Assembly: GCA_017444825.1 (NCBI GenBank)
Contig: JAFSVU010000054.1
Location: 20,169-84,168, forward strand
Direction: 5' to 3'
Length of the DNA stretch: 64,000 nucleotides
From: Clostridia bacterium
Lineage (GTDB): Bacteria > Bacillota > Clostridia > UBA1212
In this document: piece by piece, positions 1 to 64,000 of the stretch
How positions within the stretch are numbered: the first letter of the stretch is position 1
How the letters are laid out: each line of letters begins with the position of its first letter
Program-made: the position numbers and the translations under genes
The notes under the pieces: generated by a model
Told to the model about the DNA's origin: nothing
Database searches by the model: none
The model's input: the letters and a program-made list of their open reading frames with translations, nothing else

Positions 1-376
1 CCCCGACGCGGCTGCCGCATTGGCGCTTATGATACTCACCGAAGAGGGTCAGCTGGCCTACCACGGACAGGAGGGCGGCGCGGTGCCTAACATCAAGTCG
101 CTGGCTTTCAATAACGATTATTGGCGTGTGCCTTTTACCGACAGGCACGAGGACCCGGAGAACGGTAAAAATTACGATGCGTTTATATCCTTCCCGGAGG
201 CTGACACCTACGCTTTCGTGGAGTGCGTGATCCCGCCGGAGGTCGCAGAAATAGTCAGATTTTACATGCAGAACGTGGTGCCCGACGACGTAAACGGCGA
301 ACGGAGCCTTGAGAACACGTTGACGCTTCTTGAGACCGAAGCCAATGAAAAGTGGGAATCAATTTACAACGGTTGA
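1..376 (+). CDS. 3' end of a gene entering from the left edge; possibly an extracellular solute-binding protein
   Basis: Frame is open from position 2 to the stop at 376. 'AAAALALMILTEEGQ...GGAVPNIKSLA' resembles the C-terminal part of sugar ABC substrate-binding proteins. Confidence 0.4.
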   Translation, partial: PDAAAALALMILTEEGQLAYHGQEGGAVPNIKSLAFNNDYWRVPFTDRHEDPENGKNYDAFISFPEADTYAFVECVIPPEVAEIVRFYMQNVVPDDVNGERSLENTLTLLETEANEKWESIYNG

Positions 377-406
377 TCACAGCAATTGATTAAAGCTGAG
401 AGGAAA

Positions 407-1432
407 ATGTTTGTTATGAAAAAAAGAAGTTTGATAGCATTATTTGCAATGATGCTCGTTTTGATACTGGCTCTTTCGGCCTGCGCTACGGTGCCTTCGG
501 ACAATGCTCCAACGGCGGCGCCGGACGGCGAAACCAATGCCACGGACGCACCTCCCGCGGACCCGACTAAGGATCCCTCCGAGACCCATCCACCCGCCAA
601 AGAGAACGTGGCCAAGGTCATACTCATCCTGGGCCAGTCAAACGCGGTGGGCGCCTCCAGTTCCGTGTACCTGAAGAACAAGGTGGACGCGGACCGGTAT
701 GATCTCATGAGGCGCGACGGTTACGAAAACGTGCGGATCGTGTACCACGCAGGCGAGGATGCCGCCACAAATTACAGGTCGAAGAAGATCGACACCATAT
801 CGTCCGCCAAGCTTTTTGACAAGGTGAAATTCGGGCAGTCTCTCACCACGCCTTACTTCGGCCTTGAGATAGGCATTGCGGAGTATCTCAGCACAGCCCA
901 TCCCGACGAGACTTATTACCTGATAAAGGTTGCGAGGGGCGGCGAGAGCCTCAGCCCCAAATTCCTGGAGGGCGGCGAGCTTTTCGAGAGGGCGATGACC
1001 ATCACCGAAGGTTCCCTGTCCGTTCTGAAAAGGGAGGGCATGACTCCTGAGATCATTGCCATCTGCTGGATGCAGGGCGAAAATGAGGGCAGCGTCAAGT
1101 CTCTGGCCGAGAGCTACGACAAGAGCCTGGAAAAGCTGGTGGAGGCCTTGAGAAGGCGGCTTGCGGAATATGCTCCCTGGAAAGGGATCCCCTTCATCGA
1201 CGGAGGTATATCCACCTACTGGCCTTACTACAAGGAACTCAACCGGAGCAAGATCAACTTTGCGGAGAGATCCGGCAACAACTACTTCATAGACGCGATA
1301 GGTCTCGGGATAACGACCGATCAGGAGCCCCCCGGACAGCCGGACCTTGCCCACCTGGACGCCGAGAGCATGCTGAAGCTGGGCATGGAATTCGGAAAAT
1401 ACGTGGACATGGCCTATGAGAAGGTCAAATAG
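407..1432 (+). CDS. Lipoprotein, sialate O-acetylesterase / SGNH carbohydrate esterase (SASA, DUF303-like)
   Basis: GAGGA RBS before ATG 407, lipobox LSAC, Pro/Thr linker, and motifs GQSN, WMQGENE and DLAH. Confidence 0.8.
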   Translation: MFVMKKRSLIALFAMMLVLILALSACATVPSDNAPTAAPDGETNATDAPPADPTKDPSETHPPAKENVAKVILILGQSNAVGASSSVYLKNKVDADRYDLMRRDGYENVRIVYHAGEDAATNYRSKKIDTISSAKLFDKVKFGQSLTTPYFGLEIGIAEYLSTAHPDETYYLIKVARGGESLSPKFLEGGELFERAMTITEGSLSVLKREGMTPEIIAICWMQGENEGSVKSLAESYDKSLEKLVEALRRRLAEYAPWKGIPFIDGGISTYWPYYKELNRSKINFAERSGNNYFIDAIGLGITTDQEPPGQPDLAHLDAESMLKLGMEFGKYVDMAYEKVK

Positions 1433-1474
1433 AACGGTAAATTTTATGAAATAACCAATGCAATAACCAATGTC

Positions 1475-1498
1475 AGGCGGGCTCCGGCCCGCCTTTTT
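1475..1498 (+). terminator. Intrinsic terminator
   Basis: AGGCGGG-ctccgg-CCCGCCT hairpin followed by a T run; flanked by an inverted ACCAAT/ATTGGT pair. Confidence 0.8.
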
Positions 1499-1502
1499 AT
1501 TG

Positions 1503-1531
1503 GTGCAAACGCGACTTCAAAGTGGTATAAT
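1503..1531 (+). promoter_or_regulatory. Extended -10 sigma-A promoter for the hydratase-cyclophilin operon
   Basis: GTGCAA-17 nt-TATAAT with TG at 1523-1524. Confidence 0.55.
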
Positions 1532-1586
1532 CAAAACGTATGCTTTCATTGAGCATTATCATTCGTATCAGAAAGGCGGTGTCCCA

Positions 1587-3827
1587 GTGATCACACTTAT
1601 CGAAAACGGCGTCTACTACGTGGACGGGACAATACAGGAAAAAGGGCTTCCGGGGGAAAGTGCCCGCGAAGCGTCAAAGAAGACCATAGCTGCAGGCATA
1701 TTGAAGGCCCATGACGAGGGCGACGGCGAGGGTCTGTTAAAGCTCAAATTCGACGCTCTTGCGTCTCACGATATAACTTACGTCGGTATCATCCAGACGG
1801 CCAGAGCCAGCGGGCTGGAAAAATTCCCGGTACCTTACGTGCTTACCAACTGCCACAACAGCCTCTGCGCCGTGGGCGGTACAATAAATGAGGACGACCA
1901 CGTTTTCGGTCTCTCCGCTGCGGTGAAGTACGGCGGCATATTCGTTCCTCCTCACCAGGCGGTCATCCACCAGTACATGCGGGAGATGATGAGCGGCTGC
2001 GGAAAGATGATCATCGGCTCTGACAGCCACACAAGATACGGAGCTCTCGGAACAATGGCCGTGGGCGAGGGAGGCCCGGAGCTTGTAAAGCAGCTCCTGG
2101 GAAGGAAATATGAGATCAAAAAGCCGGACGTGGTATTGGTTTATCTCAAGGGAAAACCGGGCCGCGGAGCAGGTCCCCAGGATATAGCCCTTGCCATCAT
2201 CGGAAAAGTGTTCAAGGCGGGTTTTGTGAAGAACTGCGTCATGGAGTTTGCGGGCCCCGGGATCGCAAATCTTTCGGTGGATTACAGAAACGGTATCGAC
2301 GTTATGACCACGGAGACCGCCTGCCTCAGCTCCATCTGGATGACGGACGAGAAGGTGAAGGATTACTACCGGATCCACGGCAGGGAGCAGGACTATAAAA
2401 AGCTGGAGCCCGGAAACGGCGCTTACTACGACAAGGCCATAGTGGTGGATCTTGACAAGGCGGAGCCAATGATCGCGCTTCCTTTCCACCCGGGCAATGC
2501 CTACACGCTTAAGGATTTCATCGCGAGTGCCGCGGACCTTCTCAGAGAGACCGAAAAACGGGCGTATGACGTGGTGGGCGAGAAGGCAAAGCTGTTCCCT
2601 CTTACATCCAAGGTCAGAAACGGCAAGGTCATGGTGGACCAGGGCGTCATCGCAGGCTGCTCGGGCGGCACCTACGAGAACATAACAAAGGCGTCTCACA
2701 TCTTAAAAGGCGGTTCCACCGGCTCCGGAAGCTACACGTTAAACGTATACCCCGCCAGCCAGCCCGTGAACCTGGCCCTCATGAAGAACGGGGCCATCGC
2801 GGATCTTATGAGCGCAGGCGCAGCGGTGAAGACCGCTTTCTGCGGACCCTGCTTCGGCGCAGGCGACGTTCCTTCGAACAACGCCTTCTCCATAAGGCAC
2901 ACCACCAGAAACTTCCCCAACAGAGAGGGCTCGAGACCTCAGGACGGACAGCTTTCCTGGGTGGCGCTTATGGATGCGATGTCAATTGCCGCGACCTCTG
3001 CGGCGGGCGGTGTGCTCACATCTGCTGCTGACGTTGATTTTGACGACAGTGTTCCCGCTTATCAGTTCGATGACTCAAGCTACAGGGCAAGGGTGTTTAA
3101 CGGTTTCGGCAAAGCCGAGAAAAAAGCCGATCTGGTATTCGGCCCCAATATCACCGACTGGCCCAAGATCCCCGCTCTTGAGGAAAACCTGCTGCTTTCG
3201 GTGGCATCCGTTATCTCCGACGAGGTGACCACCACCGACGAGCTCATCCCCAGCGGAGAGACCTCGTCCTACAGATCGAATCCTCTGAGACTGGCGGAGT
3301 TTGCCCTCTCAAGAAAGGACCCCGCATACGTGGCGGAGGCAAAGAGGGTGGCAAAAGCAAACGAACTGAAGCTGGAGGGCGCCTCCCCGGATATGTTTGA
3401 CGGTATCGAAGGCGCAGACCCGTCGGATACGGCTGTTGCCAGCGTTGTCGTGGCCAAGAGACCCGGCGACGGCTCCGCAAGAGAACAGGCCGCTTCCTGC
3501 CAGAGAGTTCTCGGCGGCGGGGCGAACATTGCCCTTGCATACGCCACAAAGCGCTACAGAAGCAATCTCCTCAACTGGGGCATGCTCCCCTTCATCACCG
3601 ACGACGAGTCGCTGTTTGAGGGCGGTCTCGACAGGGGCGACCGCATATTCATAAAGGGAATAAAGGCCTGGGTAGAAAGCGGACAGGATGGAATAAAGGC
3701 CGAAATATACGGTAAAGAAGGCAAAAAGAAGACTGTGACGCTGACCCTCGGGGACATCACCTCAAGCGAGCGGGAGGTGCTTCTCAAGGGCTGCCTCATG
3801 AACTACTACAAGAGTCAGAACAAATGA
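1587..3827 (+). CDS. Aconitase-family [4Fe-4S] hydratase (YbhJ-like)
   Basis: GTG start after AAAGGCGGT; motifs HDIT, GSDSHTRYG, AGCSGG, CGPCFG, TTRNFPNREG, TTDELIP and GDGSAREQA. Confidence 0.9.
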   Translation: MITLIENGVYYVDGTIQEKGLPGESAREASKKTIAAGILKAHDEGDGEGLLKLKFDALASHDITYVGIIQTARASGLEKFPVPYVLTNCHNSLCAVGGTINEDDHVFGLSAAVKYGGIFVPPHQAVIHQYMREMMSGCGKMIIGSDSHTRYGALGTMAVGEGGPELVKQLLGRKYEIKKPDVVLVYLKGKPGRGAGPQDIALAIIGKVFKAGFVKNCVMEFAGPGIANLSVDYRNGIDVMTTETACLSSIWMTDEKVKDYYRIHGREQDYKKLEPGNGAYYDKAIVVDLDKAEPMIALPFHPGNAYTLKDFIASAADLLRETEKRAYDVVGEKAKLFPLTSKVRNGKVMVDQGVIAGCSGGTYENITKASHILKGGSTGSGSYTLNVYPASQPVNLALMKNGAIADLMSAGAAVKTAFCGPCFGAGDVPSNNAFSIRHTTRNFPNREGSRPQDGQLSWVALMDAMSIAATSAAGGVLTSAADVDFDDSVPAYQFDDSSYRARVFNGFGKAEKKADLVFGPNITDWPKIPALEENLLLSVASVISDEVTTTDELIPSGETSSYRSNPLRLAEFALSRKDPAYVAEAKRVAKANELKLEGASPDMFDGIEGADPSDTAVASVVVAKRPGDGSAREQAASCQRVLGGGANIALAYATKRYRSNLLNWGMLPFITDDESLFEGGLDRGDRIFIKGIKAWVESGQDGIKAEIYGKEGKKKTVTLTLGDITSSEREVLLKGCLMNYYKSQNK

Positions 3828-3865
3828 CCGGGACCGGTCCAACAAGATATAAAGGAGATAACGAC

Positions 3866-4516
3866 ATGAAAAAAATTGCAAAAGCGGCGTCAATGATCCT
3901 TGCGGCGGTATTGGTTATTCTGTGCCTCGCCGGATGCGCCGGAAGCGGAGATGAATACAAAAACGCGCCGCTCCCGATAGTTACCATCGTGGTCAAGGAT
4001 TACGGAACCTTGACGGCGGAGCTTTACCCTGCCATCGCTCCGGAGACTGTCAAGAACTTTATCAGCTTGGCAAACAGCGGCTTCTACAACGGTCTCACCT
4101 TCCACCGCGTGATAAGCGGCTTCATGATCCAGGGCGGCGATCCCAAGGGCAACGGTGGTGGCGGTCCCGGCTACTGCATAAAGGGAGAGTACGAAGCAAA
4201 CGGCTTTAAGAACGAGCTAAAGCACACAAAAGGTGTCCTTTCCATGGCCAGAAAATCAAATCCTTACGTAAAACCCGACCCCTACATGGACAGTGCGGGC
4301 TCCCAGTTCTTTATCATGCAGGCGACGGCGACCCACCTCGACGGAAGCTATGCGGCCTTCGGGAAGGTCATTGACGGACTTGAAATAATCGACACCATCG
4401 CGGGACTCCCCACCGATTCGAACGACAAACCGAGGGTGACCGTTACCATCGAATCCATAACCGTTGACACAAAGGGAATCACGTACGGCGAGCCCAAAAA
4501 GCTTCCCGAAATCTGA
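3866..4516 (+). CDS. Cyclophilin-type peptidyl-prolyl isomerase, lipoprotein
   Basis: AAAGGAGA RBS, lipobox LAGC, FHRVISGFMIQGGDP, SAGSQFFI. Confidence 0.92.
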   Translation: MKKIAKAASMILAAVLVILCLAGCAGSGDEYKNAPLPIVTIVVKDYGTLTAELYPAIAPETVKNFISLANSGFYNGLTFHRVISGFMIQGGDPKGNGGGGPGYCIKGEYEANGFKNELKHTKGVLSMARKSNPYVKPDPYMDSAGSQFFIMQATATHLDGSYAAFGKVIDGLEIIDTIAGLPTDSNDKPRVTVTIESITVDTKGITYGEPKKLPEI

Positions 4517-4535
4517 TATCAAAAAGGAGAAACCA

Positions 4536-5051
4536 ATGAACCCGACAGTAACACTTGCAATAAAAGACCTGGGAACCGTCAAGATAGAGCTTATGCCCGA
4601 CATCGCCCCGAATACAGTGAAGAATTTCATCTCCCTTGTTAACAAGGGCTTCTACGACGGCCTCAGATTCCACCGCGTGATCAGCGGCTTCATGATACAG
4701 GGCGGCGACCCCAAGGGCAACGGCACAGGCGGCCCGGGCTATTCCATCAAGGGCGAGTTCTCCTCCAACGGCTTCGCGAACAGCCTCAAGCACGAGCGCG
4801 GCGTCATCTCGATGGCGAGGGCCATGAACCCCAATTCCGCAGGCTCCCAGTTCTTCATCATGCACAAGGACTCACCCCATCTTGACAGGCAGTACGCGGC
4901 TTTCGGCAAGGTCACAGAGGGCATCGAAGTGGTGGACAAGATCGCTGCGACGCCAACAGACTACTACGACGCGCCTCTTAAGCCTGTGATAATCGAAAAA
5001 GCCGTATGCGATACCTTCGGCGTGGAATACGGCGAGCCGGAGAAGGTCTGA
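4536..5051 (+). CDS. ppiB: Cyclophilin-type peptidyl-prolyl isomerase, cytoplasmic
   Basis: AAGGAG RBS, FHRVISGFMIQGGDP, SMARA..PNSAGSQFFI, no signal peptide. Confidence 0.92.
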   Translation: MNPTVTLAIKDLGTVKIELMPDIAPNTVKNFISLVNKGFYDGLRFHRVISGFMIQGGDPKGNGTGGPGYSIKGEFSSNGFANSLKHERGVISMARAMNPNSAGSQFFIMHKDSPHLDRQYAAFGKVTEGIEVVDKIAATPTDYYDAPLKPVIIEKAVCDTFGVEYGEPEKV

Positions 5052-5123
5052 ACCTCCCGTTTTTTACGGTAAAAACCAATGTGACCGCCCCCGATGGGCG
5101 AAAAAATAGCAAAAAAATAGTGC

Positions 5124-5152
5124 TTGATTTGACGGGACGTGTTTGATATAAT
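5124..5152 (+). promoter_or_regulatory. Sigma-A promoter of rpsF-ssb-rpsR
   Basis: TTGATT-17 nt-TATAAT with extended TG. Confidence 0.75.
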
Positions 5153-5157
5153 ACGTC

Positions 5158-5213
5158 CCGTTCCTTGCCCTCGAGTTGGTTTGAGGGCCGAAAGTCCAGA
5201 AGGAGGTGAAATC
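5158..5213 (+). ncRNA. S6:S18 ribosomal protein leader (autoregulatory cis RNA)
   Basis: TCCTTGCCCTC...GAGGGCCG...AGTCCAGAAGGAGGTG matches the Bacillota rpsF leader pattern: anti-SD pairing, inner stem and conserved CCG. Confidence 0.8.
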
Positions 5214-5504
5214 ATGGTTAAATACGAGACAATGTTTATCGTTAACCCTGAAATCGGTGAAGAAGCGGTGGCCGCTGTAGCCGAGAAATATCAGGGTCTG
5301 ATCGCAGAGAACGGCGAGATCGAGAGCTTTGGCGAGTGGGGCGGAAAGAGAACCCTCAGATACCCCATCAACGATATCAAAGAAGGTTGCTATTATCTCT
5401 GTGTCTTCAAGGCTGAGCCCACATTCCCGGCTGAGCTGGAGAGACTTTACAGGATCAACGACTCCATTCTCAGATTCCTTATCATTAACAAGGACGCTGA
5501 GTGA
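5214..5504 (+). CDS. rpsF: 30S ribosomal protein S6
   Basis: MVKYETMFIVNPE...WGGKRTLRYPIND...ILRFLI; strong SD. Confidence 0.97.
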   Translation: MVKYETMFIVNPEIGEEAVAAVAEKYQGLIAENGEIESFGEWGGKRTLRYPINDIKEGCYYLCVFKAEPTFPAELERLYRINDSILRFLIINKDAE

Positions 5505-5598
5505 TCGGAACCCGGCGTGTATGTTTACACGTAAAAGTAGTATTGGTTAATCAGGCAGTTTAAGAATCAGATAGACAGTTTAGAAGAGGAGAGAAATT

Positions 5599-6048
5599 AT
5601 GAACAGAGTTATTCTTATGGGACGTCTCGCAAGAGATCCTGAACTTAGGTACACACAGTCTAACAACATTGCCCAGTGCAGCTTTACCGTTGCGGTAGAC
5701 AGAATGGGCGGAAAACAGGCCGACGGCACTACAAAAGCAGATTTCATCAACTGCGTCGCATGGCGCCAGACGGGTGAATTCATCAACAGGTATTTTACAA
5801 AAGGAAACAGGATACTTGTGATTGGTTCGCTCCAGATTCGTGATTATACGGACAGAGACGGAAAGAAAGTCTATGTTACAGAAGTTATAGTGGATAACGC
5901 GGAGTTTTGCGAGAGCAAGGCTCAATCTTCATCCTCCTCATCCTTCGGGACAGCCGCTACACCGGCTGATTTCGGCGGTGCGACGGATCCCGCCGGTGGC
6001 GATGCGGGCTACTTCCCGCTGCCCAAGGACGACTTTGTGCCATTCTGA
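5599..6048 (+). CDS. ssb: Single-stranded DNA-binding protein
   Basis: MNRVILMGRLARDPELRYT, ADFINCVAW, acidic tail ending DDFVPF. Confidence 0.97.
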   Translation: MNRVILMGRLARDPELRYTQSNNIAQCSFTVAVDRMGGKQADGTTKADFINCVAWRQTGEFINRYFTKGNRILVIGSLQIRDYTDRDGKKVYVTEVIVDNAEFCESKAQSSSSSSFGTAATPADFGGATDPAGGDAGYFPLPKDDFVPF

Positions 6049-6099
6049 TAGATTGCCGGGTATGCCCGCAAGGGCTTGATTAATTTAGGAGGAACTGTT

Positions 6100-6375
6100 A
6101 TGCCTTACGCAAAAAAAGAAGGTAAAGGTGCCGATAAATACGAGGGTAAGGGCCAGATGAGCAAGAAACCCAGAAAAAAGGTTTGCCGTTTCTGCGCCGA
6201 TAAGACCGAGCATATCGATTACAAGGAATTCCAGAAACTCAGGAACTTTGTTACTGAGAGAGGTAAGATCCTTCCGAGAAGAATGACCGGAACCTGCGCT
6301 AAGCACCAGAGAGAGCTGACAACAGCTGTCAAGAGAGCCAGACACGTTGCGTTGCTGCCGTTTACAGCAGAGTGA
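6100..6375 (+). CDS. rpsR: 30S ribosomal protein S18 (zinc-binding form)
   Basis: KVCRFC...IDYK...[19 protein letters not shown]...ARHVALLPF. Confidence 0.97.
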
Positions 6376-6399
6376 TGTAAAGCTCATGTAACAATAGCT

Positions 6400-6437
6400 A
6401 AAAGAGAGATCACAGTGATTTATGGTCTCTCTTTTTT
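6400..6437 (+). terminator. Intrinsic (probably bidirectional) terminator after rpsR
   Basis: AAAAGAGAGATCA...TGGTCTCTCTTTTTT. Confidence 0.8.
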
Positions 6438-6525
6438 ATGCTACTGCGATGGGCTACTATTGCTACATAAATCAATAACACTTTGAAACTTTCACGTCCA
6501 AAACAAAAAGCTCAGCTAAGGGCCC

Positions 6526-7536
6526 CTAAACTTTTTTTTCGCGGGTTTCAGCGATTTCTGAGGGCGCCATGTTTTCCTTCTTCTTTTTCTTTATCACCGT
6601 CAGGACCACAACGACCGCCGCGGCTGTGAACAGGAATATACCCCCGCTCAGATAATACGGCCAAATCACAGGTTTGACGAACGCGTCCGGGAAATGTGTT
6701 TTAAAATCATCAATATTTACGCCGAAATAAAGCTCGATATTTGAATAATCTCCGGTCGCGGGGTGAAATTCAGTTGCGACAGTCTCTGTCATTTCGGATG
6801 ATATTCCGCCGTCTCCATCATTTTCAATAAACTCTTTGATCATGTCAACTGCGCGTTCAAGCTCTTCCCCGACCCGGATTATTCTTTTGCCGTTTGTAAC
6901 ATTTACATCCCAGATAGTATTCATAATCAAATAAAAGAATTCGTCATAATCATCTTTCACATAAAAACAGGTTCCAACATAAGATACATTGACAAGCCTA
7001 ACAAAACGTGGATCTATGATTTCGCTTCTTCCGCTTTTTATCCTTATATCTTCCGCAAAATCAGCATAATTCAATGACATGAGCTCATCCGGATATTCTT
7101 CGTTGATTGTGTCTATTCCCTCCATTCCTTGCCTGATTGCTTTTCCGTTCTTTAACTCAACAACAAGAACCGCACTGTAGAAAGGTTGTGATCTTCCCAT
7201 ATATTGCAGATTTCGCAGGCTGACCGCATACGAATGTTCTCCGCCAGTTGTCACAGGAGAAAGAGCTATTGCGTCCCCGCATTTATATCCTTTCGCGGTT
7301 TCTTTGTCATACAAAATATAATAGTAAAACGGAGTAACAGAACCGGGAACAACACACTCTCTTTCAACATGCGGAAGTATATCAAGCACCGCTTCCTGCT
7401 CTTGTTTTGAAGCATAAACTGTCAGTGTCTTTTCACATTCCCCGTTCACACCAAAGGCAATAGTTGCTGATATTGAAACCACAACCAAAGCCAAACATAG
7501 CGAAGAAAAAAACAGTATTATCTTTTTCATAGCCAT
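6526..7536 (-). CDS. Uncharacterised exported protein with C-terminal membrane anchor (partner copy 2)
   Basis: N-terminal signal peptide, C-terminal TM helix plus poly-Lys, GGAGAGG RBS; paralogue of 7890-8879. Confidence 0.8.
   Translation of the reverse strand: MAMKKIILFFSSLCLALVVVSISATIAFGVNGECEKTLTVYASKQEQEAVLDILPHVERECVVPGSVTPFYYYILYDKETAKGYKCGDAIALSPVTTGGEHSYAVSLRNLQYMGRSQPFYSAVLVVELKNGKAIRQGMEGIDTINEEYPDELMSLNYADFAEDIRIKSGRSEIIDPRFVRLVNVSYVGTCFYVKDDYDEFFYLIMNTIWDVNVTNGKRIIRVGEELERAVDMIKEFIENDGDGGISSEMTETVATEFHPATGDYSNIELYFGVNIDDFKTHFPDAFVKPVIWPYYLSGGIFLFTAAAVVVVLTVIKKKKKENMAPSEIAETREKKV
6546..6896. repeat. Homology block B, copy 2 (3' part of partner gene)
   Basis: Highly similar to 7904-8272 at DNA level, with one internal indel. 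Confidence 0.9.
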
Positions 7537-7549
7537 ATCAATCCTCTCC

Positions 7550-7842
7550 CTAATTACAGATATAAAATTCGTTCATCTTAAACTCGAATCCCCGCAGGTT
7601 AACAAAACCGGACGAAAACAGTTGTTCTTCGGTTAACGCATATGGTTTACCGTTTGCAGGATTCCACAGAGTATAAAATGTTGTTCCTTCATCATAAGAT
7701 TTGCCGGTCGCTACCATAGCATGGCCATACGATTCATTGTTAATCTTTATCATCGCAGAAACATAGACATATCTTCCGTTGTCAAGTTCATTATTGAATG
7801 TGTTTATTAACGAAGGTGTCCAGCCCAGAAGAAAAACTTTTT
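7550..7842 (-). pseudogene. Orphan C-terminal fragment of a papain-like cysteine protease
   Basis: Reads KVFLLGWTPSLINTFNNELDNGRYVYVS-AMIKINNESYGHAMV...LWNP...FYICN. It has no catalytic Cys region and no credible start. Confidence 0.8.
7761..7842. repeat. Homology block A, copy 2
   Basis: 80 of 82 nt identical to 9106-9187 by manual alignment. Confidence 0.92.
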
Positions 7843-7889
7843 GCCTGCCGGCATACTGCCCGTGATCAAAACAGACTGCCTGGAAACTG

Positions 7890-8879
7890 TTACCTTCCTT
7901 CGATTTCAGCGATTTCTGAGGGCGCCATGTTTTTCTTCTTTTTCTTTATCACCGTCAGAACCACAACGACCGCCGCGGCTGAGAACAGGATTATACCCCC
8001 GCTCAGAAAATACGGCCAAATCACAGGTTTGACGAACGCGTCCGGGAAATGAGTTTTAAAATCATCGATATTTACGCCAAAATAAAGCTCAATATTTGAA
8101 TAATCTCCGGTCGCGGGGTGAAATTCAGCTGCGACAGTCTCTGTCATACCGGATGATGTTCCGCCGACTCCACTTCTGATGGATATTAATCTTTCTTTCT
8201 CAATAAACTCTTTGATCGTATCAACTGCGCGTTCGAGCTCTTCCCCGACCCGGATTATTCTTTTGCCGTTTGTTATATCCGTTTCTCCTATATCCCAGAA
8301 GAATTGGTAAAAGAATTCATCCTCACCGTCATTTATGTAAAAGCACAGGCCTGCAGAAGGTATGTGAACAAGACGGACAAATTGCGGATCAATTAACTCA
8401 GTTTTACCGCTCTTGATTCTTATGTCCTCGGCCATAACAGAGTAGTTAACCCCTATGTTAACCTCCGGATGACACTGGAGTACATGTTCCTTTACAAGTC
8501 CGTTCTTAACACTGATATCCATAAGTCCGCTTTTATAATGCTCTCCGTAATATGTGAATTCTTTCAGAGTAACAAGGTACATATGTTCGCCGTTTATTAC
8601 CGAGCTTTTTAACTCAATTTTATCTCCGGCTTTATAACCAACGTCCTTTGCACTGTTATATATGCTGAAAGTGTAGACGGGAGTGATTTCTTCTTGAATA
8701 ACGTAATCCCTTAATGCCGACGGGATTGCCTCCATTATCGCTTCCTGCTCTTCTTTCGATGCATAAACTGTTAGGATCTTTTCACCATTTTCGGCAAAAC
8801 TGATCAGAAAACAGCCTGATATAACTATGATCATGATTACTAAGAAAGATAAAAAAAATGAACATTTATTTTTACGCAT
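7890..8879 (-). CDS. Uncharacterised exported protein with C-terminal membrane anchor (partner copy 1)
   Basis: Signal peptide, C-terminal TM plus poly-Lys; C-terminal ~110 aa nearly identical to 6526-7536 apart from one indel. Confidence 0.8.
   Translation of the reverse strand: MRKNKCSFFLSFLVIMIIVISGCFLISFAENGEKILTVYASKEEQEAIMEAIPSALRDYVIQEEITPVYTFSIYNSAKDVGYKAGDKIELKSSVINGEHMYLVTLKEFTYYGEHYKSGLMDISVKNGLVKEHVLQCHPEVNIGVNYSVMAEDIRIKSGKTELIDPQFVRLVHIPSAGLCFYINDGEDEFFYQFFWDIGETDITNGKRIIRVGEELERAVDTIKEFIEKERLISIRSGVGGTSSGMTETVAAEFHPATGDYSNIELYFGVNIDDFKTHFPDAFVKPVIWPYFLSGGIILFSAAAVVVVLTVIKKKKKNMAPSEIAEIEGR
7904..8272. repeat. Homology block B, copy 1
   Basis: Highly similar to 6546-6896. Confidence 0.9.
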
Positions 8880-8894
8880 TTAACCTACTCTCTT

Positions 8895-9737
8895 TCAATT
8901 GCAAATATAAAAAACTTTTAATAACAGACTCATCTCATTAAAAGGTATTCCATTGGATGAAAACAACTCACTTTGTGTAACATATACAGTTCTGCCGGAT
9001 GCCGGGTTCCACAGGGCGTATTTTGTTGTCCCATCCTCGTTTTTTTTGTCTGTTATCACCATTGCGTGGTAGTATGTGTCGCTGTTGCTTATCACTTCCA
9101 TTGAGACATAGACATATCTTCCGTTGTCAAGTTCATTATTGAACGTGTTTATTAACGAAGGTGTCCAGCCCAGGAGAAAAACTTTTTCTTTCTTTTCTAT
9201 GTTCATCGTGTTGTATGATGCTAACTGGAGCGCGGCAACCGTATCAGAAGAACTGCCCGACAAGTCCTCGTCAGTTCCTTTTATCAGATAAACAATGTAA
9301 TGCTGTCCTGCGTCGGCGGTTTTTAAGGTGTTATATTGTTCGCCGTAACACTTTATTGTTGCCCCTCCACCGACTGGCGTGTATTCGTGTAATCCGTCGT
9401 AATACCCCAGAATCATTACCCCTTCCGGCAATGGGTTGTTTGATGCTGTATTTCCACCGTTATGTACCCCAACACGTTTGGCGGCTGCAGCCCAGCACCA
9501 GTGATCTTTGTTCTGTAGATCTGGATTTGGCAGACGCTCAACACGGGCGGTGAATTTGCTGTAATCAGAAGCTGTCGAGTTGAAGAACGCACGCATTTCG
9601 GATGTTCCTGCCTCTCTCGCAAACAGGCTTCCTGCGTTGTTTATTGTTGCGATATCGGTATTCGTTGAAATCCATGACGCGTTATGAACATTGCTTACGG
9701 TAAGTGTTTCAGAATACCTGCATGAAACTATTCCCAA
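8895..9737 (-). CDS. Papain-fold cysteine protease (C39/C70-like) with a partial Ig-like (Big_2) domain; probably 5'-truncated
   Basis: Q-NKDHW-C-WAAA, HAMVI and LWNP motifs; N-terminal 'WISTNTDIATINNAGSL..AGTS' is Big_2-like. TTG start lacks RBS and signal peptide; in-frame stop at 9774-9776. Confidence 0.72.
   Translation of the reverse strand: MGIVSCRYSETLTVSNVHNASWISTNTDIATINNAGSLFAREAGTSEMRAFFNSTASDYSKFTARVERLPNPDLQNKDHWCWAAAAKRVGVHNGGNTASNNPLPEGVMILGYYDGLHEYTPVGGGATIKCYGEQYNTLKTADAGQHYIVYLIKGTDEDLSGSSSDTVAALQLASYNTMNIEKKEKVFLLGWTPSLINTFNNELDNGRYVYVSMEVISNSDTYYHAMVITDKKNEDGTTKYALWNPASGRTVYVTQSELFSSNGIPFNEMSLLLKVFYICN
9106..9187. repeat. Homology block A, copy 1
   Basis: 80 of 82 nt identical to 7761-7842. 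Confidence 0.92.
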
Positions 9738-9801
9738 ATCCGAAAGAAAAAAGAGGGCTCCGCGCTTTGCGTGTTATTGCCGGTAAAACTTATAAAAGCG
9801 T

Positions 9802-12800
9802 TCAGTCGTAGGCTTTCAGCTTGCCTTCCTCGATCAGCTTGATCACCACGTCGGCGATCTCCGGGTCAAACTGGATGCCCTTGCATCTCTCGAATTCGGC
9901 CACGATCTTCTCCTTCGGGTAGGGCTCTTTGTAGACACGCTTTGTCGCCATGGCGTCGAAACAGTCTGCGCAGCAGATGATGCGGGCAATAAGCGGGATG
10001 TCCTCGCCTTTCAGTCCTTCGGGGTAGCCACCTCCGCCGTATTTCTCGTGGTGATACTTGGCGCCTTCCACAATGTTGGGGATAGTGGAGATGTCCTTCA
10101 GGATCTTTGAGCCCTTTGTGGTGTGGCTCTTCATGATGTCAAACTCTTCGTCAGTGAGCCTGCCGGGCTTGTTGAGGATTGCGTCGGGGATGCCGATCTT
10201 TCCGATGTCGTGGAGAAGGGCGGTGTAGTAGAGGTTCTCGAGACTGTCGCCTTCCATGCCCATGGCTTCCGCGATGATCCTGGAGTAGCGTCCGACGCGT
10301 ATGGAGTGGCCGTTGGTGTATGCGTCCTTGGCGTCAATGGTGCGGGCAATGGCCTCGATGGATTCAATGGTGATGCCCTTGAGCTCCGCCTCTCTTGCCT
10401 TGGCGTTTTTGGCCTTCTTGTGGATGATCAGGAAGTTGATGAGGAAGATGAGTAGAATGGCGACCAAACCCGTCACGATCCAGAACCAGGTCTGCTCGTA
10501 GATCTGCTTATCCTTGATGAGGACAATGTCGATCTCGTTGCTGACAAGGCCGTTTGAGTCGATCACGTAAACGTGGAACGTGTGCCTGCCTCCGGAGATG
10601 TTCGTGTATGAGATGGTAAGATCGTCTGCGATTTGAATGTAATCGCTGTCGACACCGTCAAGCTTGTAGCAAACCGTGTGGCCCTTGTTGGGCTTGAACT
10701 CGAGGATCGAAAGGTTGAATTCGATACGGGAGGCGTTCTTCTTAAGCTTGATCTCGTTCCCGTACATCTGGACGCTGTCAACGTTGACGCAGTTGACGGC
10801 GATCTTCGCGGGGATGTCCCGGTCCGTTGAACCTGCGAAATCGTAGGCAAAAATACCGTCTGTAGTCTGAAAATAGTACCTGCAGGTCTCCTCGTCGTAA
10901 TAACCCGATGTGTTGGCCTGAATGGGCCTGAGGCCGTTGGTGGCGTCGTAGAGATCGTAATTCACAAGCCTGCCGCTCGAGTCAAGATTTGAGGGGTCGA
11001 GAGAGTCGGTGATGTAGGCCTGGGTCTGGCTGGCTATAACGTACTTGTAGGACGTGTTCCCGCTGCCGTCCTTTACCTTAACTTTTGATATCTCCACGAT
11101 GGAGCCCTTGACGTAGGGGATGGTGATCTCTCTGTTCACAGCCTCGCCGTCGATCACTTCTCTGCAGAAGAACCGCCCGTTCAGGTTGTAGTATACCTTG
11201 TCGCCGTCAATGAGGAACTTCAGCCTGTTGCCGCTCACCTGCTTCTCCGTGGAGATCTCTTCGGTGACCGTGAAGTCGTCGTTGATGGTAAATATTCCGG
11301 CGGTGTGGTTGAAGGCGACCTTTCCGTCTCCGGTCCTGCTTATGTAGATGGTGCTCTTGTCGGTGTGGTAGACCGAAATCTTGCTTCCGTCGAATCTGTA
11401 GACTCCGCCCGACTGGTAGCCCACGGCAAGGAACCCGTCAAAAGCTCTCAAACATCTGACGTTGGTAAGGTCACCGCTTTGGTAGGTGTTCTCCTTGTCC
11501 TCTTTGAAACTGACGATATTCGCTTCATCGCCAAGGAAATCATTGTCGTATATCACCACGTCCCCGGTGCCCGGATCGTACTCCACAATGCCGAGGCCGT
11601 AGTCCGCAAAGTACAGTTTGCCGTTAAAGTATTCCACGTCCCTGAAGTCGTAGGGCACGCTTCCGGGTTCAACACCTTTTTCGGCAAAATAGGACTGAAT
11701 GCCCAGCATCACCGGGTTGTCGGTGCCGTCCGCCGGAACGATAGAGCCGCTTCTTATGTCAAACAGAACGAGGCCCGTCTTTCCGAGGCAGATGTAAAGG
11801 GTGTCGCCGCAGCGCTCGAGGGCGTAGACCGTTTTGCTCTTGCCCGCATATTTTTCGGAAGCCCACAGGACGTCGTCAAAGAGAAGGTCCATGAGGGCGT
11901 TCTTGGTTATGAGGGAGACGCCGGATGAGGAAACGTTGTGGCTTGCGATCCAGAGGTTTCCTTCGTAGTCTACCATAAGGTCGACGATCTGGGTCTTGTT
12001 TTCCAGATTGTCCATCGTCGAGTATTCGCCGTTCTCGTATATGCAGTAAACGCCTTCCTTTTCGCACCCGACGAAAAGCAGTTTGTCGTTTTCCGAATAC
12101 ATGGCGCAGTTGACCTGGTCCGTGATCATCGGATACTGAACGGAGGAAAGGGCATTGGCGTTAAGATCGTATCCCGTGATGCCGGATGTCGTGCAGATGA
12201 AAAGAGTATCGCCGAAGATATAGAGCTCCAGAATGAACGGGTTGTCGAAGATCTTTACGTGTTTATCGCTGTAGACGCCGTCGCCGAGCTGGTACAGGAA
12301 TCTGTTTCTTGAGGGATCTGCAACTGCTCTGTTTACGGTCAGGCCTTTGGTCTCCTCCACGAGCTCTGCGGAGCCGGTTTTAACGTCATATGTGAACAGA
12401 CCGATATTGGTGCAGGTGTAGATGATGTCGTTGACCTTATCGTATTCAAGGTCGTAGCACTCGACGGTGACATTGTCCTTTTCGAGAGACTGCCTGACGG
12501 ATTCAAACCCGAGGTCGATCACGGAAAATACGTTGTTTTGATACCGGAAAAGGTTGTTGTACGTCATGATGTAGAGGATGTTGTCCTTCTGAACAAGTCT
12601 CCTGACGTTTATGATATCGTATTCAACACCGTTTTCAACAAAGCTTTTGTATGAGACGAACTCATTTGCGTCGTATCTGGTCAGACCCGAGTACTGGGCG
12701 ACCCACACAAAACCGTCGTCGGTCTGGCACAGGGCCTCGGCACCGGCAACGTCAATATCCACGACCTCTTCGGCTTTATCGATAAGGAATGAGGAGGCCG

Positions 12801-12885
12801 ACACGCCAATGGAAGAAAACAGTGTACAGACTGCCAAAATCAAAGAGAAAAGCAGAGGAACTATTTTTTTCATTTTGTACTTCAT
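9802..12885 (-). CDS. Membrane HD-GYP cyclic-dinucleotide phosphodiesterase with beta-propeller plus Y_Y_Y extracellular sensor
   Basis: Signal peptide, propeller repeats (QTDDGFVWVA, DYEGNLWIAS), YKLDGVD..ISYTNISGGRHTFHV, TM helix, then DAKDAYTNGHS, HDIGK and HHEKYGGGGYP. Confidence 0.9.
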   Translation of the reverse strand: MKYKMKKIVPLLFSLILAVCTLFSSIGVSASSFLIDKAEEVVDIDVAGAEALCQTDDGFVWVAQYSGLTRYDANEFVSYKSFVENGVEYDIINVRRLVQKDNILYIMTYNNLFRYQNNVFSVIDLGFESVRQSLEKDNVTVECYDLEYDKVNDIIYTCTNIGLFTYDVKTGSAELVEETKGLTVNRAVADPSRNRFLYQLGDGVYSDKHVKIFDNPFILELYIFGDTLFICTTSGITGYDLNANALSSVQYPMITDQVNCAMYSENDKLLFVGCEKEGVYCIYENGEYSTMDNLENKTQIVDLMVDYEGNLWIASHNVSSSGVSLITKNALMDLLFDDVLWASEKYAGKSKTVYALERCGDTLYICLGKTGLVLFDIRSGSIVPADGTDNPVMLGIQSYFAEKGVEPGSVPYDFRDVEYFNGKLYFADYGLGIVEYDPGTGDVVIYDNDFLGDEANIVSFKEDKENTYQSGDLTNVRCLRAFDGFLAVGYQSGGVYRFDGSKISVYHTDKSTIYISRTGDGKVAFNHTAGIFTINDDFTVTEEISTEKQVSGNRLKFLIDGDKVYYNLNGRFFCREVIDGEAVNREITIPYVKGSIVEISKVKVKDGSGNTSYKYVIASQTQAYITDSLDPSNLDSSGRLVNYDLYDATNGLRPIQANTSGYYDEETCRYYFQTTDGIFAYDFAGSTDRDIPAKIAVNCVNVDSVQMYGNEIKLKKNASRIEFNLSILEFKPNKGHTVCYKLDGVDSDYIQIADDLTISYTNISGGRHTFHVYVIDSNGLVSNEIDIVLIKDKQIYEQTWFWIVTGLVAILLIFLINFLIIHKKAKNAKAREAELKGITIESIEAIARTIDAKDAYTNGHSIRVGRYSRIIAEAMGMEGDSLENLYYTALLHDIGKIGIPDAILNKPGRLTDEEFDIMKSHTTKGSKILKDISTIPNIVEGAKYHHEKYGGGGYPEGLKGEDIPLIARIICCADCFDAMATKRVYKEPYPKEKIVAEFERCKGIQFDPEIADVVIKLIEEGKLKAYD

Positions 12886-12914
12886 AAACCGTACTCCATA
12901 AAAAATTTTTCCAT

Positions 12915-12942
12915 ATTATAGCATAAAAAAAAATATATACAA
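12915..12942 (-). promoter_or_regulatory. Extended -10 promoter for the HD-GYP gene
   Basis: Minus strand TTGTAT-16 nt-TATAAT with TG extension. Confidence 0.5.
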
Positions 12943-13054
12943 CATCGGACTTGGCTGACGACCCTCCTTTGCAGGCGCTTTTCTCTTGTAATCTCCCGCG
13001 GTTTTTATTATCATTCATCTTACCCGGACTAATTGTTTTAAGAAGGAGAATGAT

Positions 13055-15631
13055 ATGAACAAGCGAATTGATGACGTTCGAAACGGACGTGAGGACAATT
13101 ACCTGCTTCCATTTTACTGGCAGCACGGCGGCAATCAGTTTGAAAAGATACCGGAGCACATCGAGCGCATTTATCAGAGCGGCTGCAGGGCTTTCTGCGT
13201 TGAGTCAAGGACCCACAGTGATTTCTGCAAGGACGACTGGTGGCACGATATGGAGATCATCATCAATGAAGCCAAAAAGCGGGGGATGAAGGTCTGGATA
13301 TTCGACGACGACCACTATCCCACAGGACATGCGGCGGGGGCGGTGAAAGCTCACCCCGAGCTTAGACAGATCTTTCTTGCAGAGAAGCACGTGGACGTCA
13401 TCGGGCCAGGGAAAAACATGCTCCTTTCCATCGAGCTTGAAAACGGTGAGAAGCTTCTCGGCGCATATGCATTTAAGAGGACGGGAAACGACGAGGAGTG
13501 CATTGGCGAGCCTCTTGATCTGAATTCCGGTGTCAGGGGAAAGTTCCTCAAATTTGACCTTCCCGAGGGCTGCTGGAGGGTGTTTTTCTACTATGAGACG
13601 ACCCGTGCCTGCGTCAGGCCGGACTACATAGATATGCTGAGAGAGGAGTCGGTGAAGCTCCTGGTGGACACGGTGTACGAACCTCACTATGCTCATTTTT
13701 CCGATGAATTCGGGAAAACCATTGCGGGCTTCTTCTCCGATGAGCCCTGTTTCGGGAACAACTGGATCGGACCCCACCACATCGATCTCGGGTATTACAA
13801 CAGGCGTGTGGGCATGCCGGGACTGGGCCTTCCCTGGAGGGACGATATCCCTGAGATCATGGGCAGGGACATTGGCGTGGACGTGCTGCCGCTTCTTTCG
13901 GGCCTTTGGTATGACATCGGAGAAAAAACGCCAATGCTCCGCCACGCGTATATGGACACGGTCACGAAGCTTTACAGGGACTGCTTCACAAGGCAACTGG
14001 GCGACTGGTGCGAGGCCCACGGTGTACAGTACATCGGCCACATCATCGAGGATATGAACGCCCACGGAAGGCTGGTGGCCAGCGGAGGACACTATTTCAG
14101 GTCCCTTGACGGCCAGCATATGAGCGGCATCGACATAGTGCTCCACCAGATCATCCCGGGTATGTACGACTACATCCACACCGGATGGGCCTTCGGAAGC
14201 TACCTTGACCCCGCATTCTTCGACGTGTCATTGGCGAAGCTGGGGGCGTCCCTTGCCCATGTGGGGACCCAGATGGAGGGCAGGGCCATGTGCGAGGTGT
14301 TCGGTGCATACGGCTGGGCCGAGGGAACGCCGACCATGAAGTGGCTCATTGACTATCTGCTGGTCCGGGGGATCAACAGGTTTATTCCCCACGCTTTTTC
14401 ACCGGATTTTCCCGACCCCGACTGCCCGCCTCATTTCGGCGTGAACGGTCTGGATCCCCAGTTCGAGGGTTTTACAAAGATAATGAACTACACCAACAAG
14501 GCCGCTCATCTTTTCGAGGGTCTCACCCACAGGGCGGACGCAGCTGTCCTTTACCACGGGGACGCGGAGTGGATGAACTACGACGGCGGCGCTATGCTGA
14601 CCGACGTGCCGGCAAAGATACTGTTTGACGAGCATATCGATTTTGACATAGTACCTGCGGACTGCTTCATTGACGGTACAGGAAGCCGTGTGTTCAAGGC
14701 ATGCGCGAAGGACGGAAAGCTTGTCATAGGCCGTGAAACCTATTCGGTGCTGGTGATCCCGGCGGCGGTGCTTTTGCCGGAAAAACTCGAGAAAGCTCTT
14801 AAAGATCTCGAGAAAGAGGGCGTTCCTGTCATCAGAATGGCCTTTGATACGAAACCGGAGGAACTTGTTTCGATGGTCGACAGGCACGTAAACCGCGACG
14901 TTGTCCTTAGGGACAGGCTTCCCAAGCTCCGGGCCATCCACTTTTACGGCGATTCTGAGGACGTTTATATGTTCGCCAATGAGTCTGTGACGGAGACCAT
15001 TGATACTTTGGCGAGTCTGGCGTCGGTGAAGGAGAACACGGAGTGCGTGATCTTTGATATGCTGAACGACGAGACTGTAAGGCTGCCTGTAAGAAACGGT
15101 GAACTTCCGGTTAAACTGGAGCCCTATCAGTCGTTTATCGCGGTATTTGACAAAAAGGGTATCCCGGAGGACCTGCCGGAGTTTAAGGCATTTAATAAGT
15201 GCGGCGACGCCAATATAGTGTTTGACGTCGAAAAGGCGCCATACACGGATATGACCGCCTTCGAGCCCCTTGCAAAGGGTGTTCCTCCGGAAAAGCTTCA
15301 GGATGTGACCGCTTCCGACGACCTCATCGAGTTCTCGGGGAGATACAGGTACACGGGAAAATTCGTTTCCGATGAGACGGGCGGTGCGACCGGCATCGAC
15401 CTTGGCGAGGCGGGCGTCACGACACATATGTGGCTTAACGGCGTCGACCTCGGTGTCAGGGTATGCAGACCCTACCGCTACGACATTTCTTCGGCACTTC
15501 GTGACGGAACCAACGAGCTGACCATTGAGGTCTCCAACACACTGGCCAATGCAGTCCGCGACCGCTTCTCCCAATACCTGGCGATCCCCGCCAGCGGCCT
15601 CATCGGGCCTCTTACCTGGTTTAAAAGATAA
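13055..15631 (+). CDS. Cytoplasmic glycoside hydrolase, GH106 (alpha-L-rhamnosidase)-like with GH2-type C-terminal beta domain
   Basis: PFYWQHG, WIFDDDHYPTGHA, GFFSDEP, CEVFGAYGW, and C-terminal WLNGVDLG...NELTIEVSNT; AAGGAG RBS. Confidence 0.75.
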   Translation: MNKRIDDVRNGREDNYLLPFYWQHGGNQFEKIPEHIERIYQSGCRAFCVESRTHSDFCKDDWWHDMEIIINEAKKRGMKVWIFDDDHYPTGHAAGAVKAHPELRQIFLAEKHVDVIGPGKNMLLSIELENGEKLLGAYAFKRTGNDEECIGEPLDLNSGVRGKFLKFDLPEGCWRVFFYYETTRACVRPDYIDMLREESVKLLVDTVYEPHYAHFSDEFGKTIAGFFSDEPCFGNNWIGPHHIDLGYYNRRVGMPGLGLPWRDDIPEIMGRDIGVDVLPLLSGLWYDIGEKTPMLRHAYMDTVTKLYRDCFTRQLGDWCEAHGVQYIGHIIEDMNAHGRLVASGGHYFRSLDGQHMSGIDIVLHQIIPGMYDYIHTGWAFGSYLDPAFFDVSLAKLGASLAHVGTQMEGRAMCEVFGAYGWAEGTPTMKWLIDYLLVRGINRFIPHAFSPDFPDPDCPPHFGVNGLDPQFEGFTKIMNYTNKAAHLFEGLTHRADAAVLYHGDAEWMNYDGGAMLTDVPAKILFDEHIDFDIVPADCFIDGTGSRVFKACAKDGKLVIGRETYSVLVIPAAVLLPEKLEKALKDLEKEGVPVIRMAFDTKPEELVSMVDRHVNRDVVLRDRLPKLRAIHFYGDSEDVYMFANESVTETIDTLASLASVKENTECVIFDMLNDETVRLPVRNGELPVKLEPYQSFIAVFDKKGIPEDLPEFKAFNKCGDANIVFDVEKAPYTDMTAFEPLAKGVPPEKLQDVTASDDLIEFSGRYRYTGKFVSDETGGATGIDLGEAGVTTHMWLNGVDLGVRVCRPYRYDISSALRDGTNELTIEVSNTLANAVRDRFSQYLAIPASGLIGPLTWFKR

Positions 15632-15669
15632 CGCTGCCGGGCTCCCGCGGGGCGAAGGATTTTGATATC

Positions 15670-17715
15670 ATGGAAAGCGTAAAAAGAGCTATAATAAGGG
15701 CTTTTTCGGTCCTCCTTGCAGCGATTGTGCTCGCAGGGTGCTCTTTCTTTGCGCCTTCGACGCCGGATGCAGGAAAGACCGGAAACGGGAAGGTCAGGGT
15801 CATGCTGGAAAAAACGGAGGGCCTGGTCATACTGTCGGGCTTTTATGCGGATGCGGATCCGGGCGGGGACGTGACCTTTGAGGTCAGGGCAGAAGAGGGC
15901 TATGAGATCTTAAGCGCAGAAGGTGGCGAGTACGACCCCGCTTTAGGTACCGTCATGGTGAAGAACGTCAGGTACCCTTTGACAGTCACCGTAAAGACCG
16001 TAAAAAACGGACCGGCTCCGACAGATGTTCCCGTGGAAACGCCGTATGTCACGCCGGAACCCACGGCCACGGCTACGCCCGCACCGTCAACGCCCACTCC
16101 TGTGCCGACACCGGAGCCTACGGAGATGCCCACCCCCAAGGAGGAGACCACCCCCGAGGCACCAGGCATAACTCTCAAGGACCCCGTTCTTAACGAAAAA
16201 CTTTACCCAGCATCCGGGGAGTCTTCCGACTCGAATCTTGAAACGAATTACAAAATAACGTATTACGCCAATGGCGGCACCGTGAACGGGTACACGACCG
16301 ATGCGGTGTATATGTATTTCCCGAGGGACAATTACCTCATGCCGAACGCTCTCCCGGATACCGGCTACTTCAAAAAAGAAGGGCATATCCTGGCGGGCTA
16401 CACCGAAAACGGAGACGGCTCAGGTGCATACTACGCCCCCGGGTGGAACGTGCCGGTCGATGAAAACGGTGAGGCAAAGCTTTACTGCCTCTGGGAGCCC
16501 GCAGAGCCCGAGGACATGTTCGATTGCGAGCTTACGGACTACTGCGCAGTCATAAGGTCGTACAATGGCAACGCCTCAAAAGTCGTTATTCCCGAAAAAA
16601 TAGCGGGGAAAAAGGTGGTCAAGATCGCGGGCGGGGCATTCTCCGGAAAGGGCATAAGCACCGTTTACATTCCGAAATACGTGGAGACCATAGAGTGGGG
16701 CGCCTTCGCAAACTGCCCGTCTCTCACCTCGGCTCACATTCCCGACAGCGTGGTCGAGATGAGCGACGGGGCCTTTTCGGGATCGCCGATGAAGACCGCT
16801 TATATAAACGCGGTGAGGAACCCGTCCTATATGTATTCGCTTATGGGCAACGGCACCGTAAAATACGAGCGTCTTGAGACTGCGAAGGGCAAAAAGATAA
16901 TCATCATATCAGGCTCCGGCTGTCTTTACGGCATAGACTCAAAGCTTATGGAGGAGGAGCTCCCCGGTTACACCGTGGTGAACCTGGGGCTTCTGGTGAA
17001 CATATCCGCGGTGTTCAACGCGGAGCTTGTCGCAAGCTTCACATCAGAAGGTGACTACGTGATATTCTCCCCCGAAATGAATGAACTTCAGTACGGACTT
17101 GACCCGTTTTCCACCACTATGTGGAAAAGCTTTGAGGCGGCCTACGAGGTATTGGCGAGGGTGGATATAAGAAACTATCCGGAGGTGTGGACCTCATTTG
17201 GCGCCTTCAATGCCGCGAAGAGGGATATGGCAGAGGGCAGGTACTCCCAGACCAGCAGCGATTTTTCATTAAACAAATACGGCGACCTTTCATCTTATTT
17301 TACGGAGACACAGCCGTCCTACGGGGACCGGCAGTCGTATTATCTTTCAAACGGCGGCAGCCTGGGGCTCGACTACCCCACGTCAATGGTGAAGAACTAT
17401 TCAAAGAGATTCAATGAGGCGATGGACAGGGTCAACGCCACCGGGGCAAAATGTCTTTTCGCGTTTTGCCTGATGGACAGGGCCTGCCTGGTGGCAAGCG
17501 CTCTTGTGCCGGGCGGAGAGGCCCAGAAGGCTTACGAGAATGCGGTGGACAGCATACTCCATGCCGACCGGATATCGACGGTGAACGAGTATATTTACGA
17601 GCCGGAGCTTTTCTACAATTCGGAGTGGCACGTGACCGGTGAAGGAAGGACAAGAAGGTCAAAACAGCTGGCCGGTAATATAAAACAATACGTTGAGAAC
17701 GGGCCCATTGGTTAA
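15670..17715 (+). CDS. Surface lipoprotein: Pro/Thr linker, InlB-B-like repeat, BspA-type LRR, SGNH-like C-terminal domain
   Basis: Lipobox LAGC, ITYYANGG...LYCLW, IPKYVETIEWGAFANCPSL, IIISGSGCLYGIDS, FYNSEWHV. Confidence 0.75.
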   Translation: MESVKRAIIRAFSVLLAAIVLAGCSFFAPSTPDAGKTGNGKVRVMLEKTEGLVILSGFYADADPGGDVTFEVRAEEGYEILSAEGGEYDPALGTVMVKNVRYPLTVTVKTVKNGPAPTDVPVETPYVTPEPTATATPAPSTPTPVPTPEPTEMPTPKEETTPEAPGITLKDPVLNEKLYPASGESSDSNLETNYKITYYANGGTVNGYTTDAVYMYFPRDNYLMPNALPDTGYFKKEGHILAGYTENGDGSGAYYAPGWNVPVDENGEAKLYCLWEPAEPEDMFDCELTDYCAVIRSYNGNASKVVIPEKIAGKKVVKIAGGAFSGKGISTVYIPKYVETIEWGAFANCPSLTSAHIPDSVVEMSDGAFSGSPMKTAYINAVRNPSYMYSLMGNGTVKYERLETAKGKKIIIISGSGCLYGIDSKLMEEELPGYTVVNLGLLVNISAVFNAELVASFTSEGDYVIFSPEMNELQYGLDPFSTTMWKSFEAAYEVLARVDIRNYPEVWTSFGAFNAAKRDMAEGRYSQTSSDFSLNKYGDLSSYFTETQPSYGDRQSYYLSNGGSLGLDYPTSMVKNYSKRFNEAMDRVNATGAKCLFAFCLMDRACLVASALVPGGEAQKAYENAVDSILHADRISTVNEYIYEPELFYNSEWHVTGEGRTRRSKQLAGNIKQYVENGPIG

Positions 17716-17797
17716 GAAAAACAGTTGATTATTGCGGAAAAATTGGCTAAAATGAAAGGTATGCAAAGAACTTGCGCTGCGGAGGAAAAGCGTAGCA

Positions 17798-19102
17798 ATG
17801 CCCGACCTTACCGATTTTTATCCATATGTGATCATATTGACGGAGCTGATGATGGTCGCGATGGTCGTCCACGTCATCAATTACACGGGATTCAAGAAGA
17901 ACCAGAAGATCTGGTACCTTCTTACTTTTGTTACGATCATGTTTTGCGCCGCCGCAGAGTTTATGGTCCACGGCGGTCTCTATAAGCCGTCTTTCAGAAT
18001 ATTGTTTACGGTCATCACGGTGCTGCAGTTTTCGGCGGCTCCGCTGCTTGGCGTGCTGTTCGTGGGTGCCCTTGGTTTTGATAAACACTTAAACGTTGTG
18101 CTCACGGTGTTTGCCGCCCACTTCCTGGTGGAGATAGTTTCCGCACCCTTCGGGTGGGTGTTCCGCTTTGACGAGAACGGCTATTCCAGGGGAGATCTGT
18201 TTTTCATATACGAAGTTTTCTACGCACTGAGCCTGATATATCTGATCATAGGTATGATCCTCTGCGGAAAGCAGTTCCGGCACAGGGACGGTATGACGAT
18301 AGCCATGATATTGGTTATACTTATCGCAGGCATCGTGCCAATGATGGTCTTCAAGGTCAACATCACGTACATAGCCATCGCCATCAGCGCCAGCATCTGC
18401 TACATTTACTACAATGACCTGGTCCAGCAGGATATAAAAGCGGAGCTTGTGGCCAATCAGGGAAAAATGACCGAGATGCAGGAGCACGTGATCTTCGGAT
18501 TGGCGAGTCTTATCGAAAACCGGGATCTGGAGACGGGAGGCCATATCGTCCGCACCAGCGCGTACGTTAAGCTGATAGCTGAAAATGCGAGAAAAGACGG
18601 GTATTATACCGATATCCTTGACGACGAATTTATTTCGCTGCTTAAGACTCTTGCACCGATGCATGACATCGGAAAGATCGCTATTCCGGACAGCATACTG
18701 CAAAAACCGGGCAAGCTGACAACGGAAGAATTTGAACAGATGAAAAAGCACGCCGAGAAGGGCGGAGAAGTCATAAAACAGGCTCTCAGCGGCATTGGCG
18801 ATGAGAAATACCTCGACTTTGCTGTGGACATTGCCACATACCACCATGAGAGATGGGACGGCACCGGGTATCCCGGGGGACTCAAGGGCGAGGAGATACC
18901 TCTTTCAGCCAGGATAATGGCGGTGGCGGACGTGTTCGACGCGCTCATATCCGAGAGGTGCTATAAAAAACCAATACCGAAGGAAGAGGCCTTTGACATC
19001 ATTGAGAATGAAGCCGGTTCCCACTTCGATCCGGTATTGGTTAAGGTCTTTCTTGATCATAAGGACGAGATCTTCAGCGAGGAAGAGGTCCCAGTCAAAT
19101 AA
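17798..19102 (+). CDS. Membrane HD-GYP phosphodiesterase with multi-TM N-terminus
   Basis: About 7 TM helices, then ENRDLETGGH, HDIGK, HHERWDGTGYP and ADVFDAL. Confidence 0.92.
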   Translation: MPDLTDFYPYVIILTELMMVAMVVHVINYTGFKKNQKIWYLLTFVTIMFCAAAEFMVHGGLYKPSFRILFTVITVLQFSAAPLLGVLFVGALGFDKHLNVVLTVFAAHFLVEIVSAPFGWVFRFDENGYSRGDLFFIYEVFYALSLIYLIIGMILCGKQFRHRDGMTIAMILVILIAGIVPMMVFKVNITYIAIAISASICYIYYNDLVQQDIKAELVANQGKMTEMQEHVIFGLASLIENRDLETGGHIVRTSAYVKLIAENARKDGYYTDILDDEFISLLKTLAPMHDIGKIAIPDSILQKPGKLTTEEFEQMKKHAEKGGEVIKQALSGIGDEKYLDFAVDIATYHHERWDGTGYPGGLKGEEIPLSARIMAVADVFDALISERCYKKPIPKEEAFDIIENEAGSHFDPVLVKVFLDHKDEIFSEEEVPVK

Positions 19103-19138
19103 GCGGGCTGACGGATGACTCCGCCGGTGCCGCTTTTT
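19101..19138. terminator. Terminator between convergent genes
   Basis: AAGCGG...CGGA-tgac-TCCG...CCGCTTTTT. Confidence 0.6.
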
Positions 19139-19943
19139 ATTTAATGTCGCTCTTTTTGAAAACTATCAGCCCCGCCAGCGTTAAAACCAATATGCAGACC
19201 GCGTAGGAGACGACCCCCAGCAAAAATGACGTCAGGTCGAAGGTGCCCTTTGCCAGGAACGAGGTGTTTGTGTAGGTGGGTATCAGGCAGAGCAGCCTGT
19301 TCTCGTCAAGGGGATCCACCGCATGGATGCCGTTCCCGATGAGGCTGAGGCCCATAAGCACCACCGCGGAGATTATTACCGCCGGCGCGGTGTTCTTGAT
19401 CGAAAGGGTCACCATGGTCGAGACCGAGGCTCCGAAGAATATCGTGATGCCGCCGGTGGCGTAAAAATAGACAAGCTTTAATACTTCAGCCTTATCGATG
19501 TCGACGCCGTAGCCGAAAACGGGTATCACTGCCGCCAGGAAAATGAGGTTGCTGACCACCATGAGAAAGGCGCCTGTAAGCCCCGAGGTGATGAGGTGGG
19601 AAAAATAGATGGCCGTTCTGCTCCTTCCCGCGATTATCTTGTTCCTGAGAGTACCGTTTGAGATATCCCCCGCCACAAAGAGGGTTATGAATATGGGCAA
19701 TATCAGCCCCATGTTGCTTGAAAGCACGAACTGCTCGCTGAGAAGCTGCTGCCCGGTCATGTTAAGCCCCGTCATATTCATGTTCATCATGCTCTGAAGC
19801 TCAGAGGTTGCGGCTATCAGTTTATCGAGACCAAAGTAAAGAAGTACCGTCAGCACGGGAAAAACCAATGCCAGCAGCGCCGCGATCAAAAACAGTTTAC
19901 TTTTAAAAATACGGTAAAGATCCGCTTTAAGCAGCTTTCCCAT
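19137..19943 (-). CDS. ABC-2 type transporter permease (BcrB-like)
   Basis: MGKLLKADLYRI, six TM helices, DISNGTLRNKIIAGRSR, terminal FKKSDIK. Confidence 0.88.
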   Translation of the reverse strand: MGKLLKADLYRIFKSKLFLIAALLALVFPVLTVLLYFGLDKLIAATSELQSMMNMNMTGLNMTGQQLLSEQFVLSSNMGLILPIFITLFVAGDISNGTLRNKIIAGRSRTAIYFSHLITSGLTGAFLMVVSNLIFLAAVIPVFGYGVDIDKAEVLKLVYFYATGGITIFFGASVSTMVTLSIKNTAPAVIISAVVLMGLSLIGNGIHAVDPLDENRLLCLIPTYTNTSFLAKGTFDLTSFLLGVVSYAVCILVLTLAGLIVFKKSDIK

Positions 19944-19944
19944 G

Positions 19945-20877
19945 TCATCCCCTCACTTTCCCGAGGTAATAGTCCTCCACGGACTGCTCGCGCATATTTA
20001 TCGAAGTGATCCTGATCCTGTTTGCCACAAGTATCTCCATCACGGTGTTTACGTCAACGTCGCCGAAGATCCTGACCACCCCGTTTTCCGCACTGACCGC
20101 TCTGAAGATCCGCACCCCTGCAAGCACGGCCTGGGCGGCCTTTGCCTCCTCCTGACTCTGAAAGCCCAGCTCAACCTTGGCGGAGGCGGCCCTGTGAAGG
20201 TCGCTTACCAGTATCTCCTCCGTGAGTTGCCCCTTTGAAATGAAGCCTATCTTATTGCAGACCTTGTCCAGTTCAGAGAGTATATGGCTTGAGATAAGGA
20301 AGGTGATGCCCCTTGCGTTGAGCCTTTTTATGGTCTCCCTCATGTCGATGAATCCCTGTGGGTCGAGGCCGTTCATGGGCTCGTCAAGCAGCACGAATTC
20401 CGGGTCCTGAAGTATGACCGTGGCAATGCCGAGACGCTGCCTCATACCGAGAGAAAAGTGCCTGACTTTTTTAGAACCAATGTCATCCACGTCAAGGCCC
20501 ACCTCCCGCAGAACCTCCCGCAGCTCTTCGTCGGACTTGGTTATGCCGCAAATGAAGCACTGATATTTGAGGTTCTCAACGGCGGTCATCGATTTGTTCA
20601 GCGAAACGCTTTCCACTATCCCCGCTACCCGCCTTCTTCCGAGAGCCTTGTCCTTTTCCTCGCCAAAGAGATAGAAAGTGCCCTCGGTAGGGGCGGCAAG
20701 ACCTGTGACCAGTCTTATGACCGTTGTCTTTCCCGCTCCGTTTTCTCCCACAAAACCGTAAATGTCTCCTTTTTCGATGTGCATATTCACGTCCTTAACG
20801 GCGTATTTCTTCTTGTACACCTTGGAGAGGTTTACGGTCCGGAGCACGTAATTGTCGTTAACCAATGAATTTTCCAT
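19945..20877 (-). CDS. ABC transporter ATP-binding protein (BcrA / lantibiotic-immunity-like)
   Basis: GENGAGKTT, FSLGMRQRL, LLDEPMNGLDP, SSHIL. Confidence 0.92.
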   Translation of the reverse strand: MENSLVNDNYVLRTVNLSKVYKKKYAVKDVNMHIEKGDIYGFVGENGAGKTTVIRLVTGLAAPTEGTFYLFGEEKDKALGRRRVAGIVESVSLNKSMTAVENLKYQCFICGITKSDEELREVLREVGLDVDDIGSKKVRHFSLGMRQRLGIATVILQDPEFVLLDEPMNGLDPQGFIDMRETIKRLNARGITFLISSHILSELDKVCNKIGFISKGQLTEEILVSDLHRAASAKVELGFQSQEEAKAAQAVLAGVRIFRAVSAENGVVRIFGDVDVNTVMEILVANRIRITSINMREQSVEDYYLGKVRG

Positions 20878-21069
20878 AACAGTTCCTTTCGGGACCTCTT
20901 CACGATCCTGCTGGGATTATACCAGAAATCAGGGCCTGTTTAAAGCCGGATTCTTTTAATGCGCGTGCGTGTGCACGTTATAGATGGGCGAAAAAATCCG
21001 CTTTCAGAAACGGCCGATATGTGATAAAATCACTATGATTATCCGTATGCGGAGGGTGAAGTAAAAATC

Positions 21070-23211
21070 ATGAGGAAAAAAACTTCTCTTGTTTACAAAT
21101 TCCTTTACAGGATGAATCTGATATGGATCAATGTCATGATGTCAGTGCTGGTGTCGGTGCTGGCTGCGTATTCGTTTATCAGGGGCGGCCAGACAGCGCT
21201 CTTTGTGATACTGCTCATATTGGTTATTTCGATGGTGGGCATCGACGTTACACTCACTCTGGTGAGGCGCCAGAGGGCCATCAAAGAGGCTGAAAATCTC
21301 GGCATCTCGGACGAAAAGGGCACCGTGTGCACCGGACTCCTTGACGCCATGCAGCTCCCCACGTTCATTGTGTCGACGGAGGGAAAGATACTCTGGGCGA
21401 ACATGGACTTTAAGGACATGTGCGACATCTTAAAGATGAAGCCTTCCCACGTGGTGGACAAGGTCTTCTCCGAAAAGGTCTACAGGAAGCTGACGCCGGA
21501 CATTGACGCGCTGAACGGATCCATTGAGATCGGAAACAGAACTTACAGATATTTTGCGTCCCACGTCGCGGCGGGAGAGAGCCTTTCCCAGTCGGGCGTC
21601 TGCTGCGCAGTCTACTTCTTTGATATCACCGCCGTTGCAAGACTTAAAGAGCTGTACAAGACAAACAAGGTGGTCCTTGGCGAAATACTCATAGACAACT
21701 ACGAGGAGATCTACCAGGCCAACGGCGAGACCGTGGCGAACCAGGTGCTCATCGCGGTGAACGATATATTCGCGAAGTGGATCGAAGGAAAGAACGCGAT
21801 AATCAAGGGCCTCGCCAGGGAGAGATACATCATCGTCGTTACCGAGGAGAGTCTGAAGCGCCTGGAGGAGGAGCAGTTCATAGTCCTTGAGAGCGTTAAG
21901 AAGATATCTGTGGGAAATTCGATACAGGTCACTCTCTCCATCGGTCTGTCGTCCAACAGGCTGGAGCTCACCGACGCGGCTTTCGACGCCCTGATGAAGG
22001 ATAAGACGGAGGACGATAACTACAAAAAAGCCTTCAAAGACACTCTGCCGGAGCACTTTACGACGGTGGACGAGCTCCTGAACCTCAGTCTTTCGAGAGG
22101 CGGAGACCAGGCGATAGTTAAGATCGGTAACGATAAGAGAAACAACCTTTTCTTCGGCGGCAGTGAGATAGATACCGACCGTGAGGATATGGTGGCCGTG
22201 AGAGTTCTCGCGGGGCAGCTGAAGGACGCCATCCTGGCCTCCGGCAAGGTGCTCGTGATGGGCCACGCTTCAGCGGACCTTGACGCTCTCGGCTCAGCTC
22301 TGGCTGTGTACAGAATAGCTGTTTCACTGGGAAAGACTGCCTACGTAGTTCTCAACGGACCTAACTCCCAGATCGCTGTCATGTATTCTGCGATCATGGC
22401 TACCGGTGAATATGCGGACGTTTTCATTTCGGAGAGCGAGGCTCTCAATATACTTGACGAGAGCACGCTTACGATAGTTGTGGACACGTTCTCCGCGAGA
22501 CAGTGCGAATCGCCGGAGGTGGTGAAGAACTCCGAGAGGCTGGCGGTCATTGACCATCACAGAAGAGGCGTTGACGCCATCGAGCATGCGGTCATAAACT
22601 ACACCGACACCAGAGCTTCGTCTGCCAGCGAGCTCATAGTGGAGCTTTTGAGATATATTTTCCCCACCGAGAAGATACTGAGGAAGATAGAGGCGGAGAC
22701 TCTTTACGGAGGCATCCTCGTCGATACGAAGAACATGTTCTTTAAGACCGGAAGAAGAACCTTTGACGTGTGCTCATATCTGAGACAGCTTGGCGTCATT
22801 CCGGTGGCGGTGAGAAAATACATCCAGCCCGGCTACGAGGACTATAAAAAGATCAATGCCATCGTCGGCGGCATGAAATTCATGATAATAAACGGAAAGG
22901 GCGTCGCCATAACCCAGTGCGAGCTTCCGAAGAACGAGGCAAACACCCTCGCTCCCATCGCGGCGGACAAGATGCTGGAGATAGCGGGCGTGGACTGCTC
23001 CTTTGTGCTGATCAGGATCGAGAACGACATGGCTATAAAGGCGAGATCCCTTGGCGAGGTAAACGTACAGCTTATCCTTGAAAATCAGGCGATCAACGGC
23101 GGAGGTCATTTCACAGCCGCTGCGGGACTTCTCAAAAACACTTCACCTGAAAAGGCGGAGTCGCTTCTGGTCAGCATACTTAAGAACGAAGGCATAAAGA
23201 ACGGCGATTGA
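21070..23211 (+). CDS. gdpP: c-di-AMP phosphodiesterase GdpP (TM-PAS-degenerate GGDEF-DHH-DHHA1)
   Basis: Two TM helices, IDNYEE, SRGGDQA, MGH.SADLDALGS, IDHHRR, GGGH; lies upstream of rplI. Confidence 0.92.
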   Translation: MRKKTSLVYKFLYRMNLIWINVMMSVLVSVLAAYSFIRGGQTALFVILLILVISMVGIDVTLTLVRRQRAIKEAENLGISDEKGTVCTGLLDAMQLPTFIVSTEGKILWANMDFKDMCDILKMKPSHVVDKVFSEKVYRKLTPDIDALNGSIEIGNRTYRYFASHVAAGESLSQSGVCCAVYFFDITAVARLKELYKTNKVVLGEILIDNYEEIYQANGETVANQVLIAVNDIFAKWIEGKNAIIKGLARERYIIVVTEESLKRLEEEQFIVLESVKKISVGNSIQVTLSIGLSSNRLELTDAAFDALMKDKTEDDNYKKAFKDTLPEHFTTVDELLNLSLSRGGDQAIVKIGNDKRNNLFFGGSEIDTDREDMVAVRVLAGQLKDAILASGKVLVMGHASADLDALGSALAVYRIAVSLGKTAYVVLNGPNSQIAVMYSAIMATGEYADVFISESEALNILDESTLTIVVDTFSARQCESPEVVKNSERLAVIDHHRRGVDAIEHAVINYTDTRASSASELIVELLRYIFPTEKILRKIEAETLYGGILVDTKNMFFKTGRRTFDVCSYLRQLGVIPVAVRKYIQPGYEDYKKINAIVGGMKFMIINGKGVAITQCELPKNEANTLAPIAADKMLEIAGVDCSFVLIRIENDMAIKARSLGEVNVQLILENQAINGGGHFTAAAGLLKNTSPEKAESLLVSILKNEGIKNGD

Positions 23212-23231
23212 GCCGGAAACGGAGGGTTAAA

Positions 23232-23678
23232 ATGAAACTCATACTCAAAGCAGACGTTAAAGGTTTGGGAAAGAAAGATGAAATGGTGGAGGCATCCGAC
23301 GGATACGCCAGAAACTATCTGATACCGAGAGGGCTTGGCGTTGAGGCCAGCACCGCCAATATCAACCAGATGCGCGACAAGCAGAAGGCCGCAGCGAACA
23401 AGCAGCAGCGGGAGGTCGATTACGCAAACACGTTTAAGGAGAAGCTGGACGGAAAGACCGTTGAGGTGAAAGCCAAAGCGGGGGAGAACGGAAAGCTTTT
23501 CGGAGCCATTGGCGCCAAGGACATCGCAGATGCCATCGAGGCTCAGTTCGGCCTTGAGATCGATAAGAAAAAGATAGTGCTTGACGAGCCCATCAAGGCT
23601 ACCGGTGCGAAAGAGGTCACCATAAAGCTTTTCCAGGGCATCAATGCGAAGGTGAGTGTTGACGTAAAAGGAAACTGA
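23232..23678 (+). CDS. rplI: 50S ribosomal protein L9
   Basis: MKLILKADVKGLGKK...DGYARNYLIPRGL, GKLFGAI. Confidence 0.97.
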   Translation: MKLILKADVKGLGKKDEMVEASDGYARNYLIPRGLGVEASTANINQMRDKQKAAANKQQREVDYANTFKEKLDGKTVEVKAKAGENGKLFGAIGAKDIADAIEAQFGLEIDKKKIVLDEPIKATGAKEVTIKLFQGINAKVSVDVKGN

Positions 23679-23750
23679 AGGGTTTCGGAGCAGGCCCCGG
23701 AAGGCGCGGGCCGGATAAAGGTTTTTTCATGAGAAGGCGAGGGTAATCGA

Positions 23751-25082
23751 ATGCCTGATAACGGAAATATGACAATACCTCAGGCCATAGAGTCGGAGAA
23801 CGCTTTGCTGGGAGCCATGCTCACGGAGAGCGGCGTCGTAATGGACATTATCGACGAGGTCAAAGCGGATGATTTTTACAACGACAGTAACAGGACCGTG
23901 TTTGAGGCGTGTCTTAAGCTTTTCAACGAGGGCGTAAAAGTCGATCTGCTGACCGTCATGGAAAAACTCGACAAGGCAGGCGTCCTGGACAAGATAGGCG
24001 GCATGGGATATCTCACGTCTCTTGCGGGGGGCTCTTTCCTTGTGGCCAATGCCGTCACGTATGCACAGATGATCGCCGAAAAGGCCACCATGAGGCGCCT
24101 GATCACAGCGGGAAGAAGCATTGTCGATGCGGCATACAAGGGAGACAAGGGTCTCGAGGGCACTGTTGAATTTGCCGAAAACACCATATTGAAGGTGACC
24201 CAGAGCACCAACACCAAGGGGTATGCGATACTGGCGGACGTGAACCAGGACGTGTTCATGGAGCTTGAACAGAACGTGGGAAAGAGCGGAATGACGGGCA
24301 TCCCCACAGGCTTTTACGACCTTGACCGGGCACTTGCCGGTATGAAGAAGGCGGATATGATCGTGGTCGGTGCGAGACCGGGTATGGGAAAGACTGCTTT
24401 CATGCTCGACATCGCAAGATACGTCGGTTTTAAGAAAAAGCTGCCGGTGGCCATATTCAACCTGGAAATGACCAAGGAACAGCTGGCGCTCCGTATGCTT
24501 AGCGCCCAGGCGGACGTGGAGAGCGAAAAGCTCAAGAAAGCGACTCTCAGCCCCAACGACTGGAATGCCCTTGCTGAGGCTGTAGCGGAGTCAAGAGACG
24601 TGCCGATATACATCGACGACACCACGGATGCAAGCATCCAGAGCATCAGGGCAAAGTGCCGTAAGATGAAGCTGGAAAACGATATAAAGCTTATCATCAT
24701 CGACTACATGCAGCTCATGACTTCCGCCGGAAGGCGTGGCGACAGCAACCGTGTGGTGGAGGTCTCGGACATCTCCAGGCAGATAAAGATGATGGCCCGC
24801 GAGCTGGAGGTACCAATCATAGTGGGCTCGCAGCTCAACCGTGAAGTCGACAAGAGGGACGACAACAGGCCCAAGATGAGCGATCTCAGAGAGTCCGGCG
24901 GTATCGAGCAGGACGCCGATGTGGTGCTTTTCCTCTACAGGGAGGAGGTCTACAACAAAGAGACCAAGCAGCAGCACATAGCTGAGGTCATTATAGGTAA
25001 GCAGAGAAACGGTATGACCACCACCTGCAGACTGTATTTCGACCAGGACCACGTGACTTTCAAAAATCTGTCGAAAAAATAG
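23751..25082 (+). CDS. dnaB: Replicative DNA helicase
   Basis: GARPGMGKTAF, IDYMQLM, SQLNR, DLRESGGIEQDAD, KQRNG. Confidence 0.97.
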   Translation: MPDNGNMTIPQAIESENALLGAMLTESGVVMDIIDEVKADDFYNDSNRTVFEACLKLFNEGVKVDLLTVMEKLDKAGVLDKIGGMGYLTSLAGGSFLVANAVTYAQMIAEKATMRRLITAGRSIVDAAYKGDKGLEGTVEFAENTILKVTQSTNTKGYAILADVNQDVFMELEQNVGKSGMTGIPTGFYDLDRALAGMKKADMIVVGARPGMGKTAFMLDIARYVGFKKKLPVAIFNLEMTKEQLALRMLSAQADVESEKLKKATLSPNDWNALAEAVAESRDVPIYIDDTTDASIQSIRAKCRKMKLENDIKLIIIDYMQLMTSAGRRGDSNRVVEVSDISRQIKMMARELEVPIIVGSQLNREVDKRDDNRPKMSDLRESGGIEQDADVVLFLYREEVYNKETKQQHIAEVIIGKQRNGMTTTCRLYFDQDHVTFKNLSKK

Positions 25083-25124
25083 GTGGATGGCATTGGTTTC
25101 ATCAAGAGCTGCCGGAAGGGTGTT

Positions 25125-26609
25125 ATGTCTGATCTTCTGAAAATTTACGACAAATTCAAAGAAATTACAGAGAAAAGGGAACTGATCTTGGAAGGCGATG
25201 CGGTGCTTGCGGCCGTTTCCGGAGGCAGAGATTCGACGGCCCTTCTTTTGCTTCTTTCACGCCTTGTGTCCGAAAAAACCAATGTGACCCTCGCGATGTT
25301 CCACTACAACCACTGTCTCAGGGGGGCGGAGTCTGACGGGGACGCGAGATTTGCCGAAGAACTGGCCCGAAAGCTCGGTATAGAGTGCTTCTCGGAAAGA
25401 GGGGACGTGGCCGGGTACGCCGCAAAGAACAGGCTGTCCATAGAGACCGCCGCCCGCGACATGAGATACGGGGCCCTGAGAAAATGTGCGGAGAGGATCA
25501 AAAAGGATACCGGGCGGAACGTCAAAATAGCCGTTGCCCACACCGCCGAGGACAGGGCGGAGACGGTATTCCTCAACATCGCAAGAGGCACCTCCGTCGA
25601 CGGTCTTGAGGGAATAAAATACATAAGCGGCGATATAATAAGGCCCCTTCTTGACTTCACAAAGGAAGACGTGGAGACCGTGTGCCGGGAGCTTGGCACC
25701 GGGTACAGGACCGACTCCACCAATTTTGAGAGGATCGGAAAGCGAAACATGGTCAGGCTGGACGTTTTTCCGATGATCAACGAAAAAATGGGCTGTGACA
25801 TCACGGAGAGGCTCCTTTCGCTCTCAAAGCTTGCGGCGGAGGACGGGGATTATCTTTCCGGGGCCGCAGACGAGGCGTTTAAAGAATGCGCGACTCTTTC
25901 CGGAAACGGGGACGTGGTTCTGAGACCTGAAAGCATTGAAAAGCTTCATCCCGCTCTAAGGTCCAGGGTCGTGAGAAAAGCGATATCATTGGCGTCGGAT
26001 GAAAAGGGCTTCAGACCCTACAAGGACTGTGTGTCGCTCGGAAGCGACACCGTGGCCAGAACATTGAACTTTATAAAAGGCGGCAGGGGGAGTCTGGAGC
26101 TGGGAAAAAACGTCTACTGCACAGGCTCTGCCGGGAAATACAGGATAACCGCCGGAGTTAAAGACCGCGGGACGGGGGAACCAATTGTCATCGACGGGCG
26201 CCTTCTGACCGGGGGCGGCACGGCCCGGGGCAGCGGAACGCTCAAGATCGTGATCGATACCCTGACCGGTGATGATATCGGAAAAGCCGTCAAAGAGGCG
26301 GCGGACTCCGGGGAAAAACAGACGGTATTTGACCTTGACAGGCTCCTCGGACTGATCACTGACGGGGAGAGCCTTGTCGTAAGAGCTCCCGCAGAGGGGG
26401 ACAGAATAAGACCTTTCGGTGCAGGCGGGGGAAAACCCCTGGGAAAATTTCTCACTGACAGAAAAATTCAAGCTGCGGAGAGGTATAATATCAAAGTGCT
26501 GGCGCTGGGAAAGAATGCGCTTCATGTTTTCGGCGTGAGGAGATCCGATGCGGCGCCTGTTACCGGAAGCACGGAGAGATGCGTGCGGATGAAACTCATA
26601 GAAGAATAG
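25125..26609 (+). CDS. tilS: tRNA(Ile)-lysidine synthetase
   Basis: PP-loop SGGRDS, ARDMRY, AHTAEDRAET, IIRPLL, DSTN; tilS-hpt-ftsH synteny. Confidence 0.93.
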   Translation: MSDLLKIYDKFKEITEKRELILEGDAVLAAVSGGRDSTALLLLLSRLVSEKTNVTLAMFHYNHCLRGAESDGDARFAEELARKLGIECFSERGDVAGYAAKNRLSIETAARDMRYGALRKCAERIKKDTGRNVKIAVAHTAEDRAETVFLNIARGTSVDGLEGIKYISGDIIRPLLDFTKEDVETVCRELGTGYRTDSTNFERIGKRNMVRLDVFPMINEKMGCDITERLLSLSKLAAEDGDYLSGAADEAFKECATLSGNGDVVLRPESIEKLHPALRSRVVRKAISLASDEKGFRPYKDCVSLGSDTVARTLNFIKGGRGSLELGKNVYCTGSAGKYRITAGVKDRGTGEPIVIDGRLLTGGGTARGSGTLKIVIDTLTGDDIGKAVKEAADSGEKQTVFDLDRLLGLITDGESLVVRAPAEGDRIRPFGAGGGKPLGKFLTDRKIQAAERYNIKVLALGKNALHVFGVRRSDAAPVTGSTERCVRMKLIEE

Positions 26610-26613
26610 GAGC

Positions 26614-27144
26614 ATGGAAATGTACGAAAAATGCGAAGAAGTCCTTATAAGCAGAGAGAGTCTTAACGAGAGAGTCGCTCAGCTCGGCGAACAGATCACA
26701 AAGGATTACGAGGGAAAAGAACTGATAGTCATTGGCGTTCTCAGGGGATCGTTTATATTTCTGGCGGATCTGGTCAGGGCCATCAAGATGCCTCTCAGCC
26801 TCGACTTTATGATCGCGAAAAGCTACGTTGGCACGGAGACGACGGGCGAGGTCAGGATCCTTAAGGACGTGGATGTAAAGATTGCCGGAAAGCACGTGCT
26901 CATAGTAGAGGACATCGTTGATTCCGGATTCACGCTTTCCAAGCTTGTGGGCCACTTCGAGGGCAGAAATGCGGCCAGCGTAAAGATATGCACCGCTCTC
27001 AACAAGCCTTCCAGAAGGGTCGTAAAGGATCTGAAGGTGGATTACGTTGGTTTTGACGTTCCGGACGCCTTTGTGGTAGGCTACGGTCTGGACTTCAACG
27101 ACATGATGAGAAATTTCCCGGAGATCAGGATATACAAGCCCTGA
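26614..27144 (+). CDS. hpt: Hypoxanthine phosphoribosyltransferase
   Basis: VLIVEDIVDSGFTL, FVVGYGLD. Confidence 0.96.
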   Translation: MEMYEKCEEVLISRESLNERVAQLGEQITKDYEGKELIVIGVLRGSFIFLADLVRAIKMPLSLDFMIAKSYVGTETTGEVRILKDVDVKIAGKHVLIVEDIVDSGFTLSKLVGHFEGRNAASVKICTALNKPSRRVVKDLKVDYVGFDVPDAFVVGYGLDFNDMMRNFPEIRIYKP

Positions 27145-27220
27145 TGCCATTGGTTAATATATAAATTCCCGGGGGCTGCGGTCAAAAAGGCACCTGCCGG
27201 AGATCTGGAGGACAAACAGA

Positions 27221-29200
27221 TTGAAAAACGCGACTAAAAGTGTTTCATTTTACATAATTCTGATAGCCGTGATCGTACTTCTTGTTATGGCGATAAGCAG
27301 CTTTATTCCGCTGCCGAGAATGCAGTACGGCGAGTTTATCGCACAGCTCAAGGCCGGTAAGATAGATACGGCGACACTCAAGGAGAACGAATGCGTCGTT
27401 ACGCTCACCGAGGACGTGGACGTGCAAAGGGCCGGAAAAACGGTCACCCTGAAGAAGGGTACGAAGTACGGTGTGGACGTGGTTGCGCCGGGAGATTTCC
27501 AGCGTTTTATGACGGAGGCACTGGAAAATCCGGAGGAATATCCTGCGGGGTTCAAGTTTGACGAGACCCTGAGCCATATACCTGCCTGGGTGGAATACGT
27601 GCCGATGATAGCCATGATCGCCGTGATGTGCATATTCATGTTCATCATTATCGGCCAGAACAACGGAAATTCCAAGATAATGACCTTTGCAAGGAGCAGG
27701 GCGAGACTCTACACCGACAGTAAGATCAAATTCGAGGACGTTGCCGGTGCTGAGGAGGAGAGGGAAGAGCTCGAGGAGATCGTGGACTTTCTCAAATACC
27801 CCAAGAAATATTTCGCTCTCGGAGCCAGAATACCGAAGGGCGTTCTCATGGTGGGCCCCCCCGGAACGGGTAAGACGTATCTTGCCAAGGCCGTGGCAGG
27901 AGAGGCCAAGGTGCCTTTCTTCTCCATCAGCGGTTCGGACTTCGTTGAAATGTACGTGGGTGTCGGTGCCGCGAGAGTGAGAGACATGTTCGAGCAGGCG
28001 AAGAAAAACTCTCCCTGCATCATTTTCATTGATGAGATAGATGCCGTGGGACGTCACAGAGGCGCGGGCCTTGGCGGCGGACACGACGAGAGAGAACAGA
28101 CGCTGAACCAGATACTTGTGGAGATGGACGGCTTTGAAATGAATACGGGCATCGTGATACTTGCGGCCACCAACAGACCCGACATACTCGACCCCGCTCT
28201 CACAAGACCGGGCCGTTTCGACAGGAAGATCGTGGTGAACTACCCTGATATCTCCGCCAGAGAAAAGATCCTGGCCATCCACTCGAAGAACAAGAAGGTG
28301 GATCCGGAGGTCAGCTTTAAGGATGCCGCAAGAAACACAGCGGGATTTACCGCCGCAGATCTTGAGAACCTTATGAACGAGGCGGCGCTGCTGGCCGCAA
28401 GAAGAGGCGCTCCCGCGATCACGACGGAGCACATGAAGGAGGCCATCTTCAGAGTCTTAGTGGGCCCCGAAAAGCGCAGCCACGTGATGACAGACAACGA
28501 AAAGAAGCTCACCGCTTATCACGAAGCCGGACACGCCATCGTGATAAAGAGACTTTCCACCACCAGCAAGGTGGACCGGGTCTCCATCATTCCCGCCGGC
28601 TCCGCAGGCGGATACACTGCCCACAGACCTGACGAGGACATCTCGTATTACACGTCGAAGCAGCTCTTCGAGACCATCGTGGTGGCTCTTGGCGGAAAGG
28701 CAGCTGAGGAGATCATTTTCGGCGACGTCAGCACAGGTGCGTCTTCAGACCTTCAGAGCGCAAATTCCACTGCCATGAAGATGGTGACCAAGTACGGTAT
28801 GAGCGAAGCTCTCGGCAATATGATCATGGACACCGGCAGGGAGGAAGTATTCCTGGGAAGAGACTACGGCCACACAAGAACAGCCAGCGAGGAGCTCTCG
28901 TCGACTGTGGACAGAGAAGTAAAGAAGATCATCGACAAGGCCTACGAGACCGCCAAGAAGATTCTCACCGATAATATGGACAAGCTGGAGCTTCTCGCCA
29001 AGACGCTTCTGGAAAAAGAGCGCATCGAAAAGGAAGAGTTTGACATGCTGATGGACGGCGCAGCTCCGGAGAATACTGAAGAGACAGTGTCCGGCGAAAC
29101 CGCGGAAGAGACCGCCACCGTTGAAACGACCGAAGAGACCGCTGCAGGCGAAAAGTCCGAAGAGGCCGCTCCCGTTGAAACGACAGACGAAAATTCGTAA
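27221..29200 (+). CDS. ftsH: ATP-dependent zinc metalloprotease FtsH
   Basis: Two TM helices, [20 protein letters not shown]. Confidence 0.97.
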
Positions 29201-29221
29201 TGAAACGATAATGACTTAAAA

Positions 29222-29272
29222 AGTGATGCGGATCAAAGCGCTGCCTAAAGACAGGTCTTGGATCCGCATTGC
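29222..29272 (+). terminator. Hairpin after ftsH (possible terminator or processing site)
   Basis: GTGATGCGGATC...GATCCGCATTGC inverted repeat with a weak T tail. Confidence 0.5.
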
Positions 29273-29288
29273 TTGTAATTCTGATCTC

Positions 29289-31541
29289 ATGGATACACTA
29301 AACGGAATCGTAGAAGGAATAATATACGAGAACGAGCAGAACGGCTACCGCATCATCGAGATCGAGTCGAGAGACGGGACTCTTGAGACTGTCACAGGCA
29401 TAATGCCCCCTATTTTCAGGGGAGAGATCATCGAGGCGGAGGGCACGTGGGTCGAGCATTCCACCTACGGGAAGCAGTTTAAGGCCACGTCCGTGATGCT
29501 CCATCTCCCGTCCTCTGTGGACGGGATAAGATCCTTCCTGGCCTCGGGACTCATTCCGGGCGTGGGGCCCGCATTGGCGTCAAAGATCGTAAAAGAGTTC
29601 GGCGACGAAACGTTTAACGTTATAGCCGAAGATTACGAGAAAATTGCCAGGGTGCCCGGCGTCACCATGCGTAAGGCGGTCAAGATCAAGGAGGCCTTCG
29701 AAAAGCACCGGGAAAGCAGCGGAACTGTGATGTTTTTCGCCGGATTTGGCGTCAAGACAGGTGTGGCCATGGAGGCTTACCGCCGTTTCGGAGAGGGCGC
29801 AAAGGACATAGTCAGAGAGAACCCCTATTCGATCATTGGAAAGGTAAACGGCTACGGATTTGCCACAGCCGACAGGATAGCGATGCAGCTGGGCTTCAGC
29901 TCGGACGACCCCGAGAGGGTAAAAGCATATATTCTCCACATTCTCAGTCTTTCCTACGGAGAGGGCCACGTGTTCCTTTTCGCGGAGGACATAAGGAATG
30001 AGATCGCGGAGCACGTCGACATAAGCGGAGAGGAGTTTGAGGAGGCTCTCGGGGACCTTGCCGAGAACAAATATATCGAAAGGCAGAAGGTGACCCGGGC
30101 GGGGACCGAATGCGAGGCGGTATACCTAAGGAAGCTTTACGACGCAGAGCGTGGCATTGAGATAAAGCTCAAACAGTTGAAGGCGGTATCCCACGACGAC
30201 GGGCTGAAAAGAGCCGAAAAGATGATCGGCTTCTTTGAAAAAGAAAACGATATAAAGCTCGACGACGAGCAGAAAAAAGCGGTGCTGACCGCCGCAAAGA
30301 ACGGTGTTACGGTGATAACGGGAGGTCCGGGCACGGGAAAGACGACCATCATCAAGGCGCTCCTCCGGATACTTTTGGACAAGGGCGTGAAAACGGTCCT
30401 CTGCGCGCCTACGGGAAGAGCCGCAAAAAGGATGACCCTCGCCTGCGGTGAAGAGGCCAAAACGATACACAGGCTGCTGGAACCGGATTTCAGGAGCGCG
30501 GCTCTCGAGGGTGGAGCGGAGATCGACGACAGCACCATAGAGTTCAAACGGAACGAGGGAAACCCTCTGGACGCGGACTGCGTGATAGTCGACGAGATGT
30601 CCATGGTGGATACTCTCCTCATGAACAGCTTGCTTTGCGCAGTCAAACGCGGCGCTATGGTGGTTCTGGTGGGAGACAATAACCAGCTTCCGTCGGTGGG
30701 ACCGGGAAGAGTTCTCAGGGACATAATCAGGTCAGAGCTTTTTGAAACTATAAAGCTTGAAAATATTTACCGCCAGGATCCGGACAGCCTCATATCCTAC
30801 AACGCATACCTGGTGAACAACGGCAAAATGCCGGAAATGAACAAGGAGCGGGGCGACTTCTTCAGGATCAACGTCAGGACTCCGAGGGAGTGCATAGACA
30901 CGCTGAGATCATTGGTGTCAAGAAGGCTTCCCGACACTTACGGCATAGATCCCTTCGAGGATATACAGGTGATCACACCCAACAGGAAGGGCCAGTGCGG
31001 CAGCACCGCATTCAGCTCTGAACTCCAGAAGGAGCTGAATCCTCCGCCGGAGAAGGGCAAAAACTACGAGATCAAGGGCATTGGCGAGACCTTTAGAGTG
31101 GGGGACTGCGTCATGCACACAAAAAACGACTATGAGCTCGAGTGGACGGACTACGACGATCCGGCATTCGGGGGAGAGGGTGTGTTCAACGGCGAAATGG
31201 GGCGCGTTGAGGCCATCGATACAACGGCTCAGCTTGTCTACGTGCTGTTCGGCGACAACCACCTGGTCTGCTACGACAGGGACACCATCGGCGAGCTGGA
31301 GCTCAGCTACTCCATAACCGTCCATAAGAGCCAGGGCAGCGAGTTTGACTACTGCATAATACCCATCTGCAACGTCTCCCCGGCCCTCATGACCAGAAAC
31401 CTGCTCTACACCGCCATTACAAGGGCTAAAAAGATGGTGGTGATCCTCGGAACCGACGAGGACATACGCCTGATGATCGAAAACAACCGGGAGGTGCGCC
31501 GCAACACCACGCTTTTCCGGAATTTTACGCTGGAACGGTGA
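29289..31541 (+). CDS. recD2: ATP-dependent RecD2 DNA helicase
   Basis: HSTYGKQF, HhH region, GGPGTGKTT, APTGRAAKR, DEMSMVD, TVHKSQGSE, LYTAITRA. Confidence 0.95.
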   Translation: MDTLNGIVEGIIYENEQNGYRIIEIESRDGTLETVTGIMPPIFRGEIIEAEGTWVEHSTYGKQFKATSVMLHLPSSVDGIRSFLASGLIPGVGPALASKIVKEFGDETFNVIAEDYEKIARVPGVTMRKAVKIKEAFEKHRESSGTVMFFAGFGVKTGVAMEAYRRFGEGAKDIVRENPYSIIGKVNGYGFATADRIAMQLGFSSDDPERVKAYILHILSLSYGEGHVFLFAEDIRNEIAEHVDISGEEFEEALGDLAENKYIERQKVTRAGTECEAVYLRKLYDAERGIEIKLKQLKAVSHDDGLKRAEKMIGFFEKENDIKLDDEQKKAVLTAAKNGVTVITGGPGTGKTTIIKALLRILLDKGVKTVLCAPTGRAAKRMTLACGEEAKTIHRLLEPDFRSAALEGGAEIDDSTIEFKRNEGNPLDADCVIVDEMSMVDTLLMNSLLCAVKRGAMVVLVGDNNQLPSVGPGRVLRDIIRSELFETIKLENIYRQDPDSLISYNAYLVNNGKMPEMNKERGDFFRINVRTPRECIDTLRSLVSRRLPDTYGIDPFEDIQVITPNRKGQCGSTAFSSELQKELNPPPEKGKNYEIKGIGETFRVGDCVMHTKNDYELEWTDYDDPAFGGEGVFNGEMGRVEAIDTTAQLVYVLFGDNHLVCYDRDTIGELELSYSITVHKSQGSEFDYCIIPICNVSPALMTRNLLYTAITRAKKMVVILGTDEDIRLMIENNREVRRNTTLFRNFTLER

Positions 31542-31544
31542 CAC

Positions 31545-32465
31545 ATGATCATTATTCATACCGCGCTCTATTTTGAGGCCGAAAAGGCAATCAAACATTA
31601 CGGACTGAGGGAGATAAAGGACGTCGCTCTTCCTGTGAGACTTTTTAAAAACGGGGAGGGGAGCGTGGCGCTTCTTGTCTCCGGCACGGGAATGACCAAT
31701 GCCATCATCTGCGTGTCCTCAGCCCTTACATATCTTCGGGCAGGAAGAGGCGATCTGTTCATAAATTTCGGTATCGCAGGGGCGGCCCACGGCTCTGAAG
31801 GCATTTTGAAAACGGGAGAGATCGTGAGGGCGATAAAGTGCTCTTCCCGGAACGGGCGGCCTTTTTATCCTGACGTGATATACAAAAGCTCCTTTAAGCT
31901 TGCGGAGGTTGTGACCGTCTTGGGACCTCTTGACGAAATTTCGCATAAATACGGTGAAAACGGCCTTCCCGCAGTTTTAGATATGGAGCTTCACGGGGCC
32001 TTCACCGCGGCGAATATGTTTCTCGGGCCGGAGGCGCTCATTGGTTATAAGGTGGTATCCGATATGGCGGAAGAGACCCGTTCAAAGGGCGGGCTGATCG
32101 ACCGGAACGATGCGGAAACCGTAGTTTCTTTGGCCTGGGACGGCCTTTTTGAGGAAATAGATCGCATCGGGAAAGAGGCGGCGGAGAGGCTTTCGGAAGA
32201 GGAGAGCGCGAAGACCATACCGGACGGCGCGGAGGAGGCATTCGGAGAGCTTTGCGAAAGGCTCAGGCTGACCTTTGCGGACCGGGAGATACTTAAAAAC
32301 AGGATAAGAAGGGACGCTCTTTTAGGGATCCCTGCCGGTGAGAACGTGGAGAGGCTTCTTAAACTTCTGAAAGAACATGCACCAAAGACCCGTGAGGAGC
32401 GGGAACTGTTTTTCAAAAACGAGGTCATGAAGGACCCCTTCGAAGGCGGTGATCCCGTTGATTGA
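31545..32465 (+). CDS. Nucleoside phosphorylase / MTA-nucleosidase-fold protein with C-terminal helical extension
   Basis: TALYFEA, SGTG, INFGIAGA, DMELHG, KVVSD. Confidence 0.75.
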   Translation: MIIIHTALYFEAEKAIKHYGLREIKDVALPVRLFKNGEGSVALLVSGTGMTNAIICVSSALTYLRAGRGDLFINFGIAGAAHGSEGILKTGEIVRAIKCSSRNGRPFYPDVIYKSSFKLAEVVTVLGPLDEISHKYGENGLPAVLDMELHGAFTAANMFLGPEALIGYKVVSDMAEETRSKGGLIDRNDAETVVSLAWDGLFEEIDRIGKEAAERLSEEESAKTIPDGAEEAFGELCERLRLTFADREILKNRIRRDALLGIPAGENVERLLKLLKEHAPKTREERELFFKNEVMKDPFEGGDPVD

Positions 32466-33489
32466 CGTTATCTATGCCGAAAGAGAAGTTCTCGGCTTGC
32501 CTTTTGCGGAAAAAGTGATATCAAGGATACCCGGCGCGGCGGTGGTGACGATCGACCGCTGGGAGGATCTCTTTTACAGAAAAAAGCAGAACTACGCTCT
32601 TCAAAAGAAGGAGAGAAAGCTGATCATAGGGCGGAACCGGGGAAGCTTCGTCATGGAGGGCTCGGGCAACTGCCAGAGCGGTGGCGCGGAGGTGTTCAAA
32701 TACTGCTCCTTCGCCAAAAACTGCATTGGCGGCTGCGACTACTGCTACCTTCAGGGCATGATGCGGAGCGGGAATCTATTGGCGTTTGCCAATATGGAGG
32801 ACTGCTTTAGTGAGGTGGAAGCCGTCATCGAAAAGGAGCAGGTGTCGGAAGACAAAAGGATGCTTCTCGCAGTGTCCTACGATAATGACGTCTACGCGCT
32901 GGAGGGACTCTTTGGCTACGTTAAGATGTGGTCGGATTTTGTGAATTCCAAAAAGCGGCCGGGCTTTACGGTGGAGGTGCGTACAAAGTGCGGCACAAAA
33001 AGCTTTATCGACCGGGCCGATCCCTCCTCCGGCAGTCTGGTTTTTACGTGGTCCGTATCGACCGGTGAGAACATCAGGCGTTTCGAACGGGTGACGTCAA
33101 CTCTTGAGGCGAGGCTTGCGGCGGCGTCTTATGCTCTGGACAGGGGCTTCAGAGTGCGGCTGGCTCTCGACCCGGTCATTGCGGCGGGAAGGGACTGGAA
33201 AGAGGGATACCGTGACCTTTGCGAGAGGATAAGCCTTCTCGGTATGGGCGAAAGGCTGGACGCGGTACTAACTGGCGGGTTCAGAATTCCTGCAGATTAC
33301 CTTAAAATAATGCGGAGGAACGCTCCATGCTCCCCCGTTGCTTTTGATACGTATGAGGTCAGAAACGGCACCGCGGGCTACCCCGCCGAAAAGGAGAGGG
33401 CCATCTCGGAATACATCACGAAAGCGCTCACAAAGATCGCGGGCGTGCCGGAAGCAAGGATATTTAGCTACGACAAGGACGGAACTTAA
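32449..33489 (+). CDS. Spore photoproduct lyase-like radical SAM protein
   Basis: NCIGGCDYCYLQGM (CxxxCxxC), SYDNDVYALE, EVRTK, RLALDPVI. Confidence 0.85.
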   Translation: MIPLIDVIYAEREVLGLPFAEKVISRIPGAAVVTIDRWEDLFYRKKQNYALQKKERKLIIGRNRGSFVMEGSGNCQSGGAEVFKYCSFAKNCIGGCDYCYLQGMMRSGNLLAFANMEDCFSEVEAVIEKEQVSEDKRMLLAVSYDNDVYALEGLFGYVKMWSDFVNSKKRPGFTVEVRTKCGTKSFIDRADPSSGSLVFTWSVSTGENIRRFERVTSTLEARLAAASYALDRGFRVRLALDPVIAAGRDWKEGYRDLCERISLLGMGERLDAVLTGGFRIPADYLKIMRRNAPCSPVAFDTYEVRNGTAGYPAEKERAISEYITKALTKIAGVPEARIFSYDKDGT

Positions 33490-33490
33490 T

Positions 33491-34186
33491 ATGAAGGTGT
33501 GTGTTGTTACAGGCGCAGACTCCGGTATCGGAAAGGCAGTCGCCTCAAAGCTTCTTGAAAAAGGGAACAAGGTATATTGCGCAGGCGGGCCGTCAGGATC
33601 CCCTTTTGAAAACAAAAATGGCGAGGCTGTGTGGCTTACTCTTGATTTCAGAATTGACGCTGACATAAAAAAGGTGGCTGAGGCGGTGAAGGAGCAGGCG
33701 GTGGACGTTCTCGTGAATGCGGCGGGCATCGCTTTTTACGGCCTTGCGGAGACCGTAAAACCGGACGATATTTCGGCAATGGCGGACGTCAACGTTAAAG
33801 CCCCTATCATGATCACTTCAATGCTGATGCCGAAGCTTAAAAGGGCGAAGGGCGCAGTCATAAATATATCCTCGGTCACGGCCCTGTCCTCCGCAAGTCC
33901 CCACGGGGCGGCATACGGCGCCACAAAAGCCGCTCTCACCTCATTCGGACGGAGCCTCTTTGAGGAGACGAGAAAGCACGGCGTAAGGGTAACCAATATC
34001 CATCCCGATCTCACCGACACGAACCTCTACAGAAACGCGGACTTTACGGTCACGGGCGACCCGGAGTCGACACTTTTTTCGGATGATATCGCAAAATACT
34101 GCGAAATCGTTCTCGGGGAGCGGGAGGGAATGTGCGTTGAAGAGCTCACCCTGAGGCCTCAGAAAAATATGATCGTAAAGAAATAA
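33491..34186 (+). CDS. Short-chain dehydrogenase/reductase
   Basis: TGADSGIG, VNAAG, YGATK, NIHPDLTDT. Confidence 0.92.
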   Translation: MKVCVVTGADSGIGKAVASKLLEKGNKVYCAGGPSGSPFENKNGEAVWLTLDFRIDADIKKVAEAVKEQAVDVLVNAAGIAFYGLAETVKPDDISAMADVNVKAPIMITSMLMPKLKRAKGAVINISSVTALSSASPHGAAYGATKAALTSFGRSLFEETRKHGVRVTNIHPDLTDTNLYRNADFTVTGDPESTLFSDDIAKYCEIVLGEREGMCVEELTLRPQKNMIVKK

Positions 34187-34195
34187 AAAATTTGA

Positions 34196-34220
34196 AAGCC
34201 CCCGGTGAAGGAGGCTTTTC
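34196..34220 (+). terminator. Intrinsic terminator
   Basis: AAAGCC-cccggtgaagga-GGCTTTTC between convergent genes. Confidence 0.65.
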
Positions 34221-34264
34221 TTGTATCATAAAGACATTTAAGCTATATTGGCGTTTAGGTTTAT

Positions 34265-34972
34265 TCAGTTATATTCTCTCGCGAAAAGAAGCTTCACGTG
34301 CTCGTCGGTTATGAGAAGCTCCCCGGGGCTGTAAAGCGCCTTTGCCGCCGCGACAGCCTCAGGATTCTTGGACATTACGGATCTCATGAGCACAGGCCTT
34401 TCGCAATATTCCGAGAACTCGTCGACCTTGCGGCCTCCGCCTGCGATGCACGAGGCGTCGGTGTATTCCAAAAGATTTGAATTGTCCACCAGCGCGTCTA
34501 TTTTGAGAAGGGTGGCTTCCTCTATTTCTCCGAAAATTTTGGCGGTGTCGGGGACAGCCTTCGTGAAGGGCCTGTAGGGGTTAAGCACGAAGAAAATGGT
34601 GTGATCCCGGGATGCGATATCGGATGCGTAATAGCCGCAGGCTTTGGCTCCCAGATCGTCGCCTCCCACGTCGAGAATGACGTAAGTATCCCTGTCGGTG
34701 ATGACGGGGCCCATCCTGCCGGTGAGGGCGGGAACGTCCACATTGGTGTTTGCGTAGAGCATGGTCTCAACGCTGATGCCAAGCTTCCTCAGGTCCTCCG
34801 CAGCGTCGGCGCTCCTGAAAAACGGGTTAATTATATCCATGTCGATGAGGGCGACATTGGCATCGGGCTTCTGACGCTTGAGATCGATGGCAAAGTTGAC
34901 GGCGACCTCGGTCTTACCGCTGCCGAAGTGGCCTGTGAAAATATATAAATGGGGTTTGTCGGAATAGATCAT
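34265..34972 (-). CDS. Uncharacterised SIMIBI-like P-loop NTPase (CobQ/MinD-like)
   Basis: GHFGSGKTE, DMDIINPFFRS, DVGGDDLGA. Confidence 0.75.
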   Translation of the reverse strand: MIYSDKPHLYIFTGHFGSGKTEVAVNFAIDLKRQKPDANVALIDMDIINPFFRSADAAEDLRKLGISVETMLYANTNVDVPALTGRMGPVITDRDTYVILDVGGDDLGAKACGYYASDIASRDHTIFFVLNPYRPFTKAVPDTAKIFGEIEEATLLKIDALVDNSNLLEYTDASCIAGGGRKVDEFSEYCERPVLMRSVMSKNPEAVAAAKALYSPGELLITDEHVKLLFAREYN

Positions 34973-34994
34973 TTCAGCCTCCGGAACATTACTT

Positions 34995-35942
34995 TTACCT
35001 GGTGAGGACAGCGGCGCACCAGCCTCTGTCGGTGAGAAACCTTGCCACGCGAAGTCCGCAGCGGGCGCATTCGGCCTCGACGTCAGGCAGTCTCTGATCG
35101 ATTATGCCGGACACGATGATGACTCCGCCGGGCGCAAGAAGACGCCCTGTGTCGGGAAGGAGCCTTATGATGATGTCTGCAACGATATTTGCGCAGATCA
35201 CCGAAAAAGTACCGTTAACATCCGTGGCAAGATCCCCGTGGACAAGGGTGAATTTTTCTCTGACGCCGTTCAGCTCTGCGTTTTCGCCGGCAACCTTGAC
35301 GGAAAGCTCGTCTATGTCGACTCCGGTTACCGAACCCGCGCCGAGGAGAAGTCCCGCAATGCCGAGGATACCGCTTCCTGTGCCCACGTCCAGCATGGCG
35401 GTGTCATTGGTTATATAATCCTCCAGAAGCTCCATGCAAAGTTTTGTGGTCTCGTGCTGACCGGAACCGAAGGCCATGCCGGGATCGATGAGAAGCCTTT
35501 TTCTGCCTTCGCTGTCCGCCGCCGCTCCCTCCTGAGTGCCTTTGTCGCGCTCCGCCTCCCAGGTGGGCACGAGCCTGATTTTTTTCCCTATATTTGCGGG
35601 CTTGAAATACTGCTTCCAGTTATTTGCCCAGTCCTCTTCGCTCACTCCGCCGGAGTCGAATTCAAAAGGGATCCCCTCCGCCTTCATCCTCTCTGCAATA
35701 AACGTCTGAAACTCCGCCGGGTTTTCCTCGGGGCTCACGTAGACGTGGATCCTTGCCCTGGTCCTGTCCTTCTTCAGCAGTTCCTCGTCAATGACCTCCA
35801 CCGGCCCGAAAAGCTTCAGATCCTCTTCCAACGTGGAATAGTCCTCAATATAAAGACCGCGGGAAATGCACATTCCCGCAATTGCCTCCGCCGCAGGTAC
35901 GTCAGCGGTAGATACCGTAATTATCAAATCAGTCCAATCCAT
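34995..35942 (-). CDS. prmA: Ribosomal protein L11 methyltransferase
   Basis: EEDWANNWKQYFKP, DPGMAFGSGQHETT, DVGTGSGIL, ANIVAD. Confidence 0.96.
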   Translation of the reverse strand: MDWTDLIITVSTADVPAAEAIAGMCISRGLYIEDYSTLEEDLKLFGPVEVIDEELLKKDRTRARIHVYVSPEENPAEFQTFIAERMKAEGIPFEFDSGGVSEEDWANNWKQYFKPANIGKKIRLVPTWEAERDKGTQEGAAADSEGRKRLLIDPGMAFGSGQHETTKLCMELLEDYITNDTAMLDVGTGSGILGIAGLLLGAGSVTGVDIDELSVKVAGENAELNGVREKFTLVHGDLATDVNGTFSVICANIVADIIIRLLPDTGRLLAPGGVIIVSGIIDQRLPDVEAECARCGLRVARFLTDRGWCAAVLTR

Positions 35943-35966
35943 ATTAACCTAACCAATACTCCTCCC

Positions 35967-36968
35967 TCACTCGGCAAAAAACTTCGGAACCGTGTGAAGA
36001 TCGGTGATAACCGTAAACATCTGAGGGTTCTTAAACTGCCTGTAGGCCTTCTGAACTTCCTCTCTCGAATCGTAGATTGCAAATATCGTGGAGCCGCTGC
36101 CGGACATCATGGCGCCAAGGGGCTCAGTAGCCAATATCTTCTTCTTCAGCACCATGAGCTGGGGCTCGATCTCAAAGGCGGGCTTTTCCAGCACGTTCTT
36201 CATGTTCGGGGCAAACTCCGCCACGTCGTTGTTTTCAATGGCCGCAAGAAGCGCCTCCGTGTCGGGATGGCTCTCGGGGCTGAGCTTCATATGGTCCAGC
36301 TTTTCGTAAACCTTTTCCGTGGATATAAAAATGCCGGGGTTTACTACGAGAAGGTAGCCGTTTGTCAGTGACGGGATGGGTCTCAGGTCCGTGCCGGTGC
36401 CCGTCGCCAATGCCGTACCGCCCATGATCAGGAAGGGAATGTCGGAGCCGAGGGGCTTTCCGATGTCCATCAGCTGCTCAGTCGTGAGTTCAAGGCCGAA
36501 AAGTCTGTTAAGACCCACGAGGGTGGCCGCTGCGTCCGCACTTCCGCCTCCCATTCCGCCGCCCACGGGGATGTTCTTTTTGATATGCACGCCCAGCTTT
36601 CCGGGGTACCCCGCCATTTTCTTCATGATGAGGGCCGCCTGGTAGGCAAGATTCTTGGAATCCGCAGGAAGCCTGGGGTTCGTGCAGGTAAATATTATAT
36701 TGTCGGAGGGATCTGAAGGTCTTATCGGCACTCCTCTTGCAATCAGCGCGGCGATCCTCTCATCATACCGTCTTTTGCACTTTGCGATCTCCGCAATGAG
36801 ATCCTCCCTCAGATTATCGATGGCATCGGGTGTATAGAGAATGACCCTGTCGTAGACGTTTATCGTCTGCATTATCATGTCGACAAGGTGGTAGCCGTTC
36901 TCGGCAAATCCTTTCACATCAATAGAAAAATTGACCTTGGCGTTTGCGTTAATTGAAACTAAACCCAT
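35967..36968 (-). CDS. ispE: 4-diphosphocytidyl-2-C-methyl-D-erythritol kinase
   Basis: AKVNFSIDV...GYH, KNIPVGGGMGGGSADAA, GSDIPF, MSGSGS; GGAGG RBS. Confidence 0.95.
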   Translation of the reverse strand: MGLVSINANAKVNFSIDVKGFAENGYHLVDMIMQTINVYDRVILYTPDAIDNLREDLIAEIAKCKRRYDERIAALIARGVPIRPSDPSDNIIFTCTNPRLPADSKNLAYQAALIMKKMAGYPGKLGVHIKKNIPVGGGMGGGSADAAATLVGLNRLFGLELTTEQLMDIGKPLGSDIPFLIMGGTALATGTGTDLRPIPSLTNGYLLVVNPGIFISTEKVYEKLDHMKLSPESHPDTEALLAAIENNDVAEFAPNMKNVLEKPAFEIEPQLMVLKKKILATEPLGAMMSGSGSTIFAIYDSREEVQKAYRQFKNPQMFTVITDLHTVPKFFAE

Positions 36969-37023
36969 GTGATGGCCCTCCGGAAATACCGTAATTATTG
37001 CTTTTTGAGCTGTACGTCCTAGA

Positions 37024-37052
37024 ATTCTAACACAATAACCAAGGCAAGGCAA
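37024..37052 (-). promoter_or_regulatory. Sigma-A promoter of ispE-prmA
   Basis: Minus strand TTGCCT-17 nt-TAGAAT with TG extension. Confidence 0.55.
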
Positions 37053-37075
37053 GTGGGATGTGCGTCAAAATATTA

Positions 37076-37105
37076 TTGACAATAAGCCTTATTTTTTTAT
37101 ATACT
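37076..37105 (+). promoter_or_regulatory. Sigma-A promoter of the EF-G paralogue
   Basis: TTGACA-18 nt-TATACT. Confidence 0.65.
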
Positions 37106-37225
37106 AACCACAAGTGTGTTGCGGTGAAGAGCAGGCCGCGTAGAGCCTTTTTTTATGAAGGTTGGTTCACGAATCTGCGGCCGCATTCGCCATTATTTTT
37201 AAATCAGTTTGGAGGAATTTGTATT

Positions 37226-39286
37226 ATGCAAAGCGCAGATCTACGCAATGTTATACTTTTGGGTCACGGCGGCGTCGGTAAGACGTCTGTTGCCGAAGCG
37301 ATGCTTTTCAACAGTAAAGCGATCAGCCGTCTCGGAAAGATTATGGACGGAAATACTACGCTTGATTATGACCCTGAGGAGATCAAGAGACAGTACTCCA
37401 TTTATCTTTCAATGGCTCAGGTAGAGTGGAACAAGAAGAACATTAACCTGCTGGATGCTCCGGGCGCCCGTGATTTCATTGGCGAGATGCTGGAAGGCAT
37501 GGCAGTCGCGGATGCGGCCGTTATCGTTGTGGCAGGCGGCGTTGCAGTCGGAACAGAGAAGGCCTGGGAACTGGCTAACGAGAGAAACATCCCCAGAGCG
37601 ATCTTTGTAAACAAAATGAATGATGAGACGTCAGAATTCGAAAAGATCTACGCCGATATTAAGGAAAAGCTCGGAAACTCCTGCGTTCCCATCCAGCTCC
37701 CGATCATAGAGAACAGAAAATTTGTCGGCTTCGTCGACACTCTCCATATGAAGGCCAAAAAGTTCACCGCAAACGGCGACACCCAGGATATAGCTATCCC
37801 GGCAGCTGTTCAGGGCCTTGCGGAAGAGATCCACAGCGCCATCGCCGAGATCGTTGCCGAGACTGACGATGAGCTCATGATGAAGTTCTTCGACGGCGAA
37901 GAGTTCACTGAGCAGGAGATCATTGCGGGCTTTACAAAAGCTGTCAAGTCCTGCGGATGCGCTCCGATACTTTTCGGCGCTGCAAGTGACAATAACGGTG
38001 TCAAAGAGCTGGCAAACTTCGTTTGCGAATACTTCCCGTCTCCTGTTGAGGCAGCGGAGGCAGACGCTTTCGATGCAGACGGAAAAGAGATCAAGGTCGC
38101 TCTCCACGCAGACGAGGCACCTGTGCTCTTCGTTTTCAAGACAGTCGTTGATGCATCCGGAAGGATTTCGATATTTAAGGTGATCACCGGAACCGTTAAG
38201 AACGGCGACACTCTGAGAAACGTTGAAAAGGGCTCCGACGAGCGTATCGGCCAGCTCTATGTTCTGAGAGGCAAGACCCAGATACCCGTTCAGCAGCTTT
38301 CCGCAGGCGACATTGGCGCTATCGCGAAGCTCTCGAATACGTCCACCAGCGACACCCTGTCCGGCAAGGGCGCTTCCATCGTGATGCCTGCCATCAAGTT
38401 CCCGGAGGCTCAGTTCAGCCAGTCCATCAAGTGCCTTAAGAAGGGCGACGACGATAAACTCAGCCAGAGCCTTGCAAAACTCAGGGACGAGGACAAGATC
38501 CTCACATTCGGTAACAACATCGAGACAGGCGAACTCGTTATCAATGCCACCGGTGAGAAGCATCTGGATATCGTTGTCAGCAAGCTGAAGAGTAGATACA
38601 ACGTGGAAGTTAAGCTCGCTACCCCGAAGGTTGCGTACAGAGAGACTATCCGTAAGAAGGTCACTGAGGAGTACACCCACAAGAAACAGTCCGGCGGCGC
38701 AGGCCAGTACGGTAAAGTCGTCATCGAGTTCGAACCCGGTGAACAGGACGAACTGGAATTCGGCGAGAGAGTCGTGGGCGGCAGCGTTCCGAAGCAGTTC
38801 TTCCCCTCCGTTGAGAAGGGTCTCGCGGAATCGGTCAAGCGCGGTGTTCTTGCAGGCTACCCCGTTGTAAAACTTAAAGCTACTCTCATCGACGGTAAGT
38901 ACCACCCGGTGGACTCCAAGGAAGTCGCATTCGTTACAGCGGCCAGCATGGCTTACAAGAACGGTCTCCCGAAGGCTTCTCCGGTCCTCCTTGAGCCTAT
39001 CCTCAACGTAAAGGTCAACGTTCCTGACAAGTACATGGGCGACGTTATCGGCGACCTTAACAAGCGCAGAGGCAGAGTGCTCGGTATGAACCCCGTGGGC
39101 GGCGGCAGACAGGAAGTGGAAGCTGAAGTTCCGGCAGCGGAAATGTGGACATATGCTACAGACCTCACGTCCATTGCCCAGGGCAGAGCGTCCTACACGT
39201 CAGAGTTCGTAAGATACGAAGATGTGCCCTCCAACGTCGCTGATTCGATCATCGAGGCTGCAAAGAAGGCCGAAGAGGAGGAATAA
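37226..39286 (+). CDS. fusA2: Elongation factor G paralogue (EF-G2 type)
   Basis: Full EF-G domain layout (YRETI, KKQSGGAGQYG, LLEPI, GDLNKRRG) with G-motifs GHGGVGKT, RQYSI, DAPGA and NKMN; outside the str operon. Confidence 0.9.
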   Translation: MQSADLRNVILLGHGGVGKTSVAEAMLFNSKAISRLGKIMDGNTTLDYDPEEIKRQYSIYLSMAQVEWNKKNINLLDAPGARDFIGEMLEGMAVADAAVIVVAGGVAVGTEKAWELANERNIPRAIFVNKMNDETSEFEKIYADIKEKLGNSCVPIQLPIIENRKFVGFVDTLHMKAKKFTANGDTQDIAIPAAVQGLAEEIHSAIAEIVAETDDELMMKFFDGEEFTEQEIIAGFTKAVKSCGCAPILFGAASDNNGVKELANFVCEYFPSPVEAAEADAFDADGKEIKVALHADEAPVLFVFKTVVDASGRISIFKVITGTVKNGDTLRNVEKGSDERIGQLYVLRGKTQIPVQQLSAGDIGAIAKLSNTSTSDTLSGKGASIVMPAIKFPEAQFSQSIKCLKKGDDDKLSQSLAKLRDEDKILTFGNNIETGELVINATGEKHLDIVVSKLKSRYNVEVKLATPKVAYRETIRKKVTEEYTHKKQSGGAGQYGKVVIEFEPGEQDELEFGERVVGGSVPKQFFPSVEKGLAESVKRGVLAGYPVVKLKATLIDGKYHPVDSKEVAFVTAASMAYKNGLPKASPVLLEPILNVKVNVPDKYMGDVIGDLNKRRGRVLGMNPVGGGRQEVEAEVPAAEMWTYATDLTSIAQGRASYTSEFVRYEDVPSNVADSIIEAAKKAEEEE

Positions 39287-39319
39287 TCCCCCGGTTAACG
39301 GGATCGGTTACAAAACATA

Positions 39320-39366
39320 CGGGGGAGCTAAGGAAAAGCCTCAGGGCGCCGGCGCTCTCCCTTTTT
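39320..39366 (+). terminator. Probable terminator after the EF-G paralogue
   Basis: GGGGGAGC...GCTCTCCC followed by TTTTT. Confidence 0.5.
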
Positions 39367-39422
39367 AAGCTGCGGACACTTTCACCGGCAGCCGTAAAAT
39401 ATAGTAGACAGGAGATAATATT

Positions 39423-40358
39423 ATGCCGTTAGTTACATCAAAGGAAATGTTTGAAAAGGCGTACAAGGGTGGCTATGCCATCGGCGCATTTAATGTTAAC
39501 AACATGGAGATCATCCAGGGTATCACCGAGGCGGCCAAGGAACTTCAGGCACCTCTCATCCTCCAGGTTTCATCCGGCGCGAGGAAATATGCGAACCACA
39601 CTTATCTGATCAAGCTCGTTGAGGCTGCGATCATCGAGACAGGCCTTCCGATCTGTCTCCACCTTGACCACGGCGACACCTTCGAGCTTTGCAAATCCTG
39701 CATCGACGGCGGTTTCACATCCGTTATGATCGACGGCTCTCACCACAGCTTTGAGGACAACATTGCCCTCACAAGACAGGTGGTGGACTATGCTCATGCT
39801 CACGGCGTTGTCGTCGAAGGCGAGCTGGGCAGACTTGCGGGCATCGAGGACGCGGTAAACGTTTCCGCAGAGGACGCTTCCTACACCAATCCTGCTCAGG
39901 TCCAGGAATTCGTGGAGCGCACAGGCGTTGACTCCCTGGCTATCGCCATCGGAACCAGCCACGGCGCATACAAGTTCAAACCCGGCCAGAAGCCCCAGCT
40001 CAGATTCGACATCCTTGCAGAGGTCGAGAAGAGACTCCCCGGCTTCCCCATCGTTCTCCACGGCGCAAGCTCCGTTATTCCGGAGTTCGTTGAGACCATC
40101 AACAAGTACGGCGGCAACATGCCCGATGCTATAGGCATCCCCGAGGATATGCTGAGGAAGGCAGCCTCGATGGCAGTGTGCAAGATCAACATCGACTCCG
40201 ACCTGAGGCTCGCCATGACCGCGGCCATCAGACAGTATTTCGCCGAGAACCCCGCTCACTTCGATCCGAGACAGTATCTGAAACCGGCGAGAGAGAACAT
40301 TAAGAGGTTGGTTGCCCATAAGATTACTGACGTCCTCGGCTGTGACGGCAAAGCCTGA
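39423..40358 (+). CDS. fba: Class II fructose-1,6-bisphosphate aldolase
   Basis: GAFNVNN, HLDHG, GTSHGAYK, LHGAS, KINIDSD. Confidence 0.97.
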   Translation: MPLVTSKEMFEKAYKGGYAIGAFNVNNMEIIQGITEAAKELQAPLILQVSSGARKYANHTYLIKLVEAAIIETGLPICLHLDHGDTFELCKSCIDGGFTSVMIDGSHHSFEDNIALTRQVVDYAHAHGVVVEGELGRLAGIEDAVNVSAEDASYTNPAQVQEFVERTGVDSLAIAIGTSHGAYKFKPGQKPQLRFDILAEVEKRLPGFPIVLHGASSVIPEFVETINKYGGNMPDAIGIPEDMLRKAASMAVCKINIDSDLRLAMTAAIRQYFAENPAHFDPRQYLKPARENIKRLVAHKITDVLGCDGKA

Positions 40359-40517
40359 TCGCTTTGTTCAGGCTCTTTGCGCAACCCTCAAGAGATTTGC
40401 TTTGCGAGAGCGCCCCGCTCGCAGTACCCTTGTACAGCTTCGGGAGCGCGCTCGCAAAAATAGCTCTGAACAAAGCGATCAGGGCCAAAGGCTCAGTCAG
40501 GCTCTTTGCGCAACCCT
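40354..40517. repeat. REP/MITE-like nested palindromic element
   Basis: Perfect 18-bp IR (40354-40371 / 40466-40483), inner imperfect IR (40401-40417 / 40441-40458) and 21-bp direct repeat (40368-40388 / 40497-40517). Confidence 0.8.
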
Positions 40518-40550
40518 TAGGAGAGTAGAGAGACTTAAAAAGAGGTAATT

Positions 40551-40931
40551 ATGGATTATATTGAAGCTGCGGCAGCTTTGGGCCAGGCCCTGGTTGACAG
40601 CGCAGAATTTAAAAAAATGAATGCGGCGGAGGCGGAGACCTTCGCAAATACCGAGGCCACGGAGGTCCTTGTCGCGTACAGAAAGGCACAGCAGGAGATG
40701 GCTGCCGCTGCGGGCGGAGACGTTTCCAAGGAGGAGCTTGAAGAGATCAGAACGAGGCTTTTGGAAAAACAGAAGGAACTCAATGCGAACGCGGTAATCA
40801 AGAACTACCTGGATTCGAAAAAGGCCTTCGATCAGATGATGCAGGAAGTAAACAGTGTGCTTCAGCATTATCTGGAAGGCGGAGCTGCAAACTGCAGCGG
40901 AAGCTGCGAGACCTGCGGAGGCTGCAATTAA
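40551..40931 (+). CDS. YlbF/YmcA (RicA/RicF-like) family regulator with Cys-rich tail
   Basis: Helical protein (LGQALVDSAEFK...NAVIKNYL) ending CSGSCETCGGC; upstream of mutS. Confidence 0.85.
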   Translation: MDYIEAAAALGQALVDSAEFKKMNAAEAETFANTEATEVLVAYRKAQQEMAAAAGGDVSKEELEEIRTRLLEKQKELNANAVIKNYLDSKKAFDQMMQEVNSVLQHYLEGGAANCSGSCETCGGCN

Positions 40932-40989
40932 TCTAAGCGGCCGTGAAAGTATAGCGGATATTTCCGCTATCTTTTATATTAAAGACGAT

Positions 40990-43695
40990 ATGACAAAACC
41001 AATGACAACTGAAGAGCTCATGGGGCGCGTAACGCCAATGATGCGGCAATATCTCGAAACAAAACAAAAGGCCGGCGACTGCCTGCTTTTTTTCAGGCTT
41101 GGCGACTTTTATGAGTTGTTTTTTGAGGATGCTGAGATCGCCTCGAGAGAGTTGGAACTGGTGCTGACGGGGAAGGATTGCGGCCTGGAGGAGAGGGCGC
41201 CCATGTGCGGCATCCCCTACCATGCGGCGACTTCATACATCGGAAGACTTGTGTCGAGGGGATACAAGGTGGCGGTGTGCGAGCAGATGGAGAACCCGGC
41301 ATTGGCGAAGGGAATCGTTAAACGGGAAATAATCAAGGTCTACACGCCTGGAACAGTCACCGACGAGGCGATGCTTGATCAGAAGTCGAATAACTTTATC
41401 GCTGCGGTGTTCGGCATTGGTTCGTTCTACGGACTTGCCTGCTGTGATATAACCACCGGTGAATTCAGGGTGACCTCGTTTACCGTTGGCGCGTCCCTGA
41501 CCCATCTGAAGGACGAGATCGCAAGACTTACGCCCAAGGAGCTGGTGGTGAACAGCGACTGCCCTGAGGCGGATGAGATCATTGCGGCTGCGGAGACGTA
41601 TTCGGGAGCTTTTGCGGGCAAGATCGGTCCGGAGATGTTCGATCAGGCCGAGGCTGAAGAGGCTTTAAACAGGATCATAAGCGCGAAGAAGAAAATAAGG
41701 AGCAGCTTTGAAAGCGACAGCCGTATCTCAAAAGAAACCAATGAGACAGGCTCCTTTACAGGTGCGGACAACTGGGCCGTGAAGGCGGCGGGCTGCCTCA
41801 TAAAAGTGCTGGAGGACACCCAAAAGATAGCCCTCGAGGGAATCATAAGGCCGGTGCTTTACAAGACTACCGAGTTTTTAACGGTGGACGCCCAGTCAAG
41901 GAGAAACCTTGAGATAAGCGAGTCCATGAGGGACCGGAGAAAATACGGCTCCCTGCTGTGGGTGCTTGACCGCACGGAGACGGCAATGGGCGGAAGAAAG
42001 CTGAGAAGCTGGCTGGAGACGCCCCTTATAGACAAGGAAGAGATAAACAAAAGACAGGACGCGGTGGCGGAGCTTTTCGACAAGTTTATGCTGAGGAGCG
42101 AGATGATCGAGCACTTAAAAGGCGTATATGACATCGAAAGACTGGCGGGAAGAGTCACCATGGGCAGCGGCAACGCAAGAGAAATGCTGTCACTGAAGCA
42201 GTCGCTGATGAAGCTTCCGGCATTGAAGGACCTTCTCCGCGGTGCGGGCTCGGAGCTCCTTCGGGAGATCTACGACAGCATAGACACGCTGGACAGCCTT
42301 GCGGAGCTGCTGGAGAGGGCGATTGCCGACGATCCGCCTGTTACCATAACCGACGGCGACATAATCAAGAAGGGCTTTGACGAGACCATTGACCATTACA
42401 GAGCCGCCAATGTGGACGGAAAGCGCTGGCTTTCGGAGCTTGAGGCCAGAGAGCGGGAGAAGACCGGCATAAAGAAGCTGAAGGTGGGGTATAACACTGT
42501 TTTTGGCTATTATATCGAAATATCTAACTCCTTTAAGGATCTGGTGCCCCCGGATTACGTGAGAAAACAGACATTGACCAATGCGGAAAGATACATCACA
42601 GACGAACTGAAAAAGCTTGAGACGGAGCTTCTGGACGCCGAAAGAAATCTCAAGGCTCTTGAAGAGCAGAGATTCAAAGAAGTCAGGGACGTGGCCGCAA
42701 GCTACTCTCAGGAGCTTCACAGAAATGCGGACGCGGTGGCGGTGCTTGACGTTCTCTGCTCATTTGCAACTGTTGCGGAGCGGGAAAACTACGTGCGCCC
42801 CGAGATAAAGGACGAGACCGTCATTGAACTTAAAAACGCCAGGCACCCGGTGGTGGAAAAGATGCCGGGGTGCGACGTGTTCGTTCCCAACGACGCAAGA
42901 CTTGACTGCAATGAAAATATGCTCCTCGTTATCACGGGACCTAACATGGCAGGTAAATCCACTTATATGAGGATGGTGGCGCTGATAGTGCTCATGGCCC
43001 AGACCGGGTCCTTCGTGCCGGCAGATGAGGCCGTGGTGGGCATTGCGGACAGGCTGTTTACAAGGGTAGGCGCCAGCGACGACCTTGCCCAGGGACGGTC
43101 GACCTTCATGGTGGAGATGTGCGAGGTGGCCAACATTGTCGAAAATGCCACAGCGCGGAGCCTCCTGATACTGGATGAGATCGGACGGGGCACCAGCACC
43201 TTCGACGGTCTTTCGATCGCCTGGTCCGTGCTTGAATTTATCGTGGAAAATCTTAAGTGCAGGACTCTCTTTGCGACCCATTACCACGAGCTGACGGAGC
43301 TGGAGGACAAGCTTCCGGGCGTCAAGAATTACTGCGTCGACGTCAGAAAGAAGGGCGACGAGATCACGTTCCTGAGGAAGATCAAAAGAGGCGGTGCCGA
43401 CGGAAGCTACGGTATATCCGTTGCCATGCTGGCGGGACTTCCCAAGGCGATCACCATAAGGGCGAAGGAGATATTGGCGTCTCTCGAAGAGGCAGACCTG
43501 GGAAAGAAGGAGATGAAGAACGTGGGACGGCGTAAGGAAAATTCGGACCTTGACCTGTTCTCCTTTGCAACCGCCGCCGCGATGCAGGACGATATCATCA
43601 CAGAGCTCAGAGAGATGGACGTGACCAAGATGACTCCGATGGAGTGCATGAACACTCTTTACAATCTGGCGAAACGCGCCAATGACAGAAAGTGA
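40990..43695 (+). CDS. mutS: DNA mismatch repair protein MutS
   Basis: TPMMRQY, FRLGDFYELF, TGPNMAGKSTYMR, DEIGRGTST, ATHYHEL. Confidence 0.97.
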   Translation: MTKPMTTEELMGRVTPMMRQYLETKQKAGDCLLFFRLGDFYELFFEDAEIASRELELVLTGKDCGLEERAPMCGIPYHAATSYIGRLVSRGYKVAVCEQMENPALAKGIVKREIIKVYTPGTVTDEAMLDQKSNNFIAAVFGIGSFYGLACCDITTGEFRVTSFTVGASLTHLKDEIARLTPKELVVNSDCPEADEIIAAAETYSGAFAGKIGPEMFDQAEAEEALNRIISAKKKIRSSFESDSRISKETNETGSFTGADNWAVKAAGCLIKVLEDTQKIALEGIIRPVLYKTTEFLTVDAQSRRNLEISESMRDRRKYGSLLWVLDRTETAMGGRKLRSWLETPLIDKEEINKRQDAVAELFDKFMLRSEMIEHLKGVYDIERLAGRVTMGSGNAREMLSLKQSLMKLPALKDLLRGAGSELLREIYDSIDTLDSLAELLERAIADDPPVTITDGDIIKKGFDETIDHYRAANVDGKRWLSELEAREREKTGIKKLKVGYNTVFGYYIEISNSFKDLVPPDYVRKQTLTNAERYITDELKKLETELLDAERNLKALEEQRFKEVRDVAASYSQELHRNADAVAVLDVLCSFATVAERENYVRPEIKDETVIELKNARHPVVEKMPGCDVFVPNDARLDCNENMLLVITGPNMAGKSTYMRMVALIVLMAQTGSFVPADEAVVGIADRLFTRVGASDDLAQGRSTFMVEMCEVANIVENATARSLLILDEIGRGTSTFDGLSIAWSVLEFIVENLKCRTLFATHYHELTELEDKLPGVKNYCVDVRKKGDEITFLRKIKRGGADGSYGISVAMLAGLPKAITIRAKEILASLEEADLGKKEMKNVGRRKENSDLDLFSFATAAAMQDDIITELREMDVTKMTPMECMNTLYNLAKRANDRK

Positions 43696-43771
43696 CACCA
43701 TTTGTCACTACCTCCATGTCTACGTTTATGTTAGAATTTCATCTGTAAATTACAGGTTTTTGGGAATTATT

Positions 43772-45316
43772 ATGAGATCAAATCCGCTGAAAAAACTTAA
43801 ATACATGGTCCCCGAGGCTGTCATTTCTCTGATTGCCGTTGCGGGGCTCCTGGCGGCTTTTGTGGTCGTGATGACGATGACAAAATATACCGTATGGTAT
43901 TCGGTGGTCGCCGCGGTTGTCACGGTACTGCTTTTTTCGGTGTGTCTTTCGGCCTGCATTTTTCTTCTGGGAGGGGAGCTCCGGAAAGCCTGCGGAAGAC
44001 CTGCGGGGGAAAATCCGGAGGATCTTGCGATCTCTCCTTTGAACTGCGGGGAGAGGCCCTGCGGCAAGGTGATCCTCAGGGATATACTCATAATATCCGC
44101 ATGCTGCGTGGTCTTTGCCCTTGCGACGGTATGCCTTACTGCATTGCTTAGATGGGCTGTGGGGTACAGCGGCTCCTTTTCCGATCTGGTGAGAGGCAGG
44201 TTCGGGACTCTCGACAGCCAGCATTACCTGTATATAGCGGAACACGGCTACACTCCCGCTACAAGCGACGAATACGGCAGGGTGGTGGAAATTGTTTTCT
44301 TCCCGGGATATCCCGCGGCCGTGCGGGTCCTGGGCCTTATCATAAAAGACTATTTTGCGGCGGGAATGATAGTTTCGTTCATCTCCTTTAACGCCGCAGC
44401 GGTGCTGCTTTATCTCCTTATGACGGAGGAATACTCGAGGCAGGATGCCTGGTATGCGGTGATCATCCTTTTCCTTATGCCCGGCTCGTTCTTCTTTGTA
44501 TCGCCAATGTCGGAGAGCATGTTCCTGGCTTTAACCCTCGGGACGCTGCTCCTCATCAAAAAAAAGAAGTGGCTCGGGGCAGGGGCCTGCGGGCTCTACT
44601 GCGCGTTCACAAGGTCTGCGGGAATAATCATAGCTGCGGTGTTCGTTTTCGAACTTTTCAAGGATTTCCTGTCTGAGCTCGCCGCGGCAAAGGCGTCTGG
44701 ACAGCTTCCCGCGAAAAAGGTTTTCGGCATCGTTTGGAGCTATTTCAAAAAGTGCATTCCGGTGCTTCTCATCGGTTTTGGTCTTTTGATGTATCTTGTG
44801 ATAAATTGCGCAATGAACGGCGATCCCCTGTCGTTCGTATATTACGAAAAGAAACAGTGGGGACAGTCCCTGGGCTGGTTCTTTGAGACCGCAGCCTACA
44901 GCGCCGCCAATATCGTCAAATACATGAGCGGAGAAATGGGTACGAGGACCTACACCGGCTACTCGGTCTTTGCAATGAACCTGGTGGCCATGACGGGCAT
45001 CCTCACCACCATCGCGGTAAAATGGAAAAAGCTCCGGGGCTCATACGTGTTCTATGCCCTGGCATATTTCGCGGTGTCCTACGGCGTCACCTGGCTTCTC
45101 AGCGGCATGCGTTACATGGACGGGCTGTTTTTGATGCCAATGGCATTGGCGGCGGGCAGCGGGAAGTATCTGCCCTTCAAAATGAAAGGATCGGAAGACT
45201 CGGGAAACGCCGATCTTATCCCGGGTAGGGTGAGAAACATAATCCTTATGGCTTCGATGGCTGCTCTCTCGGCAGTATATCTTCTGTTTTTCTGTAAGAG
45301 TTTTCAGATCTGGTAG
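43772..45316 (+). CDS. GT-C fold membrane glycosyltransferase (PIG-V / mannosyltransferase-like)
   Basis: Polytopic; DSQHYLYIAEHGY, FFPGYP, SESMFL, TRSAG. Confidence 0.8.
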   Translation: MRSNPLKKLKYMVPEAVISLIAVAGLLAAFVVVMTMTKYTVWYSVVAAVVTVLLFSVCLSACIFLLGGELRKACGRPAGENPEDLAISPLNCGERPCGKVILRDILIISACCVVFALATVCLTALLRWAVGYSGSFSDLVRGRFGTLDSQHYLYIAEHGYTPATSDEYGRVVEIVFFPGYPAAVRVLGLIIKDYFAAGMIVSFISFNAAAVLLYLLMTEEYSRQDAWYAVIILFLMPGSFFFVSPMSESMFLALTLGTLLLIKKKKWLGAGACGLYCAFTRSAGIIIAAVFVFELFKDFLSELAAAKASGQLPAKKVFGIVWSYFKKCIPVLLIGFGLLMYLVINCAMNGDPLSFVYYEKKQWGQSLGWFFETAAYSAANIVKYMSGEMGTRTYTGYSVFAMNLVAMTGILTTIAVKWKKLRGSYVFYALAYFAVSYGVTWLLSGMRYMDGLFLMPMALAAGSGKYLPFKMKGSEDSGNADLIPGRVRNIILMASMAALSAVYLLFFCKSFQIW

Positions 45317-45376
45317 TCTCTTTAAAACCGGTTTTGCATACGAATAATAAATGATTTCTTGAAAGCTTCATTTACC

Positions 45377-45405
45377 TTGACGGCTTCCATATCTTGCGGT
45401 AAAAT
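45377..45405 (+). promoter_or_regulatory. Sigma-A promoter of the ECF-S / queA unit
   Basis: TTGACG-17 nt-TAAAAT. Confidence 0.65.
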
Positions 45406-45494
45406 AGACCAAGTCCCGAGGCCGCTGCTTATGGCGCGAGGGCCGTTGCCGCGGATAATTGATAAACGCACGGCGGCATGGAAAGGATGGTAAC

Positions 45495-46211
45495 ATGAAG
45501 AAAACTTTTAATGTCAGGATGCTTGTGACCTGCGCTGTGATGAGCGCTATTGGCGTTGTTCTCGCCTTTTTTATTCATTTTCCGATCATTCCGGCGGTGC
45601 CGTTCCTTGAGTACGATCCTGCAGATATACTGATATTCGTTTCAACGTACGCTTTCGGGATCCCGGTGGGTCTTGCCATGACTGTGGTGGTCGCTCTGGT
45701 GCAGGGCCTCACGGTGAGCGCGGGCAGTGGATTTACGGGCATACTTATGCATATCATTTCCACCGGCGGGTACGTGCTTGCCGCGGGACTTGTGTACAGG
45801 GCTACTGATGCCTTGAGGCGTTCAAAAGCGGGCAAGACCGGCCCCGAGATCGTGAGTTTATCGCTTTCGACTGCGGCGGGTATGGCTGCCACGGTGGGAC
45901 TTATGACTCTCTGGAACATATTGCTGACGCCGGTATTCATGGGCATCGAGAGGGATTTCCTCATAAAGAATTTCCTCGGGCTCATAGTGCTTTTTAACCT
46001 TATCAAGATATCCATAAACGGCGTTGCGTCCGCTGTGTTTGCCGTTCCTTTCAGAAAGCTGGCGGAGAAGTTCCCCGGGGAGAGGTCGATACTTTACGAG
46101 GGCAAAAGCGGCGGCGGAAAAAGCAGGTACGTGGAGACCGCATTCGGTCTGGCTGTAATACTTGTCGAACTTCTGGTGATCGGCATAATCGCATTTACGG
46201 TGGCGGGCTGA
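45495..46211 (+). CDS. ECF transporter S component (RibU-like)
   Basis: FPIIPAVPFLEYDPADI, FGIPVG, LFNLIK; extra C-terminal TM helix. Confidence 0.85.
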   Translation: MKKTFNVRMLVTCAVMSAIGVVLAFFIHFPIIPAVPFLEYDPADILIFVSTYAFGIPVGLAMTVVVALVQGLTVSAGSGFTGILMHIISTGGYVLAAGLVYRATDALRRSKAGKTGPEIVSLSLSTAAGMAATVGLMTLWNILLTPVFMGIERDFLIKNFLGLIVLFNLIKISINGVASAVFAVPFRKLAEKFPGERSILYEGKSGGGKSRYVETAFGLAVILVELLVIGIIAFTVAG

Positions 46212-46244
46212 GAATACAAGGCGGCCTGCATTGGCGAGGAAAAA

Positions 46245-47336
46245 ATGGCTCGAAAAAGAACCTATTCTGTGAACAGAAGAAAAGCAAACGGATTTTTCTT
46301 TTTGGGAATATCTGTTTTGCTTCTTGTCGCTGTTGTGGGAGGTATTTTCGGAGCCGCGGTGTTTAACGGAGTAAGACAGGCCTCTCTCAGCAGAAGAAAG
46401 GACCTGGTCCTGAGGATTGGCGCGAAGGACGTGGTCAGGGAGCAGTTCGAGCTGTTTTGCATCATGGTCATCGAGGGAGAGGAATTCGAGAAGCTTGTGA
46501 CGAACACGGCTTCGGAAAACGCCCTTGCCACCGCCGTGAAACAGAAGGCGGCGGAATATGCCCAGGAATATTTTGCGCTGAAGTCCGAGGCAGAGGAGCA
46601 GGAAATCACGTTGACGCCTCTCGAAATGGCTGAGGTGGATCTCAAGGTCTCCGACATTCCCAAGGGTGTCAACGCCGACGACTATTACCGGAAAAACTAC
46701 GGTGTCTCGGAGCAGGGCTACCGCGATTTTCTGTACGGCTGGAAGCTCTGCGAAAAATACGTAAACCAGACTGCCGCCAACGTGGAAGTGGACGAATCGA
46801 CCAAACGGGAGATATTCGACAGGAACGCATCGAAGCTGGGCTGGGGATTTGCGGACGTTATCTATTTCAACACCAATATCCCGGATTCCGGCACCATCGC
46901 CCTTAAAAGATCCACCGCGCAGAACATCTGCGACACGGTGAACGATGCGGCGGAGAAGGACAAGGAGAGCGTCTTTAAGTCGTTTTACGACGCATATAAC
47001 GAGCCCGGATTTTCATCATCGGGTATTAACGTGGCCATCGCGGGCGAGGTGGCGTCCTCCTGGCCCGGGCTTTTCGACGCCATCAAAAGAGCCGCCACGG
47101 GCTACTGCTACGTGGTGGAGGACACCGGCGCGGTCTTTGCCGTGAGGGTCAGAGAGCGTTACATGTTTGAGACGTACAAGGACTCGGAGGAGCTTGCGGT
47201 ACTGGTCATGAGCGACGTGCGGAGAAACGTTGCCGAGAGAGTCATAAAGGGCGGAAAGTACAATATAGCGTATATGGCTGCTATGGATTCGGTGGACGTG
47301 AAGCCCCTCATAGCCGCAAGGAAAGCAATGGAATGA
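46245..47336 (+). CDS. Membrane-anchored exported protein, possibly SurA/PrsA-like foldase fold
   Basis: N-terminal TM, helical '[11 protein letters not shown]' and '[14 protein letters not shown]' pattern; no clear parvulin catalytic motif. Confidence 0.5.
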
Positions 47337-48418
47337 ACGTAAAAGATTTTGATTATGAACTGCCGGAGAGGCTGATAGCCCAGACGCCGCTGGCGGACAG
47401 GACCGCTTCAAGGCTCCTTGTCATGGACAAGGTGACCGGAGAGATCCAGCACAGGCATTTTTCGGACATTGCCGAATATCTCAGGCCCGGCGACTGCCTG
47501 GTGCTTAACGATACAAGGGTGATCCCCGCGAGGATCATTGGCGAGAAAAAAGAGACGGGCGGCGCCATCGAGTTTGTGCTTCTCAAGAGGCTTGACGAGG
47601 AAAAAGTGTCGGAGCTTGCGGGCGACGGCGCGGTCACGGAGGAACAGACCGAAAAGGGACTGGTCTGGGAAGTGATCTTAAAACCCGGCAGACGGGCAAA
47701 AGAGGGCGCTGTGTTTACCTTCGGAGGGGGCATCCTGGAGGCGAAGATCATAAAGGTCAAGCCGGACGGGAACAGGGTGGTGCTTTTCACCTGTGACGGG
47801 CCTTTTGAAGAGGTGCTTTACAAGGTGGGAACGGTGCCACTGCCGCCGTACATCAAGGAAAAGCTGGACGACCCGGAAAGATATCAGACGGTATACGCAA
47901 GAGAGAACGGATCCGCCGCGGCGCCTACTGCGGGTCTTCACTTTACTGAGGAGCTTCTGGATAAGCTCCGGGCAAAGGGCGTAAAAACCGCTTTTGTGAC
48001 TCTTCACGTGGGGCTGGGGACTTTCAGACCCGTCAAGACCGAAAAGGTGGAGGACCACCTGATGCACGAGGAGTCCTTTGAGATAACCGCGGAAAACTGC
48101 GAGAAAATCAATTCCGCAAGGGCCTCGGGAGGAAGGATAATCGCCGTGGGCACCACGTCCACAAGGGTGCTGGAATCTGTGGCGGGAGACGACGGGCACC
48201 TTGAACCATACTCCGGTTCCACGAAGATATTTATTTACCCCGGGTACAGATTTAAGGCGATCGACGGGCTCATAACCAATTTTCATCTGCCCCAGTCCAC
48301 ATTGATCATGCTGGTGAGCGCTTTTGCGGGCAGAGAGAATATTTTAAACGCATACAGGACCGCCGTGGAGGAGGAATACAGGTTCTTCAGCTTTGGCGAC
48401 GCATGCCTTTTTATTTGA
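47333..48418 (+). CDS. queA: S-adenosylmethionine:tRNA ribosyltransferase-isomerase
   Basis: [47 protein letters not shown]. Confidence 0.97.
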
Positions 48419-48444
48419 AACAGTCCTAAAAAGGAGAGAAGAAA

Positions 48445-48717
48445 ATGACTGATTTTTTAAACGGGAACGAAATAGAGCTTACCGACGAGGACGGAAGAGA
48501 GTTTCATTTCAGCCTTCTTGATTTTATCGAGTATGAGGGCTCGGAATACGCGGTGCTGCTGCCGAAGGACAGGCAGGAGGGCCCTGTGGCGGTGTTTAAG
48601 GTCGAGGATATCAACGGGGACGACATTGCCGACTACGTAAGTGTGGACGACCCGGCTCTCGTGGAGAAGGTGTTCGGCATTTTCAAGGAAAAGGTCAAAA
48701 AGGCAACCGGAAACTGA
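48445..48717 (+). CDS. DUF1292 family small acidic protein
   Basis: IELTDEDGREFHF...IEYEGSEYAVLLP...VFGIF. Confidence 0.8.
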   Translation: MTDFLNGNEIELTDEDGREFHFSLLDFIEYEGSEYAVLLPKDRQEGPVAVFKVEDINGDDIADYVSVDDPALVEKVFGIFKEKVKKATGN

Positions 48718-48741
48718 CCGGTCACAGCTTGATATAAAGAT

Positions 48742-48784
48742 GGCGGGGCGCCCCGGACCAAAAGAAGGGTCCGGGCGCCCCGCC
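48742..48784. terminator. Strong GC hairpin between convergent genes
   Basis: GGCGGGGCGCCCCGGACC-8 nt loop-GGTCCGGGCGCCCCGCC. Confidence 0.7.
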
Positions 48785-48806
48785 TGGTGTAATTGGTTAA
48801 AGATAT

Positions 48807-51800
48807 TTAACCGACCTCGATCTTGAAGGTCCTTGGCGTGCCTTCGGTCATGGTTATCACAAAGCTGTATGTGAAAGTGCCGTCGTCGGAATAGCTCACC
48901 ATGTAGCCGTCATAGCCAAGCTTCGATGCGATTACGTAGGGAACCCATTCGCCGCCCTTGTTCTCGTAGATCACCGGTACCGAAAGCGCGGTAAAGCCCT
49001 TGGCCACAACCGTGACGTTGTGATCCCTCTCCCAGGTGGATTTGTAGGCGGTGTACTCTTTCGTGGCATAGCCGGGGAGGTCGCGCACGTTGTTAAGACC
49101 TCCGGAGATGGTGAATTCGAGAGCCTTTCCGTCGGATGTGGACATTGTTGGAACGATGACGTCAGGCAGTACGGTGCCGTTTTGCGTCTCAACCTTGATC
49201 GGGTTTTTCAGGGTGTTCTCCCGGACCATGCGGACGTTGTCGTCGTTTTCCGAAAAATAGGTACCCCAGGGCATCAGTATGCATACGAAGTTTATGTGGT
49301 CTCCTTTCTTAAAGGTGGTCTTGCCTGAAATGTCGAGGGTGAAGGCCGCTGTGCCCGCTCCCTCTCGCACCGCAAATCCGCCGGTGTACGCCTTGCCGCC
49401 GATAACGATATCGGTCGACTTCAGCATGAACGAAAGGTTGGAGCTGCTGTCGGATTCAACGTATGCCTTGGGGTTCGAAGTGGTCTTGTGGAAGTAGTCA
49501 AAGTAGGGATAATCGCTTCCCAGAGGAATGATCCTCGGTGTATCCGACGTATCTTCTATCACCGACTCGTTGTTTTTGTTCAGGTAGCCGAATTTGTCGT
49601 AGGGCTGGGTGAAGGCGTAGAGGTACATGTCCTCGGCCACGTTGTTGATGGTCACGTCGTCAAGGAACTCGTAGCTCACCTCGTAATATGCCCTGTTCTC
49701 ATCCGTGTCGGGCATTTCCACGTGGCGGTACGTCTCAAAGACCTTGCCGTCGTACGACGTGTAGCAAAGGGTGATATCTGCGAGGGTGGGACCTGATGAC
49801 GAGATGACAGTCCTTCCCACGTTTTCGTAGGAGTTGAAATTCCCCTCGGAATCGGTGTAGCGGAGGAAAAGGTGGGAGCCGTCGTTGCTGTGCTGGGGCT
49901 GCTGGCCTTTTTTCTGGGTCTTCCCCGTGGGATTTCCGTTGGCGTCAACCACTTCGTAGTAGTCGTCTGACCAGTAAGGCGCGGAAAGCCCTCTGTGGTC
50001 GGGGAGCCTTGTCTCCGAGCAATAGAGGTGAATGCAATTGGTTTCGGTGACGCCAATGGACAAATGGTAGTATGCCGAATGGAACCTTATGGAGGTCACC
50101 TGCTTCAGTCTGTAGTTGCCCCACTGCTCATAGAGGTCGCAAAGGGTGAGGGTGTTGTCGGTGTCGTCGCCAACGATCATCGGGAACACGGAAAGACCGT
50201 ACGAATAGCTGTCGTTGTCGGTGTAGAAAAGCTCTTCGCCGTCCTTGGCAAAGTTCTTGCAGGCTTCCACAGTAATCGGAAGCAGATTTCCCGCGGCGTC
50301 AAGCAGTACCGCACATTCAAGGCAGCCGGAGTTCTCGGTCTCGCCCACCACGTATATCCTGCGGGTTCCGCCGGAGGGGCTTGCGGTAAAAGTCACCTTG
50401 TGCTCCTTGAGAGGATTTTCGTAGGGTTCGTCAAATCCGCCGGGGCCCTTGATGCTCAGCCTGTAAGCTCCGATAAGGTTATCGTACCCGCTGGAAAGGG
50501 ATGATTTAGAGGATGCTTTTTTATCCACTGTTATCTCGATGGGAGACCGCTCGAGATAACTTTCCTGAAGGAAAGCTCCGAAATCGTGGGAGTCGTCTGT
50601 GTAGATCCGCCTGGCCATGTAAATGCTTTTGCCTTTTTTGACCTTGGCGCTGTCCACCGCCAGTTCCTGAACTATCCTGTACGTTCCGTCCTCGAGAGTC
50701 ACTTTAAGTTTACCGTTGTACCGGTCGTCGGTCCCGAGTATTATGCCGAAAATTCCCGCGTCTTTTATATCAAAGGCGGTGTAGCCTGCGGTCTCCCAGT
50801 CCACCTCGTCGAGGCTGTAATGGGGTCCGGAGGAATCGTTCACCACGAATTTTTCGACTTTTTCCTCAGGAATCTCGATGATATCGCCAACGGATGTCAC
50901 CCCCGAAGTTTCGGCAGTGGCGATGAACCTTATGTTCTCATGGATCTTGTCCGAGTAAACGTTAAAATTTCTGTCGAGTTTGAACTGGGGCACGTCACGT
51001 GACAATTTCACGAGTGAAAAGTCCTTGATGTATATTTCTTCGCCAACGAAACCTCCCGCGTCGATCCTGAATGCGGTGATGAAGCTTTTGAGGTTCGTGT
51101 TATTGTCGAAATAAAGCAGATACGTGTGGTATTCGTTGTCTGCGATCAGCTTGAAACTCATGTTGGACTCTGCCACAAAGGTGGTGAGCTTTCCCGCCAC
51201 GTAGTAGAGGGTGGCGTCGCTGGAACCGGAGCACTTTATGGTGACCGAAAAGGCGTCGTAATCGTCCACGTTGTATTTGTTTTTGGGCACGTTGAAGCAG
51301 GCGTAGGGGTCGTAGGTGCTTGTGACCTTCATCATAACGGAGCCGTCATCGTTATACACGGGCTTCTCCATATCCCGGGCCGTCATAAAATCGTCGAGAG
51401 GAAGGCTCACCTGGTCCGCAATTGCTTCTTCGCCCGAAGCAAAATTCTGGTCAAGCACGTGAAGATTGTAATAATAGATTCCCTGATCGTAGAGGTTTGC
51501 CCTCGCATATGAGCCTGCGGAGAAGAACGTTCTGCCTCCTTCCATGGTCATATACGCGTTCATGGTGCCCGACAGATACTCGCCTCCGCTGAGATTCTGA
51601 AGTGATCTGAGCCCGCTGAAGCCGTCCTTAGTCATGAGAGCGTATTCCAGCCTCGCATTGGTGTTTTCCAGAATGTAGGAGGAACGGGTGTTGTCGTTAT
51701 AGTAACCGTTAACTTTGTTGGCAAAGCCTGCGGCGGTCGTGATGGTTTTCCCGTAGGGGCCGTCGTAATCCTTATATACGACGGGTTCCTGAGTGGGAAG

Positions 51801-51914
51801 GCTCGGCTTTTCTGTCTCGCCCGGTACCACAGCAGGGGTACAGCCGAAACAAACCAATGCCGCAGCAGTGATGATCAGTGTTAGAATTGCGATCTTAAGG
51901 CAGGTGTTTTTCAT
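48807..51914 (-). CDS. Large uncharacterised lipoprotein (beta-rich, CBM-like internal domain)
   Basis: GGAGG RBS, lipobox CFGC, 1035 aa, Tyr/Asn/Asp-rich; 'ADNEYHTY...ITAFRIDAGG...IYIKDFSL' resembles a jelly-roll CBM. Confidence 0.7.
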   Translation of the reverse strand: MKNTCLKIAILTLIITAAALVCFGCTPAVVPGETEKPSLPTQEPVVYKDYDGPYGKTITTAAGFANKVNGYYNDNTRSSYILENTNARLEYALMTKDGFSGLRSLQNLSGGEYLSGTMNAYMTMEGGRTFFSAGSYARANLYDQGIYYYNLHVLDQNFASGEEAIADQVSLPLDDFMTARDMEKPVYNDDGSVMMKVTSTYDPYACFNVPKNKYNVDDYDAFSVTIKCSGSSDATLYYVAGKLTTFVAESNMSFKLIADNEYHTYLLYFDNNTNLKSFITAFRIDAGGFVGEEIYIKDFSLVKLSRDVPQFKLDRNFNVYSDKIHENIRFIATAETSGVTSVGDIIEIPEEKVEKFVVNDSSGPHYSLDEVDWETAGYTAFDIKDAGIFGIILGTDDRYNGKLKVTLEDGTYRIVQELAVDSAKVKKGKSIYMARRIYTDDSHDFGAFLQESYLERSPIEITVDKKASSKSSLSSGYDNLIGAYRLSIKGPGGFDEPYENPLKEHKVTFTASPSGGTRRIYVVGETENSGCLECAVLLDAAGNLLPITVEACKNFAKDGEELFYTDNDSYSYGLSVFPMIVGDDTDNTLTLCDLYEQWGNYRLKQVTSIRFHSAYYHLSIGVTETNCIHLYCSETRLPDHRGLSAPYWSDDYYEVVDANGNPTGKTQKKGQQPQHSNDGSHLFLRYTDSEGNFNSYENVGRTVISSSGPTLADITLCYTSYDGKVFETYRHVEMPDTDENRAYYEVSYEFLDDVTINNVAEDMYLYAFTQPYDKFGYLNKNNESVIEDTSDTPRIIPLGSDYPYFDYFHKTTSNPKAYVESDSSSNLSFMLKSTDIVIGGKAYTGGFAVREGAGTAAFTLDISGKTTFKKGDHINFVCILMPWGTYFSENDDNVRMVRENTLKNPIKVETQNGTVLPDVIVPTMSTSDGKALEFTISGGLNNVRDLPGYATKEYTAYKSTWERDHNVTVVAKGFTALSVPVIYENKGGEWVPYVIASKLGYDGYMVSYSDDGTFTYSFVITMTEGTPRTFKIEVG

Positions 51915-51941
51915 GTCAGGCCCTCCAGCGTTAAATTATAG

Positions 51942-53420
51942 TCACGAGAGTCTCGCGATACCGTCTGCGATCCTTCTCATGGTCTCGTCATAACCAAGTA
52001 TCTCGGCCAGCTCAGTGGCGCCGCCGGGAGTTGCGGGAAGTCCGCTGACGGCAGTTCTTAAAGGCCAGAGCAACTGGCTGTTTTTCAGTTCATTCTCCGC
52101 GGCAACGCCAAGGAGAAACTCGTATATCTTATCCGAAACGAAATTTTCTTTGACCTCGGGGGAATCGCCGAAGGCTTTCTCAATTATTCCGAGAGCCTTG
52201 AGGGATATCTCCCGGTCGGTCTTCATTTTCTTGTGGCAGTAAAGCTCCGTGTCGTAATCCTGAAGGGCCGCAAGAAAACCGATCTTCTCCGGGATCTCGG
52301 CAAGGGTGCTGATCCTGGTCTTCACGAGAAGGGCGATCTTCTTTAGAACTTCGGGAGCGGGAACGGCTGCGCCGGCGTTTTTGAACACGTCCTCGACTGT
52401 GCCGAGGGTAAGTCCCAGGAAACGGTCGTCGTCCATGCGCTTAATGTACTCGCCGTTCATCCAGGTGAGCTTTTCGATATCAAATATCGCCGGGGACTTG
52501 CTGATGCCCGAAATACTGAAGACCTTTTCCAACTCGCCAAGGGTATAGAACTCCTCGTTTCCTGAGGGGCTCCACCCGAGAAGGCAGATGTAATTAAGTA
52601 TGGCCTCGGGCAGATATCCCTTTGCCACGAGATCAAAGAAGGATGCGTCGCCGTTTCTCTTCGAAAGCTTGTGATGCTCGTCCTTCATTATAGGTGCGCA
52701 GTGAACGTATACCGGTATATCCCACCCGAAGGCTTCGTAAAGGAGGTTGTATTTCGGCGTAGAGGAGAGGTATTCGTTTCCTCTGACCACGTGGGTGATG
52801 CCCATAAGATGGTCGTCCACAACGTTTGCGAAGTTATACGTGGGAAGCCCGTCGCTCTTGAGCAGCACCTGGTCGTCCAGAGTCTTATTCTCCACCGTTA
52901 TGTCGCCGTAGACCGCGTCCGTGAAGGTGGTGGTGCCTGTAAGAGGCATTTTCTGGCGGATGACGTAGGGAATGCCCGCCGCAAGATTCATGGCCACGAC
53001 CTCCGGATCCAGATCACGGCAATGTCTGTCGTAGTTAAACCCGGTGCCCAGAGCCTCGTCGCTGGTCTTCAGGCTCTCCAGTCTCTCTTTTGTGCAGAAG
53101 CAGTAGTACGCGGCTCCCTTTTCGACCAGTATCTCGGCATACTTTTTATAGATATCTCTTCTCTGGCTCTGAATGTACGGTCCGCAGTCGCCTTCTTTTC
53201 CCGGGCCCTCATCATAGTCAATGCCCGTCGCCTTGAGCGTGTTAAACACCACGTCGAGAGCGCCTTCCACGTACCGCTCCTGGTCGGTATCTTCGATCCT
53301 GAGAAGAAAATCTCCGCCCTGCGACTTCGCAATGAGATACTCGTAAAGCGCCGTGCGAAGGTTTCCTATATGCATGTAGCCCGTGGGGCTGGGTGCGAAT
53401 CTTGTTCTGGTTTTTTTCAT
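51942..53420 (-). CDS. gltX: Glutamate--tRNA ligase
   Basis: [27 protein letters not shown]. Confidence 0.97.
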
Positions 53421-53609
53421 CAAAATTACCTCTCTTGAAAATACTGTATGCCCGCAGAGGGGCCGCTTTTTCGCAACCCTTAATTTATCATAAAACAGCC
53501 GCCATTTCCACCTCAATTTACGATGAAACGTTTGAACAGGCGCTTCTCCCTGTGGTAAAATATCACCGTCCGGGGCATGGAATTGATCCCGGGGAAGGGA
53601 GTATTGGTT

Positions 53610-54074
53610 ATGGCGGAACTCACCAATGCAATAAGGCTTTTAAAGGACGCCGGAGCGTTTATCGATGCCTATGAAATAACCAATGACTTCACCGACGCGG
53701 CGGAGCTTGCCGCGAAGATGGGCCTTGATCCCGACCGTGTATTCAAGACGCTTGTTACTGTCGGAAAGAGCGGCACCCACCACGTGTTCATGGTCCCCTC
53801 CCGGGCAAAGCTGGACCTTAAAAAAGCGGCGGCTGCCTGCGGCGAGAAATTCGTAGAGATGATCCCTCAGAAGGATCTCCTCAAAACAACAGGATACGTC
53901 CACGGAGGCTGCTCCCCGGTGGCTATGAAAAAGCAGTTTGAGACCTTCATTGACGAGACCTGCGTGCTTTTTGAGAACATCTGCTTTTCGGCAGGCCGCG
54001 TTGGCGAGCTCGCAGACGTTAAGACAGGGGTTTTTATCGATAAATTCGGCGTTACCGTCGCCGACATCACTTAG
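53610..54074 (+). CDS. ybaK: Cys-tRNA(Pro) deacylase
   Basis: [29 protein letters not shown]. Confidence 0.9.
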
Positions 54075-54100
54075 TATCAACAATGATGAGGAAATTGGTT

Positions 54101-55048
54101 ATGAAGATTACAGTACTTGACAGGAACACAGTGACAATGGGTGACCTTGACTTCGGTCCCCTGGAACGGCTTGGCGAAGTATCCTATTTCGACGCTCTCC
54201 CCGCAGATGAAGTGGTCTCCGCCTGCAGAGGCGCGGATGCGGTCATCATCAATAAAGCCAAAATGACCAGGGAGGTCATAGAGGCACTGCCCGATCTCAA
54301 ATTTATCGGCCTTTTCGCCACCGGCTATAACAACGTCGACTGCGCCGCGGCCCGCGAGCACGGAATTGACGTGGTAAACGCACCGGGCTACAGCACCGAC
54401 TCCGTTGCGCAGCTGGTCTTTGCGTTCATACTTTCGTTTGCCACAAGCATCTCGGAATATGACCGGTCCGTCCACCGCGGCGAATGGGTCTACTCAAAGA
54501 CTTTTGCATATTTTCCCTACAGGCTGACGGAACTTGCGGGAAAGACTCTCGGAGTGGTGGGCTTCGGTGCCATAGGACGCAAGGTGGCGACTATCGGAAG
54601 TTCCCTCGGCATGCGGGTCATCATCCACTCCCGCCGCCTTTACGACGATTGCGTATACGAGCAGGTGGGAAAAGAGCAGCTGTTCCGCGAGAGCGACTTC
54701 CTCTCCCTGAACTGCCCACTGAACCCCGGGACAGCGAAATTTGTCTCAAAGGAGACTCTTTCGCTCATGAAGCCCACGGCATTCATTATTAACACAGCCA
54801 GGGGCGGCGTCATCGACTCCGAAGCCCTTGCGGAGGCGCTGGACAGCGGCGTCATAGCCGGCGCAGGCATTGACGTGCTGGAAAACGAACCCATGCGCGA
54901 GGACGACCCTCTCCGCACAGCCAAAAACTGCATGATCACGCCGCACATAGCCTGGGCATCAAAAGAAGCCCGGGAACGTCTCATCGTCATGGTGACGGAG
55001 AGTCTCGGGCTCTGGATGAAAGGGGAAAAGCGGTTCGTCGTTAACTGA
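54101..55048 (+). CDS. D-2-hydroxyacid dehydrogenase (glycerate dehydrogenase-like)
   Basis: ATGYNNVD, GFGAIG, INTARGG, DVLENEP, TPHIAW. Confidence 0.92.
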   Translation: MKITVLDRNTVTMGDLDFGPLERLGEVSYFDALPADEVVSACRGADAVIINKAKMTREVIEALPDLKFIGLFATGYNNVDCAAAREHGIDVVNAPGYSTDSVAQLVFAFILSFATSISEYDRSVHRGEWVYSKTFAYFPYRLTELAGKTLGVVGFGAIGRKVATIGSSLGMRVIIHSRRLYDDCVYEQVGKEQLFRESDFLSLNCPLNPGTAKFVSKETLSLMKPTAFIINTARGGVIDSEALAEALDSGVIAGAGIDVLENEPMREDDPLRTAKNCMITPHIAWASKEARERLIVMVTESLGLWMKGEKRFVVN

Positions 55049-55056
55049 CCGGCGCT

Positions 55057-56295
55057 TCAAACTGTTTCATTAAAAATTTTTAATATAAGGCCGGCAGTGG
55101 AACCCGGGAACGCCTTTGTCAGGCTGTCGACGGTCTCGCTGAGGCCTTCCGGTGTGAGCTCACCCGTTACAAAAGCGGTGGTACTGCCGCAGCTGACCAT
55201 CTGAAGTCCTTCGAGGCCCGGCTTGAATTCGCCGTCGGGGATATTGTCGAGGCGGATGTAGTACCTTGAGGGCTCTCCGATGGGGGCGATCTCGGCCTCG
55301 TTTGAAATGAAGCCGGGCTTCACAGCATCGTTCTCAGCTCCGATGAGGAGCTCAACGATGTCGCCGCAGATCGCATTGGCGGTGGGAAGCTTGCCGGCGC
55401 CGATGCCGTAGAAGAACGTGTTGCCGGTGTACTCGCCGCGGATGAGGATGCCGTTGTAGGCGCCGCTTACCGAGCAGAGGAAGCTGGACTTCATCACCAG
55501 CTGGGGCTCGACACAGGCCGTGACAGCGCCGTTCACAAGGGCGGTGCGGGCGATGAGTTTAATGCGGCCGCCGAGAGCTCCGGCGTTTGCAATGTCGCCG
55601 GCTGTTATCTTTCTGATACCCGTGGTGGGTATTTTTTTGTAATCAACGAATTTGCCGTAGGCAATGGATGAAAGAATGGCGATCTTGCGGGCCGGGTCGA
55701 AGCCGTCCACGTCGGAGGAGGGATTGGCTTCTGCATATCCGCGGGTCTGGGCTTCCCAGAGGGCCTCGTCGAAGGAGAGACCGTCCTCTTCCATGCGGGT
55801 GAGCATGTAGTTGGTGGTGCCGTTGACCACGCCCATGATGCCGCTGATGACGTTGGCGCCCATGCAGATCCTGAGGGGACGGATGATCGGCACGCTGCCG
55901 CCCACGCTGGCTTCGTAGAGGAAGCGGACGCCCTTGTCGTATGCAATGCCTTCAAGCTCTCTGCCGTGCTCTGCCACCAGGTCCTTGTTTGACGTGACCA
56001 CGTGCTTGCCTGCCAAAAGGGCCTTCTTTGTTATACTGTACGCGAAATCGAGGCCGCCGACGGTCACTACCGCAACGTCGATCTCTTCATCCTCCAGTAC
56101 GTTCTTCGGATCCTTTACCGCGTACTGCTCGTAAGGTGTGCCGGTGAGGTCTCTTATGTCGAGAATGGATTTAAGAGCAACCTGCCTCGAAAAACGGGCG
56201 CTGAGTTTGCCGGACTCGTTAATGAGTATATCGGCAACGCCGGAACCGACTACACCGCAGCCGATGACCGCGATCTTGAAAGCTTTATCTGTCAT
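55057..56295 (-). CDS. hom: Homoserine dehydrogenase
   Basis: GCGVVG, TSNK, YEASVGGSVP, NGTTNY, GYAEANP..DVDG.D, GAGKLPTA. Confidence 0.95.
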   Translation of the reverse strand: MTDKAFKIAVIGCGVVGSGVADILINESGKLSARFSRQVALKSILDIRDLTGTPYEQYAVKDPKNVLEDEEIDVAVVTVGGLDFAYSITKKALLAGKHVVTSNKDLVAEHGRELEGIAYDKGVRFLYEASVGGSVPIIRPLRICMGANVISGIMGVVNGTTNYMLTRMEEDGLSFDEALWEAQTRGYAEANPSSDVDGFDPARKIAILSSIAYGKFVDYKKIPTTGIRKITAGDIANAGALGGRIKLIARTALVNGAVTACVEPQLVMKSSFLCSVSGAYNGILIRGEYTGNTFFYGIGAGKLPTANAICGDIVELLIGAENDAVKPGFISNEAEIAPIGEPSRYYIRLDNIPDGEFKPGLEGLQMVSCGSTTAFVTGELTPEGLSETVDSLTKAFPGSTAGLILKIFNETV

Positions 56296-57775
56296 ATATG
56301 AAATCCTCCGATTTTTCCGGCATCATTTCCGGTTTCACTTTATCCTTGAATCTGATCTCCTTCTCGAACAGTCCGCGGAGCGGGGCCGGGATCGCTATGC
56401 CCGTCTTCTCTGAGAGCAGGGCGGAGATGCAGTCCTCACCTGTTCCTTCGGGAATCTCATTGGCGAATAGACTCTCGGCGACACAGGCGTTGAATTTGAA
56501 GGGGCTTGCCGTGGACACACATACCGTGTGGCGGGCCTTGTCCGAACACTTGCCGTAAACGCTGACGCCAACGGCGGTGTGGGGATCTATCAGATAATTG
56601 TACTTATTATATATACGGCCGATCTCTTCCGAGACCTCAGCCCGGACCGAGCATCCCGCAGCGAAATCCTTTTGAATGAACTTCAGAGCTTCGGAGGGCA
56701 CCCGGTACACGCCAAACCTTGACAGCCTGTCCATGAGTCCTCTCACGGCGGAGCAGTCCTTTCCGAGGGCGTCGTAAAGAAGCCTTTCGAGATTTGACGA
56801 AACCAATATGTCCATCGCCGGTGAGGTGGTGGTCACAAAGTCACGGTTTTTGTCGTAAACGCCGGTGTTCAGAAAATCCGCCACCACGTTGTTTTCATTG
56901 CTGGCGCAGATGATCTTTCCAACGGGGAGGCCGGCTTTCTTTGCGTAGTAGCATGCAAGTATGTCGCCGAAGTTTCCTGTGGGGACGCAGAAGTCGATGA
57001 TGTCGCCGAATTTCACTGTACCTCTCGAAACCAATACCGCGTAGCTGAAGAAATAGTAAACGATCTGGGGAAGGAGCCTTCCGAAGTTGATGGAATTGGC
57101 GCTTGAGAGCATCTTACCGTCGCGGAGAAGCTTTTCCTCGAATGCCTTGTCAGAGAATATTTTCTTAACGCCTGTCTGGCAGTTGTCGAAGTTGCCCTCG
57201 ATGGCCACCACGTTAACGTTGTTTCCGGCCTGGGTCACCATTTGAAGCTTCTGGGTCTCGCTGACACCTTCAGAAGGGTAGAAGACCATGATCTTTACGC
57301 CCGGAACATCCTTGAAGCCTTCAAGGGCAGCCTTGCCGGTGTCTCCTGAGGTGGCGGTGAGGATCGTGATCTCTTTTGACTCCCCACGTTTTTCCACCGC
57401 TTTTTTCATGTAGCGGGGCAGGATCTGGAGCGCCATGTCTTTAAATGCGCAGGTGGGTCCGTGCCAGAGCTCCAGAACGGAAAGGTCCTTGTCGAGAGTG
57501 GTGACTGCTGCCGGGCCTCCGGGAAATTTGGCGTCGGTGTAGGCGCCATCTACGCACTCGTTTATCTCGCCTTCGGTGAAATCATCCGCGTAACGCGACA
57601 TGACCAATGCGGCAATGCTCTTGTAATCCATGCCGCACATATCTTTTATCTCGGCGGGCGTGAACAGGACTTCTTCCTCGGGAACGAACAATCCGCCGTC
57701 GGAAGCGAGGCCTTTTATGACAGCTTCGGAAAATGAAGTTCCGGCGTCTGCGCCCCTTGTGCTTCTGTAAGTCAT
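56285..57775 (-). CDS. thrC: Threonine synthase
   Basis: YRSTRG, GLASDGGLFVP, HGPTCAFKD, ATSGDTG, PTGNFG, DPHTAV. Confidence 0.96.
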   Translation of the reverse strand: MTYRSTRGADAGTSFSEAVIKGLASDGGLFVPEEEVLFTPAEIKDMCGMDYKSIAALVMSRYADDFTEGEINECVDGAYTDAKFPGGPAAVTTLDKDLSVLELWHGPTCAFKDMALQILPRYMKKAVEKRGESKEITILTATSGDTGKAALEGFKDVPGVKIMVFYPSEGVSETQKLQMVTQAGNNVNVVAIEGNFDNCQTGVKKIFSDKAFEEKLLRDGKMLSSANSINFGRLLPQIVYYFFSYAVLVSRGTVKFGDIIDFCVPTGNFGDILACYYAKKAGLPVGKIICASNENNVVADFLNTGVYDKNRDFVTTTSPAMDILVSSNLERLLYDALGKDCSAVRGLMDRLSRFGVYRVPSEALKFIQKDFAAGCSVRAEVSEEIGRIYNKYNYLIDPHTAVGVSVYGKCSDKARHTVCVSTASPFKFNACVAESLFANEIPEGTGEDCISALLSEKTGIAIPAPLRGLFEKEIRFKDKVKPEMMPEKSEDFIYDR

Positions 57776-57827
57776 TTTGAATACCTCCGGCCGCCGTGTT
57801 TACTTAAAAAACAGCGGCTAAATTCTA

Positions 57828-57856
57828 ATTATAGAATTGGCGTTCGGATGTGTCAA
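57828..57856 (-). promoter_or_regulatory. Consensus sigma-A promoter of thrC-hom
   Basis: Minus strand TTGACA-17 nt-TATAAT. Confidence 0.85.
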
Positions 57857-57963
57857 GAAAATTATTTGTTATTTAAGGAATCAAAAAAGTAAAAAAACGG
57901 CCCCGAAAAGGGGATAAAACCGTGAAACATTGAAAAAAAGTGCACTTTCCTTAAAAAAATCTG

Positions 57964-57992
57964 TTGACAGAAATATGTCAATATTGTAAAAT
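57964..57992 (+). promoter_or_regulatory. Sigma-A promoter of rpoBC
   Basis: TTGACA-17 nt-TAAAAT; the -35 is half of a TTGACA-N6-TGTCAA palindrome. Confidence 0.75.
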
Positions 57993-58038
57993 GCTAACTT
58001 GCAGTGTTTCATTATGGGACAGTGTCGCATTCAAAGAT

Positions 58039-58067
58039 ATACTACCAAAAAACCGGGTGGTTGTCTA
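58039..58067 (-). promoter_or_regulatory. Putative antisense promoter in the rpoB leader
   Basis: Minus strand TAGACA-17 nt-TAGTAT with TG extension. Confidence 0.5.
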
Positions 58068-58160
58068 CTGAAATTTTTATAAAAATCCGTCTCCGACGGG
58101 TGCCAATAAATCTAATACTTTCTTTTTTCGTTGAGAAAAGCTTTGAGGTGATTATAGAAA

Positions 58161-61100
58161 ATGGTTAACGTACATGAAGTCTCACACGGTAAGAGTAAAC
58201 GGTACAGCTATTCGAGAAACGAAGAAGTTTTCGAGATGCCGAATCTCATTGCCATTCAAAAGGAATCCTATGAGCATTTTTGCAAAGTAGGCCTCAAGGA
58301 AGCGTTTCGTGATATTTCTCCTATTACCGACAGTACAGGTAAGTTACAGCTGGAATTTGGCGAATATACTATCGATTCGAAGACCAATTACACTATCGAA
58401 CAGTGCAAAGAGCGTGACGCCACGTATTCTTCACCGCTTAAGGTCATTGTGCGCTTTATCAACAGGAACAATGACGTTCAGCTTGAAGAGCCCATCTTCC
58501 TTGGCGACTTCCCGAAGATGACTGATAACGGTACCTTCGTGCTCAACGGTGCGGAGCGTGTTATCGTCAGCCAGCTGGTGAGGTCTCCCGGCGTGTACTT
58601 TGAGAAGAACGTTGATAAGGCCAAGAACCGTGAAACCATCAATATGACCATTATACCTAACCGCGGCGCATGGATCGAGTGCGAGATCGACCATACGAAC
58701 GTGGTACAGGTCAGGATCGACAGAAACCGCAAGGTGTGCATGACCACATTCCTGCGTGCTCTCGGTTTCAGCAGCGACGAGGACATTGAGGATCTTCTCG
58801 CTCCGAAGCGTCACCCCATGGCCACTCCCGAGGCACTTGCAGAGTACAATCTCGAACTGGACCAGAAGGTAAAGAGTACCATCGAGAAAGAGACTCCCGC
58901 AAGGACAGAGGAAGAGAAGCTCATGAGAGCAGGCGACAGAGCTCTCCTTGAGATCCACAGAAAGCTCAAACCCGGCGAGCCCGCCACAGTGGAATCCGCC
59001 AGGATGCACCTCTACGGACTTCTTTTCGAGCCCAGAAGGTATGATCTGGCAAAGGTCGGCCGCTATAAGATAAACAAGAAGCTTGCACTCTCCGCGAGGA
59101 TCGCAGGCTACGAGACACTGTTCGACATCGTTAACGAAGAGACAGGCGAGGTTCTGGCAAAGGCAGGCACTCTTCTCACCGAAGACCTTGCAAGAGAGAT
59201 CCAGGACGCAGGCATCAACGACGTCGTGATCAAGGTTCCGAAGAAGAACCCCGTTCGCGTCATCGGTAACAACACCGTTGATATGAGAGGCTTTGTTGAT
59301 TTCGATCCCGCCGAGATCGGCATCGAGGACAGAGTCAACTACACAGCTCTCACCGAGATACTGGACGCCTACAGAAACGAGCCCGTCGAGGAGCAGAAGA
59401 AGAGATTCCAGGAAGGCATCCACGAGCTTCTTCCGAAGACCGTTACTATTAATGACATTATAGCTTCTTTAAACTATATACTTAATATCGGCGAAGGCAT
59501 CGGTTCCTTCGACGACATCGACCACCTCGGAAACAGAAGGATCCGTTCGGTGGGCGAGCTTCTCCAGAACCAGTTTCGCATCGGTCTTGCAAGACTCGAG
59601 CAGGGCGCAAGAGACCGTATGTCTTCCATGGAAGTCAGCACGATCACTCCTGCGGCTCTCGTGAACACAAGACCCATCAATGCTGCTATCAAAGAGTTCT
59701 TCGGATCCTCTCAGCTGTCCCAGTTCATGGATCAGACGAACCCGCTGGCAGAACTCGCTAACAAGAGACGTCTCTCGGCCCTCGGCCCCGGCGGTCTCAA
59801 CAGAGACAGAGCCACGTTCCAGGTCCGCGACGTTCACTATACACACTACGGACGCATGTGCCCCATTGAGACTCCCGAAGGTCCTAACATCGGTCTTATC
59901 GGTTCTCTCAGTACGTATGCGCGTGTCAACGGCTACGGCTTCATCGAGGCTCCCTACCGCCGCTATGACAAGTCGAGAAACGTTGTAACGAAGGACATCG
60001 ACTACCTCATGGCTGACGAAGAGGACAGATACATCGTCGCTCAGGCTAACGAGCCCCTCGACGAGGAGGGCCATTTCATCAATTCGAAGGTCGTCTGCCG
60101 CTACAGAGACGAATTCATCCAGGTGGAGCCTGAAAAAGTTGACTACATGGACGTTTCGCCTAAGCAGGTGGTCTCCGTCGGCGCAGCTATGATCCCGTTC
60201 CTCGAGAACGACGACGCATCCCGTGCACTGATGGGATGTAACATGCAGCGTCAGGCCGTTCCGCTCATCAGATCCGAAGCGCCTATCGTGGCCACAGGTA
60301 TCGAGTACAAGGCCGCCGTTGATTCCGGCTCCGTGGTGCTCGCAAGAAAGTCCGGTGTCGTAAAGACCGTCTCCGCAAAAGAGATCATTATCGACAATGA
60401 CGACGGAACCGAAGACACATATCACCTCCTGAAGTTCATGCGCTCCAACCAGGATACGTGCATCAACCAGAAGCCCATCGTTAAGAAGGGTGAGCGCGTG
60501 TTCGAAAGACAGGTCATCGCAGACGGTCCTTCCACAGATAAGGGTGAGATCGCGCTTGGCAGAAACATGCTGATCGCCTTCATGACCTGGGAGGGCTTCA
60601 ACTACGAGGACGCCGTACTTATCAGCGAAAAAGTAGTTAAAGAAGATATCTACACATCCATCCACATCAAGGTGTATGAGTGTGAAGCAAGAGAAACAAA
60701 GCTCGGTCCCGAGGAGATCACAAACGACATGCCTCAGATCGGTGATGACCAGAAAAAGTACCTGGATTCCGAAGGTATCATCATGGCCGGCGCCGAGGTC
60801 AAGGCCGGCGACATCCTCGTCGGAAAAGTCACACCGAAGGGCGACAAAGAGAACGACAACTACCAGGAACTTCTCAACGCCTTCATGGGACCCATGGCCA
60901 ACGACACAAAGAACACGCCTCTCAGAGTTCCTCACGGCGAGGGCGGATTTGTCGTAAAAGTAGAACAATACAACCGCGAGAATTCGGATGAACTGGCCAA
61001 TGGCGTTCTCCGCAAGGTCTGCGTATACGTTGCCCAGAAGAGAAAGCTCTCCGTCGGTGACAAGATGGCCGGCCGCCACGGAAACAAAGGTGTTGTCTCC

Positions 61101-61949
61101 AGGATCCTTCCCGAAGAGGATATGCCTTACATGCCCGACGGCACGCCCGTTGAGATCGTTCTCAACCCCCTCGGCGTTCCTTCCCGTATGAATATCGGTC
61201 AGGTGCTTGAGGTACACCTTGGCTTTGCCGCCAAGTCCCTCGGCTGGAAGATCGAGACACCTGTTTTCGACGGTGCATCGGAGAAAGACATAGTTGAGAC
61301 TCTCCGCGAAGCGGGACTCCCCGAAGACGGAAAGATCCAGCTTTACGACGGAAGAACAGGTGAGCCTTTCGACAACAAGGTCACAGTCGGTATCATGTAT
61401 TACCTCAAGCTGCACCACCTCGTTGACGATAAGATCCATGCCCGTTCCATCGGACCGTACTCCCTCGTTACACAGCAGCCTCTCGGAGGAAAAGCTCAGT
61501 TCGGCGGACAGAGATTCGGTGAAATGGAAGTCTGGGCTCTCGAAGCTTATGGCGCTGCCCACACTCTGCAGGAGATCCTCACCATTAAGAGTGACGACGT
61601 CTACGGCAGAAATCAGGCTTACAAGGCCATCAAAGACGGCGCATCCCTGCCGGTTCCCGCAATTCCGGAGTCCTTTATGGTTCTCATCAAAGAGCTCCAG
61701 GGTCTGGCTCTCAGCGTAAAGATGTACACTACGGACGGCACACCTATCAACCTCAAAGAAGCTGAGGAAGAGTACGTGAAGAATCCGAGCCTGTTCAGGG
61801 GCAGACGCGCCGACAGGAGCAGAAAGGCCGCCAAGGCTGAAGACGCTCCGGCAGAGCAGAAAGAACAGGAAGAGCAGCCCGTGGCGCAGCCGGATGACAT
61901 TGGTTTCGAGGATGTTCTCGATGACGATTCAGATGATTCTGAGGTTTGA
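58161..61949 (+). CDS. rpoB: RNA polymerase beta subunit
   Basis: [53 protein letters not shown]. Confidence 0.99.
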
Positions 61950-61966
61950 GTAAAGGAGGAAAAAAG

Positions 61967-64000
61967 ATGGCTACAGATTTCAGCTACGATTTAGGTAACG
62001 TCGGCTCCTTCCAGGTTGGCCTTGCGTCCCCGGACGAGATCAGAAAATGGGCGCGCGGCGAGGTCACAAAGCCCGAGACTATCAACTATAAAACACATAA
62101 ACCCGAACCCGACGGTCTTTTCTGCGAAAAGATCTTTGGGCCCAAAAAGGACAATGAATGCCGTTGCGGCAAATACAAGAAGGGCAAGCACATCGGACAG
62201 ACATGCAGCACCTGCGGTGTAGAGGTCACCACTTCCAAAGTAAGACGTATCCGTATGGGATATATCGACCTTGAAACTCCGATCGCTCACTTCTGGTACT
62301 ACAAAGGCATCCCCAGCCGTATGAGCACTGTTCTTGAAATCCCCCAGAAGGACCTTGAGAAGATCCTTTCCTATGCTCTCTACATAGTGACGGAGGACCA
62401 GACTCTGAACGTCAAAGACGAGACGGGCAAGCCCATCGAGCTCAAAAAATACGAGACCATCAGGACTGAGGACTACATTGAACTTTACCGCAGGAACGGA
62501 AGCCAGAAGATCAAGGTCGGTATGGGCGGCGAGACTATCCGCAACATGCTTAAGGAACTTGACCTCGACGAGCTCTCCGCATCCCTGAGAAAAGAGATCA
62601 ACGAGATAAGCAAGGACGCCGACTCCGGAAATCTCTCCAATACAGCTCAGCAGAGGATACTCAAGCTTTCAAAGCGTCTTGATACCATCGAGATGTTCAG
62701 AAAGTCCGGAACTTCCCCGGCAAACATGATGCTGGAAGCTCTCCCGGTAATTCCTCCGGATCTTCGTCCTCTTCTCCAGCTGGAGGGCGGCCGTTTCGGT
62801 ACATCCGACCTCACAGAGTTCTACCGTAAGATCATTTACAGGAACAACACTCTGAAGAAGCAGATGCAGTGCGGCGCACCTACCATCATCATCAACCAGC
62901 AGAAGAGAATGCTCCAGACTGCCGTTGACGCTCTCTTTGAGAACAGCAAGAGAGCAAAACCCTTCACGGGCAGCGGAAACAGAGCACTCAAGTCTCTCTC
63001 CGATATGCTCCGCGGTAAGCAGGGCCGCTTCCGTCAGAACCTTCTCGGTAAGCGTGTGGACTACTCCGGCAGAAGCGTTATCGTCGTAGGACCTGAGCTC
63101 AACATCCACGAGTGCGGCGTGCCTAAGGACATGGCTCTTGAACTCTTCAAGCCCTTTGTAATCCGCAAGCTTGTAAAAGACTACGGAAACAATGCGGTCG
63201 GAAACGCCCAGCCTTTCACAATGACCACAGCTGAAAAGGTGGTTGAAAAAGGCGAGGATCCGAGAGTCTGGAAAGCCCTCAACGAAGTAATCAAAGGCCA
63301 CCCGGTGCTTCTCAACCGTGCGCCTACGCTCCACCGTCTCGGTATCCAGGCATTCGAGCCCGTACTTGTAGAGGGTAAAGCTCTTAAACTCCATCCGTTG
63401 GTTTGTACAGCTTTCAACGCTGACTTCGACGGCGACCAGATGGCTATCCACATCCCGCTTTCTGTCGAGGCCCAGACCGAGGCAAGGTTCCTGATGCTTT
63501 CCATCAATAACCTGCTGGCTCCGAAGGACGGAAAACCGATCACCGTTCCTACACAGGATATGGTACTCGGAAGCTACTACCTCACGTTCACCACAGGTGA
63601 GAGCTACGACAACGCTCCCGTTTACAAGGACGAGGATGAGGCGAGAAAGGCATACGATCTCGGTATCATCAAGCTCCACACCCCGATCATAGTCAGGAGA
63701 AAAGCTGTCTGGGAAGGCAAAGAGATCACAGGCAGGATCCAGACCACCATCGGTAAGATCATATTCAACCAGGCCATTCCTCAGGATATAGGCATGGTGG
63801 ACAGATCGAAGAAGGAAAACATCTTCAAGCTTGAGGTAGACGAGCTCGTTAAGAAGGGCACCCTCACGACTATCATTGACAAGTGCATCAAGACCCACGG
63901 TCTCACCAAGTCCGCCAAGGTCATCGATAAGATAAAGGCTCAGGGCTACCAGTTCTCCACCAAGGGAGCTCTCACGGTCAGCGTTGCCGATATCACAGTG
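61967..64000 (+). CDS. rpoC: RNA polymerase beta' subunit, 5' part (runs off the window, absent from the ORF track)
   Basis: AAGGAGG RBS, ATG 61967; KPETINY, GLFCEKIFGP, GKQGRFRQNLLGKRVDYSGRS and catalytic FNADFDGDQM near 63413. Confidence 0.98.
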   Translation, partial: MATDFSYDLGNVGSFQVGLASPDEIRKWARGEVTKPETINYKTHKPEPDGLFCEKIFGPKKDNECRCGKYKKGKHIGQTCSTCGVEVTTSKVRRIRMGYIDLETPIAHFWYYKGIPSRMSTVLEIPQKDLEKILSYALYIVTEDQTLNVKDETGKPIELKKYETIRTEDYIELYRRNGSQKIKVGMGGETIRNMLKELDLDELSASLRKEINEISKDADSGNLSNTAQQRILKLSKRLDTIEMFRKSGTSPANMMLEALPVIPPDLRPLLQLEGGRFGTSDLTEFYRKIIYRNNTLKKQMQCGAPTIIINQQKRMLQTAVDALFENSKRAKPFTGSGNRALKSLSDMLRGKQGRFRQNLLGKRVDYSGRSVIVVGPELNIHECGVPKDMALELFKPFVIRKLVKDYGNNAVGNAQPFTMTTAEKVVEKGEDPRVWKALNEVIKGHPVLLNRAPTLHRLGIQAFEPVLVEGKALKLHPLVCTAFNADFDGDQMAIHIPLSVEAQTEARFLMLSINNLLAPKDGKPITVPTQDMVLGSYYLTFTTGESYDNAPVYKDEDEARKAYDLGIIKLHTPIIVRRKAVWEGKEITGRIQTTIGKIIFNQAIPQDIGMVDRSKKENIFKLEVDELVKKGTLTTIIDKCIKTHGLTKSAKVIDKIKAQGYQFSTKGALTVSVADITV

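Follow-up and report, generated by a model that had tools for sequence, protein, structure and literature searches.

Two hyper-abundant non-palindromic words in a Clostridia genome that look most like DNA uptake sequences

The two commonest 8-mers of the 2.45-Mb genome of this gut-type Clostridia bacterium are CGCCAATG (1254 copies) and AACCAATG (867 copies), together about two thousand copies or ~1 per kb, with an O/E of 10-22 under Markov models of orders 1-3 over the whole genome. By analogy, they look most like the self-DNA uptake tags of a few other bacteria, and the best reading, which we hold tentatively (probability roughly 0.45), is that they are uptake-sequence-like words accumulated by transformation-linked molecular drive. 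It is based on statistics, phylogenetic distribution and gene content, from which an uptake or recombination bias towards the words, and a protein that reads them, are postulated.

The window, i.e. the whole 64,000-nt stretch of DNA analysed, had been described in an earlier note as holding at least 20 copies of AACCAATG/CATTGGTT, about 13 of AACCAATA and roughly 30 or more of CGCCAATR. The first set has exactly 20 copies, all at the noted coordinates (12 on the + strand and 8 on the - strand; Table 1), far above the 1.88 copies expected from dinucleotide shuffles (n=100), which gave 6 at most and in 0/100 cases reached 20. The count of AACCAATA was exact (1.23 expected), and CGCCAATR occurs 39 times (4.26 expected), with a final G in 30 copies and a final A in 9. 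The AT-rich island, said to lack the words, indeed has none of the four; its GC content is 0.43 at 6001-10000, and two of its ORFs match no Pfam family. The tandem copies at 1453/1465 are real, but the sequences taken for inverted partners, at 1498 and 53621, turn out to be one-off variants of the word (CACCAATA and CACCAATG), and close direct or inverted pairs of the four words show no excess genome-wide (58 gaps of ≤30 nt versus 83.5 expected; by orientation within ≤60 nt, ++ 35, -- 45, +- 35 and -+ 34).

Table 1. Positions of the words in the 64-kb window.
Feature	Position	Strand	Context
AACCAATG	532..539	+	
AACCAATG, first tandem unit of ATAACCAATGCA	1453..1460	+	intergenic, directly 5' of terminator-like hairpin
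AACCAATG, second tandem unit of ATAACCAATGCA	1465..1472	+	
AACCAATG	4531..4538	+	
AACCAATG	5074..5081	+	
AACCAATG	17706..17713	-	
AACCAATG	19863..19870	+	
AACCAATG	20475..20482	+	
AACCAATG	20860..20867	+	
AACCAATG	25091..25098	-	
AACCAATG	25277..25284	+	
AACCAATG	27148..27155	-	
AACCAATG	32039..32046	-	
AACCAATG	35405..35412	-	
AACCAATG, within mutS	40997..41004	+	
AACCAATG, within mutS	41415..41422	-	
AACCAATG, within mutS	41736..41743	+	
AACCAATG	51852..51859	+	
AACCAATG	53678..53685	+	
AACCAATG, rpoB 3' end, sole rpoB copy	61898..61905	-	
CGCCAATG	18..25	-	
CGCCAATG	12153..12160	-	
CGCCAATG	12804..12811	+	
CGCCAATG	13501..13508	-	
CGCCAATG	13870..13877	-	
CGCCAATG	13929..13936	+	
CGCCAATG	14229..14236	-	
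CGCCAATG	14974..14981	+	
CGCCAATG	16266..16273	+	
CGCCAATG	18793..18800	-	
CGCCAATG	23507..23514	-	
CGCCAATG	25987..25994	-	
CGCCAATG	26730..26737	-	
CGCCAATG	29572..29579	-	
CGCCAATG	31079..31086	-	
CGCCAATG	32724..32731	-	
CGCCAATG	36405..36412	+	
CGCCAATG	37477..37484	-	
CGCCAATG	38311..38318	-	
CGCCAATG	41033..41040	+	
CGCCAATG	41300..41307	-	
CGCCAATG	42405..42412	+	
CGCCAATG	43677..43684	+	
CGCCAATG	44502..44509	+	
CGCCAATG	45144..45151	-	
CGCCAATG	46229..46236	-	
CGCCAATG	47536..47543	-	
CGCCAATG	50051..50058	+	
CGCCAATG	55374..55381	-	
CGCCAATG	56458..56465	-	
AACCAATA, weaker variant, 13 copies	span 2134..57036	both	
AACCAATA starts	2134, 3909, 5541, 18309, 19035, 21218, 53602	-	
AACCAATA starts	18969, 19185, 33991, 35951, 56801, 57029	+	
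CGCCAATA, weaker variant, 9 copies	span 119..45555	both	
CGCCAATA starts	119, 17150, 32777, 34246, 43472, 45548	-	
CGCCAATA starts	15208, 23354, 44905	+	
Word-free 6.6-kb stretch (0 of four words)	5549..12152		includes AT-rich island

The family name MRCCAATR proposed from the window is too loose: genome-wide, the NNCCAATG counts amount to 867 for AA and 1254 for CG, versus 97 for AG and 126 for CA. The form is [AA or CG]CCAAT[G>A], and the favoured letter 5' of AA is W; the variants ending in A are rarer (AACCAATA, 211 copies, O/E about 5 against a synonymous shuffle; CGCCAATA, 267 copies). A bias at a single position fails to explain the excess, since AACNAATG summed over N still counts 992 copies versus about 295 expected at zero order, and for the putatively older clade word the excess declines with mismatches from 16.5x to 2.2x and 1.07x.

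The words are a DNA-level, whole-word signal and no codon or dipeptide artefact. Compared with 20 shuffles that swap synonymous codons in 1827 crude gene calls, keeping the proteins and per-gene codon usage, AACCAATG has an O/E of 9.7 in sense and 21.4 in antisense, and CGCCAATG of 8.7 and 10.9. One phase, A-ACC-AAT-G, prevails in either orientation, and CGNCAAKG relatives of the word match NNC-ATT-GNC-G codon patterns, as a by-product of codon usage, dipeptides or codon pairs might; however, all three phases and both orientations are enriched (e.g. 27 versus 3.0 expected in phase 1). Of the synonymous opportunities in the main phase, 262/595, 251/827, 310/727 and 543/1239 are occupied (30-44%), when codon usage predicts 21, 9, 37 and 57. 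In short intergenic gaps (n=1121) the two words occur 82 and 46 times versus 1.5-3.9 and 1.3-3.0 expected, i.e. 15-55x above expectation, the density of AACCAATG being 0.80 per kb there versus 0.33 per kb for coding sequence, where it has 704 copies in 2,111,325 nt. An assembly or binning artefact also fits poorly with the words being carried jointly by all sizeable contigs (all contigs from 5 kb upwards are positive, and the 7 word-free ones are shorter than that) and with CGCCAATG recurring in the assemblies of four other species and in one metagenome contig. Already contradicted by the synonymous shuffle, the site occupancy and the intergenic counts, such an origin, compositional or technical, has a practically negligible probability. 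The words even carry a protein cost, as amino-acid identity to the congener G005 is 59.6% (62/104) for codons inside AACCAATG versus 81.1% for aligned codons (n=80,169).

Along the genome the words are placed in a Poisson-like manner and, as the earlier note supposed, without polarity: there is no replication-strand bias (321 on the G-rich versus 348 on the C-rich strand), and the imbalance in a second strand comparison (426 versus 544) tracks gene orientation. They are depleted in foreign DNA, a 47-kb prophage holding 5 copies versus about 41 expected. The words could instead be a recombination or repair signal acting after DNA entry, either a Chi-like stop for AddAB or heteroduplex correction towards the word-bearing strand, by which word-bearing alleles would be fixed preferentially from DNA that transformation supplies without sequence choice. 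A whole-word conversion bias would yield equal saturation, the protein cost and the prophage depletion, and the genome carries an AddA-like gene (E 4e-147, under the equivalog cut-off). Yet Chi and KOPS are co-oriented with replication, which the words are not; AddAB is expected in word-poor congeners as well; and we know of no mismatch correction of an 8-mer that is directed by its sequence. Although a preprint reports that HIP1 boosts transformation in a manner that depends on homology (bioRxiv 10.1101/2024.09.10.611283), we consider this explanation unlikely.

The signal, proposed in the earlier note as a single word family, is a real excess, stronger than first described, in two layers, CGCCAATG being common to a five-species sub-clade and AACCAATG specific to this species. 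CGCCAATG is hyper-abundant in 5/8 species of the genus, this one included, with 928-1669 copies in the other four (G001, G002, G005 and G006), 34 in G003, 61 in G004 and between 7 and 93 in each of G009-G030 (22 genomes). A weak excess is seen in G007 (154 versus 55 for the control) and G008 (112 versus 48), where no PilB ortholog was found in assemblies both under 80% complete. In the seven congeners the count of AACCAATG ranges from 15 to 60, and 0/59 of its aligned sites are common to G005. The flanks differ between species as well, CCGCCAAT being enriched in G001, G005 and G006 and CCGCCAA depleted here. A metagenome contig whose MutS is 85% identical has 28 CGCCAATG and 0 AACCAATG within 22.7 kb.

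A type IV pilus cluster whose distribution matches that of CGCCAATG lends support to the uptake-sequence reading. It comprises three prepilin-like genes, PilD, PilC and PilB with PilT close by; ComEC, DprA and a ComEA-like HHH_3 protein are also encoded. Within the genus the PilB/PilC/PilD/PilT cluster was found only in the five CGCCAATG-rich species, the PilB orthologs (87-88% identity) falling in exactly the four others. For the remaining T2SSE matches within the genus, identity across the ATPase core is about 35%, and the two such paralogs of this genome are of the TadA/VirB11 type. As ComEC is present in 28/31 relatives, the pilus is the clade-limited part. It is not sufficient, since the relatives G015 and G019 have PilB at 41-42% identity, yet samples of them covering 200 kb and 87.5 kb contain no 8-mer that is hyper-abundant. 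Moreover, the coincidence of pilus and word is one evolutionary event in one clade, which any gene confined to that clade would match just as well. The DUS-binding pilin ComP is basic, and the cluster's three pilins here are acidic (pI 4.5-5.1), which counts against the uptake reading; nor does this genome have an extra pilin accounting for the second word.

The pilus could then be coincidental ancestry, and a DNA-binding protein of nucleoid, segregation or repair function could read the words in duplex DNA, selection maintaining about one site per kb as for the cyanobacterial octamer HIP1 (GCGATCGC). Like HIP1, the words occur on both strands in coding and non-coding DNA; PMC5861425 gives HIP1 a 15- to 300-fold over-representation, a scale comparable to ours, and orthologous sites common above background, as for CGCCAATG here (38/127 sites, 30%, common to G005 versus 16% for average 8-mers). 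That sharing, however, is about what two genomes each independently filling about 44% of the synonymous opportunities would give, and about 870 new sites, many with an amino-acid cost, would have arisen in one species since a split at about 76% DNA identity, for which weak per-site selection is hard pressed. HIP1 sites show a periodicity of 10-90 kb. The HIP1 octamer is palindromic and two orphan methylases recognise it (PMC4390886 and PMC13756078), unlike our words, which are non-palindromic and for which no intact cognate methyltransferase was found. We regard a HIP1-like motif as possible but doubtful. The 5-8 bp words Chi and KOPS/SRS are likewise over-represented and typical of host DNA, but the words here are non-polar and in much higher fold excess.

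Of the roles named in the earlier note (uptake, methylation or nucleoid protein), uptake is favoured by the pilus match, and the methylation mark finds no support in the gene content. An orphan methylase mark, a restriction-type target or VSP-like repair would suit the words' form, since Type III, IIG and BREX targets are typically non-palindromic 5-8 bp words, and avoided palindromes such as CGATCG (O/E 0.47) indicate that restriction pressure exists or existed. However, no intact DNA methyltransferase of five Pfam families or Vsr was detected in this 97% complete assembly: PF00145, PF01555, PF02086, PF07669 and Vsr have no match, and the PF02384 hits are limited to a 121-aa remnant and to an open frame of 115 aa on a 2 kb contig. 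None of the methylase families is distributed like the five-species sub-clade, targets of restriction tend to be avoided rather than enriched, and a single-position repair bias gives at most about 4x, making this origin highly improbable.

The likeness to the USS of Pasteurellaceae and the DUS of Neisseriaceae extends to a short word that is not palindromic, lies on both strands at about one per kb, within and between genes and denser under low constraint, and is scarce in prophage, with near-matches in graded excess, changes to proteins as a cost, dialects that differ between lineages, and type IV pilus and ComEC/DprA genes. The differences are the host phylum (Bacillota, Clostridia), the length (8-9 bp versus 9-12 bp), two co-equal words within one genome and the lack of a basic ComP-like pilin among those seen. 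Close inverted pairs of DUS and USS form terminators, so the lack of an inverted-pair excess here also counts against the uptake reading. A single reader is awkward too, as the words differ at two adjacent letters whose AG and CA intermediates are not enriched.

In the uptake-sequence reading, CGCCAATG and (W)AACCAATG would be words that mark 'self' at the DNA level, in the manner of USS and DUS. The type IV pilus system would confer natural transformation on the sub-clade, and an uptake component or early processing step would favour word-bearing DNA. Word-bearing alleles, if more often taken up and recombined, would spread by molecular drive, a model laid out for uptake sequences in PMC1939737. 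The drive would have placed the word on both strands, inside genes and outside them, at ~1 per kb. CGCCAA(T/G)G would be the clade's older word, and in this species a second specificity of the same strength, WAACCAATG, would have been added later, with the CCAATG core in common. The earlier note knew of no such signal in Clostridia, and we found no paper giving these words as over-represented; among the matches listed for papers that name both DNA uptake sequences and Firmicutes, none points by its title or the start of its abstract to an uptake sequence in Firmicutes.

Exact counting in the window returned 20 copies of AACCAATG, at exactly the positions that a hand count in the earlier note had listed (1.88 expected from dinucleotide shuffles, with none of 100 shuffles reaching 20), and the 13 copies of its A-ending variant AACCAATA were likewise recovered as listed (1.23 expected). 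The abundance reported for CGCCAATR, which covers CGCCAATG and its A-ending variant, was also confirmed, with 39 copies versus 4.26 expected. The inverted partners placed at 1498 and 53621 turned out to be one-letter variants of the word. As the idea of a genome-wide signal had foreseen, CGCCAATG (1254 copies) and AACCAATG (867 copies) are the two commonest 8-mers of the whole 2.45-Mb assembly (56 contigs, the largest of 231 kb) of G000, the genome in which the window spans C40:20169-84168, and exceed Markov models of order 1-3 by 10- to 22-fold. Note that under a maximal-order model the embedded 5-mers and 6-mers CCAAT, CAATG, AACCAA and CGCCAA are already in excess. All contigs of at least 5 kb bear words, at densities of 0.44-1.40 per kb on contigs longer than 10 kb.

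The family is sharply bounded, the counts for NNCCAATG by prefix being 867 for AA and 1254 for CG versus 97 for AG and 126 for CA. No substitution is tolerated at word positions 4-6, and A is weakly accepted at position 8. The excess of CGCCAATG falls from 16.5-fold at zero mismatches to 2.2-fold at one and 1.07-fold at two, and the gradient is steeper for AACCAATG (11.8-, 1.15- and 0.73-fold, respectively). Of the AACCAATG copies, 92% follow an A or a T, alike within and between genes; this W at -1 and slight preferences at -2 and -3 are all that the flanks have in common, which led us to reject a more extended repeat or mobile element enclosing the word. Summed over any single position, the excess stays several-fold (3x or more), which rules out a single-base bias of the kind produced by VSP repair as the cause, and neither C5 methylase nor Vsr was found in G000. 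It is the word in its entirety that is under pressure. G000 also contains an unrelated second repeat family, made up of tandem units of ~34-48 nt with a consensus of about GGGGTGCCG..CAAGGTAATAAGTAA.AGGTAAGAGGTAA; its core TAATAAGT has 370 copies, just 41 of them within called genes, and the family probably breaks the assembly, since copies often lie near contig ends.

The contribution of coding sequence was evaluated on our own crude ORF model (1827 ORFs, 86% of the genome). When synonymous codons were shuffled within each gene (20 shuffles, proteins and codon usage kept), 34.0 sense and 17.6 antisense copies of AACCAATG were expected versus 329 and 375 observed, and 45.6 and 66.0 of CGCCAATG versus 398 and 716; the observed/expected ratio thus stays at 9-21 under a codon-aware null, not near 1. 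One phase dominates in both orientations (A-ACC-AAT-G, hyphens marking codon breaks), though all phases and intergenic DNA contribute, and the enrichment is thus not confined to one reading frame. Main-phase sites that the protein permits are occupied in 262 of 595, 251 of 827, 310 of 727 and 543 of 1239 cases, versus 21, 9, 37 and 57 from codon usage. The 1121 short gaps (10-300 nt, 102.6 kb in total) that separate called genes contain 82 copies of AACCAATG (1.5-3.9 expected) and 46 of CGCCAATG (1.3-3.0 expected), and the placement between genes or near their ends remarked on earlier was borne out, the density of AACCAATG in the 50 nt that flank genes being ~3-fold that within them. The excess is therefore independent of coding and no weaker in non-coding DNA, a feature in common with USS and DUS. 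Both kinds of shuffle (synonymous codons and codon order), the filling of permitted sites and the short-gap counts rule out codon or dipeptide bias, and we give practically no credit to the words being a coding bias or artefact. In the 3.8-kb rpoB gene the words occur just once, versus ~3 times in average DNA of that length, and highly constrained genes such as this one may be resistant to them.

Both strands are used, with forward/reverse copies of 425/442 for AACCAATG and 617/637 for CGCCAATG. On the G-rich versus the C-rich strand, AACCAATG has 321 versus 348 copies and CGCCAATG 426 versus 544, genes being distributed 1167 versus 253, and this comparison revealed no replication polarity of the words in G000. 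Chi and KOPS are strongly co-oriented with replication; the words differ from them in this respect, and a polar word of that type was rejected. That the words serve after DNA entry, as a signal for recombination or repair, seems improbable to us. Local spacing is near Poisson, with no excess of close pairs in G000 (slightly fewer than chance, the four orientations being equal). The AT-rich island described as bare of the motif is indeed so, with no copy of any of the four words between window positions 5549 and 12152. The largest word-free stretch of the genome is a prophage, with 5 copies in 47 kb versus ~41 expected. The prophage large terminase has LAGLIDADG/Hom_end matches, which suggests a putative intein-like insert, and a 1246-aa prophage protein carries an ADP-ribosyltransferase exoenzyme domain at its end.

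We searched the words in 30 relatives (G001-G030), one genome per species, several of the assemblies being incomplete; top-word surveys and alignments of the relatives rest on DNA samples of their genomes. CGCCAATG is hyper-abundant in five of the eight species of the genus, namely G000, G001 (1549 copies), G002 (928), G005 (1237) and G006 (1669). It is not so in G003 (34) and G004 (61), is weakly raised in G007 (154 versus 55 for the control) and G008 (112 versus 48), and is at background in the remaining 22 genomes searched. AACCAATG is hyper-abundant in G000 only and at background in all 30 relatives, with 15-60 copies in the seven congeners. In the sampled word-rich relatives the top word is CGCCAATG, together with CGCCAAGG, and flanks vary between species. 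Samples of G003 (140 kb), G004 (127 kb) and G007 (60.5 kb) revealed no other dialect beyond words at ~5x or less, such as CGTTCCCG. This milder excess is shared by the word-poor congeners G003 and G004 (52 versus 10.6 and 49 versus 10.3 in their samples, L111-L124), and CGAAAACG reaches 88 versus 27 in the G003 sample; both have the form CG-NNNN-CG, like CGNCAAKG on the opposite strand. A metagenome scan with MutS found one close contig at 85% identity, whose 22.7 kb contain 28 copies of CGCCAATG and none of AACCAATG, and another at 73%. With RpoB, a scan of genome contigs yielded matches of 50-70% only, most of them in MAGs of Clostridia and Bacillota, and the 80 retained loci included no close named relative.

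The history of the sites was followed by aligning G000 with 400 kb of G005 (~76% DNA identity), since rpoB holds one copy only. Aligned CGCCAATG sites are common to both genomes in 38 of 127 cases (30%), versus 16% for all 8-mers. None of 59 aligned AACCAATG sites is shared, and their G005 counterparts are diverse; only two read CGCCAATG, and a conversion of CGCCAATG into AACCAATG was rejected on these grounds. Amino-acid identity to G005 is 59.6% for codons within AACCAATG versus 81.1% overall, so that many new AACCAATG sites cost, or exploited, protein change.

The candidate machinery considered included methylases and repair enzymes. A search of G000 for PF00145, PF01555, PF02384, PF02086 and PF07669 yielded no intact gene; C5 methylase, Vsr, N6_N4, D12 and Eco57I-type methylase gave no match there, and N6_Mtase (PF02384) matched nothing but a 121-aa remnant and, on a 2-kb contig, a 115-aa open frame. 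With cognate methyltransferase and Vsr not found in G000, and no methylase family following the five word-rich species, a methylation or restriction target is a very remote explanation. HIP1 is a palindromic octamer with cognate orphan methyltransferases and is periodically spaced at 10-90 kb; the words of G000, unlike HIP1, are non-palindromic, and no intact methyltransferase gene was found. A binding motif maintained by selection in the manner of HIP1 appears unlikely, though it deserves some weight. The hsdM-like remnant adjoins a Schlafen/AlbA_2-HATPase_c_4 gene and an HTH-Peptidase_M78 gene. The palindromes CGATCG (O/E 0.47) and AGATCT (0.65) are avoided in G000, and TTGGCC/GGCCAA is likewise low (0.48).

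G000 encodes ComEC, DprA and a ComEA-like HHH_3 protein, and also an AddA-like gene, and it carries a type IV pilus cluster. Among the relatives, the DNA of this cluster matches G001, G002, G005 and G006 only, and a PilB protein search over the 31 genomes placed orthologs at 87-88% in exactly these four. PilB homologs at 41-42% occur in G015 and G019, 23 further genomes have merely ~30-40% matches over the ATPase core, and G023 is the sole genome of the 31 with no match; G002 and G006 yielded additional PilT-like second matches, and the two comparable paralogs in G000 are of TadA/VirB11 type. ComEC is found in 28 of the 31 genomes. In this genus, possession of the PilB/PilT pilus thus coincides with richness in the word, PilB orthologs having been found in the word-rich species only; as these form one clade, this coincidence counts as one event. 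G015 (200-kb sample) and G019 (87.5-kb sample) have a pilus and no hyper-abundant word in these samples, and were discarded as an independent replicate of the link. A known example of an uptake-sequence receptor is a ComP-like, positively charged minor pilin. The three pilins of the G000 cluster are acidic (pI 4.5-5.1) and fast-diverging (35-39% identity), and no extra pilin copy was found in G000 beyond those of the cluster. The 922-aa gene next to the cluster is conserved at 61-64% in G001, G005 and G006.

Location of features in G000 (C, contig; L, locus cut from a genome)
Feature	Location	Strand	Description
Type IV pilus cluster	C45:~67.4-75.1 kb		three prepilin-like genes, 404-aa gene, PilD, PilC, PilB
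PilT	11 kb upstream of the C45 pilus cluster		
922-aa gene	C45:75133-77901 (L281:11134-13902)		directly downstream of pilB; GAP1-N2 (GTPase-associated protein 1) domain
Truncated hsdM-like remnant, 121 aa	C6:111183-111461 (L173:7151-7516)	-	first third of PF02384
Prophage	C36:52969-99980 (loci L174-L176)		tape measure, portal, terminase genes
Second repeat, examples	C5:10251-10351; C6:975-1267 and 7134-7292; C7:30110-30213		
Second repeat in window	911; 15193; 56602	-; +; -	isolated 8-mer copies only
ORFs of AT-rich word-free island	window 6526-7536; 7890-8879	-; -	no Pfam family at E <= 1e-4
rpoB	window 58161-61949		

Overall, resident DNA bears the signature of a molecular drive that acts on whole words, for which USS and DUS are the nearest known parallels, HIP1 being the other comparison (PMC5861425). 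Like USS and DUS, the words of G000 are short, non-palindromic, present at ~1 per kb on both strands and rare in recently acquired DNA (the prophage and the word-free stretch of the window); a word or dialect is common to related species with differing flanks, and pilus, ComEA-like, ComEC and DprA genes are present. USS and DUS, whose defining property is the preferential uptake of word-bearing DNA, also form frequent inverted pairs between genes that act as terminators; unlike them, G000 has no excess of such pairs. On this analysis the words would be best described as uptake-sequence-like, and we do not claim their membership in the USS/DUS family. We favor, with a probability of roughly 0.45, a transformation-linked word of the uptake type. 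To our knowledge, sequence-biased DNA uptake is established in two proteobacterial families only. A whole-word literature search for the four words, supplements excluded, returned unrelated papers only, and among the matches listed for 'DNA uptake sequence' with Firmicutes, none reported an uptake sequence there, judging by titles and the start of abstracts. It is conceivable, if short of an even chance, that the words belong to a sequence-specific DNA uptake system linked to the clade-limited type IV pilus, which would make these Clostridia the first Gram-positive lineage with such a system. A second uptake word would then be in the course of being born, G000 having the old CGCCAATG and the new WAACCAATG at equal saturation, with ~870 new sites having entered its genes after it diverged from its congeners, partly via amino-acid changes.

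The origin and change of uptake words are still argued from models. These uncultured Clostridia show a genomic signature matching that of proteobacterial uptake words: it switches on and off sharply within a single genus, the distribution of a candidate machine tracks this boundary, and one species has newly gained a second word. A molecular-drive model for uptake words has been set out (PMC1939737). Should uptake bias be confirmed, the genus would provide a natural time series in which the birth of an uptake sequence can be followed, and a fresh approach to the barriers that limit gene flow between gut anaerobes; should it not be, a mechanism of a new kind would be needed to account for a non-palindromic word that reaches saturation without a methylase. 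In both cases the words mark species and clades sharply, which is of use in binning and in recognizing foreign DNA in these genomes.

Follow-up and report, generated by a model that had tools for sequence, protein, structure and literature searches.

What kind of genetic element sets two protease-partner pairs next to each other that are alike at certain points and widely diverged in between? This question is raised by a locus in the genome of a rumen/gut Clostridia bacterium, a draft of 56 contigs, of which a stretch of 64,000 nucleotides (the window) was analysed. A sequence-only reading had described, on the minus strand, a protease with an Ig-like domain, a first membrane partner, an orphan C-terminal protease half and a second partner, and had proposed a polymorphic protease with a cognate surface inhibitor. 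The open reading frames bear out this layout (Table 1). As a whole, the locus seems best explained as the remnant of a polymorphic protease/partner locus in which the partners are inhibitors, a reading with a probability of about 0.55. Its structural and evolutionary part, taken by itself, is very probable, and the inhibitor or immunity function of the partner has somewhat under an even chance.

Table 1. Features of the locus and its flanks, in positions of the window
Feature	Position	Strand	Remarks
rpsR (ribosomal protein S18), left flank	6076..6375	+	Pfam Ribosomal_S18, E 1.6e-27
Strain-variable island	6442..9747		3306 nt, between rpsR and the HD-GYP gene
Partner 2, 336 aa	6526..7536	-	N-part 42%, C-part 88% identity to partner 1
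Block B, copy 2	6546..6902	-	repeat comparison with copy 1
Orphan protease C-terminal piece	7550..7842	-	block A copy 2 (7758-7842), then variant 2 with His, Asn
Junction filler, unit 1/unit 2	7843..7903	-	no homology to either unit
Partner 1, 329 aa	7890..8879	-	signal peptide, ~200-aa variable ectodomain, conserved C-part with TM anchor, poly-Lys tail
Block B, copy 1 (partner C-part)	7904..8278	-	92-95% identity to 6546-6902
5'-truncated protease fragment, variant 1	8895..9773	-	292 codons stop to stop
Block A, copy 1	9103..9187	-	encodes KVFLLGWTPSLINTFNNELDNGRYVYVS, between catalytic Cys and His
HD-GYP-type sensor protein gene, right flank	9802..12885	-	Pfam HD_5 E 3.1e-32, Y_Y_Y, Reg_prop

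A mosaic between two conserved blocks

Besides rpsR and the HD-GYP gene, the neighbourhood of the locus contains a GH106-like gene and an IS3-type transposase. Two tandem units of about 1.35 kb each follow one another head to tail on the minus strand at a spacing of 1345-1376 nt, and the whole genome holds two copies of the protease sequence and two of the partner. The protease piece of the second unit lies in an open frame of 131 codons (7550-7945), in which homology begins only at 7842. It lacks the catalytic Cys, is 55% identical to variant 1 and is aligned by the family HMM at positions 119-207 only. For the filler between the units (searched as 7830-7915), as for the stretch 6376-6545, no source was found in seven other genomes of the genus, except for 21 nt of the partner end in G005.

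Two blocks of high identity stand out when the units are compared. Block A, within the protease sequence, is 96% identical over 85 nt (7758-7842 versus 9103-9187), and the 80 matches in 82 positions counted earlier for 7761-7842 and 9106-9187 were recovered. Block B takes up about 360 nt at the 3' end of the partner genes, with 95% identity over 240 nt (6578-6817 versus 7933-8172), 92% over 85 nt (6818-6902 versus 8194-8278) and indels of 21 and 3 nt. Between the blocks, identity drops to 5-21 of 30 positions in 30-nt windows, and both protease copies retain the motifs HAMV, LWNP, LFSS and FYICN, as had been noticed before. The description of the partners as divergent in their N-terminal and nearly identical in their C-terminal part holds as well.

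In the variable parts of the two window units, synonymous differences are saturated (pS 0.6-1.0), so that dN/dS is not estimable there, and the dS of the partner C-part is just 0.05-0.35; together, these values place the mosaic far beyond chance. A similar pattern emerges among the 21 pairs formed by seven partner genes. Their N-parts have pS values of 0.72-0.87 with 39-48% amino acid identity in 20 pairs, the exception being the near-identical partner 1 of the window and its G005 counterpart, and their C-parts fall into two types with a within-type pS of 0.04-0.38. On the protease side, identity between the window protein and P0002 runs through 100, 86, 96, 70, 43 and 25% in successive windows of 30 columns. 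Between G003 and P0014, it amounts to 76-100% in the N-terminal part (at least 86% in 10 of 11 windows) and to 46-86% in the protease domain. These data support a variable unit made up of the protease C-terminal ~75 residues and the partner ectodomain, bounded by blocks A and B, much as the sequence-only reading had it.

Contigs of other public runs reveal three structural alleles at this site; of runs X4, X6 and X10, only the contig-covered parts of the stretch were used. The site is empty in X6 (record 18), where 44 other letters separate 6441 from 9748 and rpsR stands next to the HD-GYP gene. A single recombinant unit is found in X10, and the tandem form occurs in X1, X4 and X6. On the 21-kb contig of X10, the joint between 7760 and 9106 falls within block A, and 52 nt are compatible with either side. 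This is a recombinant junction of the kind that had been suggested as a check, and it puts the swap point between the catalytic Cys and His, as predicted. The recombinant combines the conserved N-part with the variant-2 C-half and partner 2, a make-up shared by protein P0002. Variant 1 is accompanied by partner 1 (window, G005) and variant 2 by partner 2 (window orphan, X10), an association that is linkage and not an independent sign of interaction.

Further cassettes and full-length parents, also suggested as a search target, are present in relatives (G005, G003, P0085 and P0014). Known alleles are few: among 5.8 billion clusters, 5 proteins were retrieved with the full-length query and 10 with the partner (E <= 0.001), and a scan of metagenome contigs with P0002 yielded one locus of no relevance (31 residues at 55% identity). 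Over the 1844 nt of 7904-9747, identity to the sister species G005 reaches 98.9%, against just 75-85% in the flanks, which speaks for transfer, and the N-part of partner 1 is 99% identical to that of the G005 partner. A second, independent case of exchange appears in the species pair G004 and G003. Their flanks are 97.4% identical, the protease is deleted in G004, and a different ectodomain is joined there to the front of the protease gene, with its promoter-like region, its RBS and the initial ~16 codons in the signal peptide. Homology is regained where the partner C-part begins, the same point as elsewhere. Cassette exchange between conserved arms is thereby supported.

The partner genes

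Both partner genes of the window are intact. Wherever the protease occurs, the partner gene follows it by 14-16 nt on the same strand. In three of the five other carrier species (G001, G004 and G006), a partner is found with no protease within 6 kb. Partners without a protease fit orphan immunity, and they fit a protease-independent function equally well. It could be imagined that the partner is a surface protein with a role of its own, such as an anchor, a receptor, a protease substrate or an unrelated envelope protein, whose ectodomain is hypervariable for some other reason, for instance pressure from phages or hosts. In that case, the pieces of the protease would be neutral debris and the C-part a shared membrane anchor homogenised by gene conversion.

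This possibility, which we consider rather unlikely, draws on the protease-free species and on G004, which retains the partner with its own promoter-like region. It also draws on the anchor segment, which has weak matches at the C-terminal ends of frames of 880-1403 codons in four genomes of the genus, and on the searches, which gave no family or trusted fold assignment. The close, co-oriented spacing behind the protease speaks against it, as does the variable segment of the window pair, which spans protease C-half and ectodomain as one unit. As to gene conversion, the C-part pS is low between species too: the value for G003_A and G004_1 (0.18) lies below that within G003 (0.30), so that conversion within a genome is insufficient by itself.

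What the partner resembles can be indicated in outline. For neither the protease nor the partner family does a Pfam or NCBIfam model score above cut-off. The fold matches of the partner are weak (best Z 6.1), the cystatin-like, NTF2-like, PepSY-type and BLIP-like ones all lying below the trust level of the tool. With residues 34-140, Z scores of 4.2-6.1 were obtained for N-domains of copper amine oxidases, for cystatins/stefin and a designed protein of cystatin fold, for PepSY-type YpmB/YpeB and for a BLIP-like protein. Foldseek gave no match for the partner at E <= 0.001. A complex predicted for the protease domain and the ectodomain of partner 1 scored 0.17 against a mark of 0.32, which counts neither way. 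A sortase-type anchor was considered and rejected: the PATG motif precedes the hydrophobic segment by ~37 residues, and the Pfam model Gram_pos_anchor scores E 0.19.

The protease and its truncation

In a 36-sequence alignment of the protease, Q16, C22 (in QNKDHWCW), H165 and P186 are invariant. At position 185, Asp predominates (at least 90% of these sequences); the window has Asn there (LWNP). Q16 is the oxyanion-hole Gln a few residues ahead of the catalytic Cys, and H165 and position 185 belong to the C-terminal beta lobe. The Q/C/H/N catalytic set is kept in the window fragment, and His and Asn occur in both window variants. The AF2 model of the domain (pLDDT 96.6) has a helix over residues 22-34 with C22 at its start. 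Its leading fold matches are staphopains C and A (Z 14.0-14.1, rmsd 2.5 A, 150 residues aligned), with a sequence identity of 10-12% in the structural alignment. Z is at least 8 for 270 of 974 aligned chains, and the best 50 listed are all papain-fold. The modelled domain is, on this basis, a two-lobe papain fold of clan CA. The toxin structures 9l5u_B and CdiA-CT 8ssm_A follow with Z 11.4-11.5 over 126-127 residues, and in a profile search the His/Asp region weakly matched CdiA-CT 8ssm_B (E 0.0033).

Membership of the staphopain family C47 did not emerge from Pfam at E <= 1 or at E <= 0.1, the only hits being sub-threshold ones to C70 and CEP76. The scores of an Atlas feature search did not go beyond 0.80-0.83, with 0.80 for a 'Staphopain proregion' cluster; as shuffled proteins reach 0.8 one third of the time, this is no more than a lead. 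The full-length protein, found whole only in sister species, consists of a signal peptide, a Big_2 domain, a ricin-type lectin, a second Big_2 domain and the staphopain-like domain. The protease domain comes directly after the second Ig-like domain, and Staphopain_pro was not found in the full-length G005 and G003 proteins (Pfam, E <= 0.1). Pfam recognised only Big_2 and the ricin-type lectin in the full-length proteins, with no delivery domain of T5SS, T6SS, T7SS, Rhs, LXG or MafB type. A Sec signal peptide is the sole export feature seen, and no secretion-system gene was seen among the neighbours.

In the window, the protease with its Ig-like domain is real as a sequence and is not a whole gene, being the 3' half of a gene for a secreted protein of 581-593 aa. 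Its frame counts 292 codons versus 595 in G005 and 589 in G003. It holds the last ~283 codons, that is, part of the second Big_2 domain and the complete staphopain-like domain, and the first ~298 residues, which carry the signal peptide, the first Ig domain and the lectin, are gone. The fragment is 97% identical to residues 291-581 of the full-length P0085 (581 aa) and 95% identical to G005, where it lies inside the 595-codon frame. Homology to the full-length locus of G005 runs out at 9747, where the 3' end of the HD-GYP gene adjoins (9747/9748). In X4 and X6, short contigs continue past this point, with 26 of 30 positions matching the full-length gene of G005. In the other assemblies with P0001 and P0002, the called genes begin at an internal Met past the catalytic Cys.

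Taken literally, the sequence-only reading would give this genome a working polymorphic protease (8895-9737) whose catalytic C-half and cognate immunity gene are exchangeable for the orphan cassette downstream. The cassette anatomy, the natural recombinant in block A, the unbroken 292-codon frame and the kept catalytic set would agree with this. This literal reading is, however, very improbable. The missing ~298 residues of the 581-aa parent are not encoded elsewhere in the genome, in which the N-terminal 300 residues match only unrelated large frames at 26-29% identity. Moreover, the first start is a TTG at 9737, which on reading the letters has no purine-rich stretch before it, and the X10 recombinant is truncated in the same way. 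Deprived of these N-terminal parts and sitting right behind the end of a neighbouring gene, the window protease most likely yields no working secreted enzyme. Read-through may still express the open, truncated frame. A scan of 6200-10100 gave 11 promoter-like sites versus 7.3 +/- 2.3 expected, which does not exceed expectation; behind the HD-GYP gene, it detected nothing resembling a terminator on the minus strand. A T-run is visible in the letters at 9748-9760. Phase or antigenic variation by silent cassettes was rejected, as the would-be expression copy is truncated.

A simple, uniformly decaying tandem duplication or an assembly artefact, to which the head-to-tail units and the draft state of the genome might point, is close to negligible in probability: divergence is strongly non-uniform, other alleles exist in relatives, the second unit is similar to G005 in its C-part only (89%), contigs from three studies (X1, X4, X6) bridge the filler and the partner 1/orphan junction, and the 21-kb contig of a fourth (X10) has the single-unit form.

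Comparison with known systems and possible meaning

In this genome, the locus is most likely a leftover whose partner genes are orphans; its intact form is seen in sister species. It encodes a Sec-secreted lectin/Big_2 staphopain-like protease without a prodomain and a partner on the outer face of the membrane, with a signal peptide, two alpha+beta ectodomains, a long helix and a C-terminal TM anchor. Across the genus, evolution very probably proceeds by module displacement and homologous recombination. Ancient, very divergent ectodomain alleles, with or without the His/Asn protease half, are swapped between conserved arms, the right arm always being the start of the partner C-part and the left arm either block A or the protease 5' end. 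Displaced modules remain downstream as orphans, and the window lineage has acquired just a 3' fragment from a G005/P0085-like donor or has kept it. The partners may then act as membrane-anchored inhibitors against the secreted protease of neighbouring strains, each ectodomain presumably being matched to one variant of the protease C-terminal lobe.

As in CDI, Rhs, MafB and T6SS arrays, a conserved N-part is followed by a sharply bounded variable C-part (window versus P0002; G003 versus P0014). As in other polymorphic toxin loci, the linked downstream gene varies too, displaced C-terminal pieces and partners stay downstream, modules move horizontally, and candidate 'immunity' genes are kept after toxin loss. 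Parts of the literature on such toxin-immunity systems (PMC3150448, PMC3967940, PMC4436062, PMC4287609) and a homology-anchored displacement model outlined in passages of PMC5361080 for effector-immunity arrays provide the background. Unlike in these toxins, the window pair switches inside the catalytic domain, in the Cys-His interval, and not at the domain start, and the partner is a 330-aa protein, predicted to be exported and membrane-anchored, instead of a small cytoplasmic immunity protein. In nuclease colicins and S-pyocins, the fast-evolving unit is the immunity-binding part of the catalytic domain together with the immunity gene. Such 'immunity regions' would parallel the switch seen here, although folds and delivery are unrelated; a literature search returned no paper that contains this phrase.

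The secreted papain-fold protease with an adjacent, co-oriented partner gene is also reminiscent of staphopain and staphostatin. The partner is, however, about three times larger than a staphostatin, no beta-barrel staphostatin is among the fold matches listed, and the protease has neither C47 sequence membership nor a staphopain-type prodomain. According to passages of PMC3462683, staphostatins are cytoplasmic, and the Bfi/Bti inhibitors beside C10 proteases in Bacteroides carry export signals, some being predicted lipoproteins; these passages contain no description of cassette polymorphism. Papain-fold toxins with a cognate immunity protein are found in Cpe1/Cpi1 (9l5u) and in the CdiA-CT of Citrobacter rodentium (8ssm). 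As described in parts of PMC12136450, Cpe1 acts on GyrB/ParE in the cytoplasm of the target cell after T6SS or CDI delivery in Gram-negative bacteria, with cytoplasmic immunity. The window-type locus, in contrast, belongs to a genus of Clostridia and is predicted to export both proteins.

It is tempting, if doubtful, to speculate about an undescribed bacteriocin-like system of rumen and gut Clostridia. In such a system, a lectin-targeted, Sec-secreted staphopain-like protease would attack the surface of relatives and a membrane-anchored two-domain ectoprotein would confer immunity. The His/Asn lobe and the ectodomain would form the specificity module, exchanged among strains and species by recombination at intragenic arms, and strains without the protease would keep arrays of orphan immunity genes and even put them under its promoter and signal peptide.

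For annotation of this genome, the two partner genes qualify as intact, and the protease frames are best labelled as remnants of genes. Should the partner prove to be a surface-anchored inhibitor specific for its allele, Gram-positive gut anaerobes would have a polymorphic protease/immunity system that depends neither on contact nor on a specialised secretion machine. The swap point, which splits the papain fold between its lobes, would then offer a natural experiment on inhibitor and substrate specificity, and the module-displacement logic of CDI, Rhs and T6SS would extend to ordinary Sec-secreted enzymes.

Architecture of the locus and the parent of its truncated protease

Downstream of an HD-GYP sensor gene on the minus strand, a protease frame, a gene for a membrane-anchored partner protein (partner 1), an orphan protease frame and a second partner gene (partner 2) follow one another. 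The first two make up unit 1 and the last two unit 2. Block A is repeated inside the protease gene, and block B covers the C-terminal part (C-part) of the partners (7904-8278 vs 6546-6902).

Features of the protease and partner locus and of its borders
Feature	Position in window	Strand	Remarks
HD-GYP sensor gene	9802-12885	minus	1027 aa; Pfam HD_5, E 3.1e-32
Protease open frame	8895-9773	minus	292 codons; first start TTG at 9737
Partner 1 gene	7890-8879	minus	329 aa
Orphan open frame	7550-7945	minus	Only 7550-7842 resembles anything
Partner 2 gene	6526-7536	minus	336 aa
rpsF-ssb-rpsR genes	Left of partner 2	plus	
Block A repeat	7758-7842 vs 9103-9187		96% over 85 nt (repeat finder)
Block B repeat, part	6578-6817 vs 7933-8172		95% over 240 nt (repeat finder)
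Block B repeat, part	6818-6902 vs 8194-8278		92% over 85 nt (repeat finder)

In a global alignment of unit 1 with unit 2, 23 to 30 of 30 bases are identical per ungapped window within the conserved blocks, with fewer only at indels, and 5 to 21 of 30 between them. A filler of 61 nt at the unit junction (7843-7903) matches neither unit. The repeat coordinates, identities and motifs given by the sequence-only reading all hold. The HD-GYP protein combines Reg_prop and Y_Y_Y sensor repeats with one transmembrane segment, and in every filled or empty allele seen the right border of the island (6442-9747) stays fixed at the 3' end of its gene. Two adjoining genes for cyclophilin-type peptidyl-prolyl isomerases (3824-5051; Pfam Pro_isomerase E 1.3e-46 and 8.2e-52), of which only the first encodes a hydrophobic N-terminal leader, also occur as a pair in the relative G005.

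The sequence-only reading had located the protease frame and its motifs correctly, but what it took for a gene is a fragment of a longer parent, and the full-length parent that it had proposed to look for in relatives does exist. The window protease recurs with 95% identity within a 595-codon frame of G005 and with 52% identity within a 589-codon frame of G003, both genomes of the same genus, and residues 291-581 of the database protein P0085 (581 aa) are 97% identical to it. In the full-length G005 and G003 proteins a signal peptide is followed by a Big_2 domain, a ricin-type lectin domain (RicinB_lectin_2, E 3.8e-7) and another Ig-like domain, with the protease domain at the C-terminus. Nucleotide homology to G005 ends at 9747, and the letters beyond are the tail of the HD-GYP gene. 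A search of the window's own genome for the missing ~300 N-terminal residues gave just 26-29% matches in unrelated large frames, and the genome holds two protease pieces and two partner genes in total. Gene calls from other assemblies, P0001 and P0002, are 173 and 175 aa long and start at an internal Met past the catalytic Cys. Only the 3' 3.3 kb arrived or stayed in the window's lineage, so that the protease is a remnant beside two intact partner genes. The locus is degenerate in this genome.

The listed start of the full-length protease gene of G005 is overlapped, on the other strand, by a transposase frame of the IS3 type (rve, HTH_21, rve_2; L008:8540-9490); synteny with the window stops there. 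Between rpsR and the partner gene of that genome, ~1.8 kb (L008:4000-5813) is devoid of any long frame and has no match to the window or to the partner and protease profiles.

Mosaic divergence and alternative alleles

The two units do not diverge evenly. In 25-codon windows, synonymous differences between unit 1 and unit 2 are saturated (0.6-1.0) in the C-half of the protease and the N-part of the partner, while dS in the partner C-part is 0.05-0.35; the common ancestor of the conserved blocks is therefore much more recent than that of the sequence between them. Uniform divergence, the case that the sequence-only reading had set against itself, is contradicted by this contrast.

A comparison of seven complete partner genes (21 pairs, two partial genes being excluded) gives a similar picture. 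The N-part has a pS of 0.72-0.87 and 39-48% amino acid identity in 20 of the pairs, the exception being the near-identical window partner 1 and G005. The C-part falls into two types, with a pS of 0.04-0.38 within a type, and its low divergence extends across species: G003_A and G004_1 differ by a pS of 0.18, less than the 0.30 found within G003. On the protease side, G003 and the database protein P0014 are 76-100% identical over the N-terminal region (at least 86% in 10 of 11 windows of 30 columns) versus only 46-86% in their protease domains.

Over 1844 nt (7904-9747) the window and G005 share 98.9% identity, against 75-85% in the flanking housekeeping genes, indicating that unit 1 has moved recently between species. 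Structural alleles were looked for by aligning contigs, not reads, of four public runs from four studies to 6300-10000, linkage being read within single contigs. Contigs of X1, which may be the source sample, tile this region without differences, and those of X4 and X6 span the junction of partner 1 and the orphan. X4 and X6 contigs also extend beyond 9747, with a continuation in which 26 of 30 positions agree with the full-length gene of G005. A recombinant junction, of the kind that the sequence-only reading had proposed to look for, occurs in X10: a contig of 21,087 nt covers 6300-7760 and 9106-10000 and skips 1345 nt at a joint inside block A, where 52 nt are compatible with both sides. 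This allele is a single unit, made up of the conserved N-part, the variant-2 C-half (the divergent half of the orphan) and partner 2, and still abuts the HD-GYP gene. An empty site is seen in a 1134-nt contig of X6, in which just 44 other letters separate 6441 from 9748. In P0002, too, the conserved N-part passes into variant-2 sequence directly after NGRYVYVS; its end is frameshifted, in agreement with a 1-nt deletion at 7563 in an X6 contig, 11-13 nt ahead of the orphan stop. The deletion and the frameshift may reflect decay of the protease remnants in some strains.

A further exchange is found between G003 and G004, which are 97.4% identical in the flank and 96% in a GH106-like protein. G003 has a protease, partner A and partner B, while G004 is without the protease. 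The first G004 partner gene shares its promoter-like region, RBS, ATG and ~16 initial codons (signal peptide) with the G003 protease. An unrelated ectodomain comes next, the N-part being 44% identical to G003 partner A, and homology (96.3%) returns precisely where the partner C-part starts and continues through partner B (97.6% protein identity). The C-part itself opens with G-x-R-I-[IL]-R-V-G-E. The breakpoint coincides with the left edge of the window's block B. Seen from the G004 side (L012:5880-6050 vs L009:9192-9360 in G003), it is a clean, in-frame rewiring of a partner to the expression and export signals of the protease, with loss of the protease body.

The enzyme and its partner

Neither the protease domain nor the partner matches a Pfam or NCBIfam family above cut-off. 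An exhaustive profile-free search with the protease domain returned 72 representatives at E <= 0.001 (45 at <= 1e-10), in which the domain is mostly C-terminal, in proteins of 220-1354 aa. When the window domain was aligned with 35 of these 72, hand-picked for coverage, Q16, C22 and H165 proved invariant; at position 185, at least 90% of the aligned sequences have Asp, and the window has Asn. With a pLDDT of 96.6 the AF2 model is confident, and its best solved matches are staphopain C (Z 14.1) and staphopain A (Z 14.0), with an rmsd of 2.5 A and 150 residues aligned. These are followed by 9l5u_B, a papain-like toxin of a toxin/immunity pair (Z 11.5), the CdiA-CT toxin 8ssm_A (Z 11.4) and C39 peptidase domains; the sequence profile also matches CdiA-CT (8ssm_B) weakly (E 0.0033). 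The enzyme is staphopain-like by fold, outside C47 by sequence and without a prodomain.

The partner consists of a signal peptide, alpha+beta modules at ~34-140 and ~146-210, a long helix, a disordered linker, a transmembrane segment and a poly-Lys/Arg tail. Foldseek found nothing at E <= 0.001. Similarity in VIA-align to cystatin-like, NTF2-like, PepSY-type and BLIP-like folds (Z 4-6) is under the trust level of the method, though suggestive of an inhibitor. Among the genomes searched the family is confined to this genus, with strong matches in five of seven other genus genomes, a weak one in one more and none in four genomes from two other genera of the same taxonomic family; it is represented by 5 loci in the species collection and by 10 proteins in 5.8 billion clusters. 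Four genus genomes contain large frames (880-1403 codons) that weakly match the last ~40-50 residues, anchor and basic tail, at E 1e-5 to 9e-4 (G001:C10, G001:C62, G002:C143, G003:C1:149550, G004:C47); these matches may represent a shared C-terminal anchor module or merely hydrophobic low complexity. At 6820, an X10 contig carries a 21-nt in-frame insertion in partner 2 that matches the seven extra residues of the database protein P0005 and resembles a stretch of partner 1, marking the linker as a hotspot of frame-keeping indels.

Exchange and possible function of the pair

Three hallmarks of polymorphic toxin systems are found here: the N-part is conserved and the C-end variable, a neighbouring gene varies along with it, and orphans are present. 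The delivery domain of such systems is absent, and any toxicity is putative. Exported inhibitors adjoining papain-fold proteases are described in one account of Bacteroides (PMC3462683), and papain-like interbacterial toxins with immunity proteins in one of Gram-negative bacteria (PMC12136450); the present locus is unlike either of them in size, location and delivery. No published description of this protease/partner pair was found in the literature searched, the family having no name to search by.

By analogy, the locus behaves like effector-immunity arrays, in which, according to one account (PMC5361080), homology anchors the incoming DNA at one end and the other end is an illegitimate joint. 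In those arrays, new modules displace the end of the resident effector and shift the old module downstream. The 61-nt filler is consistent with such an illegitimate joint.

As to function, the main rival explanation is that the partner has a surface function independent of the protease. In G001 and G006 the partner gene (partial in G006) lies between pyruvate formate-lyase-like and phosphoribosyltransferase genes, with no protease within 6 kb. Such retention of partner genes without a protease, the rewiring of the G004 partner to a protease signal peptide and the age of the alleles are each compatible with inhibition of the protease, without being proof of it. The partner is best regarded, as a guess, as a candidate membrane-anchored inhibitor of the protease. 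It would then shield the cell surface from a prodomain-less secreted protease, whether the cell's own or a neighbour's, and specificity would be held by the partner ectodomain and the C-terminal lobe of the enzyme.
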